Positions 1 through 64,000 of a stretch of 64,000 nt of DNA are shown here, piece by piece; positions within the stretch are counted from its first letter, which is position 1; the number at the start of each line of letters is the position of its first letter. The position numbers and the translations under genes were made by a program. Where the stretch lies: contig OZ025785.1 in assembly GCA_964019425.1 (NCBI GenBank), forward strand, positions 62,001-126,000, written 5' to 3'. The stretch comes from Flectonema sp. DT1601. Its lineage: Eukaryota. The notes under the pieces were generated by a model that saw only the letters and a list, made by a program, of their open reading frames with translations, ran no database searches and was not told where the DNA came from.

Positions 1-1009
1 CTCTAGAGCCGTAAAACCCGATATTAGTTTCACTATTTTGATATTGCAGTAGTAGGTTACCTCTTCGAACATGACCATTTCTTGCCGTGTGATAACTTTC
101 TTGGATGTAGTCGACGGCTGCTTCGAGAGCTTCTTTCTCAAAGTCTGAAATAATATTTTGAAGAGTTCTCTCTCTTTCACTCATACTCGATGGTTGAAGT
201 GATAACTGCTCCCAAGACTTCTGAAACAACTCATTATGATCGATGGAATTCTTTAAAATCCCTTCCTTACCAGCACTCACATTCCAACGAGCAGGTTTAC
301 TAAAAGTTACGAAGTCAACGGGACGCTTTCCTAAAGGACTCTTAGCACCACTCATATCCAAATGATGGTCTCGTAGATCATGAAGCACATGTCTGTAGTG
401 AGAGAATAGGGGATGGTTTTCTGAGGCGTCGAACTCCCTTTCAGTTCGTTCTGATATTTTCCTGTACATAAACTCATCCCTGCGAGTCTTTATCCTCTCC
501 CATCCAAGTGGAGGAGGAAGGCTTGCAAACTGTTTTATTATATACGACAGGTGTACTTCATTCCTGGGATCCATCCCTAGTTTTATCGCTAATTCTATTT
601 GTGCAGTACTGAGAGGTGTGCAAGATGACGCTAGTGGGACAGAGACGTCATCGATCATCGGCTCTGATATTTGTATACTGTAATCAAGATTAGTAGTTCC
701 ACAAAACCTTGGATTCGGTCCCTGCTGATCGATCCCAATGACCTCACTCAGCGACAGGGATATCATCTTCACATCGCTGTCGTTTAATTTGAACTTATCT
801 CTTCCTCCTCTTGCAGACCCAGGTACAGTCAATGCATTTAAATTATGAGCACTCCGTCTTGTTGATTCCAGTGATGGGTCAACATGATTAGCACCTCCCT
901 TTGATCTCCTGGTGTCATTTAAACCACCTGCTTGTGACTGAGACTTAGCGGGCTTCGAGACCGCTTTGTTACCAGCTTGTTGGCTGGGCTTGGCATTTGT
1001 GCATCCCAT
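1..1009 (-). CDS. Partial CDS (runs off window start): N-acylation-type MGC start and a CEP164-like WW region
   Basis: Not in the ORF track because it has no stop in the window. ATG at 1009 gives MGCTNAKPSQ and I found no stop down to base 2. It contains IELAIKLGMDPRNEVHLSYIIKQFASLPPPLGWERIKTRRDEFMY...ENHPLFSHYR, which resembles the helix+WW N-terminal module of CEP164-type proteins. An AG lies just upstream of the ATG. Confidence 0.7.
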   Translation of the reverse strand, partial: MGCTNAKPSQQAGNKAVSKPAKSQSQAGGLNDTRRSKGGANHVDPSLESTRRSAHNLNALTVPGSARGGRDKFKLNDSDVKMISLSLSEVIGIDQQGPNPRFCGTTNLDYSIQISEPMIDDVSVPLASSCTPLSTAQIELAIKLGMDPRNEVHLSYIIKQFASLPPPLGWERIKTRRDEFMYRKISERTEREFDASENHPLFSHYRHVLHDLRDHHLDMSGAKSPLGKRPVDFVTFSKPARWNVSAGKEGILKNSIDHNELFQKSWEQLSLQPSSMSERERTLQNIISDFEKEALEAAVDYIQESYHTARNGHVRRGNLLLQYQNSETNIGFYGSR

Positions 1010-2195
1010 TAAAGGGCCTGCCCTGAGATGAGATGGAATACATGAAAAGTGATAACATTATGAAGAATATATTAAAAAGGGGGAAGATAGCAGCAGCATA
1101 TTGACATCACATGACATGAAGGAATAGATTAATCAATAATAAGTAAACAAAAACTGAAAAAGGTCTCATCAAAAAAAAAAAAAAGAAAAAAAAACAACAA
1201 CAACAGCCACAACACGAAATTCAGAAACTAAGTAACGGACATGGATGGGGATTGACTGGTGAGGAGCTTTCCTTTTTTTTTTTTTTTTTTTAGTTAATTT
1301 TTTTTTTTTCCGAAAGTCAAACCACATCTAAACACACTACCATTCCTGCAGAAGAGGCGTGTGTCCCCTTCCTCCCTTCCCCCACCTGATAACCAAAATC
1401 AGGTTGCAGAACTTATTAATCGCACAAAAAAAAAAAAAAAAAGTTTTCTTTTTTTTTTATTAAAATAAAAAAAGAGGTGAGGATTACTGCAGGCAAATTA
1501 TTCATCTTTTTAAACGGCATGAATACTGACACTCTCCCCTTCCCCCCCTCTCCTTTTCCCCTTTTTTTCTTCTTTTTATTCTTGCCACTGGATCTTATTT
1601 GTGGCTGCGATATAACCACTAGTGTTACATATTAAAAAAGGGAACGAGAGGAAAAAAAAAAAGAAGAAAAAGAAATGAAAAAAAAAAAGAATTTAATTTT
1701 AAACAAGGAATTCCTATAGACTGCTTCTGTTTACCCTTTTAAAACAAGAAAAAAAAGGCACATGACTTGAGAGGTGTCTCTCATCTAAATACGATTATCA
1801 TGAAGGCCGTCAAAATGATTTCCCTTTTTTTTTTTTTTTTTTCCCCATCATTCCCCCTCTCTTTTTTAAGAGAAAAAACGATCGACCTGGAGAGGGGGGA
1901 TAAATCGATGGGCTCTCCCCCCTCTCCAATCTCAACCCGATAATAGCTTCACTGTTAATGATTAGTAAGTTGGATTTGGGAAAAAAAAGAAGCCAAACTT
2001 TCTACCTACTGAGAGGGCATTAAATAACAATAAACAATATTAAAAAAGGGAAGGGGAAAACAGGATTATTTGTGTTATAGAGGTCCCAGAGAGGGCGATC
2101 GGTTTACGTTACACGGCCCCTTACAAGGAGACGACTCGGAAATTAAAAAAAAAAAAAAAAAAAAAAAACTAAAATATCACTCAAAAAGAAAAGTT

Positions 2196-3206
2196 CTACT
2201 TGTAACCAAGTAATTTTTTCTTTCGAGTGATCCCTTTCTCAGCTGGGGATCCCTCGGCTGTTGGAGATTTTTTTTTATTCGGAGATGTTCCTCGACGGGT
2301 AGAAACAGTTGAATTGTCTATCGCTGTCAAAATATTTGGAAGTCTAGTTGCCTGTTTACGAACTTTTTGATGCTGTTTTTGCCATTTAGACGACGAGGCT
2401 GGAGCTGAAGAGAAAACTGCTCCTTTCCTCGGCTGATATCTCTGAGGAGGTGGAGGTGAAGAGTTAGGTATTGAAGCAGCAACGGAATAACCGATACCGT
2501 CAGTTGATGGACTTTTTGAACCGAATTTTATACCTTTGTTGGAGTCTCGTTGTTTCCTTCGAATACACTCCTCAGGAACATTAAAAGAAAGTTCACCAGA
2601 AGTGAAAACAATATCATAATGACTACCTTGAAGGGTTCTTCTTTGAATGGTACCCGGGAACCAATCTTTTGTATCATCATAATAAACCTCTACTTCATCA
2701 CTTTGTCTGTAAGACTTCACACTCTCACTGCTCTTAGAACGAACAAACTGTGCCTTGCAAGCAGAGAAGTAATTCCTCGTTGGTGCGAATACCTGTTTCG
2801 ATTGATTACTACTACTCGACCTCGACCGTCTAGAAACAGAACTACTTTGAGGATGTGCAGCAACACCAGAAGTCTCAAGTGGGTGAGTAACGGGACTCCA
2901 TTTGGAAGAACCCTTCTGAGATTTTGATTTCTGTTTTTTTTTTTTTTTTTTCAAATTCTCAAACATAGAAAGTAAACACCAGATGACTATTTTCAACTAC
3001 ACACCTGTTCATCAGTAGATGATTTCCCCCACTGTCGGACTGGTGAGGAACTCTTCTGTCTGACAGGAGATACGCTGCGAGCCTTCGGTGCGATATTTTG
3101 ACTCAAAGATTTGGGAGATTTGACTCTGCCGTGGTTGGTAGGAGAGAGTGATCGGCGGTGCTTTCGTCGACTCTGTTTTTGTTGTTAATTAGAATTTAAG
3201 AACAAC

Positions 3207-3238
<32 letters not shown>

Positions 3239-4597
3239 AATAAAAACACTCAACACAACACATACCTCAGCAGTCATTCCGAGTCGTTGACGACGTTCGT
3301 GCGCTGATTCCCTTGTGTTGGCTGATGTTGGGGACGTAGAAATGCTGACGGGTTGAGGAAGAGTACCAACCCTTCTATTCAGAAGATTATTTCTGTGATG
3401 ATGATGATTGATATGATCGTCTATGAATAGATCTGATTTCCTACGAGAATGAGGAGCAGTAATAAGTGAAGCAGCAGGTAACCTCCATAATTGTTTATCA
3501 GAGAACTCGACCATTAACGTACTTCGATCACCCTGATTAAGATTAGCTCCATCCACGACACCATACTGACCAGCACACTCGAGGTATCCTCTGGTGGGTT
3601 CGATATTTAACTCTTCTGCGAGTGATTTTAATTCCAATGAAGTTGCCTCAACTAATACTTTCTTACCAGGCTTAATATGACGGACTGAACTAAGACGTTG
3701 TCTTGTTCCATTTTGATTAGATTCTTGATCAGCTATCTGAGCTGCAGAAACATCTTCGAAGTCGTCATTAAGTGAAGCTGAAGCATCGTAAGGAGCTGTT
3801 ATACTAATTGGTCTGATGTCACCTTCTGGAACACAAGAACTGATACCGTCAACCTCCACACAAAATGATCCTTCATCAGTCTTACTTAGAAGTACAGCAT
3901 TCCTCCATTCTCCTGAGTCTGGATGCCAAACTTGAACCTCTGCTCCCGCCTCTTCCGCTTCTCTGTGTCGTAGCTGAGTTGCTATTTCAGGAACCATGTC
4001 CGGCAGCAGAACAGATTCTAACTGTCTTGCGCTGGTAGTGTGTTTAAATAGTAATTGTTTCCCATCAGTGAGATCAACCCTGTAACTATGTTCTGGATAC
4101 TCTGGGTGACGAAGATGTTCCTCAAGTATTACAAGAGGAGCTCTGATGTCACCCTCCGCCCAGTATATTAATCCATTATGAGGAAATATTGAATAAGCGT
4201 GAGTCACTCTTGATATAGAAGAGCAGTAAGTCCAGATTCCAGGAAGTGAATTCGTGCTTCTCGCAGCTGTTTCTCTTGCTGAGGTTGAAGACACTTCTTT
4301 GTAATGTGTTTCTAATACGAGTAAAGGTTCAACACCACACGCTCTCATTAAAAGGCTTCCAGTCGGCAATGATATTTCCCAATTGGGAAAGAATCCATCT
4401 TCGCAGCTGAGATCGTCACTACCTTGTTGAGGGTCTTTAATGAGTCCAGAAACCTCTCCTTCTTTCCATTTAAATGATCCTCCGTTAGTCTTTTCTATCA
4501 GATATGAATGAACCAACTTCGTAGAACTACTAATATAACTCCACTCACCGCAAAGCTCGTCGAGTGTTGGAACAGCGTCTCCATTCAGAGCAGACAT
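2196..4597 (-). CDS. 3-exon protein with Tudor/Agenet-like and Mind-bomb SH3-like modules and a Ser/Arg-rich linker
   Basis: Exons 4597-3266, 3172-3005 and 2930-2196 are joined by phase-0 GT-AG introns (GAG|GTATGT...AACAG, CAG|GTGTGT...AACAG). Tudor-like segments are EVQVWHPDSGEWRNAVL and EVEVYYDDTKDWFPGTI...YDIVFTSGE. The SH3-like segment is CAGQYGVV...VEFSDKQLWRLP. Confidence 0.7.
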
Positions 4598-7500
4598 TAC
4601 CTTGTGTTTGAGAGAATGATTTTTAATAAAATAAATTGTTTTTTTTTTTAAACAAATCGTTATATCGATGGTATGAAAAAAAAAGTCATCTGATGGATCA
4701 TTTTTTTTTTTTTTTTGTATTAATTTCCCTCATGAATTACAATAAAAAAAAATTGTGTACTTTTTTTTTTTTTTTTTTTTTTTTTTCCCCAACATTGAAC
4801 AACAACAATAACAACAAAAAAAAAAAAAAAAAAAAACAGCAAAAAAAGTAAATTTCCTTAACCGAAAGAAAAATCCTTCTCTCTGAAGTCAACACGAACC
4901 AGATACGAATAAGACGAAAGAACAATAAATCAAAAAAAAAAAAGAAAAAAGAGGAAAAAAAAAGAATAATTAACGCCGACAGGCTATCTGCTCCGCGTCA
5001 TGCTTGGTTGGTGTGATGTTTTTTTTTTTTTTTTTTTTTTTTGCGAAAGAAGAAAACCTGTACCCACTTTAGGTCACGATAAGTCTACCGTCTTGTTCCC
5101 CGTACACGACAATAACTTAATAGGATTGTGCCATATGATGCACTATATATTTATATTTATTTTTGTTTTTGCGGGTTTTGTTTTTCAGTGGATTGATTAA
5201 TAGATCTTTTTGTTATATTCCTTTTTTTTTTTTTTTTTTTAAAGTTCCTTGTCATTGATAGATGACTTTCTTAAGAGGGAAGGAGAAGGAAAAAAAAGAG
5301 GGGAAAGAGGGTGAAACTTTTTTTTTTTTTTTTTATCGTCAAAAAAAAAAAAAAATGACAACAAAAGTTTGATCTTTTTTTTGATTTTTTGACTACTAAA
5401 AAAACAACAACAACAAAAAACCGAGTTGGTCATGTAAACAAATCTTTCAACACACAAAACTATCGAAGGTTGCTCACCTACCCTTTATGTGTACCAGTCA
5501 GAACAAAAAATTGTTTAAAAAAAAAAGTTGCCCCTCCCCCTCCACCAGTTGCTGTTATGCTTTTGTCAATCAGGGAAATTATCCGAGACTGGCCACCCAG
5601 ACAGAATACATTGTCTCCAACTCTTTTGAAGGGGGGGCGGGAATTTGAGTATTTTTTTTTTTTTTTTTTTTAATTTTTATAAAAATCTGTTAAGGATACA
5701 GTGAACTGTGGTGATGCTTAAATTAGCCTCCCTTTGAAGTAACTATTTAGGTCTCGAGAGTAGTGCAGATCCTCTTTCTTTACTTCTGTTCTCATCATCA
5801 GTTGTAGTACAGTGAGTTGTCGTCTCCAACTTTTTCGAGGGAAAAAACAAAATAAAGTTGGGGAAATTTTTTTTGGTTGAAACGAGGGGGAAAAAAAACA
5901 AAAAAATAAAATAAATAAATAAATTCAATTATATTTCAGTCAGTAAACAACTGAAACTGAAGAAGGGAACAAAAAAAAAAACAAAAAAAAAAAAAACCTA
6001 GAAAAAAAGGCAGCTGGTGGACGAGAAAGCTCTCTCTCAACTAACTAACGGGACGCCCCACCGCCAATAATGGATAGCAAATCACCAACTTAACGTAAAA
6101 GCTGGGTAGTAAAAAATAAATAAAGAAAACAGACCTCAATAATAATTACCATTGTGTGGAGATCTGTTCCAACGGTACACCAAAAAACAGGTTGCGATGG
6201 ATTTTTTTTTTTTTTTTTTTTAAAAATTTGAAACAAGTGCATTCAGGTTATCATGAAAAAGATCATTTCTTTAATTTTTACTTTATTATTATTATTATTA
6301 TTATTATTTTCTTTTGTCGTATATATAACATTGACCTCGGTAGTTCTTACCTTTATTTTGTTAACTTAGAGAAGAATGCAAACTGAGATGAGGAGGTTCA
6401 GTTGTTGCTGAACTACCAAAACCATTCAGATAAGCAGCCTTTATATATTTTGTTGATCCGTCAGCTAGTTTTACTGGCGGCACAGGGAAATAGATAACAT
6501 GAACATAATAAATAAACAGCTTTCAATCTAAATAGTTTCCTCTCCCGACTTCGTCGGTGCAAAAAAAAAAAAAAAAAAAAGATCGATACTTACATGACTT
6601 CAATAATAAGAAAACGGATGATACAAAAGAAGAGAGAAAAAAAAAAAAAAAAAAAAAAAACACCATAAGACAATATAGTATAACAGAAACTTTAAAAAAA
6701 AAATAAAAAGAGGTCGCCTTACCAGTCACCCTTGAGTGACCAAGGGGAGATTTAAAAAAAAAAAAAAAAAAAAAAAAGAACTTTTAAAAAGATTTTTATG
6801 ACTTTGTGAAAGTAAATTTAGTATTGTCCCTTACCCCATTTTTTTCCAGCTGATTTTTTTTTTTTTTTTTTTGATATTCCCCCCCTTTTTCCTTCAAGTT
6901 AGTTAAGCCACGTGATATGAAAACACCACTTGGTGGCCGACTAAATAAAAGTAGTAATTTAATTTTCTCACAAGTATGATAAACTGAAAAGTGGAGTGCT
7001 GGAAAAAAAAAAAAAAAACTAATTTAATTTGGAAATCTCGTTATGAGGATCGACAAATGTAAAAGAGGTTGAAATCAACGACAGCATCACAGCCATGTGA
7101 TTCCAATAGCGTCAGAGAGAGGGTTGGTTTTCGTTAGTCGCAATTCTGCTATCAAATTTAGTTGGTCGAAGAAGGGAAATAAAAGAACGAAGAAAAAAAA
7201 AAAGAAAACTGTCTCTGTTCAACCAAAGTGGCAACACCCCTGGTCTCAGAAACAATTAATAATTACACCATACTGTATTTTTTTTTTTTTTTTTTTTTTT
7301 TTGTGGTTACCGAAAACCGTCATTATGCGCCAGGAACGACACGATACAAACAAGAGAAAACATGCCTAGTTGTGTGAAGATCCAAAATACGAATTCAAAT
7401 TTAATTTCCCACTCCAGTTGTGGTGAACAGTTATTCCTCTTTATAACTACATTGTATTGTTGGAAAAAACATAATACTTTTTTTTTTTTTTTTTTTTCGT

Positions 7501-8266
7501 TTTTTTGTATAATTAAGCTTGTTTTCGTTCTTTTTTTGTTTTTGCTGATTTTTTTTTTTTCTTTCCCAATCACCTATCAAAGATGCGATACGAAAAATGA
7601 AACTACATTATTGCTAAGGGAAATAAAAAAATTCCTAAGATTTTTTTGCAAGAAACCCAATTTTTTTTTTTTTTTTTTTTGCACTGGAACAGTACTGTAA
7701 GCTACAATAACGCTGACACCCTCAGTCAGTCTCGTGACACAAATAATACATAAACAATTGAACCTAATATATATTTTTGTTTTTCCCTCCCTCCCTCCCC
7801 TTCCCCCCTTACAGTCTGCTGTAGAGCAATAAACCAGATGTAGCAAAAAAAAAAAAAAAAAAAAAGGTGGAAAAATATTATTTCAATTTTTTTTTTTTTT
7901 TTTTTGTTAAAAAAAAAACAAATAAATAATATTATAATGTTATTTCACAAAATAACATAAAAACAACTAAATAATAAAAAATAAAAAAAATAAAAAAAAA
8001 AACGATGAAATAATTTGACATTTGTCAAGGATAGTAAAAAAACAACATGACGCCTCAGTTCCATCATCCACTGTTTGATAAACAATTCTAGAGAGCAGCG
8101 CGACACTTTATTTCGGTTTATTATTTGTATGCAGAGTAGATAGCAGAGTAGATAAAAAAAAAAGGAGCAGAAAGAAAAAAAGAAAAACTACCACTGCTGT
8201 GACTAGTGCAACATAAGTTAATGTCCAACAGTATTGTTGTCTGATTTCTATTGAAATCTGAATAAT

Positions 8267-8298
<32 letters not shown>

Positions 8299-8765
8299 AA
8301 ATAAATAAATGATCACCTGTGAAAGTAAATAACGCGTTAGCCCGCACTGTTGATTTTTTTTTTTAATTATTTTTTTTTTTTTTTTCCTCCCCCCTTTCTT
8401 CTATCAACAGAGCTCGTACACTTATATAAAAGGTAGTTAGCAGTTTTTTTCTCTAGATGTGAGGAACACCCCTCCTAATGGATTGTCAGATTTCTTCTTC
8501 TTCGTAAGTCACTACTTCGTATTGAGTAAGCAGATGAAAATAATTGGGAGCAATTATTAGAATGGGGAAAAAAAATGAGAAGAAAAAAAAAAACTGCGAC
8601 CTTCCAACAGTCTGCACCCTCTCAGATGTCTTCCTCTTTATCAGATTCAAAGAAACCAAGTTCGGGTGTTCTATCAGAGGGAGTCTTTTTTTTTATTTTT
8701 CAATTGGTGTCCAGTTCGATTCCGTTGATTGGTTTTTTTTTTTTTTTCTTCCCCAAAAAAAAATC

Positions 8766-10723
8766 TCAAAGATCATCTAAGATTGCTCGTTTGTCAGGAC
8801 TGCTGCCTGAGTCCAAAGGATCTAACAGAAGGTTGGAGGATTTCGGGTGAGATCCTCCTGAGAGAGACTTCACACTAATGACAGGAGACAGAGACTGCGA
8901 GGAATCATAAATATGTGGTCCTTTATGCATTATCCGAGGGGAGGATAATGGAGAGCTGTACACGTCGTCTCGACCTTCACTTCCCGGAAAACGACTTCCT
9001 CTGTGAGGCAGTGGTAGCATCATTGGACTTGCTGGGAGGCTACCAAAATCTGAACGACTTCCTCCAGGTACGTACTGGTCAAGTAGTAGTGGTTTACTGC
9101 TAGGATTGGTCTCTCTTACTGCTGATCCCTGTCGGACCATATCCACGAGTCTGGGTTGCGCCTGTTTGTTGGTATTTATTTAATTGTATCTCTCACCCAC
9201 TCTTGAGATCCTCAGAAAAAGAAAAAAATAAATACACACCTCCTTCACCCAAAATGATATTGCTAGTTCCATGACGACTACGAAAACTGTGCATCCGACA
9301 ACTATCAGATAGAACTTTGGTTCTGTTTATTTATTTTTTTTTTTTTTTTTTGTTTTTTTAAAAAAACTCTCCTCAACAATCTCAATGTAAAATAATAAAA
9401 CAAAACCCATACTGGAGTAAACCATCAAAGCGATCCCGTGATACTCTGAGTGCCCAAAGAACATTGTAAAGTTACTGTACACCAGAATGAATGCTGTGTT
9501 TTTGTTGATTTTGATTTTTTTTTGATGTTTTAAAAAAAAACAAAAAAAAAATTTTAAATTAAAAACAAACCATGATATCCAGCAAAAGACAAGACAATTG
9601 ACAATAAATGTACCCAAGTCCAAGACATGAATGTCAAAGATGCTTTTGCTAAAACAACACTAATGACCGTCGACATTACATAAGTACCATGAGTGAAGAT
9701 ACCACTAGTACGAGCACCAGCCGTATCATCTCTTTGCATTGACGGTAAGATGAGTCCGAATATAACAGCTGTATGAATAACTGTCCAACATAACCAACGA
9801 AGAATGGAAAGTCTTGATAAACGACCTCCTGCGGGAGATCTGAGATCATAATACAACGAAGGATATTGAAGAACTTCACTTGGTCTGACGTCGTATTCAA
9901 ACAACCCCATAGTCAATGGAGGCAGTAAAGTAAACAACATATTATAACAAATAATAACCCAAGAATCAAACAGTGTCTGACCAGTGTAACCTGAAGTCGT
10001 TGAGTAGATGATCTGACAACAAGAGTAGATTAAATTTTTATAAAAAGAATATTGAATTAAATAACTATTCTTAAGTAACGCAAATCTTCCATGAATTGCG
10101 AGAAGAGGACGGAGATGGCGGAACTGAGGGATGGCGAAATCGGAACTTCGTTCAGCCTGAGAACCCTCGAGACCCATAATACCAATTCCAACCTTCGCTC
10201 TTTGAATCATCGATACGTCGTTAGCTCCATCTCCGATACTCATGACGGTCAGTTTAGCGTCTTGTAAAATACCAACAAAGTCTGACTTTTGCAAAGGAGT
10301 AACTCTGCAGCATATCGCTGTCTCTGCTTTGAGTGCCAGTTTCTTAAAGTTCTCAATCATATTATTATCACCCGATTCGTTAATCGCAGCGAATGTCTTC
10401 CCATCGATGATGATACAGTTACCTGTACCACTTCCTAACATTGTCCCCGACAGACCTTCTTGTGATGTTATCGTCGCATGTCCATTATTTATTTGGTCAG
10501 CCAGACTTCCCAAAGTCGAATTCTCAACGTCGATATTTATAATTTCAGTAGAATCTGAAGATATTAACTGACAAGTGTTCGCGATGTTGATCGCAGTCTC
10601 TCTCTTGTCTCCAGTTAGAATCCAAATGGTAACTCCAGCAGTTCGGAAGTAACTAATCGTTTCGGGTACTTCAGGCTGAAGCTTATCCTCGATTCCTATT
10701 TTAGGTTATTATTTGGAAGGTGG

Positions 10724-10761
<38 letters not shown>

Positions 10762-12786
10762 CATACCTGTAGCACCAACAAGTGTAAGAGAGTGCTCCAT
10801 GGCTAACGAAGCCTGTTCAACAAGTTCGTGGCGATTAGTGACTGAATTGGTCGCTGCTGTCCATTGTGGTAGCCAACTATTGTACTCATGATCAGTGATG
10901 TGTTTCCATGCCATGCAGAGAGTTCTAAGTCCATCACATGCAAAGACATCAGCTGCTTTTAGTACTTCGTGTCGAAATCTATTCTCATCAGCGTTTGAGA
11001 GATTTGCAAGTATTGCCTGATCTGATCCTTTTGTAAATAGTAGTCTTTGATGACCAAATCCAGGGTGTTCTATTATTACTGACATCATCTTTCTATCACT
11101 TGAGAATGGAAGTGTGTGAAGAACTTTAATAGTTGTTGGTGAAGGGTCTTTAGTAGTCGCAATCACTGCTTCTGTTTCAGTTCTCTGTTGGAGAACAACT
11201 CCTGCATCACGTGCTGCTCTGGTCAGAGCAACTTCATCAGTGCTGTCGCCAGCGTAGTCAAAATGATCATCAAGGCATGTGTTTAGAATATGAGAGACCA
11301 CGTCATTACCTCCTTCTCTTGAAGGGAGGACAGTGTTACAGAGAGCTAGTATTTGCATCAACATTGGTAACTTTGGATCGTTTTCCGCCACCATCGAATT
11401 CTTCAGACACCCCGGCTTGGTGAGTTCGTTATATATTTTAGTTCCGCAAAAACAGGTTGCGAAAACCATTTTGTTCTCAGTCAATGTACCAGTCTTATCG
11501 GTACATATAACCTGAACCTGACTAAGCTCTTCATTTAAAGATGCTGTCTTAGCTTTCATCGCAAGATCTCTTTCACTGTCATACATGAGGAGGTCCCACT
11601 CCATGAACTGTGCTTGCAAAGCTTTACAAAACTCAATTGATAAAAACAAACTAATTGGCATCATGAGCGATAGCAGTACGAAATATGTGAAATAATGTCT
11701 TATGAAATACTCAAATGCTCCGTATTCGAAGTTTAAATATTCCAAATAAAATGCGTGAGCGTTACTACTACCGCGAGCAAAGTAAACACTTCCTCCACAC
11801 AGTATTGAGATACAGACCTGCTGTGCCAGTAAGATGTATACAATTAAACGAGATAGTTTCGCGTCTATTCTTGATTTCTTGTGAACTGGTGGTGTTAAGT
11901 TAAGAAACATCTTGGTACTAACTCCTGTGTAGATCGCCATACAAATAGCAGACGGTGTTTGCCGTAGAACACAACCCCTTAGTAATAAATTATTAATATG
12001 ACATGGTTGTGGGTTTGATACTCCTGGCCAGTTCAATACCCCCTCCCAAGAGTCTAACTTCTGACTTGGGGCATTGCATGAGACTGAGAATGCTAAGCCT
12101 TGAAGAGTACTTGGGTCGTCGAATGTGCTGGTTCCAGAGACTGGATTTTTTTTTTTAAGATTTCCTTCTCCATCGAGGTTTGCTGTTTCGACGAAGGCTG
12201 AGTTATCATCTCTCTTCGTTGAAATTATTAAAACATCAGCTGGGATGGTTTCATTGTCTGATATCTCAATTAGATCGCCAGCCTTCACATCTTGACTTTT
12301 AACTGAACACCATTGATTCTTTGGATTGTTTTTAGATCTCAAAACTCTCACAAGTTTCGAATTTGCTTTTCGATCATCATTGTGTCGTTTCCAATCTTCA
12401 TGCGCATCTCGCAAACTTGCGACACCAACAACAGCAACAAACGGAATAATCGTCGTAATCGGAAACACTGGAGACACACCAGGGATTAGAGAGAAGGCCA
12501 TATTCATGAAGAAATACATGTTAGCAACTTTAGTCATTTGGAGATATAGGTTCAAAGGAAGGAAGTTATACCATTCATATTTACTAGTTTTTATATAGTT
12601 GTTTGGGAGGTTTTTATTTGAGTTCTCTTCGTAGAATGATGATGCCGCTGTTGTTGTTCCTCTTATCAAAAGAGTGTTCTCGTCGTTATTATCATTTTCG
12701 AGCTCGAATTTGAAATTTCTACCGCTGGTTAGACTCCCAGTCACATCCGACTGACACAACTCTACTTCTTCTTCGTTCTTTCCCAT
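8766..12786 (-). CDS. P4-type ATPase (phospholipid flippase), 5 exons, about 1234 aa
   Basis: Exons 12786-10767, 10695-9571, 9493-9413, 9322-9240 and 9161-8766 splice in frame through GT-AG introns. Motifs: IPAD, ETANLDGE, PISL, DKTGTLT (phosphorylation site), GIEDKLQ, ILTGDK, CCRVTPLQK, IGDGANDVSMIQ and FYKN. Confidence 0.95.
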
Positions 12787-13541
12787 CCTCTTAATTTGCT
12801 TTTTTTACTCAATCAGAAAAAAAAAAAGGAAAAAAAGGAGCTCAGGTGACAGGCTTCAAAATACACACAAGCAGAAGCAGTCACTATCTCGACATATTAA
12901 TTAGGAAGAGTAGGGAAACTTGATACTGTTAAATAAAAATATAAAATGCAAAACTTTTTTTGATACCGAGGTAGGTTTTTTTTTTTTTTTTTTTTTTTAT
13001 ATTGTCGAAATAGAAACATCACATTTTTTTTTAATGATTTTTGCTTTACGTTAATTTAAAGAAACGTTTTTTTTTTTCATTATTATTTCTCAAAAAGATG
13101 GGAAAAAAAAAAACTAAACTTTCACGACATTCAAGTCGATATGTAAAGACGTTCCTTCACTAAAACGGAAAGAACTGTCTGCGGTACTTAGACGCGAATT
13201 AAGCTGCAGCAGCAAACAAACAAACAAACAAACAAAAAGGGAGGGTGAATGGGATAAATGACTTCGACTTTTAATCGAATAATTACTCAGGTTTGATCTA
13301 CAGGAAAATAGTCTCAGATTCTTTAGAATAATTCAGCAGCGGGGAAAAAATAAAAAAAAAAGAAAAGAAGAAAAAAAATCATAACACAATGCTGCCAATA
13401 ATTCTTTTTTTTTTTTTTTTTCCCCTTCCTTCTCTCAATAAATTGTTTTGAGGACGAAAAAAAAAAAAAAAAAAAAAATACAATAAATGAATTTTCTTGG
13501 GAAGAGGAAAAAAAAAAAAAGAAGAAGTTCGTGGGAATCAC

Positions 13542-13835
13542 ATCCACCACCATATAATTATAAAGTAGTTAGTTGTTACCAGACGACACGAAGGGATACC
13601 AAGCAATAGCGATTCATCATCTCTGGTTGATTGTGTGTTTACCTGCCATACATTCCCATCGGGTTTATTATTGAAAGCGGGTTTTACAAACGTGAGATAT
13701 CCACCACCATATAATATAAAGTAGTTAGTAGTCAGTTGTTATCTAACAAAGTCTAAGGTAACAAGACGACACCAAGGGATACCAAGCAATTTAATTGCAG
13801 CGCGCTGCTGCATCACTACTAGTTGATTATGTGTT
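13542..13835. repeat. Local degenerate duplication of about 100 bp in an intergenic region
   Basis: atccaccaccatataat...taaagtagttagt...agacgacac...aagggataccaagcaat...gttgatt occurs near 13542-13640 and again near 13699-13835. Confidence 0.75.
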
Positions 13836-14475
13836 CATAGAAAGGATTACACAACATTGTTAGGTTAGATTGGTGGAGAGGAAGGAAAGAAAAATAAAAA
13901 AATTCATATTTTACTCATATGAATGAAGCAATTATTTTTGATTCTCCCTCTCGGCGTAAAAATGATCAAATAGTGAAAAGAAATTTTTTTTTTTTTTTTT
14001 TTCCCCTGATAAAAACGGAAACGTAAGTACGCACGCTGCTGCAGCAATTCTAATTCAGATTAGCTTTTTTTTTTGAAAAGCAGACAGAACCCCATCGCAA
14101 CAAGAGGGATGATTAAGTCTCGACTATAAAGAAATCAGTAATTCAAAATCTGAATAGTTTCTCTTCTCTGATCGTCGATACAACAAAAAAAAAAAAAAAA
14201 AAAATGTGACCCTCTACCAGAATCACACGTTAAGCAATCAAGGACAAAAGGTGAAACAGATAATGATGTTTTTTTTTTTTTTTTTTTTTTTCCCTCCTCC
14301 TAGGAGTTTGATAACACAGAATCAACTTACCTCAGATAGAAATGTTTATGTTTATATATTATAATGTACAAGAGGCTCCTCTTGTTCAATTTAAAAAACA
14401 ACAGGGGAAACGTCTACAGAAAAATAATTCTTTAACTTTTTTTTTTTCGATTTTGTTTTTGGTACACAAAATTCG

Positions 14476-14509
<34 letters not shown>

Positions 14510-14515
<6 letters not shown>

Positions 14516-15523
14516 ATCAGAAAAAACCTTAACAGAATCAGTATCCAAAGGATACTGCGGACAATTGACTGCTTCCAAAACAGAAGTCAAGTATTCCGAA
14601 ATGTTATTTGGTATTAATAAATCCTCTCTCTCATACCCAGCACCGATAAGTATTCTAACTTCCTTACCAGCATTGATCACAGCGATATTTTTAAATACGG
14701 AAACCCATGCAGGGATGATAGACAGCATTGGATACTGTTGGTGGTGAGCAACACCGACAACGAGTGTTTTTGAATGTCTTCTGATGTGTTCTAAGAAAGG
14801 CCTGTCAGCCATGAGATTTGATGATTTTGGTGATCTCCCGATGTCGCAAATAGTGATGTCAGTCTCTCCTGCAGTTAATAAAGACGTCCTGTAGTCGAGT
14901 GTGTTTATCTTGTTAGCTTCTGTTGTCGGGAGGTTAAAGTACTTCACAGCAGTCGAAGTAGTTTCAGATTCAAACGCCTCAACATTTTTACTACCAAATA
15001 ATTTTGAAAATAAATTATACAATACTCCACCTCCGATTCCGACCAACCTGACTTTAAACTTCGGCAATACTCTCTTAACTGAAGACACAGTCGGATCGTG
15101 TCCTTCCCATGATAAGATGAGAGCAGCTGAGACTAATTGGAGTAATTCAGATTTTAAAATCGGCACATCAGGATTCTCCATGTGAATGCAGGACCTCATC
15201 GACGTTGGATTCCCAGTTAAAAGCATGAACCTCCAGGTTTTTCCAGTTTTATTCCTAAGGTCAACAACACAACCTGATTCCTCTGTTGACAAAATTCTTG
15301 GATAGTTTACTAGTAGTCGGTGAGCAAAAGGAGGTATCAAATCTTTCTTTTCTCCCTCATACGTCGTATCTGTTGCTATCCATTCAACTAGTTTTCTTGG
15401 AGAACATCCAATCGCATTCAACTGTTGTAACAATTGATCAGCTCGTCTTTTTAAATGTAATAAACATAACAAAACTAACAACAACAATCCACCTCTTCGA
15501 ATCACATTATTTCTAGTTAACAT
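14510..15523 (-). CDS. Signal-anchored SAM-dependent methyltransferase / spermidine-synthase-fold protein
   Basis: 337-aa ORF with an N-terminal hydrophobic stretch (GGLLLLVLLCLL). It has a motif-I-like VRLVGIGGG, an acidic residue after the next strand (VEAFE), AVKYFNL and DITICD. Confidence 0.6.
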
Positions 15524-16665
15524 ATTTGCAGCATAGATGTACTATTATTATTTTTTTTTTTTTTTTGGTAGTTTTTTTTTCTATTGAGGGGGATAAGATA
15601 AAAGGTTAAATAATAATAATTGAAAAAAAAATCAAAAAAAAAAAAAAAAAAATTATATCGTCCCCCCCGTTTCTCTCTCTCTTGTGAGATAACAGCAGGT
15701 GTTAACACAGTGAGGGTAATCTATACATCCATCTATTCTCTCATCAATCAGGTATGATGACGAAGTAAGTTAATCAACTTATTAAATACAAATGCATTCT
15801 CCAGATACATTTGAATAAGGTAATGTTAGTGTAGGTATACATTTACATTTACATATCTCCTTTTCCGTATTGTCATTCAGTGCAGTACTATGAATTGGTG
15901 GGGGGTGAATAAACATGAGACAAGACACAACAACAGTAACTCAACAACAACTGACATTGAACAAAAGACACCACTGCGATGGGGAGTTTGTTTTTTTTTT
16001 TGTGGGGAAATTTTTTTTTTTTTTTTAACCCTCATTCTGGGCTGGGATCATATGTTGCGAGTGGGGTGGAACGTCGTATAGACGAATAGCGACGAAGCAG
16101 GAATGGTGAAATGGGGAAACAAAATATATAAGAAAATTTAGAAAAGAAAAAACAAAAAGAAAGAAAAAACAAAAACGAAATTGGCCTCACGAGTACATAA
16201 ACCAGAGTGCAATGCACTATTTTTTGTTTTTTGTGAACGTACAGATGGCCACTTGTGTTACAACCATTCCCTTTTTTATTTTTTATTTTGCCTCACAGTA
16301 GGTGACACGCGAATGATGTTTTTTGTTTAGGGGAGCCAGAAATCTTTAAGGGAAAAAAAAAAAAAATGCACAGGGGATGCCGGATGAAGGAATAAAAAGA
16401 AACCAGCAAACACACAACACAAAACCAAATTAACTAACAGTACCGGGTGGGGGTGGGAAAATAAAAAATGGGATGGGTGGGGGGAAAGCACCTGTCACTT
16501 CACCTCATTCTCTAGTAGTATTCTACCTTAACAAAGCAACTCATACGAACTACTACTTCACAACAGCCTGTTTAATCTGATTAAGGCTTTTCACTTCAAC
16601 AGTAAGAAGTTTTTGTTTGTTTTCCATCACTAATTAACTATAGTTAGAAAGAATGAAAAGAAAGA

Positions 16666-16696
<31 letters not shown>

Positions 16697-17596
16697 CTAC
16701 TCCCATCAAACCCTCTGTTACTAAAATAATCATTTTGTTCTTTTTCTTCTTTTCCCTTCTCCCCGTAAAGGGGAAGCGATCTTTTTTTTTTTTTTTTTAA
16801 AAATTTTATATTATTTTTTACTCTCTTCCTTACTCTCTGCTTCAGTGTTATGTTACTTTTTGTACATAAAACAAAACTTTCGCAGGGAGGAAAAATAAAA
16901 AATATAAAAAAAATTAAAAAAATTTAAAAAAAAAGGGTAAGTTCAGAGATAAAAGAAATATTTGATTTTTCATTTCTTTCACACGATACCCTTCTTTAGG
17001 TAATTATCAGATTTCAGGGGAGAGAAAAAAAAAGATTAGTTTAGATTATTTAGTTTTAGTTTTCATTCTTATCCTCGCTGTGTAAAAAAACACGTTTTCG
17101 AGATTGGGTAAAAAAGTGGGGAAAGGAAAAAAAAAAAAAGGGAGGGGTGTATGTACCCAATAACCTGTGTGATGAGTTTTTTTATTATCAAAAAAATGAA
17201 GATAGACCGAGGCTGTTCTACTCGGATGGCAGCATCTAAAAAAGTAATCGCCGTAGCTGATTTACTTTTAAACTGTTTGCGTATTTATATTGCCAGTGTG
17301 ATGTGGTTTTAAAAAAAAGAAAAGAGAAATGAGAAATCAATTACCACAAAATACGAAGAACTTCACATACACACGACCAACTCATATCATACATTCAGCC
17401 AGCTAGAAGGGGATGAACCGTAGAGGCTACAAGTAGTATTTCTTTTTTTTTTTTCTTTTCCTTCTCTTCCATAGTGGATAAAACAAAATAATCCCACGAC
17501 ACGTCTTCCCAACACCCGTAACCACATTCACGCATCACACCCGTTAAGTACTTAGTTTTCCACGAGGTAACTTGATACTCACGGGCAGTTCGATTC

Positions 17597-18229
17597 CTAG
17601 CAGCATCCTTTTTTACTGCGACGGGTGGTGTCATCGTCACGGAGTAGAGAGCTAGTTGGTGCTTGGGAAGATTGAGCTTTTTCAGTATTTTTTGATTCAG
17701 ATTGTTTCTTTCTGTGGAGGGCTGTGCGGGCTACTTTTAAAAAAGCTTCCTCAATGAACTCACCATTAGCAGCTGAAGTCTCAAACATCATTACTTCTTC
17801 TTCTTGAGCAAATTGAGAAGCTTCTCCGTGAGTGATTTCTTTATTAGGTAAGTCACACTTGTTTCCTACTAACATCATAGCACAGTTAGGATCAGTGAGA
17901 GACTTCGCTTCTTGAATCCAACGAGGTATGCTCTCAAAGGTTGCTCGTCTGGTCACATCGTAAACCATTAGACATCCCATTGCTCCTCTGTAGTAACTTC
18001 TGGTTACTGAAAGATATCTCTCTTGTCCACTTGTGTCCCAAATTTGAAGTTTCACTCTCTGTCCATCCATGTCGACTACTTTACTACCGAATTCAACTCC
18101 GATAGTGTGACTTGAATTAGAATTGAACTCGTGGTAAATAAATCTGTGAAGCATGCAACTCTTCCCAGTGTTGGCATCTCCAATCACGATGATTTTCATC
18201 AGCAAGTCGTGGTTGTCTCTGGATCCCAT
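17597..18229 (-). CDS. RAB4: Rab GTPase, Rab4-like
   Basis: GDANTGKS, SHTIGVEFGS, KLQIWDTSGQE, SVTRSYYRGA, GNKCD, ETSA and a C-terminal CC prenylation motif. Confidence 0.9.
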   Translation of the reverse strand: MGSRDNHDLLMKIIVIGDANTGKSCMLHRFIYHEFNSNSSHTIGVEFGSKVVDMDGQRVKLQIWDTSGQERYLSVTRSYYRGAMGCLMVYDVTRRATFESIPRWIQEAKSLTDPNCAMMLVGNKCDLPNKEITHGEASQFAQEEEVMMFETSAANGEFIEEAFLKVARTALHRKKQSESKNTEKAQSSQAPTSSLLRDDDTTRRSKKGCC

Positions 18230-18621
18230 ATTATTATTATTTAAAAAAAAAAAAAAAACTCGTGTGTCCTGAAAAAAAAGATATAAATTAAGTTAACCAA
18301 CGTCAGTCAGATCAGAAATCACTCTCTCTCTCGCTGTTCTCGTTAAGTTTTGTGTTACTGTTGGACTTGATTGGTAGTAATTAAATAAAACACATCTTAC
18401 AAAGTATAAAAAATTAAACTAAAACTAAGAGAGAAGCATACAGTAAGCTATAAAAATATCTATACAAAAGAGAGAGAGATATCACCAACACCAATAGTGA
18501 AGAATGATGTTATAACAAGACAGACTTGTGACTAGTTAGACTTTGAAAGTATCACAGAGCTGAGTACTCATTCTGATCGCTAAAGGTTGTCTCTCTTCCC
18601 GAAGAGGACTATTTCTTCAGT

Positions 18622-20964
18622 TCAGATTTTTTCCCAATTCAGTGACCTCTCGACATGGACATCAGCAAGTGGAGTGTTGAATGAGACAACTCGACTCGTG
18701 TCACACAAAGTGGGTGAAGAATTAAAACTACCTCCAGCCAGAGGTGGCTTCGTTGCAGACGATCCCAGCGGTGACGATGGAGTTGGTGTGACAATTCGAC
18801 TCGAACTATGCAATGTGCGTGAAGAATTAAAACCACCTCCAGGTAGAGGCAGCTTGGCTGCAGACGATCCCAGCGGTGACGTAGGTGTCGGTGTGACAAC
18901 CCGACCCGTACCATGAAGAGTGGGTGAAGAATTAAAACTACCCCCAGCCAGAGGTATCTTCGTTGCAGACGATCCCAGCGGTGACGTAGGTGTCGGTGTG
19001 ACAACCCGACCCGTACCATGAAGAGTGGGTGAAGAATTAAAACTACCCCCAGCCAGAGGTATCTTCGTTGCAGACGATCCCAGCGGTGACGATGGAGTTG
19101 GTGCTGTGAAAATAACTTTCTTAACACTGCCAGATCCCAGTGGAGTCGGACCACACATCGTAGAAGAAGAACTGACGCTGACTGTAGTCGCCTGATAGTC
19201 ATCAGGTGTTTGTACAGATGATAAACTTTTTATTACTATTGAAGAAGTGATGGTTTTTATTTTAGTAACAGTTTTCGGGGCGATCGGTATCTTCGGAGCT
19301 GTGCTACCCCTCGGGAATGCGATGTCGACGGGGTTACTAATTACCTTAACTAAAGGAGGAATGACACTTCCACCCAACCTGGTCCAACAGAGTTCATGAG
19401 GAGGACAATACCAACCTGCGTAGTAAAGAACATCTTCGCTACAACTGCGGCGGTGATTCAGAGGAATGTCAGCGTTCGGTTTGATAACTAACACTTCAGG
19501 ACAACATATGTCTCGATACCTTCCTAATAGGAGGATGATCGCAAGTACAGCAACAGAACCTGATATAAAAAATAATAAGAAATAATAATTATACGCACCA
19601 GCAGGTATATCCATCACTGTAGGCGTCAGTGATTCAACTTCCTGAGGCATTCCAACCGCAGGAATGACTGGTTCAGGTGTGGTGTTGTCAATGATGGTAT
19701 CGCTAACCATAATAGCTGGACCTCTGATAGTCGGAATCGATAAATAAATCCATCCAAAAGGTGGGTTTTGAGTTCCCTCAACAAGCAGTTTTTCATAACC
19801 CTTTCTCGGACCTTTAAACTGCAGCGTTATAACAGCTTTTACTGATTCATCATTCTGAGTCTTAACATGTCTGTCAGATGAGGAATCGATCAAAGATGAT
19901 AAAGTGTTTACTGTTCCTGGTGGTATTGACATCGTTGTTTCTAACAGTCTGCAAAATGAATGTGTTTCAGATTTGATTTTTTCAGAGGATTTGATTTCCA
20001 CAATCAATCTAACTGCTGGTCCGTATACTCCAGGAGGTTGACATCCTCCTCCAGTTAATTTATTAAAAACACATCCAGCGACTGATTCACATTCTGATAA
20101 AGTTACTAAACCAGAACAGTACGGAATCACTGCACAATTATTTAGAGGAATATTCCACATGCAATTTGATGATTTATAGCAATCGTTCATTGATAGCTGA
20201 GGACATTGTTTTATTTCAGAACAGGAATTTGAATATTGTTGCCATGAGCAAATCGTACGATCATCGTAACATTCTTGTTCTGATTTTGAACTACACAGCT
20301 CAACGGTGTTATGACACGTGTTTTGTGACCAGGTGCATGGTGAAGCAAAAATACACATCCAAGGCTCAGAGTAAGAACTACAATGAGAAACACAATGATC
20401 GATATTCACATCATAATAACACGATCCTGAGCAGGTATCACGTGGATTGAAATCAGAGCTACAGTGAGATTCTACACACGTCACGTTATCGAAATCAACT
20501 GGAGACGAATCTTTTATTTCACAAAAACCATCTGATAAACAATCAGAAGATGTCATTCTATATAAACATTTTGATTCACAGCATTGTAATTTATCACAAG
20601 TTTGGTTATCACAAATAGTCTGCTCAGGGTTTGATACTAATTGTTGATTTGGTTGTTCCGTACAATCAGAAAACGATTCACATGTTTTCAACACACATGA
20701 AAAGTCATCATTCATAATAAAAGTACCATCGTCTCGACACGTTAGTGTTGTTGATATGTTGAGCAATCCATTCTCACACCAAATATCACAATTATCACCA
20801 GTTGACTTCCCTAAGCAATTCGTAAGTAGTCCTTCTAATGGTGGTGTGGATGTCAAACAAATATTAGCAACACAGCATCCAACATCATTATTTGAATGTC
20901 CTTCATCATCACACGGAGGACACATCGACATCGTCAATAATGGAAAAAATAACAACAACAACAT
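18622..20964 (-). CDS. Cys-rich single-pass membrane protein with an S/T/P-rich repeat tail
   Basis: Likely start is ATG 20964 (MLLLLFFPLLTMS, signal-peptide-like). It has many Cys repeats of the C-x-W-x-C type, a TM segment YYFLLFFISGSVAVLAIILLLG and a cytoplasmic repeat tail. Confidence 0.8.
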   Translation of the reverse strand: MLLLLFFPLLTMSMCPPCDDEGHSNNDVGCCVANICLTSTPPLEGLLTNCLGKSTGDNCDIWCENGLLNISTTLTCRDDGTFIMNDDFSCVLKTCESFSDCTEQPNQQLVSNPEQTICDNQTCDKLQCCESKCLYRMTSSDCLSDGFCEIKDSSPVDFDNVTCVESHCSSDFNPRDTCSGSCYYDVNIDHCVSHCSSYSEPWMCIFASPCTWSQNTCHNTVELCSSKSEQECYDDRTICSWQQYSNSCSEIKQCPQLSMNDCYKSSNCMWNIPLNNCAVIPYCSGLVTLSECESVAGCVFNKLTGGGCQPPGVYGPAVRLIVEIKSSEKIKSETHSFCRLLETTMSIPPGTVNTLSSLIDSSSDRHVKTQNDESVKAVITLQFKGPRKGYEKLLVEGTQNPPFGWIYLSIPTIRGPAIMVSDTIIDNTTPEPVIPAVGMPQEVESLTPTVMDIPAGAYNYYFLLFFISGSVAVLAIILLLGRYRDICCPEVLVIKPNADIPLNHRRSCSEDVLYYAGWYCPPHELCWTRLGGSVIPPLVKVISNPVDIAFPRGSTAPKIPIAPKTVTKIKTITSSIVIKSLSSVQTPDDYQATTVSVSSSSTMCGPTPLGSGSVKKVIFTAPTPSSPLGSSATKIPLAGGSFNSSPTLHGTGRVVTPTPTSPLGSSATKIPLAGGSFNSSPTLHGTGRVVTPTPTSPLGSSAAKLPLPGGGFNSSRTLHSSSRIVTPTPSSPLGSSATKPPLAGGSFNSSPTLCDTSRVVSFNTPLADVHVERSLNWEKI
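18690..19105. repeat. Coding tandem repeat, 105-bp (35-aa) unit, about 4 copies
   Basis: gatcccagcggtgacg recurs at 18761, 18866, 18971 and 19076. The unit encodes SPLGSSATKIPLAGGSFNSSPTLHGTGRVVTPTPT. Confidence 0.9.
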
Positions 20965-21493
20965 GTTGTTTACATTATTTTTATTATTTTCAATAATTTT
21001 TTTTTTCTTTTTTTTTTGTTTCCCCCCACTCACATCCCTGTCAAAAATGATAAAAATGAAATATTTTTTTACGAACATCAAATACGACGACAACACAGCT
21101 GCTGTGGAAGAATGAACCAGCTCCGATATTTTTTTTCTTTTTTTTTTTTTTTTTTTTTCTACCAACGTAGTCAGAAAAAGAGAATCAATTCAGATTGAAA
21201 GACCACCAATGTCATAACTTTTGTCGCTAATCTGAAACGGTTATTTTTTTTTTTTTTTTCCCCGTAAGCTGCATTAGATACTACGGACCAGTCAGGATGT
21301 TGAATTCGAGAGATTTCAACAACAAAAAAAAATAAAAAATAGAACAAATAAAATATATTGGCGCGAACGCCTGAGCTGCTTGGTTGGTGTGGAAAAGGAA
21401 CACACCACCGTGCAGAATTGAGAAAAGAAGAAGAAAAAAAATAGTTTTTTTTTTTTTTTTTTTTCTCAGACAAAAAAAAGAAGTAACTTCAGG

Positions 21494-24400
21494 TCAAGGT
21501 TTATTTACTCTAAACCGTTTTCCTATGTCCTTCACATCACACTTCAGGAATTCCGATATTATTTCTTCAAGACCGCCTCGTAGCTGAACAGCTTTCTCAG
21601 TTTGAAAATGCATCGGCGAGACTTCAATTTCATCAAATTGATTATCACCCGCACCAATCTCGATATCACAGTCGATAAAATCATTTACAATTTTCTTATT
21701 AATTCCGCTGTCGTTCGTTAGAATCCCACGAATGTCGCTAATTGGCGGAGCACAACTTATTGACAAATCTTCAAAGAGTTCTTCACCAGAAGGTTTACTA
21801 CGAAATAACCAAATTAGTAACTTCGACATCGTCGCTTTTGAATTATTTGGGTTGCTCAGCGTCGCAGGAAACACTGAACAGAGTGAGCAATATCTCGTAA
21901 TCCTGGTACCTTTGTGCTCTTTAATCACCATCGGGAATAAACCAATCGAAATACTACCGATGTCTCCGTCGTAGTCGTCAGTGTGATTTTCCAAAGGGAG
22001 TATTAAAGGACTTAATACGCTTGAGTCTTCAATTTTGATATCAACTTCAGTATCTTGCGATTGAAATATAACATAAGGAGATGTAATGGTTACAGAACGG
22101 GGTGGATTCTTATACGTGACATCTCTCCAACACTTTGATAATTGTGATATCAAATAGAGTTCTACAGGGAATTGATATGGACCTCCGTCTTCTCGAATTG
22201 CTTGAGGCTTTACAATTATTTCATCATTCGAAACATCAGTGCTTTGAATATTAAATGGGAACACCCTTCCTCGATGATTACAATTTCTTAATGTCGCAGC
22301 AACCGAAGGAATCATGTCAGGTAGCTTTACTGTGAATGAGACCTCATCTGGTTTTCGATTTAAACAAGGAACAATATTAACAACATGTGGTATAGATAAT
22401 GAAGACTGAATAATCATTAATAAAGCAATGTCATTATCCGTTGCAATGATGTTTTCAGATCGAATTGCGCGAGTGATATCAGAAAGTTTCATTTTTTTTG
22501 AAGAATTAGCGACCAACCCCTCCGGTAAAGATGGCAATAACGGTCTGTATCTGTGTAAATGATACCTCAACTGTGCTACTGTTAGTTCAAGTTGAACGAC
22601 ATTCTTTTTTCCAAAATAATTTCTGTCACACCAGGAAGTTAATTTATCGTCATCGTCATCGATCTCCCTCAACTCGTACATTATATTTAACAACACCGCG
22701 ATGTCTGATGGGAATCCTTGAGACCAATTAAGCCTAGTCTCACCTTGTCTCCTTACAGCATCATGGTATGCAGCAGCACCAACATTCTCACCATCATCAA
22801 AACTAATACTACAAGACGCTACTGCAGCTAAATCAACTGCGATTTTACCTAAACGAATATCAACTAGCGATGCTCTGGTTACTAATCTTCCGTACAAGAT
22901 GTCAACTGGTAAATTGTGTAAAATCTTTCCCAACGGTAACAATGAATACTTCATACGAGAATCACAGTGTAGAATATTGTGATTAGCGAGAGTTCTTAAC
23001 CCCTCATCAATCTTCTCAAAGGAAGGAGTTTCCATACATGTTTTAATAAGCTCAATTGGATCTTCATTCGTAGCGCTGTATTCAGTCTTGTTGAAGACTC
23101 GAAGTACCATTTCGTGAAGTGAAGTTAGCTGAATTTCTGCTTTTTTAAAAGGTTCAGCAGCATCGAATTCAGCTTTTGTTACCATTCTATAACAAGTACC
23201 AGGACAGACTCTTCCAACACGACCTGCACGTTGTTGACAAGAATCTTGTGATACTCTAACCTGAACAGTTTGCTTGAAAGGAATCCCTCCTCTCGAAAGC
23301 TGCTTACTCGATGCTCGTAACTGCACACAGCTGTCAACAACAATAGTTGCATCTGATATTGTTATACTTGATTCGGCTACGTCAGTGCTTAAGATTACCC
23401 GATATGGAGATCTGTCTTTAATTGCTTTTGCTTGTTTTTCACCACTCAGTTTTGAGTGTAATTTAAAAATTGAAACATCTGAATACATTGATAAGTAATC
23501 ATCTAAGTATAGTTGAAAATCCTTAATTGTTCCCCAACTGGGGAGGAAGACAAGTATTACTGTCGGGTTATCCATATCTCTATTTCTAATTATCAGATCT
23601 TTGACGAAAGTTTTGATGAAGTTTTCTCTTGTCCTCCACAGCACTCCTGTAAACCTCGGAGGGGGTTCTAAGACATTTCTTGCAGACGTGTGATCGTCTA
23701 AATAGGTAATCTCAAGTGGGAAGGAATGTCCTTTTAGAGCAAACGATCCCAAACACTCTTTCTTAAACCACGGATGGTCATCCCAAGAACATATTCTTGA
23801 CTCAATATAAGACACTAAAGCGTCATGAATCCGCTTTAGCGTCGCTGACATCAAGACAAGTGTCTTCCCAGAACGTAAAAAGTCTGGACGTAAAAGTACA
23901 GCCATAAGCAAATAACAATCAATACTCCTTTCATGGACCTCGTCCAGGACGATGTAGTCCCAGTTCAGGTCCGTTTTATGAATCAATTGTTTTACCATAA
24001 TACCTGTAGTGCAGTAGACAATTGGTGTAGCTTCAGTACATGTACACTGTTGTCCAATGTGATACCCAACAATATTGCTGTATCCACTTTCTTCATCCCA
24101 AGGCATCTGTCTAGCTATTCTCTCTTGAAGTACTCTTGAACTTGCTTCTGTGCAAGCTATTCTACGAGGCTGAACGCACATAATCCTTCCATTGTACTTC
24201 GCTGCCGGACCAATATGACCCAGTCCTGTTGTGTATCTGTTTTTATATCTAATTTGATCATACAGCATTTGAGGTATTTGTGTTGTCTTACCAAGACCAG
24301 TTGAACCACTAATTGTTATCACTTTGTATTGAGTTACCGTTGATCCTTGTGATTGAAACTTAACGTCTTCTGATCCCCATGTTGCTTTCAGTAGGCTCTT

Positions 24401-25246
24401 TAAACTTTCATTCGCTAAGAGAGTATCTAACGATTGAGAACTCATCCCAGAACGGTATTTTTCATAAGTGAAATCAATAAAATCATCTAATCCGCTCTTA
24501 AGCTCTTCAGTCGATCGAATGACTACTACAGGATGAGACTTGTCACCTCTCTCTTTTTCCGCATGAAAATCAGATCCAAGCGTGTCTGCATACTTGCTGA
24601 GAGTATCAGTTTGGTAGCGTAGAGATTGATTTTTAAAAAATGAATTTAAAAATACATTTCGGTAATATTTTCGACTCAGACTTGAGGAGTCCCAGGCGAT
24701 AACATGAGCTGAAACGCTTGTTGGAGATATTTTAAAGTAACTTTTAACACAGCTGGCGAAATGCTCAACGTGATCCCCGTCAGAAGACAGCAGAACAACT
24801 TTCATATGAGAAACACCCTTTAGGTTTCTGTGTTTCATTAACAAAGCCTGGATACGAGCGTCTACGTGACCAGTTTGACGACCAGCAATGTTAGCGTAAG
24901 TGTCTAGTGTGAAAAACTTATCAATCCCTCTCTCACAGAGATCGTTTTCAACAGTTTTTGAATCCACCCAATACCATTCATGAGTCGTCTCTTCAGTTTC
25001 ATTCTTTGATATCATCGGACCACTTTGAGCTATTGTTAAGTATTCATTAAGAACTTCACCAGTTAACCATTTAGGTTCTGAGTTTAGGATATGAGCACCA
25101 TCAACGATAACAATACTACTCGTTTCATCTCTTTCTACGTAAGTCTTCTGCACAAAATGACCTTCTTGTACTTCACTGCGATACGGAATTGGTTCCACTG
25201 GTAGTACTTGACCATGCAATTGCTGGTCATCATTTCTTGTGGTCAT
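21494..25246 (-). CDS. DEAH/RHA RNA helicase (TDRD9/spindle-E-like motifs) with an N-terminal NYN (PIN-fold) nuclease domain
   Basis: Helicase motifs: GSTGLGKTTQIPQ, QPRRIA, DEVHER, LMSAT, LVFLP, STDVAESSIT, QRAGRVGR, and an HA2-like LGKILHNLPVD. The N-terminus has NYN-like VIVDG, GHVDA, VVLLSSDGD and HVIAWDSSSLSR. Confidence 0.88.
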   Translation of the reverse strand: MTTRNDDQQLHGQVLPVEPIPYRSEVQEGHFVQKTYVERDETSSIVIVDGAHILNSEPKWLTGEVLNEYLTIAQSGPMISKNETEETTHEWYWVDSKTVENDLCERGIDKFFTLDTYANIAGRQTGHVDARIQALLMKHRNLKGVSHMKVVLLSSDGDHVEHFASCVKSYFKISPTSVSAHVIAWDSSSLSRKYYRNVFLNSFFKNQSLRYQTDTLSKYADTLGSDFHAEKERGDKSHPVVVIRSTEELKSGLDDFIDFTYEKYRSGMSSQSLDTLLANESLKSLLKATWGSEDVKFQSQGSTVTQYKVITISGSTGLGKTTQIPQMLYDQIRYKNRYTTGLGHIGPAAKYNGRIMCVQPRRIACTEASSRVLQERIARQMPWDEESGYSNIVGYHIGQQCTCTEATPIVYCTTGIMVKQLIHKTDLNWDYIVLDEVHERSIDCYLLMAVLLRPDFLRSGKTLVLMSATLKRIHDALVSYIESRICSWDDHPWFKKECLGSFALKGHSFPLEITYLDDHTSARNVLEPPPRFTGVLWRTRENFIKTFVKDLIIRNRDMDNPTVILVFLPSWGTIKDFQLYLDDYLSMYSDVSIFKLHSKLSGEKQAKAIKDRSPYRVILSTDVAESSITISDATIVVDSCVQLRASSKQLSRGGIPFKQTVQVRVSQDSCQQRAGRVGRVCPGTCYRMVTKAEFDAAEPFKKAEIQLTSLHEMVLRVFNKTEYSATNEDPIELIKTCMETPSFEKIDEGLRTLANHNILHCDSRMKYSLLPLGKILHNLPVDILYGRLVTRASLVDIRLGKIAVDLAAVASCSISFDDGENVGAAAYHDAVRRQGETRLNWSQGFPSDIAVLLNIMYELREIDDDDDKLTSWCDRNYFGKKNVVQLELTVAQLRYHLHRYRPLLPSLPEGLVANSSKKMKLSDITRAIRSENIIATDNDIALLMIIQSSLSIPHVVNIVPCLNRKPDEVSFTVKLPDMIPSVAATLRNCNHRGRVFPFNIQSTDVSNDEIIVKPQAIREDGGPYQFPVELYLISQLSKCWRDVTYKNPPRSVTITSPYVIFQSQDTEVDIKIEDSSVLSPLILPLENHTDDYDGDIGSISIGLFPMVIKEHKGTRITRYCSLCSVFPATLSNPNNSKATMSKLLIWLFRSKPSGEELFEDLSISCAPPISDIRGILTNDSGINKKIVNDFIDCDIEIGAGDNQFDEIEVSPMHFQTEKAVQLRGGLEEIISEFLKCDVKDIGKRFRVNKP

Positions 25247-25870
25247 GGGTTGCCTGTGAAAATAAATTCATTCTAAGCAAGCAAAAAACAAACAACACTA
25301 AAGTAAGTAAAGAATACATCAACGGTTACGTTCTCTCTTTTTATTTTTTTTCAGAAACAACAATCAAGACATAATGTAAATCTGAAAGGAAAGGAATGAC
25401 ATCAACGATAAATAAATAATAAGATACAATCTGGTAACCGTTCACTTAATAGTTGACATCAATTTAAATGACATTTGACATCCTGGTGAGGTTCCGTAAG
25501 AGATTTATTACGAAGTTCTAAAGAATAGTGCATTGCTATATCTGGATTCTCTCTTTGTATCTATGGGTAGGTACAAAATAGTGAAAACAATAATATGAAT
25601 TACTTTTCATACCAAATCTATCCCCCGAATACCAGTTGTGAAACTTCATCCTTACGACAGCACCGCTTTCTTCCAAAACCCACTACATCTTCTAGTGCTG
25701 CATACCACAAGAAGCTTTTTACATTAGTCAGAGATACTGAATTCGGATTTTCTGTGTAGAGCTAAAAGGAGTCTAAGTTAAATATTACCCCCATTAATGA
25801 TTAATTTAGAGAGAAAATGAAATAATAGTTTCAAAAGCAGCCATATAATAAACAGAGATGAGTAGCCCTG

Positions 25871-26071
25871 TTTTCACACTATCTCACGGTGGTAAAAAAA
25901 ACATGTTAACCCTTACACCACCGGAGCTGATATATCAGTCTGAAAAAAAAGTTTTTCACACTATCTCACGGTGGTAAAAAAAACATGTTAACCCTTACAC
26001 CACCGGAGCTGATATCAGTCTGAAAAAAAAAATTTTCACACTATCTCACGGTGGTAAAAAAAACATGTTAA
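25871..26071. repeat. Tandem array (about 81-bp unit) of flank + TTAA + inverted piggyBac right end
   Basis: ttttcacactatctcacggtggtaaaaaaaacatgTTAAcccttacaccaccg occurs three times, with TTAA at 25906, 25988 and 26068. The first two continue gagctgata(ta)tcagtctgaaaaaaaa, the reverse complement of about 27775-27815. Confidence 0.9.
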
Positions 26072-27815
26072 CCCTTACACCACCGTAAGAACCCCCACAA
26101 CAACGGGTCCAAAATTTTACTGTTTTTTCAAAAAGAGAAAAGGTACCCCCCCAGAAAACCTATGTACCAAACCGGACACAACTACTCCTACGGGTCAATA
26201 GCACCTGTCACCCACACACCTAACGGTGCGTACCTTGGTGCGTTGTTGCACATTCAGCAGAACTAACAAAGTCGGCAGTGTCGCAATAACGTACTCAACG
26301 GTTTCCATTCATAGCGGCTGCATGTTATTCCCTTCCCGTATTTTGAAAGGGATGATGTTTCTGCGCAACATCATGTCAGAGGGAGCCCAAGTAAAGAGAA
26401 TGCCAAATCACGGCCGATATTAAATCGAAAAATCAGATTTTTTCCCTGTTTTTTGAGCTTGTAAAAGCCCTCTGTGGTCGCGGAAAATACACAAACAACC
26501 CGCATCATGGCACAGCAGGTTCAGACACACAGGAGGATTACCGCATCGGGGTTGATAAGCTCGAAAAATACAAATAACATCGATCCCAGATCATGGAACT
26601 TCATTAGTAACAGTGCAGCTACTTAGATCAGACCGTGTTGGGCTGGATCTATAAACTTCCACCTCTTTACCCCACCAGCCTGGCATACTGGATTTTTGGG
26701 AAGTTGGCGGTTTAGGAACATCACAAGGAATTTGTAGTTTTGGAGAATGTGATACCTTTTGGAATATGGGTAAGCACAAAGCGCTTGGTTGCATCGCTCA
26801 CAGTAATCTAGTGATTGTGCGCGCTTTGCGTGAACTGCACACTGACGAGCCTTTTCCATCTTTCCGGGGTAGTGTCCCAAAGCTGGCTTGAGGCGATCAG
26901 GGATTGATACTGATTGTGGAGAAGGCGGTACTGATGGTGTTATTAATAGTGTTGGTGCCGCTCTGGTACGTTTAAATGTACCTAAGCTGCCCAAAACAAA
27001 GCCAATTTGAAGGATAAGAATCTCTTGCTTCTCCAGCCAGATTCACTACTATCCGTCCAAATTCCACCATGCCCACGTCGCATCAGGATAAAGGAATTCA
27101 AAATACACGTCTCCACTTCGGATCCTCATGCTCGGGAGCAGGTAATATCGCAGAGAAGTGTAAGTTCCTCAGTATTTCGGCAAAGCGATTACGTGAAAAC
27201 ACTTGCGGAAAGAACAACAGGGGGGGTCAACAGCATGTCATTCAAACCCCAGGAATCCCCTAGGTTAGATTTTATTGGGAGGCGCGTCAGTAGTGTTGTG
27301 CCAACAAAGGCCCTTCGCTCCTGCGTACTGGTTTTAAATTTCCTTCCCCTCTGTGAGGCATAGACCTCAGAGTTTTTCTTCATCAGCTGGAAAACTGACT
27401 ATCCGAAGAAAAACTCAAAAACCTGCAGCTCCGACTTGCCTGCAACTCTAATCTTTAACGTTTCTTGGAGACGTGTTTTTATTCTTGGTAACCCTTGTTA
27501 CCTCCCCTCCCCATTTGGGGTCAGATACTTCGTCAAGTGACGAATCGGAGCACACCGACGATGGATTAACAAATACTGTTGCATCCTCATCAGAACTGTG
27601 GACCGACATATTTCCCAAGTTGATTTTGGCCAGCTTTAGCAAATGGAAAATTTACCATTTAATAAAAACTATTGCGGCGCAACACGTAAGGAACATAAAA
27701 GACATCTCAATAATACCTCTCCCGTGAAATCGTTGTACTCAGAAATGCAAAATTTTCACTTAGCAAAAAAAAATTTTTTTTTCAGACTGATATATCAGCT
27801 CCGGTGGTGTAAGGG
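26072..27815 (-). mobile_element. Non-autonomous, internally deleted piggyBac DNA transposon
   Basis: TTAA target sites at 26068-26071 and 27816-27819. 14-bp TIRs CCCTTACACCACCG / CGGTGGTGTAAGGG. Transposase remnants lie inside. Confidence 0.9.
26720..27500 (-). pseudogene. piggyBac transposase remnant (N-terminal part and Cys-rich C-terminus; DDD core missing)
   Basis: Frameshifted pieces ERRAFVG...LGDSW and FSRNRFAEILRNLHF sit close to the C-terminal HYP...RQCAVH...YCERCNQALC...YH. No catalytic core is recognisable between them. Confidence 0.8.
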
Positions 27816-28116
27816 TTAAAAAAAAAATGAATCAAAATTGTATTTATCGCAAATTAAAAAAAGAATGTAAAAATAAAAATAAGCTTCAGATAAAATACAC
27901 CTTGCAGTGAAAGTGGTTACGAAGAACTGAAATACCTATAAGAGACTACTTCTTAGAAGCCGCTAGGTAACCTCTACTGGTAGACACTAAGCGAGTTACC
28001 GAAGCTAGAATATGAGATTACTATAAAATAGTTCACTACATTGAAAAAAAAAAAGAAAAAAAACACAACTGTTTCGGATGTTCCATTTTACACTAGCGCT
28101 CGTCGTCGTTAACATT

Positions 28117-30819
28117 TTAGTTGAAGTTATTATTTAGGAAATTCCTTTTAACAACATCACTGCAATCTTCCAATCCCTTAACATTTCTCATAGTTGTAGA
28201 TAATTTCTCATTCAAGAATTCACGTCCTATTGAAGTCAGTTTCTTCAAACCGGAAACATCGATGGAGGTGAGGGACTCACAGTGACTAATAAAGTCATAG
28301 CCAACACTCGTAACTTCACTCAAGGAAGACAAATCCACGCTAGTCAGAGACTTCGAATAATACAAGAATCCATTTCCTATTTTACTCAGCTTCTTCAAAC
28401 CGGAAACATCGATGGAGGTGAGGGACTCACAGTTTCTAATAAATTTATTGCCAACACTCGTTACTTCACTCAGACACGATAGATTAACGTGTGTCAGAGA
28501 ATCTGAGTATTGCAAGAATCCATCTCCTATTTGAGTCAGCTTCTTCAAACCGGAAACATCGATGGAGGTGAGGGATTCACAGTTACTAATAAAGTAATCG
28601 CCAACACTCGTAACTTCACTCAAGCAAGACAAATCCACACTAGTCAGACACTTTAAATTAAACAAGAATAAGCTTCCTATTTTACTCAGCTTCTTCAAAC
28701 CGGAAACATCGATGGAGGTGAGGGACTCACAGTTTCTAACAAAGTCATCGCCAACACTCGTTACTTCACTCAAGGAAGACAAATCCACGCTAGTCAGAGA
28801 CTTTGAATTATGCAAGAATCTATTTGGTATTTTAGTCAGTTTCTTCAAACCGGAAACATCGATGGAGGTGAGGGACACACAGCCTCTAATAAAGTAATTG
28901 CCAACACTAAGTACTTCACTCAGACAGGATAAATTAACGTGAGTCAGAGAACTTGAGAATTCCAAGAATCCACTTCCAATTTTACTCAGCTTCTTCAAAC
29001 CGGAAACATCGATGGAGGTGAGAGACTCACAGTCACTAATAAAGTCATCGCCAACACTCGTTACTTCACACAAGGAAGACAAATCCACGCTAGTCAGAGA
29101 CTTTGAATTATGCAAGAATCTATTTGGTATTTTAGTCAGTTTCTTCAAACCGGAAACATCGATGGAGGTGAGGGACACACAGCCTCTAATAAAGTAATTG
29201 CCAACACTAAGTACTTCACTCAGACAGGATAAATTAACGTGAGTCAGAGAACTTGAGAATTCCAAGAATCCACTTCCAATTTTACTCAGCTTCTTCAAAC
29301 CGGAAACATCGATGGAGGTGAGAGACTCACAGTCACTAATAAAGTCATCGCCAACACTCGTTACTTCACACAAGGAAGACAAATCCACACTAGTCAGACA
29401 CTTTAAATTAAACAAGAATAAGCTTCCTATTTTACTCAGCTTCTTCAAACCGGAAACATCGATGGAGGTGAGAGACTCACAGTGACTAATAAATTGATCG
29501 CCAACACTCGTTACTTCACACAAGGAAGACAAGTCCACGCTAGTCAGAGAACTTGAGAATCCCAAGAATCCATTTCCTATTTCAGTCAACTTTTGAAAAT
29601 CTGAAACATCGATGGAGGTGAGGGACTCACAGTTACTAATAAAGTCATCGCCAACACTCGTTACTTCACACAAGGAAGACAAATCCACGCTAGTCAGAGA
29701 ACTTGAGAATCCCAAGAATCCATTTCCTATTTCAGTCAACTTTTGAAAATCTGAAACATCGATGGAGGTGAGGGACTCACAGTTACTAATAAAGTCATCG
29801 CCAACACTCGTTACTTTACTCAGACAGGATAAATCCACGTGAGTCAGAGACTTCAAGTTATTCAAGAACTTGCTGGAGATGGCCGTCACATTGTGAAAAG
29901 AAGTGAAATCGATTGACGTCAGCGAGTCACAACTGTCTGACAGGAACTCTTGCTCAAATGCAGTGCAACGGCTGCAGTTGGTGAATGACAACCGACGGAT
30001 GCAAGACGGAAGCATCTTAACACAATCACTAGAAAGGGTGCCTTCATCGTCGATATATTCTGAGGCATCGAAGACACACAACATGTCCGGATTTTGTGCG
30101 AACAAAACGTCAATTCGAGTACGAAGATGTGAAGTTTTCAACTCCTCCGCAGTCACAACACGTTCATACCGAGGCCATTTGTATGTTCTTTTCACAGTAC
30201 CCCAGTTGTTCGAATCTTCCAGCTCACGGAGGATCTCGGCACCCCATGAGGTGTTGTCAAATTGGGATTTGACTTCTTCCTTCGACGAGTCGGAGAGTCT
30301 CGGCCAGTCCAGCAGCAGAAAGAGTTCTTTCCTGAGTTGGGCTGGGACACCCTCTTCTGTTTCACCCATGCCCAAGTAACCAATTTGAAGTGTGTTGAAA
30401 TACTCATCCTCATTCAGCAGCCGAGGGAAGCAGGTGGACGAGAATACATTCCTCAGGTCATCTTCGACCAACTCCAACTTCCCGTCCCCCTTGAGATCAG
30501 CTTTAACAAACCCGATATCGGCACACTTCATGTCAGGATGCAAGGAAAGGGTTCCCAGTAATCGCGAGCTTCCTTCCACCAGCTTCGCCGACTCCTTCTC
30601 CCTCGCCACCCGGTGTACTTCCTTGTACGTCGTCAATTCAGTCGCAACCTCAGCATCCGTCATTCCAACCATGATCTCCTCCGACGATCTGAGAACTTCT
30701 GAAAAGCTGTCCATCAGCGCCCCCGACTCCTCCTTCCGACTCACCACTTCCACGAGCAGCTTCGCCATGAACCTCTGATGGCTCCTCAAAACAGAGGACA
30801 GGGAATCGACAGTTGCCAT
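28117..30819 (-). CDS. LRR family copy 1: conserved ~300-aa N-terminal domain + 23 BspA-type 25-aa LRRs (900 aa)
   Basis: Alternating units LTSVDLSSLSEVTSVGxxFIxxCES / LTSIDVSGLKKLTxIGxxFLxxSxS. No signal peptide or TM segment. Contains a near-exact internal 300-bp duplication (about 28745-29345). Confidence 0.9.
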   Translation of the reverse strand: MATVDSLSSVLRSHQRFMAKLLVEVVSRKEESGALMDSFSEVLRSSEEIMVGMTDAEVATELTTYKEVHRVAREKESAKLVEGSSRLLGTLSLHPDMKCADIGFVKADLKGDGKLELVEDDLRNVFSSTCFPRLLNEDEYFNTLQIGYLGMGETEEGVPAQLRKELFLLLDWPRLSDSSKEEVKSQFDNTSWGAEILRELEDSNNWGTVKRTYKWPRYERVVTAEELKTSHLRTRIDVLFAQNPDMLCVFDASEYIDDEGTLSSDCVKMLPSCIRRLSFTNCSRCTAFEQEFLSDSCDSLTSIDFTSFHNVTAISSKFLNNLKSLTHVDLSCLSKVTSVGDDFISNCESLTSIDVSDFQKLTEIGNGFLGFSSSLTSVDLSSLCEVTSVGDDFISNCESLTSIDVSDFQKLTEIGNGFLGFSSSLTSVDLSSLCEVTSVGDQFISHCESLTSIDVSGLKKLSKIGSLFLFNLKCLTSVDLSSLCEVTSVGDDFISDCESLTSIDVSGLKKLSKIGSGFLEFSSSLTHVNLSCLSEVLSVGNYFIRGCVSLTSIDVSGLKKLTKIPNRFLHNSKSLTSVDLSSLCEVTSVGDDFISDCESLTSIDVSGLKKLSKIGSGFLEFSSSLTHVNLSCLSEVLSVGNYFIRGCVSLTSIDVSGLKKLTKIPNRFLHNSKSLTSVDLSSLSEVTSVGDDFVRNCESLTSIDVSGLKKLSKIGSLFLFNLKCLTSVDLSCLSEVTSVGDYFISNCESLTSIDVSGLKKLTQIGDGFLQYSDSLTHVNLSCLSEVTSVGNKFIRNCESLTSIDVSGLKKLSKIGNGFLYYSKSLTSVDLSSLSEVTSVGYDFISHCESLTSIDVSGLKKLTSIGREFLNEKLSTTMRNVKGLEDCSDVVKRNFLNNNFN

Positions 30820-30890
30820 TATTTTTAAACTGGATGAGTTTCTGGTGATGAAGAATTAATTCAAAGGATACGTAACTTCAATTCAAGAAC
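30820..30890 (-). promoter_or_regulatory. Conserved 5' leader of the LRR genes, probable trans-splice acceptor region
   Basis: ttgaattgaagttacgtatcctttgaattaattcttcatcaccAGaaactcatccAGtttaaaaataATG is nearly identical upstream of all seven copies (also about 34354, 38701, 41405, 43752, 48162 and 50735). The function is inferred. Confidence 0.5.
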
Positions 30891-32384
30891 GTAATTCACA
30901 TGATAACTGACACCAGAGAACAATCATCGCTACTCACTATGACTGCGGAATTAATTAATTTAAATACTTGTATTGCGTGTACTTCATGGAGGGGTGAAAC
31001 TTTCACAATGTAAAAACAATAACAACTTTAGGTATTAATACAAAAACTAATATCAAAATATTTTTTTTCTTTTTTTTCGACTGAATAGTTTAGTTTAGTT
31101 TAGTTAGCAAAATACAAACTGATGACTACGAGGGGTCTGGGTAGCCCGCATCAGTAAGGACCCAATCGCGAAGATTGTAGTTTCATAGTATTGAATAAAA
31201 TATTTGCAATTGTTAATGAAGAAAAAAAGTTCGTTTGGAAAAAAAAAAAAAACACAAAAAGGGAAATATAATTAGTTGTCCTTTCAGAAGAATCTGGTCA
31301 ATAAAATAGTTGTCGAATCTGGTAATTAAAACCACGTACTATCAGTTTCAAGTTAGACGGGGCAACGGTGGGGGTGAAACTTTGACAATGTAGTTTGCAT
31401 CATTAATTTTAGTATAGAAAAGGTGGAATAAGAGATAGAGATAAGTAAAAAGAAAAGTATTCATTTCCACAGTTTCCTAACATCAAAAGGGTAATAGAAT
31501 ACGTAGTTTCAGGAGCCTTAATCTTATACTACTTGTCCCTTTTTATGCCTTCATCAGTAAGACTTCATTCTATGTTGAAGTTGCTATCGTTCTAAGATAA
31601 GAATCCATCGGAGCTCGCCAGGATAGGGATAGCAATACTGATCGAAAGGGAGTCTAAGATCTTTGTGCCTTTAAGAATGTCACGGATGATCATGGATTCA
31701 AATGAGACTAGTGCAACAATAAAGTGAGTCATCCTTATTTTCACTTTGTGTATAATAAGTGCTGCGGCTGTTCCAGGATAAATCGAAATCCGATAAAATT
31801 AAGATATCTTTCTCAGGACCATTCCCCTTACCCAGCCCTCTTCAGTAAAGAGAGCAAGGGTTAGTTAGATTATGAGATTCCGCGATGAACGGATTTATGG
31901 ATGTGCAGGCTTCCAAAAATGTTTGAAAATCAGCGTGTTGCTTGTCTCTTACATTGGCTATAACATCTGCCAAACCCGTGTCTTGAGTTTCTAGATGATG
32001 TCTGATAAAGTCAACTAAAGCACCACATTGAAGTACAGCTGATACTAATCAAAGAACATGAGGTCTGCATCTTGCGGTAACTTCCAATACGATAACCACC
32101 AGCTTCAGGTGATGAAGTGTTAGACTCTACAAACAGACAGTCATTCTCAGTTCCCCAATCCTTCCAGTCTCCGTAGTATTTATTCGTGTCTGGGTTGCAA
32201 AACTTTGATAGCAGCTGGTCAAAATGTGTGCATTAATACAACTCTTATAAATCATCCAGAAAAAACTTATCGAGAATCCTCCATCTTCTTTTTATTTCAA
32301 GTTTTCCATACACCATGTTATTTATAAATACCGTATATCACAATGTTTCATTATTTAATCAATTACTAAATATCCTGTTAACGA

Positions 32385-32642
32385 TTCCAAACATACACCA
32401 ATCCTTTAAACAATTCTTACTTAGTTGTTTTGTATCCAGCAAGAATCCATTTCTAATTTCAGTCAGCTTCTGAAAACTGCAAACATCGATGGAGGTGAGG
32501 GACTCACAGTGACTAATAAAGCAACACTCGTAACTTCACTCAAGGAAGACAAGTCCACCCTTGTCTGAGACCTTGAATTACGCAAGAATCCATTTGCTAT
32601 TTTAGTGAGATTCCGAAAACCTGAAACATCGATGGAGGTGAG
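32385..32642 (-). pseudogene. Orphan LRR cassette (about 3 repeats plus a degraded C-terminal cap)
   Basis: Has two catcgatggaggtgag cores and ctcgtaacttcactcaaggaagac, with small deletions. There is no N-terminal domain, and it ends abruptly at 32642. Confidence 0.8.
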
Positions 32643-32844
32643 CGAGGAACAGTTCCTTCATCTACCTTGTCAAAGTGTCACTGTTGGGTAAGGGTTGTAA
32701 TTGTATTGGAGAAGTCAAACACAACCTTTAACCATCCAGTTCAGGACTTTGGTGTTTTCTTCTTTTTCACTTTTGCTTACACCCCCGAAAAGATATTAAC
32801 ACCCCAGTAAAGGAATATAATTACTTACTAATGGCTCAAGGTAA

Positions 32845-34353
32845 TTATATCCGATTGTTTCGAAACCGCTCCTTCAAAATCATTCCAACGACATCACTGC
32901 AATCTTCCAATCCCTTGAAATCTTTCTCAGTCAGTTTCGTTTTCCATAAGAATCCATTTCCTATTATAGTCAGCTTCTTCAAACCAGAAACATCGATGTA
33001 GGTGAGGGACTCACAGTTATCAATAAAGCAACGGCTAACGCTCGTAACTTCACTCAAGGAAGACAAATCCACGCTAGTCAGAGAATCCGATTTTTGCAAG
33101 AATCCATCCCCTATTTTAGTCAGCTTCTTCAAACCGGAAACATCGATGGAGGTGAGGGACTCACAGTTACTAATAAAGGAATTGCCAACACTCGTAATTT
33201 CACTCAAGGAAGACAAATCCACGCTAGTCAGAGACTTTAAATTATGCAAGAATCCATCTCCTATTTTAGTCAGCTTCTTCAAACCGGAAATATCGATAAA
33301 AATGAGAGATTCACAGTGACAAATAAAGTGATCGCCAATGCTAGTTACTTCACTCAGACAGGATAAATTAACGTGAGTCAGAGACTTCGAGTTATACAAG
33401 AACATATTGGGGATTGCCGTCACATTGTGGAAAGAAGTGAAATCAATTGACGTCAGCGAGTCACAACTGTCTGACAGGAACTCTTGCTCAAAAGCAGTGC
33501 AACGGCTGCAGTTGGTGAATGACAACCGACGGATAGAAGACGGAAGCATCTCAACACAATCACTAGAAAGGGTGCCTTCATCGTCGATATATTCTGAGGC
33601 ATCGAGGACACACAACATTTCGGGATTTTGTGTGAACAAAACGTCAATTCGAGTACGAAGATGTGAAGTTCTCAACTCCTCCGCAGTCACAACACGTTCA
33701 TACCGAGGCCATTTGTATGTTCTTTTCACAGTACCCCAGTTGTTCGAATCTTCCAGCTCACGGAGGATCTCGGCACCCCATGAGGTGTTGTCAAATTGGG
33801 ATTTGACTTCTTCCTTCGACGAGTGGGAGAGTCTCGGCCAGTCCAGCAGCAGGAAGAGTTCCTTCCTGAGTTGGGCTGGGACACCCTCCTCTGTTTCACC
33901 CATGCCCAAGTAACCAATTTGAAGTGTGTTGAAATACTCATCCTCGTTCAGCAGCCGAGGGAAGCAGGTGGACGAGAATACATTCCTCAGGTCATCTTCG
34001 ACCGGCTCCAACTTCCCGTCCCCCTTGAGATCAGCTTTAACAAACCCGAAATCGGCACACTTCATGTCAGGATGCAAGGAAAGGCTCCCCAGTAATCGCG
34101 AGCTTCCTTCCACCAACTTCGCCGACTCCTTCTCCCTCGCCACCCAGTGTACTTCCTTGTACGTCGTCAATTCAGTCGCAGCCTCAGCATCCGTCATTCC
34201 AACCATGATCTCCTCCGACGATCTGAGAACTTCTGAAAAGCTGTCCATCAGCGCCCCTGACTCCTCCTTCCGACTCACCATTTCCACGAGCAGCTTCGCC
34301 ATGAACCTCTGATGGCTCCTCAAAACAGAGGACAGGGAATCGACAGTTGCCAT
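32845..34353 (-). CDS. LRR family copy 2 (502 aa, 7 LRRs, C-terminal type B)
   Basis: Intact ORF, near-identical N-terminal domain, ends GMILKERFRNNRI. Confidence 0.9.
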   Translation of the reverse strand: MATVDSLSSVLRSHQRFMAKLLVEMVSRKEESGALMDSFSEVLRSSEEIMVGMTDAEAATELTTYKEVHWVAREKESAKLVEGSSRLLGSLSLHPDMKCADFGFVKADLKGDGKLEPVEDDLRNVFSSTCFPRLLNEDEYFNTLQIGYLGMGETEEGVPAQLRKELFLLLDWPRLSHSSKEEVKSQFDNTSWGAEILRELEDSNNWGTVKRTYKWPRYERVVTAEELRTSHLRTRIDVLFTQNPEMLCVLDASEYIDDEGTLSSDCVEMLPSSIRRLSFTNCSRCTAFEQEFLSDSCDSLTSIDFTSFHNVTAIPNMFLYNSKSLTHVNLSCLSEVTSIGDHFICHCESLIFIDISGLKKLTKIGDGFLHNLKSLTSVDLSSLSEITSVGNSFISNCESLTSIDVSGLKKLTKIGDGFLQKSDSLTSVDLSSLSEVTSVSRCFIDNCESLTYIDVSGLKKLTIIGNGFLWKTKLTEKDFKGLEDCSDVVGMILKERFRNNRI

Positions 34354-34586
34354 TTTTTTTAACTGGATGAGTTTCTGGTGATGAAGAATTAATTCAAAGG
34401 ATACGTAACTTCAATTGAACAACGTAATTCACATGATAACTGACACCAGAGAACAATCATCGCTACTCACTATGACTGCGGAATTAATTAATTTAAAGTA
34501 ACTATTAGGTTTCGAGAGTAATCCATATACCTCTTACCTCTATTCTATCATCATCAGTTATGGTGTGGAAGTAAGTCAATCAATTA

Positions 34587-36592
34587 TTAAGACTGAAGCA
34601 CTCCAGTTTGCAGGACTGGAGTGTAGTTACTTTTTATTAATTTTGGTAAAACGTAAAAAATCTTTATATCATTATTACTAGTTCGTAGCGCACTGTCAAA
34701 ATCTGATACATCTTCGAAGTCGTAAATCTCTGGTGTTGAAGAGCGTTGCGGACTGATTGTCTTGTCCGTCTCGTTTTCTTGTTCCAGTGTGGCTTCACTG
34801 TCCTGTTTGTTTCTCTTTTTCTGATTACATTTTCTGAGAAGTGGCCTTAAAGGACTTTGTGAGTTCAGCCTCTTAATAATCTTCGATTTCTTTTTACTTT
34901 TGATCGTTGTAGTCATCCATTCTTTGGCCTCTTCTAAAGTTATCTTTTGTAATGTTTTCGTTTCAATTTTATCTTCTTCCTTGTTTCTCTTGCCTTTGTT
35001 CAGATATTTATTGAATTGAATTATTTGTATCGGACTTTGAGAATTTAATCTTTTGTTTTTAACTCTCTTCGGCGTTTCCTCTACAAACGGATTTCATTGA
35101 TTTTTTAGTCTTCCCACAGTATCGATATATTCTCTTGATGATATCTGTGTCTACATATGTCGGTTCTATAGATCTTTGTGGCGGTGTGATAGGTGGCGTA
35201 ATGCATGAGTTCTTGTTCTTCTTTGATGTCTCATCCGTATTGCCATTATCAGATGTGTTGGCGCAGGTGTCATTTTTCGTAGTAGTTTTAATCGCATTGA
35301 TTATTTGATTTGTCGCGCAAAGTTATTGTTGTTGGATTCTGCGTTTTAGAAGTGTCAGTAATCTTGATCACCTTTTTATCATTCTTGCCTTTTTTAACTT
35401 TCTTACGAGATATGTCGTTACTGTATTGGCTCTTGTTACCGTGTGCATAGCTTCCTCTTTGTACATACATGTAATTGTTACAGGTGTGGTAGCATTAGTT
35501 ACAACTATTACAGGTGTTGTTGTTCTAGGTGGAGTGAGATAGTTATTATCCTGTCTTTCCATCGAGAGATTACGAATCAACTCTCGATTATGACCGTTCC
35601 AACATGTTTTAGGCTCTTGGGCTATTATTTTCGCGGTAGGAGCCTTGCTGTTGTATTTTAGACGACTTTTCACTTCTGTCTTCGGTGCCGTGGCGTTAGT
35701 CAACATTGGTGTATCCATAAATGCATAACGATGTTCCGGGGTATTGTAATCCGGTGGCGGGATGGCTTTAATTTGATTTGTCCCAACATGGGTACCCGGT
35801 GGTGATATTGTCATGGCTTGGTATGCAATATCCGAAGGTGAGTCATATAGTGGTGTATGACATTTCGTCATGTTTGGAACAGTTGGAATGATACATGGTT
35901 CCAAAATTACTCTTTCGGTAGATAACAATTGTGTATCTCTCACCGGGGATAGCATTAGCACGTTTGTATCTAACTTTTCAATTTCAAAGTCCCATGCCGG
36001 TTCTGTTTTTCATAATATGAGTACTTCTATTGGTGTATTTCATATTTAACATTGTGTCCATCATCTTAATCAGATCTGATTGTGGAAAGTATTCCCTTGG
36101 AACCGTATTGACAATATTATTCATTCCTTGAGCTATGACTTCTTTATTATTCGTGATAATCTTCGGCTCATGAACTATCTTTGTTAACGTTGTAGCCTTT
36201 TTATCCATAGTAATAATCTCCGACTCATGAACGGTCTTTGTCGACGCTGTGGCCTTTGTGTTAGTCTTCGGCTCATGCTACTTTTCTGTTATCGGAAAGT
36301 AGTATCCACCTTGTTTACATCCGATCAGCATGTGGCAATCATGTTCATCGTCTCTGTTGGTTACCTCACGTGTTGTCTTGCCCTTATCATAAGATAAGAT
36401 ACTCACGTTGATTGGCATTATTTTCTTAAATTCATTGTAGAATTTATTTGTTTTAAAGATACCAACGCGGTATTTGATACTCAGTTCGTTAATCAGCGTC
36501 TCGGTGTTTTCGTTGACGTTGGCTTCACATTTCTCACATCCAGCAACATTCTTAATTATAGTTTTGCTGGCTATTTTAAATGTAGTAACCAT
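34587..36592 (-). pseudogene. Broken, K/T-rich, low-complexity coding remnant of unknown origin inside the LRR array
   Basis: Consecutive same-strand ORFs (36278-36592, 35984-36208, 35368-35961, 34587-34916) with similar composition, unrelated to the flanking LRR units. Confidence 0.4.
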
Positions 36593-36629
36593 GGTGTTGC
36601 CCCTCCTCTTCTTGGAATACCTTTGTCAG

Positions 36630-36900
36630 AAAAACAAGATGAATTGGTAATAAAGCTTTTGAAGTCGAATTGAACAACCACTCATGGGACATCATCGTCT
36701 GATGAATACTTCTGTATGATGGTAAAGTGCATTTAGTATTTCAGCCCTACTGAGACTGTTGTTCAGCGACTTCGGGTTTATAACAAATCGAAGTGCACCA
36801 GCCACCTTCTTTGGAACTCAAAAAGCACCCTTAATAAACGATATTTCACCCGAGGGCATAATCTCATCAATATCGAGGTTAATGAGGATTTCTAGGATTT
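36630..36900 (-). mobile_element. Degenerate reverse-transcriptase fragment (LTR/DIRS-like motifs)
   Basis: Manual translation gives EISFIKGAF*VPKKVAGALRFVINPKSLNN, then after frameshifts CTLPSYRSIHQ..., VVQFDFKS and YYQFIL. These match the RT motifs F.VPKK...R.V.D.R.LN, LP and DLK.AYHQI.L. Confidence 0.65.
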
Positions 36901-36921
36901 TGTGTCCTAATCTCTGATGTC

Positions 36922-38700
36922 TCAAAATATCTTCATACTCAATCGCACGGAAAAACTACAATCTTCCAATCCCTTGACATCTTTCTTAGTTAGTTTTGTA
37001 TTCCATAACAAATTACTTCCTGTTGTAGTCACTTTCCGAAACCCGGAAACATCAATTGAGGTAAGAGACTCACAGTTACTAATAAAGTTATTGCCAACAC
37101 TCGTAACTTCACTCAAGGAAGACAAATCCACGCTAGTCAGAGACTTTGAGTATTGCAAGAATCCATCTCCTATTTCAGTCAGCTTCATACCGGAAACATT
37201 GATGGAGGTTAGGGACTCACAGTCACTAATAAAGTAATTGCCAACACTCGTAACTTCACTCAAGGAAGACAAATCCACTCTAGTCAGAGACTCCGATTTT
37301 CGCAAGAATCCATTTCCTATTTTACTCAGCTTCTTCAAACCGCAAACATCGATGGAGGTGAGGGACTCACAGTGACTAATAAAGTAATTGCCAACACTCG
37401 TAACTTCACTCAAGGAAGACAAACCCACGCTAGTCAGAGACTTTGAATTATGCAAGAACCCATATCCTATTATAGTCAGCTTCTTCAAACCGGAAATATC
37501 GATGGAGGTGAGGGACTCACAGTGACTAATAAAGTAATTGCCAACACTCGTTACTTTCCTCAAGGAAGACAAATCCACGCTAGTCAGAGACTCCGATTTT
37601 TGCAAGAATCCATTTCCTATTTTAGTCAGCTTCTTCAAACCAGAAATATTGATGGAGGTGAGGGACTCACAGTTAATAATAAAGTGATCGTCAATGCTCG
37701 TTACTTTACTCAGACCGGATAGATTAACGTGAGTCAGAGACTGCAAGTTGTTCAAGAACTTGCTGGGGATGGCCGTCACATTGTGAAAAGAAGTGAAATC
37801 GATTGACGTCAGCGAGTCACAACTGTCTGACAGAAACTCTTGCTCAAAAGCAGTGCAACGGCCGCAGTTGGTGAATGACAACCGACGGATAGAAGACGGA
37901 AGCATCTCAATACAATCACTAGAAAGGGTGCCTTCATCGTCGATATATTCTGAGGCATCGAAGACACACAACATGTCGGGATTTTGTGTGAACAAAATGT
38001 CAATTCGAGTACGAAAATGTGAAGTTTTCAACTCCTCCGCAGTCACAAGTCCAGGCCTCTTGTATGTTCTTTTCATAGTACCCCAGTTGTTCGAATCTTC
38101 CAGCTCACGGAGGATCTCGGCACCCCATGAGGTGTTGTCAAATTGGGATTTGACTTCTTCCTTCGACGAGTCTGAGAGTCTCGGCCAGTCCAGCAGCAGA
38201 AAGAGTTCCTTCCTGAGTTGGGCTGGGACACCCTCTTCTGTTTCACCCATGCCCAAGTAACCAGTTTGAAGTGTGTTGAAATACTCATCCTCGTTCAGCA
38301 GCCGAGGGAAGCAGGTGGACGAGAATACATTCCTCAGGTCATCTTCGACCAACTCCAACTTCCCCTCCCCCTTGAGATCAGCTTTAACAAACCCGATATC
38401 GGCACACTTCATGTCAGGATGCAAGGAAAGGGTTCCCAGTAATCGCGAGCTTCCTTCCACCAACTTCGCCGACTCCTTCTCCCTCGCCACCCAGTGTACT
38501 TCCTTGTACGTCGTCAATTCAGTCGCAGCCTCAGCATCCGTCATTCCAACCATGATCTCCTCCGACGATCTGAGAACTTCTGAAAAGCTGTCCATCAGCG
38601 CCCCCGACTCCTCCTTCCGACTCACCATTTCCACGAGCAGCTTCGCCATGAACCTCTGATGGCTCCTCAAAACAGAGGACAGGGAATCGACAGTTGTCAT
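36922..38700 (-). CDS. LRR family copy 3 (592 aa, 11 LRRs; last residues replaced by foreign sequence)
   Basis: True start is ATG 38700 (MTTVDSLSS) by homology to the other copies. Homology stops after KGLEDCS at about 36955. Confidence 0.85.
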   Translation of the reverse strand: MTTVDSLSSVLRSHQRFMAKLLVEMVSRKEESGALMDSFSEVLRSSEEIMVGMTDAEAATELTTYKEVHWVAREKESAKLVEGSSRLLGTLSLHPDMKCADIGFVKADLKGEGKLELVEDDLRNVFSSTCFPRLLNEDEYFNTLQTGYLGMGETEEGVPAQLRKELFLLLDWPRLSDSSKEEVKSQFDNTSWGAEILRELEDSNNWGTMKRTYKRPGLVTAEELKTSHFRTRIDILFTQNPDMLCVFDASEYIDDEGTLSSDCIEMLPSSIRRLSFTNCGRCTAFEQEFLSDSCDSLTSIDFTSFHNVTAIPSKFLNNLQSLTHVNLSGLSKVTSIDDHFIINCESLTSINISGLKKLTKIGNGFLQKSESLTSVDLSSLRKVTSVGNYFISHCESLTSIDISGLKKLTIIGYGFLHNSKSLTSVGLSSLSEVTSVGNYFISHCESLTSIDVCGLKKLSKIGNGFLRKSESLTRVDLSSLSEVTSVGNYFISDCESLTSINVSGMKLTEIGDGFLQYSKSLTSVDLSSLSEVTSVGNNFISNCESLTSIDVSGFRKVTTTGSNLLWNTKLTKKDVKGLEDCSFSVRLSMKIF

Positions 38701-39919
38701 TATTTTTAACTGGATGAGTTTCTGGTGATGAAGAATTAATTCAAAAGATACGTAACTACAATTCAAGAATGAAGGAAACTGCTGCGAGTCAACTTCACAT
38801 TTGTCTGGAAACCACCTGAAGAATTTCAGAGTGCGATTCAACTCAAGAACTTATTCTCAACGATAATAATAAAAAGAATTAAGACCTTCAAATAAAACAA
38901 AACGTTAGATCAAATTTAAATAAACAAAAGAGTCCAAGAACTACTAGGTATTAACCAGTTAGTCTCATAGAGAATATAGCAGCTCTCAATAACTGTAACA
39001 ACTAACATTACATTGTAATCGGAGGAGGTATTAATAAAATAGGTCACGAAGTGATCTTATCGGTAAAAAGAATCGGCCAACTTCACTTTTATACTTTTTC
39101 TACTCACACTTTTGTGTTGTTGTTTCTGCGCAACCATAACAATATCCTTATGAAGGATTAGGTTAGTTATTCTGCCCACAATTGTCTTTACAACCGAACA
39201 GCGGGTTTCAAAAAAAAAAAGAAAACTACAGTTCGAAATGATGAGTTGCCAGACCATCTTTGTTTGACAACTGACAATGTAATTAGTAAGTATTAATGGT
39301 TATCAGTCAATTAAAAAAGTCAATCAAATACATGAATTAGTAGAACAACAAACAAATAGTGGTTGGGTTTGAGGATAAAATTAAGATATCTTTCTCAGGA
39401 CCATTCCCCTCTTCAGTAAAGAGAGCAAGGGGGACACTGCGGTGCCAGGCAAATAGTTACAAAAACACAATTGTTCTGCTGTTCCATAAAACACTTGCGG
39501 AATACGTAGTTTCAGGAAGAATACGAAAAAATTAATATCAAAGAACTCGGCAGCGGAAATTACTTGTAGTTGATGGAGGGTGAAGCAACTTGATACCGTA
39601 ATTAAATATAAATTAATTTAGCTTATCTACGGCGAGGAACAGTTCCTTCATCTACCTTGTCAAAGTGTCACTGTTGGGTAAGGATTGTAATTGTATTGGA
39701 GAAGTCAAACACAACCTTTAACCATCCAGTTCAGGACTTTGGTGTTTTCTTCTTTTTCACTTCTGCTTACACCCGACTTGTTCCTCCAAATAGCTGAAAT
39801 CAATTCCGTTTAAATAAATATGATCCACAACAATGCTTACATCCCCAAAAAGATATTAACACCCCAGTCAAGGAATATAATTACTTACTAATGGCTCAAG
39901 GTAATTATATCCGATTGTT

Positions 39920-41404
39920 TCAAAACCGCTCCTTTAAAATCATTCCAACGACATCACTGCAATCTTCCAATCCCTTGAAATCTTTCTCAGTCAGTTTCGT
40001 TTTCCATAAGAATCCATTTCCTATTATAGTCAGCTTCTTCAAACCAGAAACATCGATGTAGGTGAGGGACTCACAGTTACCAATAAAGCAACGGCTAACG
40101 CTCGTAACTTCACTCAAGGAAGACAAATCCACGCTAGTAAGAGACTTTGAATTATGCAAGAATCCGTATCCTATTGTAGTCAGCTTCTTCAAACCGGAAA
40201 GATCGATGGAGGTGAGGGACTCACAGTTTCTAACAAACTCATTGCCAATGCTGGTTACTTCACTCAAGGAAGACAAATCCACGCTAGTCAGAGACCTTGT
40301 ACTATGCAAGAATCCATATCCTATTGTAGTCAACTTCTGAAAACCGGAAACATCGATGGAGGTGAGGGACTCACAGTTTTTACTAAAGTCATCGCCAACA
40401 CTCGTTACTTTACTCAGACCGGATAAATTAACGTGAGTCAGAGACTTCGAGTTATTCAAGAACTTGCTGGGGATGGCCGTCACATTGTGCAAAGAAGTGA
40501 AATCGATTGACGTCAGCGAGTCACAACTGTCTGACAGGAACTCTTGCTCAAATGCAGTGCAAAGGCTGCAGTTGGTGAATGACAACCGACGGATGCAAGA
40601 CGGAAGCATCTCAACACAATCACTAGAAAGGGTGCCTTCATCGTCGATATATTCTGAGGCATCGAAGACACACAACATGTCAGGATTTTGTGTGAACAAA
40701 ATGTCAATTCGAGTACGAAAATGTGAAGTTTTCAACTCCTCCGCAGTCACAAGTCCAGGCCTCTTGTATGTTCTTTTCACAGTACCCCAGTTGTTCGAAT
40801 CTTCCAGCTCACGGAGGATCTCGGCACCCCATGAGGTGTTGTCAAATTGGGATTTGACTTCTTCCTTCGAAGAGTTGGAGAGTCTCGGCCAGTCCAGCAG
40901 CAGAAAGAGTTCCTTCCTGAGTTGGGCTGGGACACCCTCTTCTGTTTCACCCATGCCCAAGTAACCAATTTGAAGTGTGTTGAAATACTCATCCTCGTTC
41001 AGCAGCCGAGGGAAGCAGGTGGACGAGAATACATTCCTCAGGTCATCTTCGACCAATTCCAACTTCCCGTCCCCCTTGAGATCAGCTTTAACAAACCCGA
41101 TATCGGCACACTTCATGTCAGGATGCAAGGAAAGGGTTCCCAGTAATCGCGAGCTTCCTTCCACCAGCTTCGTCGACTCCTTCTCCCTCGCCACCCGGTG
41201 TACTTCCTTGTACGTCGTCAATTCAGTCGCAGCCTCAGCATCCGTCATTCCAACCATGATCTCCTCCGACGATCTGAGAACTTCTGAAAAGCTGTCCATC
41301 AGCGCCCCCGACTCCTCCTTCCGACTCACCACTTCCACCAGCAGCTTCGCCATGAACCTCTGATGGCTCCTCAAAACAGAGGACAGGGAATCGACAGTTG
41401 CTAT
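39920..41404 (-). pseudogene. LRR family copy 4 (7 LRRs, type B); start codon ATG>ATA and a premature stop near the end
   Basis: ATA at 41404 where the paralogues have ATG. CGA>TGA at 39920 removes RNNRI. It could still be translated from Met18 (MAKLL). Confidence 0.75.
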
Positions 41405-41521
41405 TATTTTTAACTGGATGAGTTTCTGGTGATGAAGAATTAATTCAAAAGATACGTAACTTCAATTCAAGAATGAAGGAAACTGCTTGTATTCATTAGA
41501 CAAACGATTCCACATATTCTT

Positions 41522-41697
41522 ACATCAATCATCTGGAGAAGGTTTACTCAGAGGAGAATGTGGATGGGCTTCACTCTATTATCGCAGACCATCTTTATAT
41601 GAAGCAAACCCGCTTTCTGCGAGAATTACAACAAATATTCCTCGAAGAGCATCAAACACTAGAACCCGACAATAATGAACATAAGCCCTCCCCAGAA
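41522..41697. repeat. Dispersed ~175-bp duplication, second copy at about 51023-51197
   Basis: catcaatcatct.ga.gaaggtttactcagaggagaatgtggatgg...cataagcc is shared. Both copies lie upstream of type-B LRR genes. Confidence 0.9.
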
Positions 41698-41775
41698 GGC
41701 ATGATATTATGATTCACTATGAAAGAGTAAACAATGGACAACGGGATGTTCTTGTTGATAGACTCTGTGGGCTCC

Positions 41776-42330
41776 CTGTGAAAATAAATTCATTCTAAGC
41801 AAGCAAAAAACAAACAACACTAAAGTAAGTAAAGAATACATCAACGGTTACGTTCTCTCTTTTTATTTTTTTCAGAAACAACAATCAAGACATAATGTAA
41901 ATCTGAAAGGAAAGGAATGACATCAACGATAAATAAATACTTAGATACAATCTGGTAACCGTTCACTTAATAGTTGACATCATTCGAATGGTGTTTTTGA
42001 CTCAAATTACATTTGACACCGTCAAATTGTATTTATCGCAAATTAAAAAAAGAATGTACAAATAAAAATAAGCTTCAGATAAAATACACCTTACAGTGAA
42101 AGTGGTTACGAAGAACTGAAATACCTATAAGAGACTACTTCTTAGAAGCCGCTAGGTAACCTCTACTGGTAGACACTAAGCGAGTTACCGAAGCTAGAAT
42201 ATGAGATTATTATAAAATAGTTCACTACATTGGAAAAGAAAAAGAGAAAAAACCACAACTGTTTCGGATGTTGATTCGGATGTTCATTTTACACTAGCGC
42301 TCGTCGTCGTTAACATTTTAGTTGAAGTTA
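41776..42330. repeat. Segmental duplicate of the helicase upstream region (25253-25480) fused to the LRR 3' flank (27833-28120)
   Basis: cctgtgaaaataaattcattctaagc...tagttgacatca matches 25253-25461. aaattgtatttatcgcaaatt...gttgaagttatt matches 27835-28130. Confidence 0.9.
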
Positions 42331-43751
42331 TTATTTAGGAAATTCTTTTTTAACAACAGCACTGCAACCTTCCAATCCCTTAACACCTTTTTTAGTTAGT
42401 TTTGTATCCATTAAGAATCCATATCCTATTGCAGTCACTTTCTTCAAACCGGAAACATCGATGGAGGTGAGGGACTCACAGTGACTAATAAATTGATCGC
42501 CAACACTCGTAACTTCACTCAAGGAAGACAAATCTACGCTAGTCAGACACTTTGAATTATGCAAGAACCAATTTCCTATTGTAGTCAGCTTCTTCAAACC
42601 TGAAACATCGATGGAGGTGAGGGACTCACAGTTACTAATAAAGCGATCGCCAACACTCGTAACTTCACTCAAGGAAGACAAATCCACGCTAGTCAGACAC
42701 TTTGAATTATGCAAGAAACAATTTCCTATTGTAGTCAGCTTCTTCAAACCTGAAACATCGATGGAGGTGAGGGACTCACAGTTACTAATAAAGTGATCGC
42801 CAACACTCGTAACTTCACTCAAGGAAGACAAATCCACGCTAGTCAGACACTTTGAAGTACTCAAGAAACAATTTCCTATTGTAGTCAGCTTCTTCAAACC
42901 GGAAACATCGATGGAGGTGAGGGACTCACAGTTTCTAACAAAGTCGTAGCCAATGCTGGTTACTTTACTCAGACAGGATAAATTAACGTGAGTCAGAGAC
43001 TTCAAGTTGTTCAAGAACTTGCTGGGGATGGCCGTCACATTGTGAAAAGAAGTGAAATCGATTGACGTCAGCGAGTCACAACCGTCTGACAGGAACTCTT
43101 GCTCAAATGCAGTGCAACGGCTGCAGTTGGTGAATGACAACCGACGGATAGAAGACGGAAGCATCTTAACACAATCACCAGAAAGGGTGCCTTCATCGTC
43201 GATATATTCTGAGGCATCGAGGACACACAACATGTCGGGATTTTGTGTGAACAAATTGTCAATTCGAGTACGAAGATGTGAAGTTCTCAACTCCTCCGCA
43301 GTCACAACACGTTCATACCTAGGCCATTTGTGGAGAAGGAGTCGGCGAAGTTGGTGGAAGGAAGCTCGCGATTACTGGGAACCCTTTCCTTGCATCCTGA
43401 CATGAAGTGTGCCGATTTCGGGTTTGTTAAAGCTGATCTCAAGGGGGACGGGAAGTTGGAGCCGGTCGAAGATGACCTGAGGAATGTATTCTCGTCCACC
43501 TGCTTCCCTCGGCTGCTGAACGAGGATGAGTATTTCGAGACAGTTCGAATTGGTTACTTGAGCCTGACTACTTCAGAGGATGGTGTCTCACCCCAACTCA
43601 GGAAGGAACTCTTCCTGTTGCTGGACTGGCCGAGACTCTCCTCCTCGGGGAAGGAAAAAGTAAAATCCGAATTTGACAACACCTCATGGGGTGCCGAGAT
43701 CCTCCGTGAGCTGGAAGATTCGAACAACTTGGGTACTGTGACAGTTGCCAT
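42331..43751 (-). pseudogene. LRR family copy 5 (9 LRRs), N-terminal domain disrupted by an inversion and a deletion
   Basis: The leader and ATG (43751, MATV) are intact, 43332-43740 is inverted, and about 200 bp (codons ~4-72) are missing. The LRR part 42331-43331 is open. Confidence 0.85.
43332..43740 (+). other. Inverted fragment of the LRR-family N-terminal domain (codons ~73-209)
   Basis: The plus strand reads EKESAKLVEGSSRLLG...ELEDSNNLGTV. This is the only piece of the family on the plus strand. Confidence 0.9.
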
Positions 43752-44595
43752 TATTTTTAAACTGGATGAGTTTCTGGTGATGAAGAATTAATTCAAAGGA
43801 TACGTAACTTCAATTCAAGAACGTAATTCACATGATAACTGACACCAGAGAACAATCATCGCTACTCACTATGACTGCGGAATTAATTAATTTAAATACT
43901 TGTATTGCGTGTACTTCATGGAGGGGTGAAACTTTCACAATGTAAAAACAATAACAACTTTAGGTATTAATACAAAAACTAATATCAAAGTATTCGATTG
44001 AATAGTTGTTAATAAAAGAAAAAGTTCGTTGTCTCATTGACCAGAAGACGTTGTCGAATCTGGTAATTCAGGGACCACGTACTATCAGGTTGAGAGTCCA
44101 ATCCGTTACAACTTACACTTAAATAAAATAAAAAGAACAAAACAGTTCGTATTACAGGACTAGTTAGTAGTACACTGCTAGCGGCGTACTCTTGCGTGGA
44201 GGGAGTTAATTGATTTCGAGTGAGCTCATATTGTGAAAACAAAAAGTTATAAAAACACAATTGTTCTGCTGTTCCATAAGCCACTTGCGGAATACGTAGT
44301 TTCAGGAGCCTTAATCTTATACTACTTGTCCCTCTTAGGTCTTCATCAGTAAGTTCTGACGGACTTCACTCCAGTTCTTCAGAATCAGACATTGACAAAT
44401 ATGATTTCGCCAAGACGGGCTGGTATATACTTGGTTTTGATCAGCTGAGTTCCATGTAATGTAAAAACAATAACAACTTTAGGTATTAAAACAAAAAGAA
44501 TCGGCACCTCACTAAATAATTCTCACACTTTGTTTTTCTTTGTGCGCAACCGGACCCCTTAATATTTAAACACTTCCCTAATTTCTTTTAGGAAC

Positions 44596-44814
44596 GCACG
44601 TCAACACCGCAACGGACCTCCACCAGAGTTTCCCCGGCTTCGTCCTATCCAGGCATAGTTCACCATCTTTCGGGTCCCAATAAGTGTACTTTACCTCAAA
44701 TCCTTTTCCAATAAATCGGGATCGGGCTGTGCTACACCCCCAGGGGTTGGCACATAAAGACCCTTTCAGTGCGGCTAATGGGTTTGACACCCTAAACCTT
44801 TGCACACGCGTTAG
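44596..44814 (-). rRNA. Isolated ~220-bp fragment of eukaryotic LSU (28S) rRNA, not a functional gene
   Basis: The minus strand contains GGGACCCGAAAGATGGTGAACTATGCCTG...GAAGCC..GGAAACTCTGGTGGAGG...TGACGTGC, the conserved core after the D3 region. No further rDNA is seen on either side. Confidence 0.85.
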
Positions 44815-45542
44815 CATATAAGATTGTTAGTCATATAATCCAACGTTACTGTATATTATGAGTGCTCTAGGGAGGGTAACTCACAGTAACAGAGGACCCA
44901 ATCCGTAGCCACATCCGAAGACTTGACATGGATTGTTGAAGTAGCATCGACTGAAAGATTAATAAATACCAATCTCCAGCTTTCCGCCTCGCAGCAGCTT
45001 ATTAAACTATCGAACTAAAATTAAACAAAACAAAAATAAAAATAAAAATAAAAATCAACAAAATTAAAACATGATAAAACAATTACTGATAAACTACTAA
45101 AGCACTCGGAGAGCATTAAATAATAACGCTAGGTTGGCAGCAGCCCTTATTTTTTGAATATATATCGCAAATTAAAATAAGATTGTAAAAACAAAAATAA
45201 CAATCAACAGAAAACGTTTTAGTATCTGTTAATGCAGAGAATGACTAAAGTTATCAGTTATACTCCTCCCAGCCATATGTTAGTTCGGAGGAGTCTTCAG
45301 ATAAAATACACCTTACAGTGAAAGTGGTTACGAAGAACTGAAATACCTATAAGAGACTACTTCTTAGAAGCCGCTAGGTAACCTCTACTGGTAGACACTA
45401 AGCGAGTTACCGAAGCTAGAATATGAGATTATTATAAAATAGTTCACTACATTGAAAAAAGAACAAGAAAAAAAAACACAACTGTTTCGGATGATCCATT
45501 TTACACTAGCGCTCGCCGTTGTTAACACTTTAGTTGAAGTTA

Positions 45543-48161
45543 TTATTTAGGAAATACTTTTTTAACAACAGCACTGCAACCTTCCAATCCCTTAACACTT
45601 TTCTTAGTTAGTTTTGTACCTATTAAGAATCCATATCCTATTGCAGTCACTTTCTTCAAACCGGTAATATCGATGGAGGCGAGGGACTCATTTTTAGTTA
45701 GTTTTGTTTCATACAAGAATCCATCTCCTATTTCAGTCACTTTCCTCAAACCGGAAACATCGATGTAGGTGAGGGACTCACAGTTACTAATAAAGACATC
45801 GCCAATACTCGTTACTTCACTAAAGGAAGACAAATCCACGCTAGTCAGAGACTTTGAATTACGCAAGAATCCACTTCCTATTTCAGTCAGCTTCTTCAAA
45901 CCGGAAACATCGATGGAGGTGAGGGACTCACAGAAACTAATAAAGTGATCGCCAACATTCGTAACTTCACTCAAGGAAGACAAATCCACGCTAGTCAGAG
46001 ACTTTGAATTACGCAAGAATCCACTTCCTATTTCAGTCAGCTTCTTCAAACCGGAAACATCGATGGAGGTGAGGGACTCACAGTAACCAATAAAGTGATC
46101 GCCAACACTCGTTACTTCACTCAAGGAAGACAAATCCACGCTAGTCAGAGACTTTGAACTATGCAAGAATCCACGTCCTATTTCAGTCAGCTTCTTCAAA
46201 CCGGAAACATCGATGGAGGTGAGGGACTCACAGTAACCAATAAAGTGATCGCCAATACTCGTTACTTCACTCAAGGAAGACAAATCCACGGTCAGAGACT
46301 TTGAACTATGCAAGAATCCACGTCCTATTTCAGTCAGCTTCTTCAAACCGGAAACATCGATGGAGGTGAGGGACTCACAGTAACCAATAAAGTGATCGCC
46401 AATACTCGTAACTTCACTCAAGGAAGACAAATCCACGCTAGTCAGAGACTTTGAATTATGCAAGAATCCATCTCCAATTTTAGTCAGCTTCTTCAAACCG
46501 GAAACATCGATGGAGGTGAGGGACTCACAGCGACTAATAAAGACATCGCCAATACTCGTAACTTCACTCAAGGAAGACAAATCCACGCTAGTCAGAGACT
46601 TTGAATTATTCAAGAATCCATTTCCTATTTCAGTCAGCTTCTTCAAACCGGAAACATCGATGGAGGTGAGAGACTCACAGTTATTAATAAAGTGATCGCC
46701 AACACTCGTAACTTCACTCAAGGAAGACAAATCCACGCTAGTCAGAGACTTTGAATTACGCAAGAATCCATTTCCTATTTCAGTCAGCTTCTTCAAACCG
46801 GAAACATCGATGGAGGTGAGGGACTCACAGTAACCAATAAAGTGATCGCCAATACTCGTAACTTCACTCAAGGAAGACAAATCCACGCTAGTCAGAGACT
46901 TTGAATAATGCAAGAATCCATATCCTATTTCAGTCAGCTTCTTCAAACCGGAAACATCGATGGAGGTGAGAGACTCACAGTTATTAATAAAGTGATCGCC
47001 AACACTCGTAACTTCACTCAAGGAAGACACATCCACGCTAGTCAGACACTTTGAGTATCGCAAGAATCCACTTCCTATTGCAGTCAGCTTCTGAAAACCG
47101 GAAACATCGATGGAGGTGAGGGACTTACAGTTACTAATAAAGTCATCGCCAACACTCGTTACTTCACTCAGACCGGATAAATTAACGTGAGTCAGAGACT
47201 TCGAGTTGTTCAAGAACTTGCTGGGGATGGCCGTCACATTGTGAAAAGTAGTGAAATCGATTGACGTCAGCGAGTCACAACTGTCTGACAGAAACTCTTG
47301 CTCAAAAGCAGTGCAACGGCTGCAGTTGGTGAATGACAACCGACGGATAGAAGACGGAAGCATCTCAACACAATCACTAGAAAGGGTGCCTTCATCGTCG
47401 ATATATTCTGAGGAATCGAAGACACACAACATGTCGGGATTTTGTGCGAACAAAATGTCAATTCGAGTACGAATATGTGAAGTTCTCAACTCCTCCGCAG
47501 TCACAACACGTTCAGGCCATTTGTATGTTCTTTTCACAGTACCCCAGTTGTTCGAATCTTCCAGCTCACGGAGGATCTCAGCACCCCATGAGGTGTTGTC
47601 AAATTGGGATTTGACTTCTTCCTTCGACGAGTGGGAGAGTCTCGGCCAGTCCAGCAGCAAGAAGAGTTCCTTCCTGAGTTGGGCTGAGACACCATCCTCT
47701 GTTTCACCCATGCCCAAGTAACCAATTCGAACTGTCTCGAAATACTCATCCTCGTTCAGCAGCCGAGGGAAGCAGGTGGACGAGAATACATTCCTCAGGT
47801 CATCTTCGACCAACTCCAACTTCCCGTCCCCCTTGAGATCAGCTTTAACAAACCCGATATCGTCACACTTCATGTCAGGATGCAAGGAAAGGGTTCCCAG
47901 TAATCGCGAGCTTCCTTCCACCAGCTTCGCCGACTCCTTCTCCCTCGCCACCCGGTGTACTTCCTTGTACGTCGTCAATTCAGTCACAGCCTCAGCATCC
48001 GTCATTCCAACCATGATCTCCTCCGACGATCTGAGAACGTCAGAAAAGCTGTCCATCAGCGCCCCCGACTCCTCCTTCCGACTCACCATTTCCACCAGCA
48101 GCTTCGCCATGAACCTCTGATGGCTCCTCAAAACAGAGGACAGGGAATCGATAGTTGTCAT
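45543..48161 (-). CDS. LRR family copy 6 (872 aa, 22 LRRs including a doubled C-terminal capping repeat)
   Basis: Intact ORF with one 3-nt in-frame deletion (LTVDL). It ends ETKLTKNES-LASIDI...GTKLTKKSVKGLEGCSAVVKKVFPK. Confidence 0.9.
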   Translation of the reverse strand: MTTIDSLSSVLRSHQRFMAKLLVEMVSRKEESGALMDSFSDVLRSSEEIMVGMTDAEAVTELTTYKEVHRVAREKESAKLVEGSSRLLGTLSLHPDMKCDDIGFVKADLKGDGKLELVEDDLRNVFSSTCFPRLLNEDEYFETVRIGYLGMGETEDGVSAQLRKELFLLLDWPRLSHSSKEEVKSQFDNTSWGAEILRELEDSNNWGTVKRTYKWPERVVTAEELRTSHIRTRIDILFAQNPDMLCVFDSSEYIDDEGTLSSDCVEMLPSSIRRLSFTNCSRCTAFEQEFLSDSCDSLTSIDFTTFHNVTAIPSKFLNNSKSLTHVNLSGLSEVTSVGDDFISNCKSLTSIDVSGFQKLTAIGSGFLRYSKCLTSVDVSSLSEVTSVGDHFINNCESLTSIDVSGLKKLTEIGYGFLHYSKSLTSVDLSSLSEVTSIGDHFIGYCESLTSIDVSGLKKLTEIGNGFLRNSKSLTSVDLSSLSEVTSVGDHFINNCESLTSIDVSGLKKLTEIGNGFLNNSKSLTSVDLSSLSEVTSIGDVFISRCESLTSIDVSGLKKLTKIGDGFLHNSKSLTSVDLSSLSEVTSIGDHFIGYCESLTSIDVSGLKKLTEIGRGFLHSSKSLTVDLSSLSEVTSIGDHFIGYCESLTSIDVSGLKKLTEIGRGFLHSSKSLTSVDLSSLSEVTSVGDHFIGYCESLTSIDVSGLKKLTEIGSGFLRNSKSLTSVDLSSLSEVTNVGDHFISFCESLTSIDVSGLKKLTEIGSGFLRNSKSLTSVDLSSFSEVTSIGDVFISNCESLTYIDVSGLRKVTEIGDGFLYETKLTKNESLASIDITGLKKVTAIGYGFLIGTKLTKKSVKGLEGCSAVVKKVFPK

Positions 48162-49231
48162 TATTTTTAAACTGGATGAGTTTCTGGTGATGAAGAATTA
48201 ATTCAAAGGATGCGTAACTTCAATTCAAGAACGTAATTCACATGATAACTGACACCAGAGAACAATCATCGCTACTCACTATGACTGCGGAATTAATTAA
48301 TTTAAATACTTGTATTGCGTGTACTTCATGGAGGGGTGAAACTTTCACAATGTAAAAACAATAACAACTTTAGGTATTAATACAAAAACTAATATCAAAG
48401 TATTCGATTGAATAGTTGTTAATAAAAGAAAAAGTTCGTTGTCTCATTGACCAGAAGACGTTGTCGAATCTGGTAATTCAGGGACCACGTACTATCAGGT
48501 TGAGAGTCCAATCCGTTACAACTTACACTTAAATAAAATAAAAAGAACAAAACAGTTCGTATTACAGGACTAGTTAGTAGTACACTGCTTTAATGTAAAA
48601 ACAATAACAGCTTTAGGTATTAAAACAAAAAGAATCGGCAGCTCACTAAATAATTCTCACACTGTGCGCAACCGGACCCCTTAATATGTAAACACTTCTC
48701 TAAATTCTTTTAGGAACGCACGTATTTCACTCTACCCCAGATATTTAAACACTACCCCAGTTCTTTCTTTTTTTTCATGACCTTACATATTTGCGTTCAA
48801 CCTTCCAAGCACGTCTCGAAGGTTCGTCAGCAGGATTCTCCTTCGACGATCCATTCGAATGTGAGATTTCGGAGAGTCACACGACAACAGGTCGGGTTAC
48901 ACCCGACTTGTTCCTGCAAATAGCTGAAATCAATTCCGTTTAAATAAATATGGTCTGCAACAAAATAATGGATTGAAAGGTTACTACTTTAGTACTGACG
49001 TCATTATTGATCTTCGGAATTGAATCTTAACGTCTTCTGATGTTGTCCAAGTTCAATTTATGTAATTTATCACCAACACTGAACACCAACAGAAGGGATT
49101 CAAATGTTTTATTAAAACTGACTGCTCTGAATTTCATTACAGACATCAGCCGTCTTCCTTAAGAAGAGGAAGTAAAAAGATATTAACACCCCAGTCAAGG
49201 AATATAATTACTTACTAATGGCTCAAGGTAA

Positions 49232-50734
49232 TTATATCCGATTGTTTCGAAACCGCTCCTTCAAAATCATTCCAACGACATCACTGCAATCTTCCAATCC
49301 CTTGAAATCTTTCTCAGTCAGTTTTGTATTCTCTAAGAAAGATCTCCCTATTGTAGTCACTTTTTGAAAACTGGAAATATCGATAGAGGTGAGGGACTCG
49401 CAGTTACTAATAAAGCAATCGCCAACACTCGTAACTTCACTCAGGGAAGACAAATCCACGCTAGTCAGAGAACTTGAGTATTGCAAGAATCCATCTCCTA
49501 TTTCAGTCAGCTTCTTCAAACCTGAAACATCGATGGAGGTGAGGGACTCACAGTTTCTAACAAACTCATTGCCAATGCTTGTTACTTCACTCAAGGAAGA
49601 CAAATCCACGCTAGTCAGAGACATTGAATTATGCAAGAATCTACTTCCTATTGTAGTCAGTTTCTTCAAACCTGACACATCGATGGAGGTGAGGGACTCA
49701 CAGTTATTAATAAAGTAATCGCCAACACTCGTTACTTCACTCAGACCGGATAAATTAACGTGAGTCAGAGACTTCGAGTTGTTCAAGAACGTGCTGGGGA
49801 TGGCCGTCACATTGTGAAAAGAAGTGAAATCGATTGACGTCAGCGAGTCACAACTATCTGACAGGAACTCTTGCTCAAAAGCAAAGCAACGGCTGCAGTT
49901 GGTGAATGACAACCGACGGAGAGAAGACGGAAGCATCTCAATACAATCACTAGAAAGGGTGCCTTCATCGTCGATATATTCTGAGGCATCGAGGACACAC
50001 AACATGTCGGGATTTAGTCCGAACAAAATGTCAATTCGAGTACGAAGATGTGAAGTTCTCAACTCCTCCGCAGTCACAACACGTTCAGACCATTTGTATG
50101 TTCTTTTCACAGTACCCCAGTTGTTCGAATCTTCCAGCTCACGGAGGATCTCAGCACCCCATGAGGTGTTGTCAAATTGGGATTTGACTTCTTCCTTCGA
50201 CGAGTGAGAGAGTCTTGGCCAGTCCAGCAGCAGGAAGAGTTCCTTCCTGAGTTGGGCTGGGACACCCTCTTCTGTTTCACCCATGCCCAAGTAACCAATT
50301 TGAAGTGTGTTGAAATACTCATCCTCGTTCAGCAGCCGAGGGAAGCAGGTGGACGAGAATACATTCCTCAGGTCATCTTCGACCAACTCCAACTTCCCGT
50401 CTCCCTTGAGATCAGCTTTAACAAACCCGATATCGGCACACTTCATGTCAGGATGCAAGGAAAGGGTTCCCAGTAATCGCGAGCTTCCTTCCACCAACTT
50501 CGCCGACTCCTTCTCCCTCGCCACCCGGTGTACTTCCTTGTACGTCGTCAATTCAGTCGCAGCCTCAGCATCCGTCATTCCAACCATGATCTCCTCCGAC
50601 GATCTGAGAACTTCTGAAAAGCTGTCCATCAGCGCCCCCGACTCCTCCTTCCAACTCACTACTTCCACCAGCAGCTTCGCCATGAACCTCTGATGGCTCC
50701 TCAAAACAGAGGACAGGGAATCGACAGTTGCCAT
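49232..50734 (-). CDS. LRR family copy 7 (500 aa, 7 LRRs, type B)
   Basis: Intact ORF with the same N-terminal domain, ends GMILKERFRNNRI. Confidence 0.9.
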   Translation of the reverse strand: MATVDSLSSVLRSHQRFMAKLLVEVVSWKEESGALMDSFSEVLRSSEEIMVGMTDAEAATELTTYKEVHRVAREKESAKLVEGSSRLLGTLSLHPDMKCADIGFVKADLKGDGKLELVEDDLRNVFSSTCFPRLLNEDEYFNTLQIGYLGMGETEEGVPAQLRKELFLLLDWPRLSHSSKEEVKSQFDNTSWGAEILRELEDSNNWGTVKRTYKWSERVVTAEELRTSHLRTRIDILFGLNPDMLCVLDASEYIDDEGTLSSDCIEMLPSSLRRLSFTNCSRCFAFEQEFLSDSCDSLTSIDFTSFHNVTAIPSTFLNNSKSLTHVNLSGLSEVTSVGDYFINNCESLTSIDVSGLKKLTTIGSRFLHNSMSLTSVDLSSLSEVTSIGNEFVRNCESLTSIDVSGLKKLTEIGDGFLQYSSSLTSVDLSSLSEVTSVGDCFISNCESLTSIDISSFQKVTTIGRSFLENTKLTEKDFKGLEDCSDVVGMILKERFRNNRI

Positions 50735-51460
50735 TATTTTTAACTGGATGAGTTTCTGGTGATGAAGAATTAATTCAAAGGATACGTAACTTCAATTCGA
50801 GAACTTTTTCTCAAAAAATCATGAAAATCATGAAAATCATTAAGATAGTGGGTGAGCTGATACATTTCCCAGCTGCTTGAAGTAGTCTCGTGACTACTGA
50901 TTCATCAAAATGTCAATTCAAGTACGATGATGTTGTAGTGCGATACGAAGATGATTGACTACTGCTATTGATGGTCTATCCCTAAGCACTGACAAAGAAC
51001 CACAAAAACTCAATCTTGAATTCATCAATCATCTAGAAGAAGGTTTACTCAGAGGAGAATGTGGATGGGCTTCACTCTATTATCGCAGACCATCTTTATA
51101 TGAAGCAAACCCGCTTTCTGCGAGAATTACAACAAATATTCCTCGAAGAGCATCAAACACTAGAACCCGACAATAATGAACATAAGCCATCCCCAGACGG
51201 CTGGTTTTCTCTTAGCTTCTCGGAATGGCAAGCAAACAACAGCTCAACAGGGATATCCGACGATTTGTCGACTCCGGAGCTTTCGATTATCCACAACATG
51301 TTTGCCGCCTTATCTTAACAACAAAACAAACACACGAATGTCGTATCTCGTATCTCATTCGATTCTATAATTATTCGACACATTCAAAAGGTAAAACAGA
51401 TCAACGATTATCTTTTCATCAATTCGACAGACTTCGTCAAACGTTCGGAATCTAACTTTC

Positions 51461-52935
51461 ATGTGTGTGTTTGCTTCTCTGGTTTCAAGCACAGCAAGGG
51501 GGATAGTGCTTGCAAGTGATACACCGGAACGCGTGGATTCTAGTTCCCTACAAGAAGTATGGGCCTACAAGTTCCTGGAACGGAAGGGTTGGTCACACCG
51601 TCGTGGAACCACTGCGAAAGTAGCGCCTGAAGCAGAACTTGCATCAGCTCGGTTAAGGTTTCTGGAACGCATCTCCAGTGCTCAAATACATGGTGCAATT
51701 CCTGACAACATGGTCATTAACTTTGACCACACCCAGTGCCTGATGCTTCCATCAAGCAAGTGCACCTTCAATGCCAAAGGTGCCAAGTCGGTGCCGATAT
51801 AATTCACCGATGATAAGCGGGGCGTCAGCGTAGAACTGGGTTGCTCGATGACAGGGGACATGCTCCCTATGCAGGCCATCTACAAGGGAAAGACGGCTAG
51901 ATCAACTCCACACAGCCACCCTTGTCTCGAACACCGAAATGTTGTGCTGTTAACCAGTAATCTAAGAGGGTGGGCAAACGAAACAACAACCATTGAGTAC
52001 CTTCAGAAAGCAATAGTCCCATACTTTATTAAAAAACGCCAGGAGCTGGGACTCGAATCGGATCACCCTGGCCTCGCAGTATATGACCAGTTTAGGGGGC
52101 AGATAACTGAAGAGGTCCTTCGTAGCTTTGACTTCTCATCTCCGGCCGCTGGATCTAACTGTCATGGCCAACTTCAAAAGAAGCATCAAGCTTTCCTTTG
52201 GAGAGTGGCTGACAGAGCAGACGCGCAAGCGGGAGGAAAAATTAAAAAAATCAAATCAAAAAGCTGATAGAAACGCTAAGCGCGCTGCGAAAGGGAAGGA
52301 TCCAAAAGAGGTTGCTGAATCTGAACCCACGAAGGAGCTCACAAAAACGAAGACCATTCGAGGGCCGCAAATTGAGTGGATAGTAACAGCCCTTGATAGC
52401 ATTACGAAAAAATAGTATCACAGCTGGTTTTATAAAAGCAGGTATTGTCAATCCTGTAAATCCACCCGAGCTACTGCTCAAATATTCGAACGAAGACGAC
52501 GACGACTTCATCAGAGTTACCACCCCGACGGGGAAGTGCAAGAAACAGCTTGATGATATTGTGCCACCTGTGAAGAACCCAAAACTTGAATTGCCAATTG
52601 TTGTAGAAGTTAAGTCTTTTCCTACACCCTATGCTTCAGCGAACACACAGAAAGTGATCTGTCTTACGTATTCAAGTTCATGTGTAACAAGCGAGCCCAT
52701 TAGGTTCCGTGGTTGCTTTCCTCTAGACCTGGCTTGCCCTCCTGAAGTCCGTAGTTGTGAACATGAGTTCATGTTTCTTAATACCGCACCTCACACCTCG
52801 GTGGGGTCACACTGGCTACTGGCTGTAACAACTATTGGGGAAGGGAACTCCTTAGTTGTAGTTGATCCTCGTCTCACCAGCAATACTTGCTGGCACCGAA
52901 AAATCATACTGGTGGTCCTTTGGCATTTGCGTTAA
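51461..52935 (+). mobile_element. Degenerate pogo/Tigger-type (DDE_1) transposase with a C-terminal cysteine-protease-like region
   Basis: WAYKFLER...RRGTT, INFDHT, DKR.VSV, GDMLPMQAIYKGKT, GWAN, YDQFRGQ, LRPLDL.V..NFK and I.AGF.KAGI. There is a stop at 51800 and frameshifts near 52130 and 52410. Then FRGCFPLD...FLNTAP...GSHWL...VVDP. No TIRs identified. Confidence 0.8.
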
Positions 52936-53571
52936 GACCCTTCCTGGCCAATAAAGTACAGAAACTGTAGCTTTAGAATCGTTGGTTAACCTTAAAAAGT
53001 AGTTACCTCAGGTTTTTAGAAGCCGGGTTTGCGGCAGGAAAAAATTTGCAGAATTTTTTATTTAGCAGAGTGGGGCTAGGGCTCTGTCTTAGCATTAACG
53101 TTAACGTAGGAGCGGCGAAAATTACACATTTTCGCCGAAGGGTATCTTGCCACCACCCAATGGTTACTCCACAAACCGAATGAAAACTTCACATTTGTCC
53201 GCAAGGTCTGGAATTATTTGCGAGACTTCGGACACAATGCAAGATAACAAAACACGTACTAAAAACCGTCAACAGCTAATAAGGTACAATTCGCTTTCCA
53301 TCACAAAATGCACCTGAGAAAGAAGAAAAAGTTAAGAACGAAAATAAAGACAAACGCTGGAATCGGAATTGTATCCACGACAAAGAAGTACCTACACTGT
53401 GAAGGGGCAGATTACTTCTGCATAGGTTAGGGCCCGGTTGTGCCTGATTTGGACTCGAGAAGCAATTCTCGTCGAAGAGAAGCGTTGAAGCTTCGGCGAT
53501 GGAAAAGGAACGGAGAAGAGAGTTACAGATGATAAGTGTTATTAAAATAATACTTTTGTCTAATTAACATT

Positions 53572-56157
53572 TTAATTAGATTCAAACATCCTACAAGACG
53601 TCGGTGGAGTATCTCCCAAATAGTATTGCAATTCCCACCGGCCGTCTCTCTCACGCCACACTCGAAGGTTATCAGACGCCGTTATTATAACATTGCCATC
53701 AGATGAAACAATGACAGCTTGTACCTTCTTAGAATGGCCTTCTAATGTGTGTTTTACTATACCCTTAGAAGACTGCAAAGTGATCATTTTTTCATTACAA
53801 ACTACGAAGTCACCGTTTCGTAGACTACTCGGGAGGATAGAAAGATAAGAAGAAAGAGAACATCCGATGGCTACACCTGTTGCTGCTTCCCATTGAAAAA
53901 ATTCACCATTGAAAACGCCAACAAGAAATTTTCCGCAATCCGAGAACGTGACATTCTTAACCTGCTGGGATATCGTTAACTTGGATTTCAACGTGTCTGG
54001 TGAGAGAAGCAATACATTCTCGGGAGTGGCACATGCTACGTTCTCTGTTGTGCATGCGATGTCCACAATTTCGATGTCCACAATTTCCTTTGCTAAAGAC
54101 CTGCTCGTCGGTTGCAAGGTTTCGTTGAAGACTTCCAGTTTGTGTTCAGCCCCAACGAATATAGACAACGATTTGCCATCGCGGCGGACAGCCATGCATG
54201 AATAAGAAATATTAATTTCATTCCTTGTAGCGACTACATTCCAATGAGTTTTTACGAATACTTTGATCTCACTTCGTGTCATAGTGACGAGGTACAATTT
54301 AGAGAGAGAGAGTGAGACAACATAATTATCTTTTGAATTACTGCTGGCCCGCAGACGAACGTGTTCAGTACCATTTTGCAAGTTCCAAATTATGACAAGG
54401 CCACTTTCACAGCCACTTGCCACTAAATCTGAATAAATTGAAACATGAGTGACATTCTGCTTGTGCCCTTGGTGGTGTACTGGTGAATAACCATCTTCAC
54501 GTGTGTTCCACAATCGAACAGTGTGATCATCGTCGCTGTATCCCGAGGTGGTAATATATTCACCATTGCTTGAGTATCTTATTGACATTACTTTACATCC
54601 ATGTCCATGAAGTTTTCTGTCGGGCTGCTTCTTTAGCAAACTAATTATTTCAACTTCTTTCAAACCTCCCAACGCCACGTAGTTCCCGCAAGTCGAGAGT
54701 GCCAGCCCACCGACATTTCCTGGAAGTTTCATCCGTTGTTCGTACTTCTCATTAACTTTACTCCAGATGTGAATCATGTTTTCGCCATCTTTCCAAGCAA
54801 AATCGATTTTAGCGTTGTTAACCCCCATTGGGAGAACAGCAATTTGCTGCGTATGGCTTGCGATAGATTGTAACAACTCATACGACTTCTCCATACGTCT
54901 CCATATCACGATTTCTTTGCCCTGTACACAAACTAAGTCACCTGCTGGAGTGTATGCTATACTCTTTGCCGCTCCGTTTACTCCCTCATGGTTTCTCCAT
55001 AAGGGTTCTTCTTGATCACCGTTCTTAACAACATCCCACACCATGACAGACGGCTTGCCTCCGTACTTTAGAGCAACTGCCAAGTGCGCATCATCAGGTG
55101 AGAAGACTAGGTCGTTAAGTAAGATATCCCCCTCTTCATGTTTAAGACAATTATACTTCCCTTCTTGGAATGGACTCCAGATAACCACTCTCGCAGAATG
55201 ATTAGTACCTGCATCAGAGCAAGTAGCAAGTAGAATGTTTTTATCATCTTTCGCACTGTTACAAGCAATTCCACTTATAAACAACGGATGGTACTCACTC
55301 AGATTTATCTTCTTAACAACTTTCCCAGTAGCTGATGAGTACAATCCGACATGATTATTGAAAGCGGCGACGACGTATTCGCTGGATGACGTGAATATCG
55401 ATTTCACTTTTGCATCCACACTAATCGGAGGTAGCCTTATGTCGAACGTCGGGTTATCAATTTCTGCATACTTAAAATTGCAACGCATCATAAGGCACCT
55501 CTTGAAGTCACAATTGATGAGAAACGATCCTTCAAAATTCACTTCAACTAAACAACCACCACAAAAACTCACATCCTCCAGGCGCAGACCGGACAAATCT
55601 TCACCAAATAACGTGCAACCTGAAGAGACTAACAACGACAATGCGTTGCTAGCGATGGTACGTTTCTTCTCAACTTCCTTCTTAACTTCCCTCTCAACTT
55701 CGGATGTCTTAACCAGAGGAAGTAATTTCTTACTCAACTCGTCGTGGTTTCCGGTACTTTGTTGAATGAGTTTGTGCTGTTCTAAGATTCCTGGCTGGGT
55801 TTTCGAAAAGCGTAATTTCGACAGCATCTCCCTCAACTCATCTTCACCACACTTGGCAATGTGACTGGCAATTAGATATTCAGCCAACGTTTTGTGATGA
55901 AATCTTACAACACCCATCTCGTAGTACACGGGCAGAAATATCACCAGTCTCTCGAACTCGGCTATCTCTTTGTCGTCTTTGAAATAGTTTGACGCCTTTC
56001 CTCCCCAGTGCCCTTGTTGCAGCATACGACACGCCAGCATCTCTGCCATGCGTTTCACATCCGCAGATTTTATTAGGTTTTCTTTCTTTTCATCTTCCAA
56101 CTGTTTCTTAATAAATCCATCGATAAACGCTTTGTAAACCGTGGATTTACTTGTCAC
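53572..56157 (-). CDS. Last exon of an NLR-like gene: winged helix + pentapeptide repeats + WD40 repeats
   Basis: Phase-0 acceptor aacaaacAG|GTG. Motifs: FHHKTLAEYLIA, ASNALSLLV, EDLSGLRLEDVSFCGGCLVEVNFEGSFL, and WD40 units such as GHGCKVMSIRYSSNGEYITT...TVRLWN, GHKQNVT...VIIWN and GHSKKVQAV...LRVW. Confidence 0.88.
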   Translation of the reverse strand: MTSKSTVYKAFIDGFIKKQLEDEKKENLIKSADVKRMAEMLACRMLQQGHWGGKASNYFKDDKEIAEFERLVIFLPVYYEMGVVRFHHKTLAEYLIASHIAKCGEDELREMLSKLRFSKTQPGILEQHKLIQQSTGNHDELSKKLLPLVKTSEVEREVKKEVEKKRTIASNALSLLVSSGCTLFGEDLSGLRLEDVSFCGGCLVEVNFEGSFLINCDFKRCLMMRCNFKYAEIDNPTFDIRLPPISVDAKVKSIFTSSSEYVVAAFNNHVGLYSSATGKVVKKINLSEYHPLFISGIACNSAKDDKNILLATCSDAGTNHSARVVIWSPFQEGKYNCLKHEEGDILLNDLVFSPDDAHLAVALKYGGKPSVMVWDVVKNGDQEEPLWRNHEGVNGAAKSIAYTPAGDLVCVQGKEIVIWRRMEKSYELLQSIASHTQQIAVLPMGVNNAKIDFAWKDGENMIHIWSKVNEKYEQRMKLPGNVGGLALSTCGNYVALGGLKEVEIISLLKKQPDRKLHGHGCKVMSIRYSSNGEYITTSGYSDDDHTVRLWNTREDGYSPVHHQGHKQNVTHVSIYSDLVASGCESGLVIIWNLQNGTEHVRLRASSNSKDNYVVSLSLSKLYLVTMTRSEIKVFVKTHWNVVATRNEINISYSCMAVRRDGKSLSIFVGAEHKLEVFNETLQPTSRSLAKEIVDIEIVDIACTTENVACATPENVLLLSPDTLKSKLTISQQVKNVTFSDCGKFLVGVFNGEFFQWEAATGVAIGCSLSSYLSILPSSLRNGDFVVCNEKMITLQSSKGIVKHTLEGHSKKVQAVIVSSDGNVIITASDNLRVWRERDGRWELQYYLGDTPPTSCRMFESN

Positions 56158-56230
56158 CTGTTTGTTGATTTTGACCTTACTAACTTCCCTGTATTGATCA
56201 AAGGAACTACCAGTATTTAATTACACATAC

Positions 56231-56998
56231 CCCTTCGTGATGAGTCGTGGTCGCCATGTAGAGGAGTTGTGGGCTGCTGAGCTCACACCAAACTCTTCGT
56301 TGCTTCAGCTTCTCAATATTCTTTTGCACATCTTTGTTGATCTTTATCATTTTCTCACCAAAATCGTCTCTCTGTTTGGTGCTAAAGGGACGCAGATAGT
56401 AAGAATTGGCATCATCACCAAGGAGATCTTTTGGAGTGAGTCCTCGTCGGATGAAATTTTCAGTTCTGCTCGTGAGGATAACCCACGACTCTGATAACAA
56501 CAACGGGTTGAGTTTCAGTAAGTCGGTACCGGAGTCACCGACAACGTTTGCAGTTCCTTCATCAAAGGAATCAAGAACTATAACAACAGTGTAGGTGAAT
56601 AGTTGTTTGATATCACAATCAGGTGGAAGCATATTCTCCACGATGTACTTGTCGATAGCATGCGGCTCAAATGCATTTCCGACACTTCCCATCGACACAA
56701 ATACTGGGAAGTATTTCTCATTCAATTCTCTAATTAGTTTGACCCCCGCAGAAGTCTTCCCCCCTCCAGCCTCTGACTGCAGTACGAGTGGGGGTCGGTC
56801 GTCACTCTCAAGAAGGTCTTTAATCAATTTAGTTAAGCTGATGTCTTCAATTCCCTCTCTGCTGGTGACGCATTTGCACAAAGTCGGAACAAGTTTGCAC
56901 AAAGTCGGATCGACGTAACAACGTTCGAATTTTGCAAAAACGTATGTCGCAAGTGTGCACCACACCTCGCGCATTTGTTTCAACTGCTCCGATCTGGC
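56231..56998 (-). CDS. NACHT/STAND NTPase exon
   Basis: Walker A LVLQSEAGGGKT, Walker B VIVLDSFDE, sensor VILTSR, LRPFS and SPQLL. Donor GGG|GTATGT at 56230 joins in frame to 56157. A candidate phase-0 acceptor is ccacAG|GCC at 56999/56998. Confidence 0.85.
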
Positions 56999-57179
56999 CT
57001 GTGGTTTTTTATTACTCTCTTTCCCACAAGAACGACAACGGGCATACTCGTATAAAACATAAAGAACGTTCCTATAAGTATCCCTAAATGAAGGGGGTGA
57101 AAAACAAGAAAAAAAGTGAAGTCAAATGTTTCTCACCCAACATCACTCGCAAGTGAAAACAAAAGGCTAAGTTACAAAC

Positions 57180-59042
57180 TTTAACGAAATCATTAATCCG
57201 TTCGGTGCTTTGCAAGAAAATGATGTCACAGCTGCATCCAAAAATTCGTAACGTGCTGGGATTGTACACCCACAAGACTCGGAAAGTGGCATCATAGCTG
57301 AACAATGACTCTTCTTCCTTCTCTTTGACAGATAGCGGAGCAATATTCGCGGCAAACCCTAAGACAACGAGCAAAGAACAACGTTCTTTCCTCATAAAAG
57401 CATTTGTGCCTTCCACTTTCCGTGAAGTTGAAAAGAAATGATTAAACGACTTTATCTCACCTACCTCGAAATCCTTTGCAGAAAATCGGCTGTCTCCCTT
57501 CCACAGTAAGCGGTGCTCTGGAGGAAACCTCAGCAATGCTTTTCGTAAGTGATAAATAAACGGTTTGAGGTATTCGACGTATTTTTTATTTTCAGGATCG
57601 GTTTTCTCGTCGTTTCGTGCGACGTTGTACATTGATTCTTTGATCTTAGAAGTTCCGTAAAACACTGGCGAGGTGTAACAAACGGTAGCAATCAACATCT
57701 CCAAGGCATCTGTTGGGTCGCTGCCTATCAGACTAGCCATCCAAGGCTCAAAGTCACTCTTTAATTCTAACTTTTCTTTGAATTTGTTTACTTTTTCTTG
57801 AATTTGATCAACTACTTTGTTAAGTTTGCCATCTGCCCACTTAAGAGGAGACGACGGTGAAGCGATTCGCTTTTCCTTGCCGGTAAACAACTTTATGAAT
57901 TCCTTTTTCTTGGGAATGTAACCGTTGCTGAGAAAGTGATACGCGCCAGCATCTTCTGTATCTCTATCTGAGTTGCATTGATGTTCGTCATCCCCATCGG
58001 AACTCTCCGTTTCCCAGGTTTCAATAAGTTCTTTCAGCCTTTCGATGTTTTCTGTATACGATTTCGACAGTTCCCTCAACACCTCTACTGACAACCCTCC
58101 TTGAGCTCCGTTGACTAAAGGCGTTTCATTCGATGAGTTTGTTTTTACTTTAGATTGGTCATCCATGTTGTCAATCAGTAATCGGGTCATTTCATTATGA
58201 CCACACCAACAAGATCCATGAAGACTGTTTGATCCTTCGGAAGTTGTCATCGTCAAGTTGCTCTTTACGGTGTCAGAGCTCTGAATCCATTTCTCCATCA
58301 AGTTATGATTACCACTTCTGGCAACAATGTAAATCATAGGCCACGCAGACTTCCCAAAACATCTGCCGCTGGGGATCTCCATTTTCTTAAAATCTTCCCA
58401 GGAAACATATTCAATAAGGGAAGGCATCATTCTGTAACAGGAGTTTTGTTTATGAGTGTCCGCAGTGTTCTTTAGAACTCTGCGGAGTGCTTGTGTGCAA
58501 TTGGTTGCTTTAGCATCATCACTCAGCTCGCTTAGAAGTATCTGAAGACATTTGCAATCATCATTCTCCAAACAGAGGATCACAGTTGAGATGTTGATCT
58601 TATTCTCAGTGTGTGTATTTATTATCTTCTCCAGAACCATTTCCATCAACTTCGGGAAGTATCTGACTACGATATTTAATAATTCTTTCATAGTCTCGCT
58701 GTTATCCTTAAACTTATCAATCGCCCCATCATGTCTACCATACTTCGCAATGTGACTGGCAATTAGATATTCAGCCAACGTTTTGTGATGAAATCTTACA
58801 ACACCCATCTCGTAGTACACGGGCAGAAATATCACCAGTCTCTCGAACTCGGCTATCTCTTTGTCGTCTTTGAAATAACTCGATGGCGTTCCTTCCCAGT
58901 GCCCTTGTTGCAGCATACGACACGCCAGCATCTCTGCCATGCGTTTCACATCCGCAGATTTTATTAGTTTCTCATTTTCATCTTCCAACTGTTTCGCAAT
59001 GCCGTCGATAAACGCTTTGTAAACCGTGGATTTACTTGTCAC
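57180..59042 (-). CDS. Exon encoding winged helix + ankyrin repeats + R-S-E-type ADP-ribosyltransferase domain
   Basis: Second FHHKTLAEYL segment. Ankyrins: IYIVARSGNHNLME, GSNSLHGSCWCGHNEMTRLLI, NETPL. ART: CYTS...LRKALLRFP...LWKG...FFSTS...IAPLS..EKEEESLF...TFRV. Candidate phase-0 donor AAA|GTTTGT at 57179. The first exon is uncertain (possibly 59203-59132). Confidence 0.8.
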
Positions 59043-59538
59043 CTGTTTGTTGATTTTGACCTTACTAACTTCCCTGTATTGATCAAAGATTAATTACCTT
59101 CTTCAAAAATAGATTTCGTATTTGCACACACCTCGCCTGTGTGATTCCACTGCTCCAAACCAACCTGTTTATCTTTCATAGCAACATTGAAGTGCTCTGT
59201 CATGTCACTTTCCCGTAGAAATACTGTAATATGAATTAAAAAGAACAGCAGTTTAAACAAAAAGATGCAGTCCACCAGACAAATGCCACATCGGTGACGA
59301 GCTTTCTTTTCCTTCTGTTCCTTAGTATTTGACTTATTTCATCCTCCAGTCATTTTTAACCCTAGACGGTATTAAGCAAAATAATCAGTGTTAAAAAGAT
59401 AAAACAAAACAAATTGCTGCACCAACTCCCAGTTTGACGTAGGAGATGGCTATCTCCTGTGTGAGATTACAATCACAAAGAATGAGACAGAGAGCATACT
59501 GTTCTTAGTCTACATTCTAACACGGAGGCAGCACTTAC

Positions 59539-62500
59539 TTAAACACTTCTAGGGTCTACATATCCAACTCCTCCCTTTGCTTCTCCCGGAGACATAACAT
59601 CACTCACACGCATACCTTCTAATATACGTTTAGCGATATTGGTTGCAATATCTTTTGCGAGTTTTTCAAAAGCCTCCTCTGATACTCCGGGTTTTTCAGA
59701 TGTGTTGAAGTCAAGAAGAGTATACTTACCGCCGGTGTCTTTCGCAATTTTTCGGAAATCATTATACGGTTCTTTCAGAGCATTAATCTTATGCAGAGCA
59801 TTAGTGTGGACGGGGATATTGGCGCTCTTCAGTTTTTGGACTTCAGCTTCAAAATCGGTACAATATCTCATGAACGATCGTTCTTTTTTCCAGTATGCTT
59901 CACCCTTAATTTCCTCACGCATTTTCTTCACTTTATTCTTTGGGTGGGGGGGAGCATCACCAGTAATCATAACAGCACTACGAGAATCCTTTTTAAATTC
60001 TTCATTCGCATAGGCAAGAGCAACTTCGATTGCCTCTTCGCCGTCACGGAGTTTAAAATGTGTTGAATCACCGCTTCCAATATGAATATTTTCTAAGAAA
60101 TCTTTTAGTTTGTCTGAATCGCTGGAATCTTTCCATCCCGAGATTGTAATTAAATGATCAGCATCTTTATCATAGTTACGATAGCCGACGATGTTTATTT
60201 CGAATCCCCTTTCGATACCTTGCATTTCAAGAATCAGTCCTATACCACGGAGTAACTGATCGAGAGTTTCTCTTACAGCATCAAATACAGGTTTCATTGA
60301 TGCCGTGGCGTCTATGCACAGCATTAATCGAAATGGGTTTTTGTCGGCGTTTGTCTTGACTATACATCTATTTATATTCAGAATGTAGTCTTGAATTTCT
60401 TCCACTTGAGCTTTGTGTTGTTCACTGCCAGGTGGAAGATCTTTCAGTTTTTTAAGGTTCTCTATAAAGTTCTTCCCCTCATCGTGATGACTTGTAGTTC
60501 TTTGCGCGTCCGTGGTTGCGTCAAGGAACTTCTTATCGTGGTGTTCGTCTCTTATTTCTTTTATGGCTTTGCGAACTTCGTCTATACGACGTTTGTCATC
60601 GGATGTGCTACCAGCTTCTTTCAATTGATCAATTTCATCCTCAGACATGTTGAAGTGATTACCTTTACGCAAGGAGTTCACATCAAATATGAGAGCCCAG
60701 CTACCTGGTTCTCCTTGGCGACCTACTCGACCTCTGGCTTGTGCCTCATCAGCCTCTGTGGGACTTAAGTATGTTTGGATTAGTAAGACTCCGTTGACTC
60801 TGGGTACTCTGACATCAGTTGTTTTTGGATCAATTCCTCTGGAGAATGGGTGAGTCATTGTTGATAATGTATTCATTTTAGGAATCTTATTAATCCCAGG
60901 ATGTTGTGAATTAATCTCACTATTCTGTGAGTCACCAATTGTTGAATTATCGTTTAGAGTATTGTGCTCAAACTTTCGAGAATCCAATTCATCAATTCGA
61001 CTGCACTTTTGGAAATCTCTTCGGTCCGAGTCCTTATCAAATAAAATACAGATTGGTCTTTTAGGATCCTCACTCGTTGTCTGTTGTAATATGAAGTCAA
61101 TGATTGCGCCGTGAAATTCCATTTTGTTTGCATCACCGCCAGTGTCTGTAACTTGCACTGTGGGCACGTTAATTTGTTTGTGCTCGTCACGGAAAGCAGA
61201 AGGCATGTAAGACTTGTGCACATCTTTAAGGGTTTCTTTAATCAAGCCGATTTCACTCTCGTGCATAGAGCTCAGAGTTCCCGTGAGCGCCAAGACAACA
61301 TCGTATGCTTCAACTATGCGTGCATATGCGATCTTAGCCCCAATAATATTTAGTACGATGTAGTGATTTCTTTCTTCCGTGGAAATGCTGCCTTCACTGT
61401 GAGCTGCAAAGGCGTGCCACATGGTCTTGTAGCTGTGTCGCTTCGTGTAAGATTTTCCGTGATTGTCTTCGTAGCAAATCCTCCGTTCCTTGCTTTCTGG
61501 ATCAATACCAACAAAGTAGGACTCTTTTGTATATGTGAATACATCCCTTAGCATGAGTCTCACGCAGCTCATCATTAATTTCTCCCAACGAGGATTATAT
61601 TTGCTAATTTCCCCAACACACTTCTTATACTCATCAGATTCAAATATCATTGTTTGATAATCAAATAAAGATTTTTGTGAACGAGACTTCTTCCATATCA
61701 GTTCAGCTAATGCCGTTAGTGACTCAAGTTTGAGAGTTTCCAGAGCAACGTACTCATTGGCGTAGTTTTCAAAATTCCAAAGTGTGTCCATTTCATCAAT
61801 AATTGCGATGGTCTTACCGGAAGTTATCCTATCACCTGTTTTGAGTTTATAATATTCTTTTAAACTTCGACTCCCTCACTACTGAAGTATGGTCATGGTG
61901 AGCAGCAAAAGATAATTTTAGTTTCCGTTGAAAAAGTACATACCTGAAACTGACTCTGGAGCAGCTCCCTTGGTAATAGCACAGGCGAGTCTCATTCGCA
62001 TGCTGCTTGAACCAGAGAGTATCCGTTCGCAGTGGTTTTCGTAGGTGTCCCAAGTGATCTTTCCACCTATACGAAGCTCCTCAAAAAGACGACGAAATCC
62101 CTCGTAATCACGTTTACAGAGATAATCTGAATAACACATGCAGTGAATAGTGTTTCCAAGAATAGCAAGCACTGCAGCAGCTATGGCTATAACAATAGAC
62201 TTCCCTTCACCAGTTAAGATTTCTAGGAAATGGTGTTTTAAGTTATCAATATTATACTCATGTGAGAGGTATGTTTCCGGATCAGATGTTTTGATATCAA
62301 GCGCCAGCATTCTGAAAACTGCGAGAACTTGAAGGACGTTGGGAGTGACAATAGCTGATTCTCTTCCACTTCCTTCAAGTACGGCTGTGTCTGTTGATCG
62401 AATAGACCATAAGGTGAATAGAGAAGTACATAGTTCCAGTACATCTCCATTTGTTACTTTAATCTCATAGTCTTGCATTTTTTTCACAAAATCTTTCAGA

Positions 62501-64000
62501 TCATCAACCCTTCCGCTTTTCACTCTTTGTTTCCAATTAACCTCAAATATTGTGTACATTGTTTTGAGACGTTGCTTATTAACAGGGGAATTCTTTGTGT
62601 CTTCGAATAACAAATTTAGTGCCTTTTCAATCGTCATGTGCTTCGTTTTATTATTTCGATCCTGAGTGAGAACTGCTTGGAAGACACTTCCATGGTCATT
62701 TTGTAATCCCTTAACATAGCTGGCTAAAGTATCATCTGTGTTGATATCAGTAAGGTAGTCCCTTACCATTGATAAACTAGAGAGTGTAGATGTTGTTGAC
62801 GATTCTGTTGATTGACGTAGTTCTGAGAACACGCCTGCAATGCTCTCCGTAACTGATATCTGATCTCCAAGCACTTGTAGTGTCAACAATCTGAGTGCAA
62901 GTGTCTTAGCAGCACTCTCCCTTTCTTTACATTTATCAAACGTTTTTACCCATTTAGTAGTTTGTTCCACAATCTTATCGGATAAGGTTTTCAGACATTC
63001 TCGTTTACTATCTGCGATGATTGTTTTCATCCTGATATCTATTTGAACATCGCTAGGCACGGCGTCATCATAGAATTTCAATAATGTACCGAGGGGTGCA
63101 AAAGTGGAGATCAGTTTTTTTTGATTTTCCTCATCTCCTACCACTACATGGTTCACTGAAACCTCGTTAACAATCCTAGTGATGACTTGATTTGTTGTGT
63201 CTTTCAATTCCTTAAAATAAGATTCGATGGCTGATGTCGCTGATGTCTTCCTCGTGAGTGTGTCGTTGTTGGAATCGACTAAGCAACGAATGCTGGTCAG
63301 AGAATTCCACACATCAATATAATACTCGTGTCCTCCCTTGTTAGTTTCTGTCCACCTTTTCTTGATTTCCAGAAGAGCAGAGTCTATACCGTCACCAAGT
63401 CCCTTGACGGTTTCCTGAAGTTGCTGTGTGGCATTGCTATGTGGAAGCCACGCAAAATCGCTCATTCTGTCGCGTAGACGACTACCATAAAACACTTTAA
63501 TAGATTTATCATTATTCTGAATGGCTTTAATTGATTCTAATAATGTTTTATCCGGAAGCTTTTGACACGCGGTCACGCAGGCTTCGTTCAACTTCTTAAA
63601 TTTCAACAAAGCTGTATCTAACTCCTCTTCTACTCTTGACACCGTATCCAGCCCCCCAGACAATAAGATATCTTTTAAAAACGGAATAAGTTCATGGACA
63701 GCATTGCAATCAGACTCGGAAATATCAGATAACCCCTCGTTATAAGATCGTAACTTGTCGGACAGATCCCCGGAATGTTTTTTAAAATGTTCATCCGCAC
63801 TCGTTACCCAGCTGCTTATGGTATTTTTAACTTTCTCTTGCTGTTCTTTGGGGGCATCAAAGCCCTCGACAACGGGCATAAAATCGTTCCAAGATTTCTT
63901 AAAACTGACTAAGGCAGAAACACTGCTGGATGGGTGTTTCCAATTTTTTACAAACAGTTCCGCACTATTCTCAAGTGGAGGTAATATTTCACTGAGGTAC
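59539..64000 (-). CDS. Large SecA-like SF2 ATPase + vWA-domain protein (5' end outside window)
   Basis: The frame is open to 64000, and intron 61943-61836 (G|GTATGT...aaacAG|GT) joins the two ORFs. SecA-like motifs: EILTGEGKS, YSDYLCKRD, IAIIDEMD, LALTGT, FSRGID and QARGRVGRQGEPGS. vWA motifs: MIDAS-like LCIDATASM, VGYRNYD, EEAIEVAL and ITGDAPPH. Confidence 0.88.

Follow-up and report, generated by a model that had tools for sequence, protein, structure and literature searches.

The question raised by the segment between 21.5 and 64 kb of the window (the whole stretch of 64,000 nucleotides analysed here) is whether its genes operate together as one immune island, as the first-pass annotation had proposed, or simply lie side by side in a rapidly changing part of the genome. 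The minus strand of this segment carries a divergent DEAH helicase, seven leucine-rich repeat (LRR) paralogues, an ORF with ankyrin (Ank) repeats and an ADP-ribosyltransferase (ART)-like domain, a NACHT-WD40 gene, and a SecA-like/vWA gene (Table 1). The earlier inventory of these genes is largely real, although the NYN nuclease found no confirmation, the ART match is sub-threshold, and the ‘transposon debris’ has faint family support; the statement that no housekeeping gene interrupts the block was borne out, none being recognisable between 21.5 and 64 kb by ORF inspection and Pfam searches. The encoded domain types are of the kinds that recur in conflict systems, an assignment that is supported by the predicted proteins. 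The reading that we favour, and to which we would give an even chance, sees the locus as a predicted fast-evolving neighbourhood in which lineage-specific gene families of conflict type lie together, rather than as an immune island whose integration is demonstrated.

Table 1. Features of the segment, with positions counted from the first nucleotide of the window.
Feature	Positions	Strand	Description
DEAH/RHA helicase	21494..25246	minus	single exon, 1250 aa, divergent; N-terminal ~300 aa and C-terminal ~450 aa without assignment
LRR paralogue L1	28117..30819	minus	900 aa, intact, 23 repeats of 25 aa
LRR paralogue L2	32845..34353	minus	502 aa, intact
LRR paralogue L3	36922..38700	minus	592 aa from ATG at 38700, intact; listed ORF (36922-38841) starts from an upstream TTG
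LRR paralogue L4	39920..41404	minus	ATA at the start codon of the family; next Met 17 codons downstream; listed ORF 39920-41374
LRR paralogue L5	42331..43305	minus	324 aa, 5'-truncated, most of the N-domain missing
Inverted LRR N-domain fragment	43330..43791	plus	adjoins L5; local rearrangement; 43332-43741 matches other copies reversed, 92-94%
Stray eukaryotic LSU rRNA fragment	44546..44814	minus	inside the LRR array; 94 bits, E 6e-21, model positions 675-954
LRR paralogue L6	45543..48161	minus	872 aa, intact
LRR paralogue L7	49232..50734	minus	500 aa, intact
Degenerate multi-copy repeat element	50955..52935	plus	frame-broken ORFs; shorter copies at 41460-41982 and 25246-25461
NLR exon C	53572..56157	minus	861 aa; winged-helix-like module, pentapeptide repeats, WD40 propellers; acceptor ...AAACAG ends at 56158
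NLR intron	56158..56230	minus	73 nt, GTATGT...AAACAG, both ends in phase 0; predicted from sequence
NLR exon B	56231..56998	minus	NACHT NTPase; GGGKTS (Walker A), LDSFDE (Walker B)
Putative intron joining ORF A to the NACHT exon	56999..57179	minus	181 nt, donor GTTTGT, acceptor CCACAG, phase 0 at both ends
ORF A	57180..59042	minus	duplicated winged-helix module, ankyrin repeats, ART-like domain
SecA-like/vWA exon 2	59539..61835	minus	IIDEMD Walker B, second motor domain, vWA
SecA-like/vWA intron	61836..61943	minus	108 nt, GTATGT...AAAACAG, phase 1; predicted from sequence
SecA-like/vWA exon 1	61944..63879	minus	~550 aa without assignment, then SecA_DEAD motor with TGEGKS

The shared orientation of these genes had been taken as a trait of the island, a view that did not survive: housekeeping genes at 1-21 kb lie on the same strand, and co-orientation is therefore not island-specific. 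Over the whole window, the minus strand holds 24 of the 31 ORFs of at least 150 aa, including those at 1-21 kb, while the seven on the plus strand consist of five antisense shadows within LRR genes, one inverted LRR fragment, and one ORF in the repeat element; the cumulative GC skew is monotonic from end to end. Co-orientation would reflect a genome organised in unidirectional and likely polycistronic units. Arrays of genes that all point one way are usual in Euglenozoa, and in genomes built in this manner co-orientation is uninformative with regard to shared function. The closest named homologues are diplonemid (the best matches of one gene family, at 41-46% identity) and, together with the intron signals, suggest a euglenozoan, likely related to diplonemids; even the Rab protein lacks named relatives at 90% identity or above. 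The arrangement of the island fits the unidirectional gene arrays that are described, together with SL trans-splicing, for the diplonemid Diplonema papillatum in an extract of PMC10161547. Polypyrimidine tracts of 16-35 nt are found upstream of all six left-flank genes and are missing from the island genes, which could consequently be poorly expressed.

All seven LRR paralogues that had been reported are present, but only five of them are intact, one being without an ATG and another truncated and rearranged. The layout of the family consists of a helical N-domain of ~295 aa, with four predicted helices within its first ~95 aa, followed by 7-23 BspA-type repeats of 25 aa in which A and B types alternate strictly. 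In a self-comparison of the window, the N-domain common to the copies displays 91-94% nucleotide identity and the repeats a period of 150 nt, while the upstream flanks of the genes are near-identical (99.3-99.6%), which points to recent duplication or gene conversion. LRR families of Pfam are matched by all seven copies, the BspA-type family LRR_5 (PF13306) by four of them (E 1e-15 to 4e-27) and LRR_4, LRR_8 and LRR_EndoS by the other three. The proposed cytosolic location agrees with the predicted proteins, since signal-like N-termini and hydrophobic segments are missing from all copies; the 19-aa Kyte-Doolittle means peak at 0.78-1.26 in six copies, against 2.88 in a membrane-protein control, and the N-termini are not hydrophobic. 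The N-domain has no Pfam match, nothing better than E 1.4 in a PDB profile search, and no relative in metagenome and viral scans, and a search among 5595 candidates gave 16 matches, all 88-100% identical and from four contig sizes. The LRR genes are a birth-and-death tandem array of one orphan, non-membrane family. They share repeat type, large lineage-specific expansion, and tandem arrangement with the BspA-type LRR_5/TpLRR proteins of Trichomonas, Entamoeba, and bacteria, and differ from these in their orphan N-domain, in having neither signal peptide nor membrane anchor, and in the strict A/B alternation of 25-aa units; the LRRP/ESAG8 families of trypanosomes are comparable.

The variable sites of the repeats are positions 15, 18, 19, and 22 in the A type and positions 11, 15, 17, 18, 19, 22, and 24 in the B type. 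With the positions picked on copies from outside the window, the ratio of dN at these sites to all-site dS is 1.25 (0.95-1.80) in the A type and 1.28 (1.08-1.59) in the B type; with the dS of the sites themselves it becomes 1.03 and 0.88, respectively, dN being about equal to dS. The remaining repeat positions give an omega of ~0.3-0.4, non-variable positions and N-domain together 0.3-0.5, and the LRR domain as a whole a dN/dS of 0.43-0.57. The variable positions evolve at an about neutral rate, with which neutrality fits as well as diversifying selection. The LRR proteins may be imagined as variable binding proteins whose variation is restricted to a handful of sites in each repeat.

On the basis of the reading frames, we infer that the NACHT and WD40 ORFs form one STAND/NLR-like polypeptide across a predicted 73-nt intron, the exon end being kept in paralogue P0018. 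The NACHT match (PF05729) exceeds its cut-off of 26.7 with 27.1 bits, and exon C matches WD40 (E 4e-20) as well as Pentapeptide (21.3 bits, cut-off 20.2). A Walker A/B P-loop, a winged-helix-like module, C-terminal WD40 repeats, and a variable extra domain (here Ank plus ART-like) upstream of NACHT are features shared with the NACHT-WD40 STAND NTPases, among them the fungal HET-E/NWD-type NLRs, the animal NWD1/TEP1-like proteins, and the bacterial NACHT antiphage proteins. In contrast to these, the gene is split by its intron and carries pentapeptide repeats between winged-helix and WD40, while the upstream Ank-ART ORF starts with a second winged-helix copy and its fusion to NACHT is putative. 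WD40 repeats of fungal NLRs are hypervariable, whereas those of the window have no DNA self-matches, i.e., are not highly similar to each other.

ORF A opens directly behind a duplicate of the acceptor of exon C, with its first ATG ~50 codons in; the corresponding winged-helix/acceptor duplication appears in the window self-comparison as a match of 55846-56203 to 58737-59088 at 94%. The ORF, whose Ank_2 match (E 1e-5, 26.3 bits) is slightly under the cut-off of 27.3, ends ~110 nt before the NACHT ATG. The 181-nt intron could fuse the ART ORF to the NACHT exon; alternatively, its CCACAG acceptor could be the spliced-leader site of a separate NACHT-WD40 mRNA. As for the ART domain itself, the match is ART-like and includes STS and ExE, but its score falls below the Pfam threshold and Lys stands at the position of the catalytic Arg: against a PF01129 cut-off of 22.3, the window copy scores 21.3 bits (E 2e-4) and its paralogue P0020 18.8 bits (E 1e-3). 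The R-S-E ADP-ribosyltransferases are marked by a catalytic Arg, S-T-S, and E-x-E; the corresponding motifs are LLWKGD, FFSTS, and EEE in the window copy, and LLWRGD, FFSTS, and EQE in P0020, so that the Arg is found in the paralogue only. Both paralogues match profile positions 67-201 of 222, with STS and E-x-E in the expected order, and they depart from the R-S-E enzymes in their sub-cut-off score, in the Lys-for-Arg exchange of the window copy, and in being predicted as intracellular and linked to ankyrin and a STAND gene instead of secreted. The NACHT-WD40 protein could act as a STAND-type switch, in which binding of a ligand to the repeats would lead to nucleotide-dependent oligomerisation and then to deployment of an effector; the ART-like domain would be that effector if the 181-nt intron joins the two ORFs.

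A second locus, on a contig of 34,730 bp, carries P0013 and P0172 (LRR), P0020 (Ank-ART, 69% identity), and P0018 (NACHT, 74% identity), and the co-occurrence of LRR and NLR genes is thus seen twice. The layout of P0020 is identical to that of ORF A, and P0018 ends in the same HHEG|VCVI read-through as the NACHT exon of the window, while its N-terminus is a peptide of the multi-copy repeat element of the window. Because the adjacency was inherited by duplication, the second locus does not count as separate support for a functional link; LRR-NLR adjacency would predate the duplication from which this locus arose.

The SecA-like/vWA gene appears, from its predicted protein, to be a compact member of a widespread, uncharacterised eukaryotic family that combines a SecA-like motor with vWA. 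Its joined product would have ~1400 aa, the closest homologue, P0022, having 1397 aa and 46% identity over query residues 2-745 (second motor lobe and vWA, collinear). SecA_DEAD is matched at E 8e-11, VWA_2 at E 1e-4 (below its cut-off), SecA2 of the PDB at E 3e-5, and SecA2 NBD2, in the downstream ORF (exon 2), at E 0.005; a PDB search with exon 2 gave no match. At E<=1e-3 the family comprises 908 representatives, of which 130 remain at E<=1e-30; many members are of ~3000 aa, with the module at the C-terminus; SecA_DEAD was found in all 12 members scanned, and the named members (Flectonema neradi, Rotaria, Hydra) are all eukaryotic. The protein resembles the SecA/SecA2 ATPases in its two-lobed DEAD-like motor with SecA-type Walker A (TGEGKS) and Walker B (IIDEMD) motifs, and differs from them in that it bears a C-terminal vWA and matches only through short motor segments, namely SecA_DEAD profile positions 93-147 of 290 and an NBD2 stretch of ~110 aa. 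Identity as a full SecA translocase was rejected, the preprotein-binding, scaffold, and wing domains not being detected. A word search of the open-access literature found no paper on eukaryotic SecA-vWA proteins.

At the other end of the block, the gene described as a nuclease-helicase retains its DEAH/RHA helicase core, but its NYN part has no Pfam match at E<=10 and no PDB match. Helicase_C (E 2e-10) and DEAD (E 4e-5) are recognised by Pfam, a DEVHERS motif is present, and the protein matches HrpB TIGR01970 at E 2e-44, HrpA at 5e-38, and DHX36 at E 6e-39, the range for DHX36, DHX29, and DHX9 being E 6e-39 to 8e-37. What it shares with the DEAH/RHA helicases (DHX36, DHX29, DHX9, HrpA/HrpB) is the core with its DEVH motif and Helicase_C; it is set apart from them by E values (~1e-39) that are far from orthologue level, by having no HA2/OB-fold by Pfam, and by unique N- and C-terminal regions. 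The N-terminus contains VDG... and SSDGDH motifs, which we take to resemble those of NYN; its AlphaFold model is unusable (pLDDT 33), and NYN clusters of the Atlas rank second and third, at 0.79, which amounts to no more than a lead. Both the helicase and the SecA-like/vWA gene may be mere neighbours of the LRR/NLR genes.

A possible, though clearly less probable, explanation is that the block is a repeat-rich ‘junkyard’ compartment without shared function, with the LRR proteins in a non-immune role, e.g., as protein-interaction adaptors. Trypanosomatid subtelomeres display such a pile-up of LRRP, RHS, and helicase families, and several features of the block favour this view: two of the seven LRR copies are damaged, the rRNA fragment and multi-copy repeat pieces lie within the array, the NLR region contains partial duplications, and the GC content of 0.37-0.46 compares with 0.30-0.42 in the left flank. 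The label of transposon debris was appropriate insofar as the repeat element is multi-copy, but its best family match is DDE_1 at E 0.072 only. The about neutral rate at the variable LRR sites and the lack of strong upstream polypyrimidine tracts point in the same direction, whereas the constraint on non-variable LRR positions and N-domain does not, and neither do the long open frames and intact motifs of five LRR genes, the NACHT-WD40 gene, the SecA-like gene, and the helicase, or the Ank-ART/NACHT layout that was kept between the diverged paralogues.

Considerably less likely is the integrated island of the first-pass annotation, in which LRR sensors would signal via an ART-armed NACHT-WD40 protein, with the SecA-like/vWA ATPase and the nuclease-helicase as co-acting effectors. 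Four gene kinds do adjoin each other without an intervening housekeeping gene, but the seven LRR genes stem from a single tandem expansion, and the island therefore amounts to only four independent units. The joint recurrence of LRR, ART, and NACHT at the second locus argues for a common system, as does the match of the NACHT ORF to the anti-phage NACHT-type model DS8 of NCBIfam, which is weak (E 2e-5) and far below the cut-off; furthermore, an extract of PMC7159879 describes vWA-plus-NTPase and STAND modules, combined with various effector domains, as components of conflict systems in prokaryotes. Against this, the island proteins have no adaptor or homotypic module in common, apart from the winged-helix duplication, and the sole SecA-like paralogue that was looked up lies on a contig of 268,708 bp with no LRR member among the matches listed. 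The housekeeping flank shares the orientation of the island, the NYN nuclease has neither Pfam nor PDB match, and PADLOC models left six of seven island proteins without a match, the remaining one being a weak match of the helicase core to a Cas3 model (E 8e-4, 17 bits) that reflects generic helicase similarity.

A further proposal, which we regard as speculative and improbable to the same degree as the integrated island, is that of a diplonemid-like euglenozoan NLR-type immune module, in which copy-variable cytosolic LRR proteins would work with the ART-armed NACHT-WD40 protein, the N-domain might be an execution or oligomerisation module, and the SecA-like/vWA gene and nuclease-helicase would be recruited neighbours. 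Cell-autonomous immunity is largely unmapped in free-living protists, and a word search of the open-access literature yielded no publication on the NACHT, LRR, or ART families of diplonemids, which are among the most abundant marine microeukaryotes according to an extract of PMC10161547. A NACHT-WD40 gene with an ART-like module, placed at two loci beside an orphan LRR family that is expanding, offers a concrete, testable immune candidate; if the proposal is true, the NLR-type module would be the first immune gene cluster on record for these abundant marine flagellates.

An origin of the block by integration from a giant virus or a bacterium is very improbable: giant viruses commonly have LRR, Ank, WD40, and pentapeptide repeat families, bacteria frequently encode BspA-type LRRs, and GC is slightly above that of the left flank, but the predicted spliceosomal introns have the same boundary signals as the P4-ATPase gene in the housekeeping flank, three viral-contig scans gave no relative, the named members of the SecA-like family are eukaryotic, and neither tRNA nor bacterial feature was found in the window. 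The locus had been described as that of a protist-like eukaryote, which the eukaryotic LSU fragment, the short GT-AG introns, and the diplonemid origin of the closest named homologues support. The predicted introns of this intron-poor eukaryote are phase-matched and bounded by GTATGT...ACAG, and diplonemid introns are described in an extract of PMC12621601 as having G/GTATG donors and, in one species, an A-rich tract.

The minus-strand block at window positions 21494-64000 (hereafter the island) is best read as a neighbourhood of conflict-type gene families that are lineage-specific and evolve fast, set in a unidirectional gene array. The first-pass annotation had proposed an integrated protist innate-immunity island; its gene content proved mostly right for domains and coordinates, although the NYN nuclease is unconfirmed, the ADP-ribosyltransferase (ART) domain is sub-threshold and the transposon debris is weakly supported, and the interpretation as an integrated island goes beyond the evidence. 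The seven LRR paralogues (L1-L7) and the SecA-like ATPase with its vWA domain were recovered as described, and on our best reading the strongest candidate for an immune-type part is the predicted NACHT-WD40 gene.

Features of the island (window positions)
Feature	Position	Strand	Description
DEAH/RHA helicase	21494-25246	-	1250 aa; HrpB TIGR01970 E 2e-44, DHX36 E 6e-39
LRR paralogues, seven	28.1-50.7 kb	-	LRR family matches in all seven
NLR region	53572-59042	-	NACHT ORF, winged-helix/pentapeptide/WD40 ORF, winged-helix/Ank/ART-like ORF
Intron, NACHT ORF to winged-helix/pentapeptide/WD40 ORF	56230..56158	-	73-nt, phase-0, inferred from sequence
SecA-like/vWA gene, two exons	59539-63879	-	~1400 aa joined; motor motifs TGEGKS, IIDEMD; C-terminal vWA
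SecA-like/vWA intron	61943..61836	-	108-nt, phase-1, inferred from sequence

The LRR proteins consist of a ~295-aa N-terminal part (the N-domain), followed by 7 to 23 repeats of 25 aa in strict alternation between an A type (SLTSVDLSSLSEVTSVGDxFIxxCE) and a B type (SLTSIDVSGLKKLTxIGxxFLxxSK); four of the seven copies match the BspA-type LRR_5 family, and every copy is devoid of a hydrophobic segment or signal-like start. Five copies are intact, while L4 carries ATA where the family has its ATG start, and L5 is missing most of its N-domain, part of which lies inverted alongside at 43330-43791. The N-domain is an orphan: when 5.8 billion proteins were searched, 16 of 5595 candidates matched it, each 88-100% identical, no relatives were found in Pfam, in a metagenome scan or in a viral scan, and a profile search of the PDB gave nothing better than E 1.4. 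Counting all queries, three viral scans were made, each without a relative. Its AlphaFold model, built from a 9-row, ~94%-identical alignment, reached a pLDDT of 50, too poor for a fold search, with four helices predicted in the first ~95 residues (pLDDT 60-71). The matches fall on contigs of 582,638 bp (seven proteins), 162,182 bp (six), 464,183 bp (two) and 34,730 bp (one). The 162,182-bp contig is the window's own, and four of its six matches are window genes; the other two, P0006 and P0009, which share 85% and 96% identity with L6, lie outside the window, so that the LRR family extends beyond it. The stretch between L2 and L3 (34590-36625, -) holds a series of possibly coding ORFs, 87-213 aa long, that are low in complexity, rich in Lys, Thr and Asn, and match no family.

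Over 15 N-domain pairs dN/dS averages 0.50, with dS values of 0.04-0.08, whereas the LRR region of the collinear trio L2/L4/L7 has a dS of 0.15-0.26 and a dN/dS of 0.43-0.57; that dS is lower in the N-domain suggests homogenisation of this part by gene conversion. Within the repeats, variability is confined mainly to a few positions per unit, and the canonical beta-strand residues (LTSVDLS / LTSIDVS) hardly vary. In order to avoid circularity, variable positions were picked on 72 repeat units of out-of-window proteins and measured in 83 regular window units. Dividing dN at variable positions by dS at all sites yields 1.25 for A repeats (bootstrap 0.95-1.80) and 1.28 for B repeats (bootstrap 1.08-1.59), while variable positions set against their own dS give ratios of 1.03 (A) and 0.88 (B), and the other repeat positions 0.3-0.4. 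These values describe roughly neutral change over a constrained scaffold, and the variable-site ratios are compatible with diversifying selection without proving it.

The NACHT ORF carries the motifs GGGKTS and LDSFDE and passes its family cut-off (27.1 bits against 26.7). Upstream lies a 650-aa ORF (ORF A), which holds a duplicate winged-helix module followed by ankyrin repeats and an ART-like domain. The winged-helix duplication (55846-56203 against 58737-59088, 94%) includes the intron acceptor. Each ORF has a single paralogue, P0018 for the NACHT ORF (74% identity; 2 matches among 474 candidates) and P0020 for ORF A (69% identity; 2 matches among 1771 candidates), and the winged-helix/Ank/ART layout shared with P0020 indicates that the arrangement is old. 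A ~100-aa winged-helix module is near-identical in both window copies and in P0020, the remaining protein being 60-70% identical. Gene conversion or strong constraint is suggested for this module by its sequence. The "ART-armed" NLR of the first-pass annotation stands as regards its NACHT domain and an ART-like motif order that agrees with the R-S-E clade, but the ART match falls under the Pfam cut-off of 22.3 in both paralogues (21.3 bits in the window, 18.8 in P0020), and the window copy reads LLWKGD, with Lys, where P0020 has the Arg of LLWRGD. In NCBIfam, the NACHT and winged-helix pieces match anti-phage NACHT models, far below threshold.

ORF A would be joined to the NACHT ORF by a candidate 181-nt phase-0 intron whose donor GTTTGT is at 57179 and whose acceptor CCACAG is at 56999. 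A single ART-NACHT-WD40 fusion is somewhat favoured over separate mRNAs, because just ~85 nt separate the stop of ORF A from the AG at 56999; a reasonably plausible, if less favoured, alternative is that this AG is the spliced-leader acceptor of a separate NACHT-WD40 mRNA. A canonical-looking GTGAG...TTTAG intron between the same ORFs was rejected since it lands in a frame stopping at 56983, and splicing of the SecA-like/vWA gene to the NLR region was discarded since a TAA stop precedes GTAAGT.

For exon 2 of the SecA-like/vWA gene, 908 representative relatives score E<=1e-3, of which 130 reach E<=1e-30; many of the relatives are ~3000 aa long with the module at their C-terminus. Twelve scanned relatives all matched SecA_DEAD, with P-loop_SecA in five, and VWA_4, a GTPase domain and a Rad17 P-loop in one each. 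Named members among the 14 relatives looked up are from the diplonemid Flectonema neradi, Rotaria and Hydra, the three closest named matches being those of F. neradi (41-46% identity); the Atlas also places Rotifera in the family. P0023, the closest paralogue that bears no species name, is encoded on a 268,708-bp contig with no listed LRR member. Accounts of conflict systems describe vWA/NTPase combinations (PMC7159879), and SecA-like domains are described in bacterial toxins (PMC8195603).

The proposed nuclease-helicase is confirmed in its DEAH/RHA helicase half, whose similarity to HrpB and DHX36 is nevertheless far below orthologue level; neither an HA2 nor an OB domain could be detected in it. 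The NYN nuclease placed in its first 300 residues finds no match in Pfam (E<=10) or the PDB, and the AlphaFold model of residues 25-270 (pLDDT 33) is unusable and too poor for a fold search. Two motifs in this N-terminus are ones which we take to resemble those of NYN proteins, and the Atlas lists NYN clusters at 0.79 (ranks 2 and 3), a weak lead. PADLOC left six of seven island proteins with no match and gave a weak, generic Cas3 match for the helicase.

Counting the tandem LRR array as one event leaves four independent units, and the only link between them that has any support is that of LRR and NLR genes, which are adjacent at two loci: in the window and on the 34,730-bp contig, where P0018 and P0020 occur with the LRR members P0013 and P0172. 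Duplication by itself would, however, carry this adjacency along, and all-against-all BLAST of the island proteins finds no common module apart from the winged-helix duplication. We regard an integrated island as improbable. The interspersed transposon debris is borne out insofar as a repeat element is multi-copy, in the window and elsewhere, but its family support is weak, the best match of 22 intergenic ORFs being DDE_1 at E 0.072. The N-terminus of P0018 derives from part of this element, which the window carries at 41500-41709 (+) and 51037-51315 (+); on the contig of P0018 the element thus sits directly upstream of the NACHT exon, in the gene's orientation.

Island genes do lie on the minus strand, as had been proposed, but so do the ordinary genes of the left flank at 1-21 kb, which encode an intron-containing P4-type ATPase, a Rab GTPase and a membrane protein rich in cysteine, and cumulative GC skew falls monotonically over the entire window, so that co-orientation is a regional property and not the island's. 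Among 31 ORFs that reach 150 aa, 24 are on the minus strand; the seven plus-strand ORFs comprise five antisense shadows within LRR genes, one inverted LRR fragment and one ORF in the repeat element. Long stop-free antisense frames on the plus strand run through every LRR gene (29903-30379, 33407-33913, 37793-38260, 40464-40964, 47251-47721); they are a by-product of repeat codon composition, not genes.

The window is eukaryotic, as evidenced by an LSU rRNA fragment of eukaryotic type and by spliceosomal introns, all short, whose donors read G|GTATGT and whose acceptors are A-rich and end in ...ACAG. The rRNA fragment (269 nt, 44546-44814 (-)) corresponds to model positions 675-954 and is lodged between two LRR genes, remote from any rDNA unit; no tRNAs were found in the window. 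In Diplonema papillatum, genes are reported to occur in unidirectional arrays of 5-120 with near-universal SL trans-splicing (PMC10161547), while three diplonemids are described as having (G)/GTATG donors, and Diplonema japonicum as having an A-rich tract (PMC12621601); the donors, acceptors and unidirectional genes of the window agree with these diplonemid features. With the F. neradi matches they form three leads to a possible diplonemid origin, although even the Rab GTPase has no named relative at 90% identity or more. A metamonad origin, first considered on account of the ACAG-type acceptors, was given up for the diplonemid lead. Bacterial promoters and terminators, signals irrelevant to a eukaryote, are not enriched: the scan gave 28 sites where 24.6 would be expected, and 8 where 10.9 would be. 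An alternative genetic code is ruled out, since TAA, TAG and TGA all end ORFs in the window.

Island and left flank differ in two sequence signals. In the 400 nt before the ATG, polypyrimidine or poly-T tracts measure 16-35 nt in all six left-flank genes against just 0-13 nt in all eight island genes, and GC is 0.30-0.42 on the left (1-21000) against 0.37-0.46 at 21494-64000. The contrast may reflect a division into two genome compartments or a difference in mRNA-processing signals. The P4-ATPase intron (10514-10760, -) starts exactly at a run of >30 T, and A/T homopolymers that reach ~32 nt likewise flank other left-hand genes. The cysteine-rich protein (18622-21165, -) has one strong transmembrane segment and a C-terminal tail of ~35-aa Pro/Ser/Thr-rich repeats, with a 105-nt period and 84-88% identity at 18682-19091.

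Follow-up and report, generated by a model that had tools for sequence, protein, structure and literature searches.

A tandem array of seven leucine-rich repeat genes in Flectonema sp. DT1601, probably diversified by germline recombination and by selection on a few residues per repeat

The question raised by this locus is how related leucine-rich repeat (LRR) genes lying side by side came to carry anything from 7 to 23 repeats, and whether their repeats are shuffled as cassettes into a combinatorial repertoire loosely analogous to lamprey VLRs, as the original prediction proposed. The window, i.e., the whole 64-kb stretch of DNA that was analysed, comes from Flectonema sp. DT1601, a marine protist and likely a diplonemid. 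Seven related LRR genes lie in tandem on its minus strand between positions 28117 and 50734. Parsing of the ORFs and Tandem Repeats Finder bore out the predicted seven-copy array and its repeat counts, which for c1 to c7, as counted from the assembly, are 23, 7, 11, 7, 9, 21 plus a doubled cap, and 7 units. Counted units start with LT or LI, and the N-cap-like unit (IRRLSF...) that each copy carries in addition is left out. Tandem Repeats Finder reported a period of 150 in 7/7 genes, with copy numbers of 10.9, 3.0, 4.5, 3.0, 3.5, 9.7, and 2.7-3.0, respectively. When the N-terminal domain was searched with BLASTP against the window's ORFs of at least 120 aa, it retrieved the seven copies only.

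Five of the seven copies are intact, one has lost its start ATG, and one is rearranged; there is also a relic 3' end. The intact copies, all on the minus strand, begin with c1 (28117..30819; 900 aa, 23 units), whose N-terminal domain occupies about 30001-30819 and whose LRR region occupies 28117-30000. The remaining four are c2 (32845..34353; 502 aa, 7 units), c3 (36922..38700; 592 aa from the conserved ATG, 11 units of which one is 24 aa), c6 (45543..48161; 872 aa, 21 units of which one is 24 aa, plus the doubled cap), and c7 (49232..50734; 500 aa, 7 units), the copy whose structure was modelled. The doubling of the c6 cap appears in Tandem Repeats Finder as a period of 90 at 45604-45780. The listed ORF of c3, with a TTG start, extends to 38841. 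These five long ORFs remain open over as many as 23 repeats, and the frame is preserved by both 3-nt deletions.

The two damaged copies are c4 (39920..41404, minus strand, 7 units), in which the conserved start codon reads ATA (41402-41404) and the next in-frame ATG is codon 18, and c5. In c5, nt 1-12 of the CDS are kept, nt 13-218 are missing, and nt 219-628 are inverted. Its 3' part (42331..43315, minus strand) carries the last stretch of the N-terminal domain (roughly CDS nt 648 onwards) and 9 units; the inverted 410-bp piece of the N-terminal domain lies on the plus strand (43332..43741); and the start with its 5' flank (43740..44179, minus strand) is 99.3% identical to the c6 5' flank (48150-48589). 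Unless the assembly is in error here, c5 is a broken copy. The claim that all copies share a near-identical N-terminal domain is correct in that the domain is common to them, but it is not intact in c4 (ATA) or c5 (deletion and inversion). Downstream of the c2 stop, a frameshifted relic of an LRR-gene 3' end with the order B-A-cap-tail (32330..32660, minus strand) matches live-gene units at 75-92% identity, and it is the sole LRR sequence outside the genes. Given two damaged copies out of seven, the relic, and an N-terminal-domain pN/pS of 0.35-0.78 (pS 0.04-0.08), part of the array may be in decay.

By sequence, the array LRRs appear to belong to the BspA/TpLRR class. The family profile retrieved 4gt6 (3.6e-30), 4fs7 (4.3e-28), 4h09, and TpLRR 6mlx from the PDB; the LRR region of c7 alone matched 4gt6 (1.5e-10) and FBXL2 (6o60_C, 1e-8); and Foldseek with the whole c7 model retrieved TpLRR 6mlx at a target TM-score of 0.55. 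Of 15 alignment members scanned, 10 carry LRR_5 (PF13306), at a best E-value of 9.5e-52; among the other five are four N-terminal pieces without LRRs or nearly so. A Pfam scan of c1, c2, and c6 (E<=0.01) listed LRR_4, LRR_8, and LRR_EndoS and did not list LRR_5, while the precomputed domains for database copies of c7, c4, and c3 include PF13306. The BspA/TpLRR repeat is about 23 aa long with an IGxxAFxxC-type motif; the array unit is 25 aa, [VI]GxxF[IL]xx[CS]xS, and aligns to 4gt6 with gaps of about 2 residues per repeat (HMMER).

In the c7 model, a predicted helical N-terminal domain (residues 1-270) is followed by the LRR solenoid. For this domain of about 270 aa no Pfam family was found, Foldseek against the PDB and a search of BFVD each returned 0 matches at an E-value <=0.001 (weak poxvirus BTB-kelch rows in the latter were not relied on), and in the PDB profile search the N-terminal 254 profile positions drew one match only, at an E-value of 0.52. 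The best Z in a wide VIA-align search was 10.1, below the value of about 13 common for helical models, and its rows span residues 1-205, mostly the first four helices. The best Protein Atlas score, 0.87, comes with recognition below threshold and thus provides leads only. In line with the description of this domain as one of unrecognised fold, it is predicted to be helical, and neither Pfam nor the fold searches run gave a specific match. The maximum Kyte-Doolittle 19-residue mean is <=1.26 in the five copies scanned, with a charged, amphipathic N-terminus. We infer that the array proteins are cytosolic, because no signal peptide or membrane segment was seen; a receptor function would be a further step of inference.

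Within the repeats, a 42-nt core has 12 exact occurrences, and 38 if <=6 substitutions are allowed, always on the plus strand (0 on the minus strand) and mostly at a spacing of 150 bp; one of these 38 (at 32468) is extragenic, inside the relic. Conservation of this core even at synonymous sites was seen in internal B units, where codons 1-5 are each a single codon in 25/25 distinct units, but is not complete once cap units are included, as the core then shows some synonymous variation. The prediction that repeat number changes by A+B pairs of 150 bp agrees with the period of 150 in all seven genes, with an A-B-A-B tandem duplication of 300 bp in c1 (28798..29397, minus strand), where 29098-29397 and 28798-29097 are identical at 299/300 nt, and with the paralogue P0006, which corresponds to c7 plus four additional units. 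The same modules do recur in different genes, as had been noticed, e.g., IGNEFVRNCES in c4 and c7 and VSRCFI.NCES in c2 and c4.

How the units are related was assessed from nearest neighbours and from trees. With ties counted, 43/69 units overall have their nearest 75-nt neighbour within their own gene (c1 15/21, c6 16/18); identical unit pairs are numerous in c1 and c6, and the labels of these two genes cluster on the unit trees, with 0-2 of 500 shuffles as low. Grouping is also by position: on the unit tree, the B0 units form one clade (SH-aLRT 100), as do the first A units (99), and the 150-nt tree unites the first pairs (97/99) as well as the A+cap pairs from all seven genes (88/87). For the 7-unit genes c2, c4, and c7, the nearest unit is in another gene for 14 of 15 units; c4_04/c7_04 and c2_06/c4_06 are supported at 98 and 97 on the unit tree, and the c2 and c4 caps are joined at 100/99 on the 150-nt tree. 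Copy c4 is a chimera, its 5' LRR units being c7-like and its last A unit, cap, and 3' flank c2-like: on the two sides of the best breakpoint, near 40146/40147, informative sites split 45 v 24 (left) and 1 v 29 (right), and the maximum chi-square of 32.2 for the c2/c4/c7 triplet was reached in 0/10000 permutations. A {c2,c4,c7} clade is rejected by the N-terminal-domain data (p-AU 0.014) and {c3,c4} by the tail data (p-AU 0.012). The four-gamete test failed for 196 of 378 pairs of informative N-terminal-domain sites, and in a PHI-like test of this domain incompatible sites were not spatially clustered (2276/5000 permutations as low), so that conversion tracts there are not demonstrated. With the c4 chimera, modules are shared across genes to a degree that exceeds tree-like descent, as expected by the original prediction; first and last units group by position, and units of the long genes by recent duplication inside the gene. 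As for exchange through the conserved cores, modules were exchanged in c4, but the best-placed breakpoint is a B-to-A junction outside the 42-nt core.

Variation between units is concentrated at unit positions 17, 18, 21, and 22, and in B units also at 14 and 24, and is almost wholly non-synonymous there. The minimum numbers of non-synonymous and synonymous changes are 57:6 at hypervariable codons and 35:29 in the framework (Fisher 7e-6). When only the 34 closest unit pairs are compared, 50/97 codon differences fall inside the 10 codons (out of 50) classed as hypervariable (p 5e-12), and the corresponding ratios are 48:2 and 27:20 (Fisher 4.6e-6). Unit-position variability and substitution counts together confirm that variable codons are set within a conserved framework. 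The pN/pS of hypervariable codons, 4.95 in A units and 1.29 in B units, is biased upward because these codons were picked by their amino-acid variability. In 12 paralogues outside the window, variability is again highest at the same unit positions, a statement about variability only and not about selection. We also considered a diversity-generating retroelement target, and adenine-specific variation at the variable codons is absent (the number of alternative bases per site is 1.88 where the consensus base is A, 2.00 for G, 1.67 for C, and 1.20 for T).

The concave beta-strand x positions are the usual binding face of LRR proteins. They are nearly invariant in the array units, so the binding face proposed here would be an unusual one: the variable stripe, according to predicted secondary structure, sits in the loop before the next beta-strand, and we take this stripe as a candidate ligand-binding face.

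On balance, we favour the reading that this tandem LRR array was diversified by germline out-of-register homologous recombination, combined with diversifying selection that acts on a few residues in each repeat. Unequal crossing-over within and between copies would change LRR number in steps of A+B, gene conversion and recombination between copies would produce chimeric genes, and diversifying selection would drive change at a few residues of each repeat. The variable stripe, in the loop ahead of the following beta-strand, would bind ligands, and the N-terminal domain common to the copies would link binding to one downstream partner. If the proteins are indeed cytosolic, bind ligands through the stripe, and share this coupling, the array would therefore amount to a birth-and-death repertoire of intracellular binding proteins of differing specificities, with no NTPase domain and no somatic assembly. 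The evolutionary mechanism itself is ordinary, a familiar route for binding-protein families and not an antibody-like assembly.

Programmed assembly of the VLR type would have LRR cassettes copied somatically or clonally through the cores, so that the receptor differs per cell line. The lamprey VLR is an incomplete germline gene flanked by banks of cassettes, from which LRR modules are assembled somatically. The array resembles it in its conserved framework, its variable positions, and its varying number of modules, and conserved cores flanking variable codons, modules common to different genes, and one orphan LRR fragment (32330-32660) could be read in the same direction. However, the array copies are complete genes or wrecks, each with its own N-terminal domain or remains of one, first repeat, cap, and tail; their first units, and likewise their last, are homologous by position between genes; there are no flanking cassette banks, the orphan being a frameshifted gene end; Pfam searches of 16 larger window ORFs and 8 intergenic ORFs found no deaminase or recombinase family; and the N-terminal-domain pS of 0.04-0.08 fits germline paralogues. 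This part of the original prediction is not supported, and we give such assembly almost no credence. Artefacts of assembly in a repeat-rich locus, affecting repeat numbers or the c5 inversion, might be suspected from the near-identical blocks of 150-300 bp, but neighbouring units mostly differ (Tandem Repeats Finder matches of 82-95%), the ORFs are intact, the family is on record in contigs of 162-829 kb, and the paralogues on other contigs vary likewise, with 5-14 units across 12 proteins; we regard this explanation as very improbable.

Largely neutral decay, in which the family expands and contracts without any recognition role and its units vary simply where constraint is absent, would suit the two damaged copies, the relic, and the pN/pS of the N-terminal domain. 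It is hard to square with five long ORFs open through so many repeats, in-frame deletions, a 48:2 split above neutral expectation at the variable codons, and transcribed relatives in Flectonema neradi, and we consider it improbable. A substrate-adaptor family, whose N-terminal domain docks an enzyme complex (e.g., a ubiquitin ligase) while variable LRRs pick substrates in the manner of F-box/LRR proteins, strikes us as unlikely, if less so. The c7 LRR region matches FBXL2 almost as well as 4gt6, the array proteins share with FBXL2 cysteine-containing LRRs of about 25-26 aa and a predicted cytosolic location, and a constant N-terminal module with variable LRRs and no membrane signals would be in keeping with it, as would the poxvirus BTB-kelch rows of the viral fold library (E-values 0.08-0.95), which are not significant. 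Nevertheless, F-box, BTB, and BACK are absent from 15/15 alignment members at an E-value <=1, no such fold is among the best 50 matches listed in either PDB search, and the N-terminal domain is far larger than that of FBXL2 and unrelated to it in sequence.

Germline diversification, our preferred reading, has closer parallels elsewhere. Plant resistance-gene clusters consist of tandem paralogues with unequal crossing-over, chimeras, and an excess of non-synonymous change at a few positions of each repeat. The likeness to plant NLR clusters that had been suggested is apt here, and extends to LRR receptor-like protein loci, in tandem copies, LRR-number change, a chimeric gene (c4), and non-synonymous excess. 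The array differs in having neither a membrane anchor nor NB-ARC/NACHT, no such NTPase being found in the Pfam scan of c1, c2, and c6 or in 15/15 alignment members at an E-value <=1, and in that its variable positions are in the pre-strand loop and not at concave x residues. The TvBspA family of Trichomonas vaginalis, as described in its paper, forms clusters of up to 17 genes, with tandem and ectopic duplication and 98 pseudogenes, and is likewise compared there with plant resistance-gene clusters (PMC2843621). On that description it shares with the array the apparent LRR class (LRR_5 type), tandem paralogue clusters, variable LRR length, and some pseudogenes. In contrast to TvBspA, the array members carry the conserved N-terminal domain of about 270 aa without a Pfam family, a 25-aa unit in an A/B pair, and no membrane segment in the members scanned, and their host is likely a free-living marine diplonemid and not a parasite.

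Relatives of the family were found only among Flectonema neradi transcripts, i.e., transcriptome-derived proteins, and on other contigs. The N-terminal domain is <=41% identical to its Flectonema relatives, whereas the neighbouring housekeeping P4-ATPase shares 77% identity with that of Flectonema neradi. For the same P4-ATPase, identity is 52% with Diplonema ambulator and 51% with D. papillatum; its best hits are thus diplonemids, which puts the organism in this group and speaks against a kinetoplastid. One strand carries all 22 window ORFs with a length of 200 aa or more, in keeping with the unidirectional gene clusters reported for D. papillatum (PMC10161547). The main text of the D. papillatum genome paper does not mention 'LRR' (PMC10161547), and literature searches turned up no publication on host LRR families in diplonemids. 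At 56207-56983, 5.5 kb from the array, there is a separate NACHT ORF, and Pfam assigned 0 families to the 8 intergenic ORFs. Four sequencing runs contained only 7-10% of sampled words; they gave scattered Logan contigs, some 95-99% alike, which are uninformative on repeat numbers, expression, and strain.

Few marine heterotrophic protists are as abundant as the diplonemids, whose recognition of bacteria, viruses, and prey is almost unstudied. The locus provides a candidate recognition family, with fast-evolving, predicted intracellular LRRs and an unclassified N-terminal domain, and a clean natural case of LRR number shifting in fixed two-repeat steps. It is conceivable, though we hold it to be speculative and rather doubtful, that diplonemids of the Flectonema lineage use NTPase-less intracellular LRR receptors in which a four-helix-bundle N-terminal domain signals and the hypervariable stripe on the flank of the BspA-type solenoid, not the concave face, recognises shifting targets, e.g., intracellular bacteria, viruses, or molecules of prey. 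If true, this NTPase-less LRR repertoire would be an innate-recognition system of new architecture in abundant ocean protists.

Seven paralogous ORFs, c1 to c7, lie on the minus strand within 28117-50734 of the window, and each encodes leucine-rich repeats (LRRs) in which A-type units (LTSVDLSSLSEVTSVGxxFIxxCES) alternate with B-type units (LTSIDVSGLKKLTxIGxGFLxxSKS). In the assembled sequence, cutting the proteins wherever the LT.. unit start recurs gave 23 units for c1 (28117-30819, 900 aa), 7 for c2 (32845-34353, 502 aa), 11 for c3 (36922-38700, 592 aa counted from the conserved ATG), 7 for c4 (39920-41404), 9 for c5 (42331-43315, with rearranged pieces reaching to 44179), 21 and a doubled cap for c6 (45543-48161, 872 aa), and 7 for c7 (49232-50734, 500 aa), which agrees exactly with the counts of the original prediction. 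Its proposal that the genes differ in 150-bp steps also held, as Tandem Repeats Finder reported a period of 150 in all seven genes; the doubling of the c6 cap appeared as a period of 90 at 45604-45780. The 42-nt core quoted there has 12 exact occurrences, and 38 with at most 6 substitutions, all on a single strand. The near-identical N-terminal domain attributed to every copy is indeed shared across the array, but it is not intact throughout: c4 has ATA in place of the start ATG seen in the other copies, and c5 as assembled retains nt 1-12 of its CDS but not nt 13-218; nt 219-628 stand in inverted orientation at 43332-43741, and the gene continues from about nt 648. A relic gene end with a frameshift, made up of the last units and the tail, sits downstream of c2 at about 32330-32660.

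The idea that units are shuffled across genes stood only in part, since the per-repeat phylogeny recovered cross-gene pairs together with position-wise clades and within-gene clustering. In the tree of 75-nt units, the B0 units from all seven genes made up one clade with support 100, and a second clade, with support 99, comprised the first A units; the cross-gene pairs were c4_04/c7_04 (support 98) and c2_06/c4_06 (support 97; labels give gene and unit). Gene labels required 19 changes among A units and 18 among B units; the lowest possible number is 6, and shuffling gave means of 24.1 and 24.2. The 150-nt tree of A+B pairs, which resolves better, clustered the A+cap pairs of all seven genes (88/87) and the first pairs (97/99), contained starred within-gene clades in c1, c5 and c6, and required 20 gene-label changes versus a shuffled mean of 23.1. 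The nearest unit was in the same gene for 43 of the 69 units, chiefly in c1 and c6; for the 7-unit genes c2, c4 and c7 it lay elsewhere for 14 of 15 units, mostly at the matching position. Units 10, 14 and 20 of c1 are internal copies of a type that otherwise marks position 2, and c1 also contains a duplicated 300-bp block (299 of 300 nt identical). Judged from these sequence relationships, both ends of the LRR region retain old positional homology, and the interior of the long genes appears to be the product of recent out-of-register duplication, with some exchange between genes in addition.

One such exchange could be placed by aligning c2, c4 and c7 over their full length for a breakpoint test. 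To the left of about 40146, c4 agreed with c7 at 45 sites versus 24 with c2, and to the right with c7 at 1 site versus 29 with c2 (maximum chi-square 32.2, equalled in 0 of 10000 permutations); the 3' flank of c4 also resembles that of c2. This breakpoint falls at a B-to-A junction outside the quoted 42-nt core. The star-like shape of the N-terminal-domain tree (pS 0.037-0.076) is one of several further signs of reticulation. A {c2,c4,c7} clade was rejected by the N-terminal-domain data (p-AU 0.014) and {c3,c4} by the tail data (p-AU 0.012), and 196 of 378 pairs of informative sites in the N-terminal domain failed the four-gamete test, no spatial clustering of the incompatible sites being found there. 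The 5' flanks of c1, c5 and c6 (30820-31062, 43752-44179 and 48162-48589) are 99.2-99.8% identical over 243-440 bp, above the 96-97.6% of their coding N-terminal domains. The roughly 75 nt upstream of the ATG are conserved in all copies.

Variation among the units is concentrated at few residues. In both unit types entropy peaked at unit positions 17, 18, 21 and 22, to which B units add 14 and 24, and these were also the most variable positions in 12 paralogues outside the window. The beta-strand x positions 2, 3, 5 and 7 were almost invariant. At the variable codons the minimum changes number 57 non-synonymous and 6 synonymous; the framework has 35 and 29 (Fisher 7e-6). In a comparison of the 34 closest unit pairs, the 10 of 50 codons that are variable took 50 of the 97 codon differences, with ratios of 48:2 there versus 27:20 in the framework (Fisher 4.6e-6). 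The pN/pS values at the variable codons (4.95 and 1.29) are inflated because these codons were chosen by their variability; this bias weighs less on the synonymous counts and on the closest-pair test, though neither is immune to it. No adenine-specific variation was found.

All 22 window ORFs of at least 200 aa are on the minus strand with kilobase-scale spacers, and PMC10161547 describes long clusters of genes running in one direction in D. papillatum. A P4-ATPase (flippase) at 9554-12786 (minus strand), whose best relatives are diplonemid, is broken into two ORFs with about 180 nt between them, which points to an intron or a frameshift; the ORF at 10696-12786 is 77% identical to its counterpart in Flectonema neradi, 52% in Diplonema ambulator, 51% in D. 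papillatum and 48% in Rhynchopus euleeides. Together these features most probably place the window in a diplonemid nearest to Flectonema. Adjoining the array are a pentapeptide-repeat and WD40-repeat ORF (53572-56157, minus strand) and a NACHT ORF (56207-56983, minus strand), which may be a single NACHT-WD40 gene broken by a frameshift or intron. An ankyrin-repeat ORF (57084-59042, minus strand) has a weak NAD:arginine ADP-ribosyltransferase match (E-value 1.9e-4, below Pfam's cut-off), and the ORFs that follow it weakly match VWA and SecA_DEAD-like families. Short dispersed repeats, 92-98% identical and in varying order between genes, occupy the spacers (25247-25461 and 41769-41982; 27835-28116, 42024-42317 and 45295-45527; 41523-41700 and 51023-51201), and an 80-bp tandem repeat of 2.7 copies lies at 25871-26085. 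The c5-c6 spacer holds a 269-nt LSU rRNA-like fragment (44546-44814, minus strand; eukaryotic model positions 675-954, 94 bits), and the overlapping stretch 44457-44601 recurs upstream of c6 at 48591-48723 with 88% identity. The c2-c3 spacer (34000-36700) has a strong AT skew (-0.23), and its low-complexity minus-strand ORFs have no Pfam match.

When 5.8 billion proteins were searched by a word index for the N-terminal 300 residues, only 16 matched, every one with at least 88% identity; their contigs measure 162, 582, 464 and 35 kb. Scanning 1.84 billion representatives in full with HMMER yielded 15 proteins with E-values of 0.001 or less, 13 of them 27-42% identical. Because these relatives are Flectonema neradi transcriptome proteins and proteins from contigs of 350-829 kb, the family is transcribed in Flectonema and, as far as these protein searches see, lineage-restricted. 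Between the two organisms, identity reaches at most 41% in the N-terminal domain but stands at 77% in the neighbouring P4-ATPase, so that either the family evolves fast or the proteins compared do not represent orthologues. In 12 proteins of the same subfamily from outside the window, unit number ranges from 5 to 14; P0006, on the 162-kb contig already mentioned, is c7 with four additional units, and P0016 has four consecutive identical A+B pairs. The literature searched, including the main text of the D. papillatum genome paper, yielded no account of host LRR families from diplonemids; the single paper that mentions both diplonemids and LRRs deals with LRR proteins of bacterial endosymbionts.

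Pfam assigned only LRR families to c1, c2 and c6, and the N-terminal 280 residues had no match at an E-value of 1 or less. As for the distant relatives, 10 of the 15 alignment members matched LRR_5 (BspA type; best E-value 9.5e-52). The family profile matched solved BspA/TpLRR-class structures (4gt6, 3.6e-30; 4fs7, 4h09 and 6mlx) via the LRR part only, and the LRR region of c7 by itself matched 4gt6 (1.5e-10) and FBXL2 (1e-8). In the full c7 model (pLDDT 86.9; 92-97 across the LRRs), positions 3-5 of every unit form a beta-strand and positions 14-15 a bridge. The N-terminal-domain model (mean pLDDT 81.5) opens with four long helices (residues 4-92); a disordered loop and further short helices come next, and a small alpha/beta module precedes the LRRs. 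Foldseek retrieved no PDB or viral match to it at an E-value of 0.001 or less, and VIA-align gave only generic helical matches (best Z 10.1), chiefly to the first four helices. We describe the modelled domain as unclassified and do not claim a new fold. In P0001, from outside the window, the pre-LRR module (a partial N-terminal domain) sits between two LRR blocks, and the Flectonema protein P0024 carries the module three times with a short LRR block after each, so that the segment at about residues 215-275 behaves as a module of its own. In the 5 copies scanned the Kyte-Doolittle 19-residue mean is at most 1.26, and the N-terminal end is charged; the proteins are predicted to be cytosolic.

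The original prediction loosely likened the array to lamprey VLRs or plant NLR clusters. A VLR-like system does not fit, because every gene is complete or the wreck of a complete gene, the end units are positional homologues and there is no cassette bank. The data fit instead the ordinary kinds of germline change for which LRR gene clusters are known: unequal crossing-over and slippage in a 150-bp register would shift LRR number, chimeras and conversion would arise among neighbouring copies, some copies would die, and selection would favour change at a few exposed residues. From their architecture, we infer that the array proteins act as binders inside the cell and have a signalling or docking domain in common; a role as substrate adaptors is a live rival to this.

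What the first reader, a model, noticed from the sequence alone, without database searches (positions are those of the whole stretch)
45690..47230. Hypervariability confined to a few codons, mostly NNY variants of AAT/AAC, and off the usual LRR binding face
Seen across copies: in GGC-x1-x2-TTT-ATT-x3-x4-TGT, x4 is AAC, CAC, GAC, TAC, GGC, CGC or TTC (always ending in C). x2 is AAC, GAC, CAC, TAC, CGC, GTC, TCC or TGC (exceptions CAA, AAA, GAG). x1 and x3 are mostly AAT, GAT, TAT, AGT, GGT, TGT or ATT. Change is almost all at codon positions 1-2. The LxxLxL beta-strand (LTSIDV/LTSVDL), the concave surface that normally varies in LRR receptors, is nearly invariant here. Inference: strong diversifying selection on a lateral or convex surface is the simplest reading. 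The AAY-to-NNY pattern also resembles adenine-directed mutagenesis by diversity-generating retroelements, but I see no template repeat or suitable RT, and many other adenines are conserved.
Basis: partly seen in the sequence, partly recalled or inferred. Interest (0 to 1): 0.75.

Follow-up and report, generated by a model that had tools for sequence, protein, structure and literature searches.

The report
Near-identical LRR repeats, few hypervariable codons
A tandem family of leucine-rich-repeat genes in a eukaryote that is likely a diplonemid protist has almost identical 25-residue repeats that differ at four or five fixed codons outside the usual binding strand, which likely reflects diversifying selection on a binding surface rather than a retroelement mutator.

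Summary
The stretch lies in an 872-aa minus-strand gene (45543-48161). It has a novel 294-aa N-domain and about 22 LRRs of 25 residues, alternating between two types. In the core units, scaffold columns are 97% identical and nine hypervariable (HV) codons per 150-bp unit are 75% identical. The HV positions are 17, 20, 21, 24 and 25 of type A and 20, 21, 24 and 25 of type B. The same positions rank top in eight paralogues outside the window. Non-synonymous diversity at HV codons is 2.6-4.7 times the synonymous diversity of the scaffold. Units with identical scaffolds still differ at HV codons.

A diversity-generating retroelement (DGR) is rejected: all four bases vary, neighbouring adenines are conserved, and no reverse transcriptase (RT) or template repeat was found. 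The host is a eukaryote whose nearest relatives are transcripts of the diplonemid Flectonema.

The best reading is repeat duplication and homogenisation combined with diversifying selection on predicted non-concave surface residues. The closest analogue is the fungal NLR repeat with high internal conservation. Ligand and function are unknown. I rate it a new variant of a known kind, of moderate interest.

The parts
45543..48161 (-). Gene that holds the finding: 872-aa ORF made of an N-domain and about 22 LRRs of 25 residues
   Evidence: Pfam LRR_4, LRR_8, LRR_EndoS and LRR_RPS2 match. AF2 pLDDT is above 90 over the LRR part.
47280..48161 (-). Family-specific N-terminal domain (294 aa) with no known family. 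It is 92-94% identical between paralogues.
   Evidence: Between paralogues dS is 0.043-0.083 and omega is 0.30-0.73. pLDDT is below 50 for residues 1-217.
45783..47129 (-). Nine core 150-bp units, each one type-A plus one type-B LRR, with high internal conservation. Scaffold columns are 97.2% identical and HV columns 75.3%.
   Evidence: TRF array 45714-47170.
46980..46997 (-). Example of the hypervariable cluster in one type-B repeat. Codon 20 is 46995-46997, codon 21 is 46992-46994, codon 24 is 46983-46985 and codon 25 is 46980-46982. The invariant TTT ATT lies between codons 21 and 24. The same offsets recur every 150 bp.
   Evidence: Unit coordinates and codons; position tables.
46230..46379 (-). 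Core unit with a one-codon deletion (SLT-VDL)
28117..30819 (-). Paralogue with 23 LRRs. It holds a 300-bp internal duplication, 296 of 300 bases identical, at 28732-29331.
32845..34353 (-). Paralogue with 7 LRRs
32439..32642 (-). Decayed LRR remnant just downstream of paralogue 32845-34353. It has a 7-bp deletion, is out of frame, and its mismatches fall at all four bases.
36922..38700 (-). Paralogue with 11 LRRs (ATG at 38700)
39920..41404 (-). Paralogue with 7 LRRs whose start codon reads ATA instead of ATG
42331..43741 (-). Rearranged paralogue with 9 LRRs. N-domain bases 648-882 are in place at 43315-43081. Bases 219-628 are inverted at 43332-43741.
49232..50734 (-). Paralogue with 7 LRRs

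Best explanation
The finding lies in one of seven tandem paralogous genes whose 25-residue leucine-rich repeats are about 97% identical in their scaffold but differ at four or five fixed codons per repeat; this is most likely produced by repeat duplication and homogenisation (inferred unequal recombination or gene conversion) together with diversifying selection on predicted surface residues that would contact a ligand.

Shown:
- The gene family, its repeat architecture and the fixed HV positions (17, 20, 21, 24, 25).
- An excess of non-synonymous change at these positions.
- HV divergence that is uncoupled from scaffold divergence.
- Recent unit duplications, and LRR numbers of 7 to 23 among paralogues.
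- No adenine-specific spectrum, no RT and no template repeat.

Inferred:
- The HV residues form a stripe along the solenoid on the side built by the second and third short strands, away from the concave sheet.
- That stripe is a binding surface whose specificity differs from repeat to repeat and from paralogue to paralogue.
- The proteins are intracellular. I saw no hydrophobic N-terminus or membrane span.
- The host is a diplonemid-like euglenozoan.

The ligand and the role of the N-domain are unknown.
For: Architecture. Seven same-strand paralogues share an N-domain and carry 7-23 LRRs. I parsed 82 units of exactly 25 codons, 43 of type A and 39 of type B. Three units of 24, 30 and 49 residues were dropped.

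Core sets. 32 of 43 type-A and 29 of 39 type-B units are at least 85% identical to the consensus. The cap and terminal units were dropped.

Selection.
- Type A: pN(HV) 0.413, pS(scaffold) 0.118, pN(scaffold) 0.036.
- Type B: pN(HV) 0.305, pS(scaffold) 0.137, pN(scaffold) 0.070.
- The ratios are 4.7 (bootstrap 2.5-5.2) and 2.6 (1.4-3.8).
- N-domain pS between paralogues is only 0.055.
- Minimum event counts are 31 non-synonymous against 5 synonymous at type-A HV codons, and 20 against 0 at type-B HV codons.

Control for post hoc choice of sites. Eight paralogues outside the window gave 44 type-A and 39 type-B units. Their top-entropy positions are A 24, 20, 17, 21 and B 21, 20, 25, 24. Positions defined on type B and tested on type A give pN 0.409 against a rest-of-repeat pS of 0.118.

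Uncoupling. 14 of 18 type-A unit pairs and 4 of 5 type-B pairs with zero scaffold differences still differ at HV codons, at about 0.24 per base. HV divergence stays at 0.23-0.44 whatever the scaffold distance.

Duplication. A 300-bp block in paralogue 28117-30819 is 296/300 identical.

Structure. The LRR part has pLDDT above 90 and three short strands per repeat, at positions 6-8, 17-18 and 23-24. The best fold matches are the solved LRR proteins 4fs7, 4gt6 and 4h09, and InlJ 3bz5.

Residues at HV sites. They are N 20%, D 13%, S 12%, G 10%, H 9% and Y 7% of 276. From general knowledge this mix is typical of binding sites.

A known precedent for this mode of evolution. Fungal het-d/het-e WD40 repeats have high internal conservation and four hypervariable sites under diversifying selection. 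I read passages of preprint 10.1101/2025.01.13.632504 and of PMC10197012.
Against: - At type-A HV codons the codon's own synonymous diversity is as high as the non-synonymous one: codon 20 is 0.468 against 0.388, codon 25 is 0.662 against 0.391 and codon 24 is 0.373 against 0.549. Within-codon omega is therefore about 1 there. This fits old alleles shielded from homogenisation, or a locally raised mutation rate, as well as recurrent positive selection.
- Scaffold pS is itself lowered by homogenisation, so ratios above 1 do not measure a substitution rate.
- The units are paralogous repeats that recombine. No tree-based site model was run and no population or orthologue data exist.
- I saw no model coordinates, so surface exposure and face assignment are inferred.
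- No ligand, expression or localisation data exist for this genome.
- In a divergent subfamily member (P0145), positions 21, 24 and 25 vary within repeat types, but so do many other positions.
Confidence: 0.7

Rival explanations
1. Relaxed constraint only. The HV positions are simply unconstrained surface residues that drift neutrally, while concerted evolution and purifying selection keep the rest identical.
For: Own-codon pS at type-A HV codons is about equal to pN. Scaffold omega of 0.29-0.49 shows purifying selection elsewhere.
Against: Whole-unit homogenisation would reset neutral HV codons together with their flanks. Yet pN(HV) is 2.6-4.7 times scaffold pS and 5-7 times N-domain pS. 18 of 23 unit pairs with identical scaffolds differ at HV codons. 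At type-B HV codons pS is 0.031 against pN 0.305.
Confidence: 0.13
2. Programmed or somatic diversification by templated exchange. Repeat cassettes would be copied between the tandem paralogues and broken copies, in the manner of VLR assembly or VSG mosaics, so the variation seen is the stock of a shuffling system rather than the product of point substitution.
For: There are many near-identical cassettes in tandem genes, all on the same strand. The same HV combinations recur in different units and genes. A rearranged copy, a copy without a start codon and a decayed remnant lie in the array.
Against: Five of the seven genes are complete ORFs with their own start codon. No incomplete acceptor gene was seen. 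There is no evidence of somatic variants: the two sequencing runs found held only 85-95% alike contigs. Germline unequal recombination explains the same facts.
Confidence: 0.1
3. Diversity-generating retroelement: adenine-directed mutagenic retrohoming from a template repeat.
For: Type-B HV codons are largely NNT/NNC. x1 ends in T in 38/39 units and x4 ends in C in 38/39. This looks like AAY-derived DGR codons.
Against: - Inside HV codons all four consensus bases vary: A 0.18-0.26, G 0.17-0.33, C 0.07-0.34, T 0.05-0.26. Outside them adenines vary no more than other bases: A 0.021 and 0.063, C 0.062, G about 0.05.
- Adenines in adjacent codons 13-17 are conserved.
- At x4, 12 of 17 variants change only the first A and none changes only the second.
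- No RT was found in any of the 76 stop-to-stop frames of 100 aa or more.
- The only non-coding repeat copy is a decayed remnant with mismatches at all four bases.
- More than 80 separate repeats in at least 15 genes would each need targeting.
- The host is a eukaryote. From recall, DGRs are known only from bacteria, archaea and their viruses.
Confidence: 0.01
4. Assembly artefact: collapsed or chimeric repeats that create false variants.
For: Tandem 150-bp repeats are hard to assemble.
Against: The ORF stays open for 872 codons. The variants are codon-structured and fall at the same positions in 15 family members on three contigs.
Confidence: 0.02

Closest known systems
Fungal NLR sensor repeats with high internal conservation (Podospora het-d, het-e, HNWD WD40 repeats)
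   Same: Tandem repeats are more than 80% identical within a gene and are held so by concerted evolution. A few fixed positions per repeat are hypervariable under diversifying selection. Repeat number varies, and paralogues exchange repeats. I read passages of 10.1101/2025.01.13.632504 and PMC10197012. Here mean unit identity is 0.933, there are 4-5 HV codons per repeat, and paralogues carry 7-23 repeats.
   Different: The repeat fold here is LRR, not WD40, ANK or TPR. No NACHT or NB-ARC domain is present; the N-domain has no known family. The host is a euglenozoan-like protist, not a fungus. No recognition function has been shown.
BspA-like / TpLRR proteins (Pfam LRR_5), such as the Trichomonas vaginalis TvBspA family
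   Same: Pfam LRR_5 matches 4 of 7 paralogues. The best fold match is 4fs7, a Bacteroides LRR protein. Like TvBspA, this is a large protist family whose LRR number varies between paralogues (passages of PMC2843621).
   Different: The gene of the finding itself has no LRR_5 match at E up to 0.01. The repeat is 25 residues. There is a family-specific N-domain and no signal peptide or membrane span by hydropathy. The near-identity of repeats with fixed HV codons is not described in the passages I read.
Plant NLR and R-gene LRRs and lamprey VLRs (diversified LRR receptors)
   Same: LRR solenoids whose specificity residues are under diversifying selection.
   Different: From general knowledge, variation in those proteins sits on the x residues of the concave LxxLxL strand. 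Here those residues are nearly invariant and the HV codons lie at positions 17-25. The genes here are complete rather than assembled from cassettes.
Diversity-generating retroelement targets
   Same: NNY-type codons at a few positions in a binding protein.
   Different: No adenine specificity, no RT, no template repeat, and a eukaryotic host.
TAL effector repeats with repeat-variable diresidues (recalled, not tested)
   Same: Near-identical tandem repeats that differ at a fixed pair of residues rich in N, H, D, S and G.
   Different: A different fold. Here there are two diresidues per repeat plus position 17. There is no evidence that one repeat reads one unit of a polymer.

Membership tests
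Leucine-rich repeat superfamily | Tandem LxxLxL-containing repeats of 20-30 residues that form a solenoid | tested here: met
   Pfam LRR_4 6.3e-20 and LRR_8 2.8e-17. AF2 gives pLDDT above 90 with a 25-residue period. More than 400 LRR structures match at E up to 0.001.
BspA-type LRR (Pfam LRR_5 / TpLRR) | Match to PF13306 above its gathering score | tested here: inconclusive
   Met by 4 of 7 paralogues (58-95 bits against a cut-off of 27.7). PF13306 is not listed for the gene of the finding, nor for paralogues 28117 and 32845.
BspA-type LRR (Pfam LRR_5 / TpLRR) | Fold like solved LRR_5-type proteins | tested here: met
   4fs7 ranks first (E 8.7e-11, TM 0.41 on the target). 4gt6 has TM 0.48 and 4h09 TM 0.37. 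The TM values are modest.
Diversity-generating retroelement | Reverse transcriptase gene close to the variable region | tested here: not met
   No RT family in any of the 76 stop-to-stop frames of 100 aa or more in the 64-kb window. The rest of the genome was not available.
Diversity-generating retroelement | Template repeat that differs from the variable repeat at adenines only | tested here: not met
   The only copy outside ORFs (32439-32642) is frameshifted. Its 26 mismatches fall at all four bases: A 9, G 9, C 4, T 4.
Diversity-generating retroelement | Substitutions confined to adenine positions, synonymous ones included | tested here: not met
   G, C and T vary as much as A inside HV codons. 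Adenines outside HV codons are non-consensus in 2.1% and 6.3% of cells.
High-internal-conservation repeats of NLR-type sensors | Repeats more than 80% identical within one gene | tested here: met
   Eight gap-free core units have pairwise identity of 0.873-0.967, mean 0.933.
High-internal-conservation repeats of NLR-type sensors | A few fixed hypervariable positions with an excess of non-synonymous change | tested here: met
High-internal-conservation repeats of NLR-type sensors | NACHT or NB-ARC nucleotide-binding domain upstream of the repeats | tested here: not met
   No Pfam family in the N-domain. No PDB sequence match at E up to 1. Atlas scores were at most 0.81. A separate NACHT plus WD40 gene lies at 53572-57121 but is not part of this family.
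High-internal-conservation repeats of NLR-type sensors | Repeat-number and repeat-order polymorphism between individuals | not testable with these tools
   Only one assembly exists. Paralogues differ (7-23 LRRs), but no alleles are available. The runs found were uninformative.
VLR-type somatically assembled LRR receptors | Incomplete germline gene completed from flanking cassettes | tested here: not met
   Five of the seven genes are complete ORFs with an ATG start and a C-terminal tail.
Modular code repeats (TALE, PPR, PUF type) | One repeat contacts one unit of a linear polymer through its variable residues | not testable with these tools
   No ligand is known. The only support is the formal likeness of near-identical repeats with variable diresidues.

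The most novel reading that the evidence does not exclude
Diplonemids, among the most abundant marine protists, carry a combinatorial recognition repertoire built from near-identical LRR modules. Each module bears four or five specificity residues on a non-concave face. The modules are shuffled among tandem paralogues by unequal recombination. This would be an LRR counterpart of the fungal high-internal-conservation NLR sensors, and possibly a repeat-by-repeat code for an extended or periodic ligand, as in TAL effectors.
Probability: 0.2. Interest if true: 0.8.

Novelty: new variant of a known kind. Interest (0 to 1): 0.5.

Why it matters
If the reading holds, this is a clear case outside fungi of repeats with high internal conservation and fixed hypervariable sites. 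Here it occurs in an LRR fold and in a poorly studied euglenozoan lineage. The variable sites point to a binding face other than the concave sheet that is usually assumed for LRR proteins.

The family would offer a natural scaffold-plus-variable-positions library. It would also be a candidate self/non-self or prey/pathogen recognition system in marine protists.

The result also removes a tempting false lead: a DGR in a eukaryote. I found no mention of LRR in the Diplonema papillatum genome paper (word search of PMC10161547). Two literature searches on diplonemids and leucine-rich repeats returned nothing relevant.

Tried and rejected
- Whole genome: none is held for this window, so RT and template searches are limited to the 64 kb.
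- Earlier findings: nothing is on record for this genome.
- Sequencing runs: only two coded runs held a small share of the words (0.12 and 0.06), and no RNA holder is listed. Laid contigs were short or 85-95% alike, so they are paralogues or another strain. They were of no use for allele or expression questions.
- N-domain: no Pfam family, no PDB sequence match at E up to 1, and atlas feature scores of at most 0.81, which is at chance level.
- P4-ATPase atlas look-up: it showed only that the neighbour is eukaryotic.
- Rfam: one hit, an LSU rRNA fragment. ARAGORN found no tRNA.
- First per-site dN/dS pass: it included the cap and terminal units and was blurred by them. I replaced it with the core-unit analysis.
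- Tree-based site models: not run, because the units recombine and are only 75 bases long.
- Model coordinates: the structure tool does not hand them out, so solvent exposure could not be computed.
- Complex prediction and the second structure job: not used.
Full report
**What is there**

The finding lies on the minus strand, inside an 872-codon ORF at 45543-48161. Tandem Repeats Finder reports a 150-bp array at 45714-47170 with 9.7 copies and 93% matches.

Translated, the protein has a 294-residue N-terminal part followed by about 22 leucine-rich repeats of 25 residues. The repeats alternate between two types. Type A reads CESLTSIDVSGLKKLTEIGxGFLxx and type B reads SKSLTSVDLSSLSEVTSVGDxFIxx.

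Six more paralogues lie in tandem on the same strand: 28117-30819, 32845-34353, 36922-38700, 39920-41404, 42331-43741 and 49232-50734. They carry 7 to 23 LRRs. Pfam gives LRR_4, LRR_8, LRR_EndoS and LRR_RPS2 for the gene of the finding. It gives BspA-type LRR_5 for 4 of the 7 paralogues.

**The observation**

I parsed 82 units of exactly 25 codons from the seven genes, 43 of type A and 39 of type B. Three units of 24, 30 and 49 residues were left out.
- x4 is AAC22, CAC6, GAC3, TAC3, GGC2, CGC1, TTC1, GGT1.
- x1 ends in T in 38 of 39 units.
- x2 ends in C in 33 of 39.
- x3 ends in T in 30 of 39.
- x4 ends in C in 38 of 39.

The strand residues T5, S6 and D8 are nearly invariant. In type A they are 42, 40 and 42 of 43.

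The lists arise only from pooling all paralogues. Within the stated coordinates x1 is GAT in 9 of 9 regular units, and x2, x3 and x4 take three, three and four codons. Only x4 has AAC as its commonest codon. Type A is also hypervariable, at positions 17, 20, 21, 24 and 25, and there third letters vary too.

**Is it more than chance?**

For the core units I kept those at least 85% identical to the consensus: 32 of 43 type A and 29 of 39 type B. The cap and terminal units were dropped.
- Nucleotide diversity at letters 1-2 of the HV codons averages 0.401 over 18 columns.
- Third letters of all other codons average 0.101 over 41 columns.
- Mann-Whitney p = 2.5e-7.
- In the eight gap-free core units of the gene itself, the 123 scaffold columns are 97.2% identical and the 27 HV columns 75.3%.

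The HV set was picked after looking, so I checked it on independent material. Eight paralogues outside the window (P0002-5, 8, 10-12) gave 44 type-A and 39 type-B units. Their highest-entropy positions are A 24, 20, 17, 21 and B 21, 20, 25, 24. Positions defined on type B and tested on type A give pN 0.409 against pS 0.118 for the rest of the repeat.

**Selection test**

Nei-Gojobori counts over all unit pairs:
- Type A: pN(HV) 0.413, pS(scaffold) 0.118, pN(scaffold) 0.036.
- Type B: pN(HV) 0.305, pS(scaffold) 0.137, pN(scaffold) 0.070.
- After Jukes-Cantor correction dN(HV)/dS(scaffold) is 4.7 (bootstrap over units 2.5-5.2) for type A and 2.6 (1.4-3.8) for type B.

Site by site, pN/pS(scaffold) is as follows:
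- Type A: codon 24 = 4.6, codon 17 = 3.6, codon 25 = 3.3, codon 20 = 3.3, codon 21 = 2.5.
- Type B: codon 21 = 3.7, codon 25 = 2.2, codon 2 = 1.7, codon 24 = 1.6, codon 20 = 1.5.

The N-domain of the six alignable paralogues has dS 0.043-0.083 and omega 0.30-0.73. The family as a whole is therefore young or homogenised.

HV divergence is uncoupled from scaffold divergence. 14 of 18 type-A pairs and 4 of 5 type-B pairs with no scaffold difference at all still differ at HV codons, by about 0.24 per base. HV divergence stays at 0.23-0.44 whatever the scaffold distance.

One result cuts the other way. At type-A HV codons the codon's own synonymous diversity is also high (0.24-0.66). At type-B HV codons it is near zero (pooled 0.031). 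Part of the signal may therefore be old variation protected from homogenisation, not only fast new substitution. Both readings require selection in favour of diversity at these sites.

**Directed mutagenesis**

The DGR idea fails on every test that the window allows.
- Inside HV codons all four consensus bases vary: A 0.18-0.26, G 0.17-0.33, C 0.07-0.34, T 0.05-0.26.
- Outside HV codons adenines are non-consensus in 2.1% (type A) and 6.3% (type B) of cells, no more than C or G. Most adenine columns at letters 1-2 never vary.
- At x4, 12 of 17 variant codons change only the first A and none changes only the second.
- All 76 stop-to-stop frames of 100 aa or more were scanned with Pfam. None carries a reverse transcriptase.
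- A blastn of one unit against the window finds 48 hits. 46 lie inside the seven ORFs.
- The other two hits form a decayed, frameshifted remnant at 32439-32642. Its 26 mismatches fall at all four bases.
- No whole genome was available.

**Structure**

An AlphaFold2 model was built with 15 family sequences. It gives pLDDT above 90 across the LRR part and below 50 for residues 1-217.

Each 25-residue repeat has three short strands: positions 6-8 (the canonical concave strand), 17-18 and 23-24. The HV positions therefore fall in the second strand (17), in the turn between the second and third strands (20, 21), and in and just after the third strand (24, 25). All of them lie outside the concave strand.

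Foldseek ranks 4fs7 first. 4gt6, 4h09 and the Cys-ladder internalin InlJ 3bz5 are among the best, with TM-scores of 0.37-0.48 on the target.

Hydropathy shows no signal-like N-terminus and no membrane span; the maximum 19-residue Kyte-Doolittle mean is 0.99. The protein is therefore predicted to be intracellular and soluble.

**Family and host**

A word-indexed search with the N-domain found only 11 proteins. All are unnamed and sit on three contigs of 162, 464 and 583 kb. A full HMMER search with an N-domain profile found 21 cluster representatives.

The distant ones (E 1e-49 to 1e-11) have the same N-domain-plus-LRR layout. Six of the nine I looked up are EukProt transcripts of Flectonema neradi, and three are unnamed ENA contigs. 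Flectonema is a diplonemid in Euglenozoa.

The neighbouring helicase has its best relative in the same transcriptome, at 58% identity. The next best is at 29%.

Nearly all long ORFs of the window lie on one strand. The P4-ATPase is split by what looks like an intron end. Both features match what the Diplonema papillatum genome paper describes: unidirectional gene arrays and 1.6 introns per gene (passages of PMC10161547). The window is thus likely from a diplonemid-like euglenozoan other than Flectonema.

In the distant relatives the x residues of the first strand do vary between repeats. The invariance of the concave face here is therefore a property of this homogenised subfamily.

**Mechanism**

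Shown:
- Recent unit duplications, including a 300-bp block that is 296/300 identical in paralogue 28117-30819.
- LRR numbers of 7-23 among paralogues.
- Broken copies in the array.
- A near-identical scaffold with saturated variation at fixed codons.

Inferred:
- Unequal recombination or gene conversion keeps duplicating and homogenising the repeats.
- Selection favours, or protects, differences at four or five surface residues per repeat.
- Together these residues form a binding surface along the solenoid.
- The HV residues are mainly N, D, S, G, H and Y, a mix that from general knowledge is common in binding sites.

**Comparison with what is known**

The closest known mode of evolution is the fungal HNWD/het-d/het-e WD40 domain. 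Its repeats have high internal conservation kept by concerted evolution, with four hypervariable sites under diversifying selection on the interaction surface. I read passages of 10.1101/2025.01.13.632504 and PMC10197012.

The present family shares the repeat-level features. It lacks the NACHT or NB-ARC domain and uses an LRR fold. I therefore say it works like those sensors, not that it is a member of that group.

By fold and Pfam it is nearest to BspA-type LRRs, but the LRR_5 match is absent from the gene of the finding. It differs from plant NLR and VLR-type LRRs in where the variable residues sit.

**Verdict**

The DGR lead is closed. I rate it a new variant of a known kind and of moderate interest. 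The ligand, expression and the role of the N-domain remain open.

Noticed in passing
window 44546-44814 (-): A 270-base match to eukaryotic LSU rRNA (Rfam RF02543, 94 bits, model positions 675-954) lies in the spacer between two LRR paralogues. Part of it (44457-44601) recurs at 88% identity at 48591-48723 in the next spacer. It may be an rRNA-derived dispersed fragment.
   Followed up: partly
window 42331-43741: One paralogue has bases 219-628 of its N-domain inverted (43332-43741, + strand), next to the in-place bases 648-882 (43315-43081). Its upstream region (43752-44179) is 99.8% identical to that of gene 45543. It is either a rearranged pseudogene or an assembly inversion.
   Followed up: partly
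window 41402-41404 (-): Paralogue 39920-41404 reads ATA where the other copies have the ATG start codon. An in-frame Met 17 codons downstream may serve as the start.
   Followed up: partly
window 10697-10760 (-): The phospholipid-translocating P-type ATPase is split into two ORFs (10696-12786 and 9554-10513). At the junction there is a run of about 31 T followed by an AG. This looks like the 3' end of an intron.
   Followed up: partly
window 53572-57121 (-): A NACHT-domain ORF (56210-57121) lies directly upstream of an ORF with WD40 and pentapeptide repeats (53572-56157). It may be one NLR-like gene. Tandem Repeats Finder found no high-identity internal repeats there.
   Followed up: partly
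window 57084-59042 (-): An ORF combines ankyrin repeats with a weak match to NAD:arginine ADP-ribosyltransferase (E 1.9e-4, just below the cut-off).
   Followed up: no
window 18707-19103: A 105-bp tandem repeat (3.8 copies, 88% matches) lies inside the 847-aa ORF 18622-21165, which has no Pfam family.
   Followed up: no
window 25871-26085: A non-coding 80-bp tandem repeat (2.7 copies, 97% matches) with A-runs lies between genes.
   Followed up: no
P0145 (unnamed ENA contig of 368124 bases): A divergent family member has a higher-order repeat of three LRR types (about 76 residues). Within types, positions 21, 24 and 25 vary, as do several others.
   Followed up: partly

Follow-up and report, generated by a model that had tools for sequence, protein, structure and literature searches.

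A predicted four-exon gene for an NLR-like STAND protein with an ankyrin and ADP-ribosyltransferase (ART) module preceding NACHT

Three long minus-strand open reading frames (ORFs) probably belong to a single predicted four-exon gene for an NLR-like STAND protein that carries an ankyrin-ART module ahead of its NACHT domain. The stop-to-stop ORFs lie at 57084..59093 (669 aa), 56207..57121 (304 aa) and 53572..56220 (882 aa) of the window (the whole 64,000-nucleotide stretch that was analysed) and carry ankyrin and ART, NACHT, and pentapeptide and WD40 domains, respectively (Table 1). The architecture would suit a ligand-gated receptor that ADP-ribosylates or consumes NAD, and the ART of the present copy is likely weakened. 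No description of an ankyrin-ART-NACHT receptor of this type was found in the literature searched.

Table 1. Coordinates of predicted exons, introns, domains, motifs and repeat copies at the locus.
Feature	Position	Strand	Details
Predicted exon 1	59132..59203	-	ATG at 59203, 24 codons; alternative shorter exon ends at 59165
Predicted intron 0	59043..59131	-	89 nt, GTGTGT...CAG; final 46 nt identical to intron 2 end
Repeat copy 1	58729..59088	-	46 nt of intron 3' end plus N-terminal WH' (last HD1-type helix, winged helix)
RFHHKTLAEY motif, copy 1	58796-58767	-	Within N-terminal WH'
Ankyrin repeats	58062..58328	-	Pfam Ank_2, residues 256-344 of 669-aa ORF
ART domain	57180..57896	-	Helical N-terminal part and beta core, to exon 2 end
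Lys codon AAG in LLWKGD	57500-57498	-	Site of catalytic Arg
S-T-S (ART)	57431-57423	-	
E-x-E (ART)	57317-57309	-	
Predicted intron 1	56999..57179	-	181 nt, GTTTGT...CAG, phase 0, between ART and NACHT
Exon 3, NACHT NTPase	56231..56998	-	Pfam NACHT
Walker A SEAGGGKT	56776-56753	-	
Walker B VLDSFDE	56578-56558	-	
Predicted intron 2	56158..56230	-	73 nt, GTATGT...CAG, phase 0; P0008 and P0007 collinear across
Repeat copy 2	55838..56203	-	Intron 2 end plus post-NACHT helix and winged helix; RFHHKTLAEY at 55905-55876
Pentapeptide-repeat beta-helix	55456..55614	-	Pfam Pentapeptide, model and Foldseek
WD40 beta-propeller region	53605..55269	-	Pfam WD40 and many propeller families, residues ~318-872 of 882-aa ORF
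Stop codon	53572..53574	-	C-terminus position same in relative P0003

The first-pass annotation had joined the three ORFs into one frame through introns 1 and 2; both are present as written (GT-AG, phase 0), and a script that removed them produced a single open frame, 1751 or 1762 aa long. Such a join is by itself not significant: 63 GT..AG pairs would each link ORF A to ORF B in frame. The predicted ART|NACHT join is supported beyond chance by its collinearity with P0008, a continuous 1763-aa ORF. The intron-1 donor (GTTTGT) deviates from the GTATG(T/A) of three clearer introns. Canonical short introns elsewhere in the window were counted as support for the four-exon model: removal of a 71-nt intron (GTATGA..TAG, 10766-10696) brings back the flippase motif GATGIEDKLQ, and in the upstream gene the two ORFs are connected through an intron of 108 nt (GTATGT..CAG, 61943-61836). 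A further possibility raised at first pass, a 24-nt mini-exon, is unneeded, as the family alignment runs without a gap at the junction, including the residues directly after the intron-1 acceptor.

At the 5' end, the frame from ATG 59203 ends after 37 codons and the ORF that follows lies in a different frame, so that a third intron is needed. Two phase-0 donors fit it, 59131 (GTGTGT, 89 nt, 1762 aa) and 59164 (GTTGGT, 122 nt, 1751 aa), the former (GAG|GTGTGT) resembling the intron-2 donor. The MTEH start is common to the relative P0002, whose ORF begins identically and is uninterrupted at the position of predicted intron 0. This third intron was absent from the first-pass list.

The proposal that ankyrin, ART, NACHT, winged helix, pentapeptide and WD40 parts form one protein is borne out by relatives in which this order is unbroken. 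P0007 (1920 aa), a Trinity transcript of the diplonemid Flectonema neradi (Diplonemidae; the nearest named relative) annotated 'ORF type:complete', has Ank at 194-289, ART at 404-595, NACHT at 816-967 and pentapeptide at 1236-1269, followed by WD40; P0008, a single ORF on a 345,763-nt ENA contig, has the same domain order. P0009 (821-aa F. neradi transcript) holds Ank-ART-NACHT, and P0019 holds ART-NACHT. The ART|NACHT junction (model residues 634|635) is spanned by single BLASTP alignments to P0008 (model 419-1739 against 372-1736; 34% identity, 678 bits), P0007 (model 133-856) and P0009 (model 417-890). The same three ORFs occur in a second record (34,730-nt contig) as P0002, P0006 and P0003 (72%, 79% and 82% identity); the similarity of P0002 falls to 5/31 residues past the intron-1 donor and that of P0006 starts at the acceptor, consistent with the predicted ART-to-NACHT splice in the present locus. 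P0007, P0008 and P0009 resemble the present protein in domain order (34-47% identity), in Walker A subtype (Q-[SA]-[ED]-x-G-x-G-K-[ST]) and in DSFDE, S-x-S and E-x-E. They differ in retaining the catalytic Arg, and in addition P0008 is intronless at the intron sites of the present copy and P0007 has an insert of ~200 aa ahead of NACHT.

Pfam scores for the present copy were 71.5 bits for WD40 (cut-off, 27), 21.3 for Pentapeptide (20.2), 26.5 for NACHT (26.7), 26.2 for Ank_2 (27.3) and 21.2 for ART PF01129 (22.3), the last three each slightly under curated thresholds. In homologues, Ank_2 passes (P0008, 43.7 bits; P0010, 92.8 bits) and NACHT scores 37.4, 28.7, 40.5 and 41.4 bits.

The ART assignment was checked with AlphaFold2 (AF2) and Foldseek, which gave a confident model (pLDDT 84.7, pTM 0.82) whose fold is that of an R-S-E clade ART. 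There were 110 PDB matches at E<=1e-3, the best being the Vis toxin (4xzj, 9.7e-10); the top structures were Vis, Tre1, XopAI, C3, ExoS/T, SpvB and ART2.2. The nearest ESM Atlas clusters were ART families, with a recognition value under the tool's usual bar. S-T-S, E-x-E and the Lys in place of the usual Arg (LWKG), all reported at first pass, are in the sequence. Columns G134, S156, S158, E194 and E196 of the ART alignment are invariant, with S-x-S and E-x-E kept in 14/14 sequences; the catalytic Arg is found in 13/13 relatives, and Lys solely in the present copy. Changing this Arg to Lys strongly lowers the activity of R-S-E ARTs, and with the Lys being private, the ART enzyme here is likely weakened, much weaker than that of its relatives and not typical of them. 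The Lys codon could also reflect an error in the assembly or a rare allele.

The variant Walker A recorded at first pass, SEAGGGKT, is real, and NACHT motifs are conserved in 12/12 aligned homologues (Walker A GK[ST]; Walker B DS[FL]DE, ES[L]DE in P0010); the winged-helix FxH motif is conserved too. The AF2 model of exon-4 residues 1-280 (pLDDT 84.9) places helices and a beta hairpin at residues 31-102 and regular short strands in the pentapeptide region (182-234). With Foldseek, the post-NACHT segment matched NLRC4 (8fw2_A, 7.6e-5), NAIP and NLRP3, and the pentapeptide region matched Rfr-type pentapeptide proteins (e.g., 2f3l and 6uv7).

The N-terminal winged helix named at first pass does have winged-helix sequence; it is no ancestral domain, being a near-identical copy of the post-NACHT winged helix. 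Direct repeat families D1 and D2 show 93% and 99% identity, and repeat copies 1 and 2 are identical in 335/358 columns, with a 131-nt perfect run and 46 nt of intron included. P0007, P0008 and P0009 are without this WH' copy; in them, model residues 16-112 find a match solely in the post-NACHT region. By sequence comparison, WH' is lineage specific and was copied from the receptor's own winged helix; gene conversion likely keeps it similar to the post-NACHT copy and likely also brought intron sequence to the gene's 5' end. The duplication, and its absence from other family members, had been missed at first pass.

The locus might give two mRNAs, one for WH'-Ank-ART ending at stop 57084 and a spliced-leader trans-spliced one for NACHT-WH-pentapeptide-WD40 from ATG 56974, with products that may cooperate; we consider this improbable. 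The source organism is likely euglenozoan, and such organisms are polycistronic and trans-splice every mRNA, so that the AG at 56999 and the in-frame ATG 56974 could serve a separate NACHT mRNA. The location of all large window ORFs on one strand (22/22 of 200 aa or more) and the diplonemid identity of the nearest named relative fit such organisms; the Met, 8 codons past the acceptor, is conserved in P0006, and gene callers gave the pieces as separate proteins (P0001, P0005 and P0004). However, 12 homologues have Ile or Val at the position of this Met, within a stretch that is conserved and helix-like, so that it does not look like a start codon, and the preceding eight residues align too. The junction is crossed in single alignments by unbroken homologues, two of them transcripts, whereas the tails past the donor are unrelated (8 versus 32 residues) and the stop-to-start gap is just ~110 nt.

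For the single-gene model, the state of the ART and the role of the protein admit other readings. It is doubtful, but deserves weight, that the ART here is dead or decaying, in a neofunctionalised or degenerating paralogue whose Lys-ART serves only as scaffold or NAD sensor and whose 5' end may be conversion damaged. The Lys and its known effect in R-S-E ARTs point that way, as does the converted intron sequence that interrupts the start-codon frame, P0002 being without such sequence. Yet all three long ORFs are intact over ~1750 codons, the ART keeps both S-x-S and E-x-E, the 5' end offers a usable phase-0 donor/acceptor pair, and conservation against a relative is 90/118 (76%) in the ART core, 74% in the ankyrin part and 79% in NACHT. 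It is quite improbable that the protein is a housekeeping signalling scaffold using regulated ADP-ribosylation, e.g., in cytoskeletal or vesicle control, and no immune or cell-death receptor. The post-NACHT winged helix is identical at 101/102 residues between two records, which exceeds typical fast-evolving immune genes, and the animal NACHT-WD40 proteins TEP1 and NWD1 do not count among the classical pathogen sensors according to the available part of a preprint (bioRxiv 10.64898/2026.09.21.753143). On the other side, the best matches of the effector fold are toxins and each assembly holds several divergent paralogues (P0008 with P0011 on one contig and P0010 with P0012 on a second, plus three or more F. 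neradi genes); both features would be typical of conflict systems.

If the predicted receptor works by analogy with other STAND proteins, a trigger would be bound by the WD40/pentapeptide end, NACHT would then exchange nucleotide and oligomerise, and the ART domains, now clustered, would modify a cellular target by ADP-ribosylation or consume NAD, with defence or cell death as the output. Arginine is the likely target residue because of the E-x-E motif and because the best structural matches are arginine directed; the Lys at the catalytic site argues against strong enzyme activity in the present copy.

Among bacterial systems, none of the three exon products matched PADLOC-DB v2 defence models at E<=0.01, and a scan of 185,579 prokaryote species genomes, a weak one that used just two peptide patterns from the ART alignment, confirmed no relative. 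The bacterial NLR-related bNACHT/Avs proteins resemble the present protein in overall STAND design and have variable effectors at the N-terminus. The predicted effector fold matches R-S-E mono-ADP-ribosyltransferases (4xzj; Tre1, 6drh; C3 exoenzyme; ExoS/ExoT; SpvB; vertebrate ART2.2) at TM 0.49-0.56, with S-x-S and E-x-E in the expected strands of this class (Pfam PF01129/PF03496), but identity is just 12-19% and the Pfam score is under the cut-off; those enzymes are secreted toxins or ecto-enzymes, whereas the present domain lies inside a cytoplasmic STAND protein as one of its modules. The solved animal NLRs NLRC4, NAIP5 and NLRP3 are alike by fold in the post-NBD helix and winged helix (for NLRC4 8fw2_A, E 7.6e-5 at a low TM of 0.36), and the NACHT exon showed no detectable sequence similarity to a solved NLR; they carry LRR where the present protein has WD40 and pentapeptide repeats. 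As far as the available part of the preprint goes (bioRxiv 10.64898/2026.09.21.753143), TEP1 and NWD1/2, compared by domain content, combine NACHT and WD40 as the present protein does, and plant TIR-NB-LRR and animal TeTIR-NACHT-WD40 proteins follow the same logic, in which an NAD-using effector immediately precedes a STAND NTPase and repeats occupy the C-terminal part; their effector is a TIR, whereas the one described here has an ART fold and is accompanied by an ankyrin module and a pentapeptide beta-helix.

Three long open reading frames (ORFs A, B and C) lie in series on the minus strand between window positions 59203 and 53572. The Pfam scores of the ADP-ribosyltransferase (ART) and NACHT domains fall just under the cut-offs (see table), so both calls are marginal in the window copy taken alone; relatives and fold prediction are needed to make them firm. 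The first-pass annotation had joined the ORFs across two introns; both are present, GT-AG and in phase 0, and the spliced model is one open frame of 1751 or 1762 aa. A predicted third intron (intron 0) is needed for the ATG at 59203, because only 37 open codons follow that ATG and the ORF after it is read in another frame. Its acceptor (59043/59042) fits two phase-0 donors, and both resulting models are open throughout. Introns 0 and 2 both have phase-0 junctions and an identical acceptor. Donor 59131 was preferred since it resembles the intron-2 donor region (DNA alignment) and retains K-Q-V-G-L-E-Q, similar to R-Q-Y-C-Y-E-Q of P0002, the ORF A counterpart on a second record. A phase-1 donor (G/GTAATT, 59097) was rejected because a stop is met in the next exon. 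Canonical short introns were predicted at two other places in the window; removal of one restores a conserved P4-ATPase motif, and the other unites both ORFs of the upstream gene.

Features of the NLR-like gene and its neighbours (window positions; all introns are predicted)
Feature	Position	Strand	Details
ORF A	57084..59093	minus	669 aa stop to stop
ORF B	56207..57121	minus	304 aa stop to stop
ORF C	53572..56220	minus	882 aa stop to stop
Ankyrin (Ank) repeats	in ORF A		Pfam 26.2 bits vs cut-off 27.3
ART, PF01129 (NAD:arginine ADP-ribosyltransferase)	in ORF A		Pfam 21.2 bits; gathering cut-off 22.3
NACHT, PF05729	in ORF B		Pfam 26.5 bits; gathering cut-off 26.7
Pentapeptide repeats	in ORF C		Pfam 21.3 bits vs cut-off 20.2
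WD40	in ORF C		Pfam 71.5 bits
Intron 0, preferred	donor 59131	minus	GTGTGT, 89 nt; 1762 aa total
Intron 0, alternative	donor 59164	minus	GTTGGT, 122 nt; 1751 aa total
Intron 1 (ART-NACHT)	57179-56999	minus	181 nt, GTTTGT...CAG, phase 0
Intron 2 (NACHT-WH)	56230-56158	minus	73 nt, GTATGT...CAG, phase 0
Direct repeat	58729-59088 paired with 55838-56203		N-terminal and post-NACHT winged helix
Catalytic-site Lys codon	57500-57498		AAG
STS of S-x-S motif	57431-57423		strand 2 of ART
Insertion in exon 3	56860-56920		14 residues
Walker A	56776-56753	minus	SEAGGGKT
Walker B	56578-56558	minus	VLDSFDE
LRR ORFs	28120-30855, 32848-34410, 36925-38850, 39923-41461, 42334-43371, 45546-48197, 49235-50791	minus	tandem, within 28117-50791
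LSU rRNA fragment	44546-44814	minus	Rfam model positions 675-954 of 3401, 94 bits
P4-type flippase gene	9554-12804	minus	
Flippase intron	10766-10696		71 nt, GTATGA..TAG
Upstream gene	59539-63999	minus	SecA DEAD-like ORF 61921-63999
Upstream-gene intron	61943-61836		108 nt, GTATGT..CAG, phase 1

An open in-frame join is by itself no evidence, as a script counted 63 GT..AG pairs that would link ORFs A and B in an open frame; the case for the ART-NACHT join is comparative. Aligned by BLASTP with P0008, a relative found with the ART segment, the spliced model gave one alignment (model 419-1739, P0008 372-1736; 34% identity, 678 bits) spanning both junctions, at model residues 634/635 (ART-NACHT) and 890/891. 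Single alignments with two further relatives, P0007 (model 133-856) and P0009 (model 417-890), also span 634/635. The multiple alignment is gapless at this junction (exon 2 ending ...NDFVK, exon 3 starting ARSEQL...), which makes unnecessary the 24-nt mini-exon (57071-57048) earlier considered possible, and the residues downstream of the acceptor align with homologues. A Met eight codons past the acceptor is Ile or Val in homologues and so behaves as an internal hydrophobic position, not as a start codon. Donor 57185, two residues shorter, is a possible alternative for intron 1. Those A-B joins that would remove conserved ART strands, or bring in residues that relatives lack, were set aside. 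The order effector-NTPase-repeat in one chain is present in the predicted spliced model and in unbroken homologues.

To collect relatives, the ART segment (window 57896-57180) was run with HMMER exhaustively against 1.84 billion representatives; 14 proteins reached E<=1e-3, one being the window's own product. Pfam was run on 12 of the 13 others; its length kept P0013 (6012 aa) out of the scan and the alignments. P0007 (1920 aa) carries Ank (194-289), ART (404-595), NACHT (816-967), pentapeptide (1236-1269) and WD40, P0008 (1763 aa) has the same order, P0009 (821 aa) is Ank-ART-NACHT, P0019 is ART-NACHT, and P0010 is Ank-NACHT by Pfam, its ART match coming from the HMMER search. ART scores in relatives pass the cut-off in P0009 (24.6) and fall below it in P0007 (21.8) and P0019 (21.5); NACHT scores pass in P0007 (37.4), P0008 (28.7), P0009 (40.5) and P0019 (41.4) and fall below in P0010 (21.4). 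The other seven scanned proteins had beta-propeller families only among the Pfam matches listed, and by alignment all seven have the ART motifs, a GxGK[ST] P-loop and DS[FL]DE. Three relatives, P0007 (labelled 'ORF type:complete'), P0009 and P0016, come from EukProt, where they are ORFs of Trinity transcripts from Flectonema neradi; Flectonema is a genus of Diplonemidae (Euglenozoa). P0008 is encoded without interruption by one ORF of a 345,763-nt ENA contig. The P0009 isoform ends at the alignment column of window intron 2, which could represent a retained intron at a position conserved in Flectonema. NACHT searches found only P0007 among longer proteins, and only the window's own product and P0006, the ORF B counterpart on the second record, among proteins of near length. 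No DNA relatives were confirmed in metagenome contigs (two alignment scans) or genome contigs (one scan).

Word-based searches located the same three ORFs in that second record, a 34,730-nt ENA contig that may represent another species or an old paralogue, as P0002 (654 aa, 72% identity to ORF A), P0006 (344 aa, 79% to ORF B) and P0003 (894 aa, 82% to ORF C), the last with its C-terminal residue at the same end point as ORF C. Identity of P0002 to the window is 76% in the ART core and 5/31 residues after the intron-1 donor, beyond which a stop follows after 8 residues in P0002 and after 32 in the window; similarity of P0006 starts at the intron-1 acceptor. Exon 3 of the window contains 14 residues that P0006 does not have; this insertion looks like a local tandem duplication of the P-T-L-C-K stretch shortly before the NACHT P-loop.

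An AlphaFold2 model of the ART domain, built with the 14-sequence alignment, reached pLDDT 84.7 and pTM 0.82. Foldseek, the check proposed with the first-pass annotation, returned 110 PDB matches at E<=1e-3, and the top matches listed were all ARTs: the best was Vis toxin (4xzj; E 9.7e-10, TM 0.56), with Tre1 toxin (6drh), XopAI, C3 exoenzymes, ExoS/ExoT, SpvB and rat ART2.2 among further matches. By its modelled fold the domain belongs to the R-S-E clade. ESM Atlas neighbours were ART families (score 0.97), at a recognition value (2175) below the tool's usual bar, and a sequence search of solved structures with the ART segment gave chance-level matches only. G134, S156, S158, E194 and E196 are invariant in 14/14 sequences of the family alignment; the S-x-S motif and the [QE]-x-E motif before strand 5 (as E-x-E) are kept in the window, as had been noticed from the sequence alone. 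Arginine is a likely target residue, given E-x-E and given that Vis and Tre1, which are among the best matches, are arginine-directed.

Walker A is likewise the variant read in the first pass, with Ser for the first Gly of the usual G-x4-GK[ST]. This subtype without the first Gly occurs in P0007, P0008 and P0009; the closest relatives show QSDAGEGKT, QAEAGGGKS and QADGGGGKT, and more distant family members have GxGGxGKT. Walker B fits the hhhhD-x-x-D-E pattern; D-S-[FL]-D-E occurs in 11/12 homologues, P0010 having E-S-L-D-E. The NACHT exon gave chance-level matches only in a sequence search of solved structures. Further on, the winged-helix (WH) motif F-x-H-x-x-x-x-E-[YF] is kept in all 10 homologues that reach the region. 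A model of exon 4 residues 1-280 (pLDDT 84.9) runs from helices through a winged-helix hairpin with F-x-H and more helices to a regular beta-helix; its Foldseek matches, with low TM scores, were NLRC4 (8fw2_A, E 7.6e-5), NAIP5-NLRC4, NLRP3 and cyanobacterial pentapeptide-repeat proteins. Model and matches together support the WH and pentapeptide labels first assigned from the sequence alone.

The N-terminal winged helix (WH') of the first-pass annotation is present, but as a recent internal copy of the post-NACHT WH. It lies in a direct repeat that extends over the final 46 nt of intron 2 and has 335/358 aligned columns identical, 6 gap columns and a 131-nt perfect run. In P0008 and P0007, model residues 16-112 have a match nowhere but after NACHT (880-979 and 1020-1138, respectively), and family members other than P0002 have no WH'. 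Its occurrence in P0002 shows that it is not an assembly artefact; there its first 25 residues differ, and the ORF is uninterrupted from a shared MTEH start. Identity is 93/102 residues between window WH' and window WH, 83/106 between the two WH' copies and 101/102 between the post-NACHT WHs of window and relative. We infer that the duplication predates the split of the two records and was followed by gene conversion in the window's lineage, which overwrote the 5' part of WH' and carried intron sequence along. WH' as a second lock on the NTPase, or as a self-mimic, is speculation.

All 22 stop-to-stop ORFs of at least 200 aa in the whole window are on the minus strand, consistent with a single long cluster of genes in one direction. 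A diplonemid is the closest relative that has a name, and a euglenozoan source, likely diplonemid-like, is probable. Leucine-rich repeats (LRR) occur in seven long ORFs arranged in tandem and match BspA-type LRR_5, LRR_8 and RPS2-like LRR; the N-terminal 200-350 residues of these ORFs have no Pfam match, and the ORFs may be a second expanded receptor-like family beside the NLR-like gene. Between them lies a fragment of eukaryotic LSU rRNA that could be an rRNA-derived insert or a pseudogene. The upstream neighbour, ending 336 nt before the ATG of the NLR-like gene, pairs domains in an unusual way: a predicted intron links its SecA DEAD-like ATPase ORF, which is still open where the window ends, with an ORF of 750 aa that matches VWA_2 weakly (23.2 bits vs cut-off 27). 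Elsewhere, one intron containing a run of ~32 T interrupts a P4-type phospholipid flippase gene.

NLR/STAND receptors with enzymatic effectors are central to the immunity of plants, animals, fungi and bacteria. By analogy with these proteins, binding of a trigger at the WD40 and pentapeptide end would be followed by nucleotide exchange and oligomerisation of NACHT, and the Ank-ART modules, once clustered, would modify a target by ADP-ribosylation or consume NAD. Each assembly has several divergent paralogues of the family, which fits a conflict system; none of the three exon products matched a defence-system profile of PADLOC-DB at E<=0.01. A non-immune signalling role is very unlikely in our estimate, and to much the same degree so is a pair of separately trans-spliced mRNAs in place of one gene: the divergence of P0002 after the intron-1 donor and the onset of similarity to P0006 at the acceptor stand beside relatives that run unbroken from ART to NACHT.

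As the first-pass annotation had seen, the catalytic Arg (strand 1, x-R-G; alignment position 133) is replaced by Lys, from a single codon; Arg occupies the position in 13/13 relatives (12/12 in the family alignment, plus P0002). On this alignment the Lys is a private, derived change of the window copy. A Lys in place of this Arg strongly lowers the activity of cholera-, pertussis- and C3-type enzymes, so the window's ART is likely weakened. No decay was seen in the rest of the gene. The AAG codon could also be an assembly error. A dead or decaying ART in the window copy, a reading that overlaps with the main one, is unlikely, though less so than the two rivals above.

One joint reading would have diplonemid-type protists use an arginine ADP-ribosyltransferase as the executioner of an NLR-like system for immunity or cell death, with WH' before the effector as a second intramolecular lock or self-mimic, kept near-identical by gene conversion that moved an intron to a new site. 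We consider this combination quite unlikely as a whole; if true, the converted intron would be an intron gain caught in the act. The Lys form beside its Arg-bearing relative, and the internal WH duplication with its converted intron, offer natural contrasts.

Titles, abstracts and a few passages of the literature searched described no ART-armed (R-S-E) NACHT protein and no NLR-like genes for Euglenozoa. The corresponding parts of PMC8195603, PMC7159879, PMC7955679 and bioRxiv 10.64898/2026.09.21.753143 treat ARTs as conflict-system effectors generally and not an ART-NACHT fusion. The NLR design is already known; within those titles, abstracts and passages, the effector chemistry and the eukaryotic supergroup would be new. 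According to paper abstracts, diplonemids are marine heterotrophs of high abundance. Should the family function as proposed, it would open a way into diplonemid defence or cell death and provide a new NLR effector chemistry: known NLR outputs are NAD cleavage by TIR, pore formation and caspase recruitment, whereas the output proposed here would be ADP-ribosylation.
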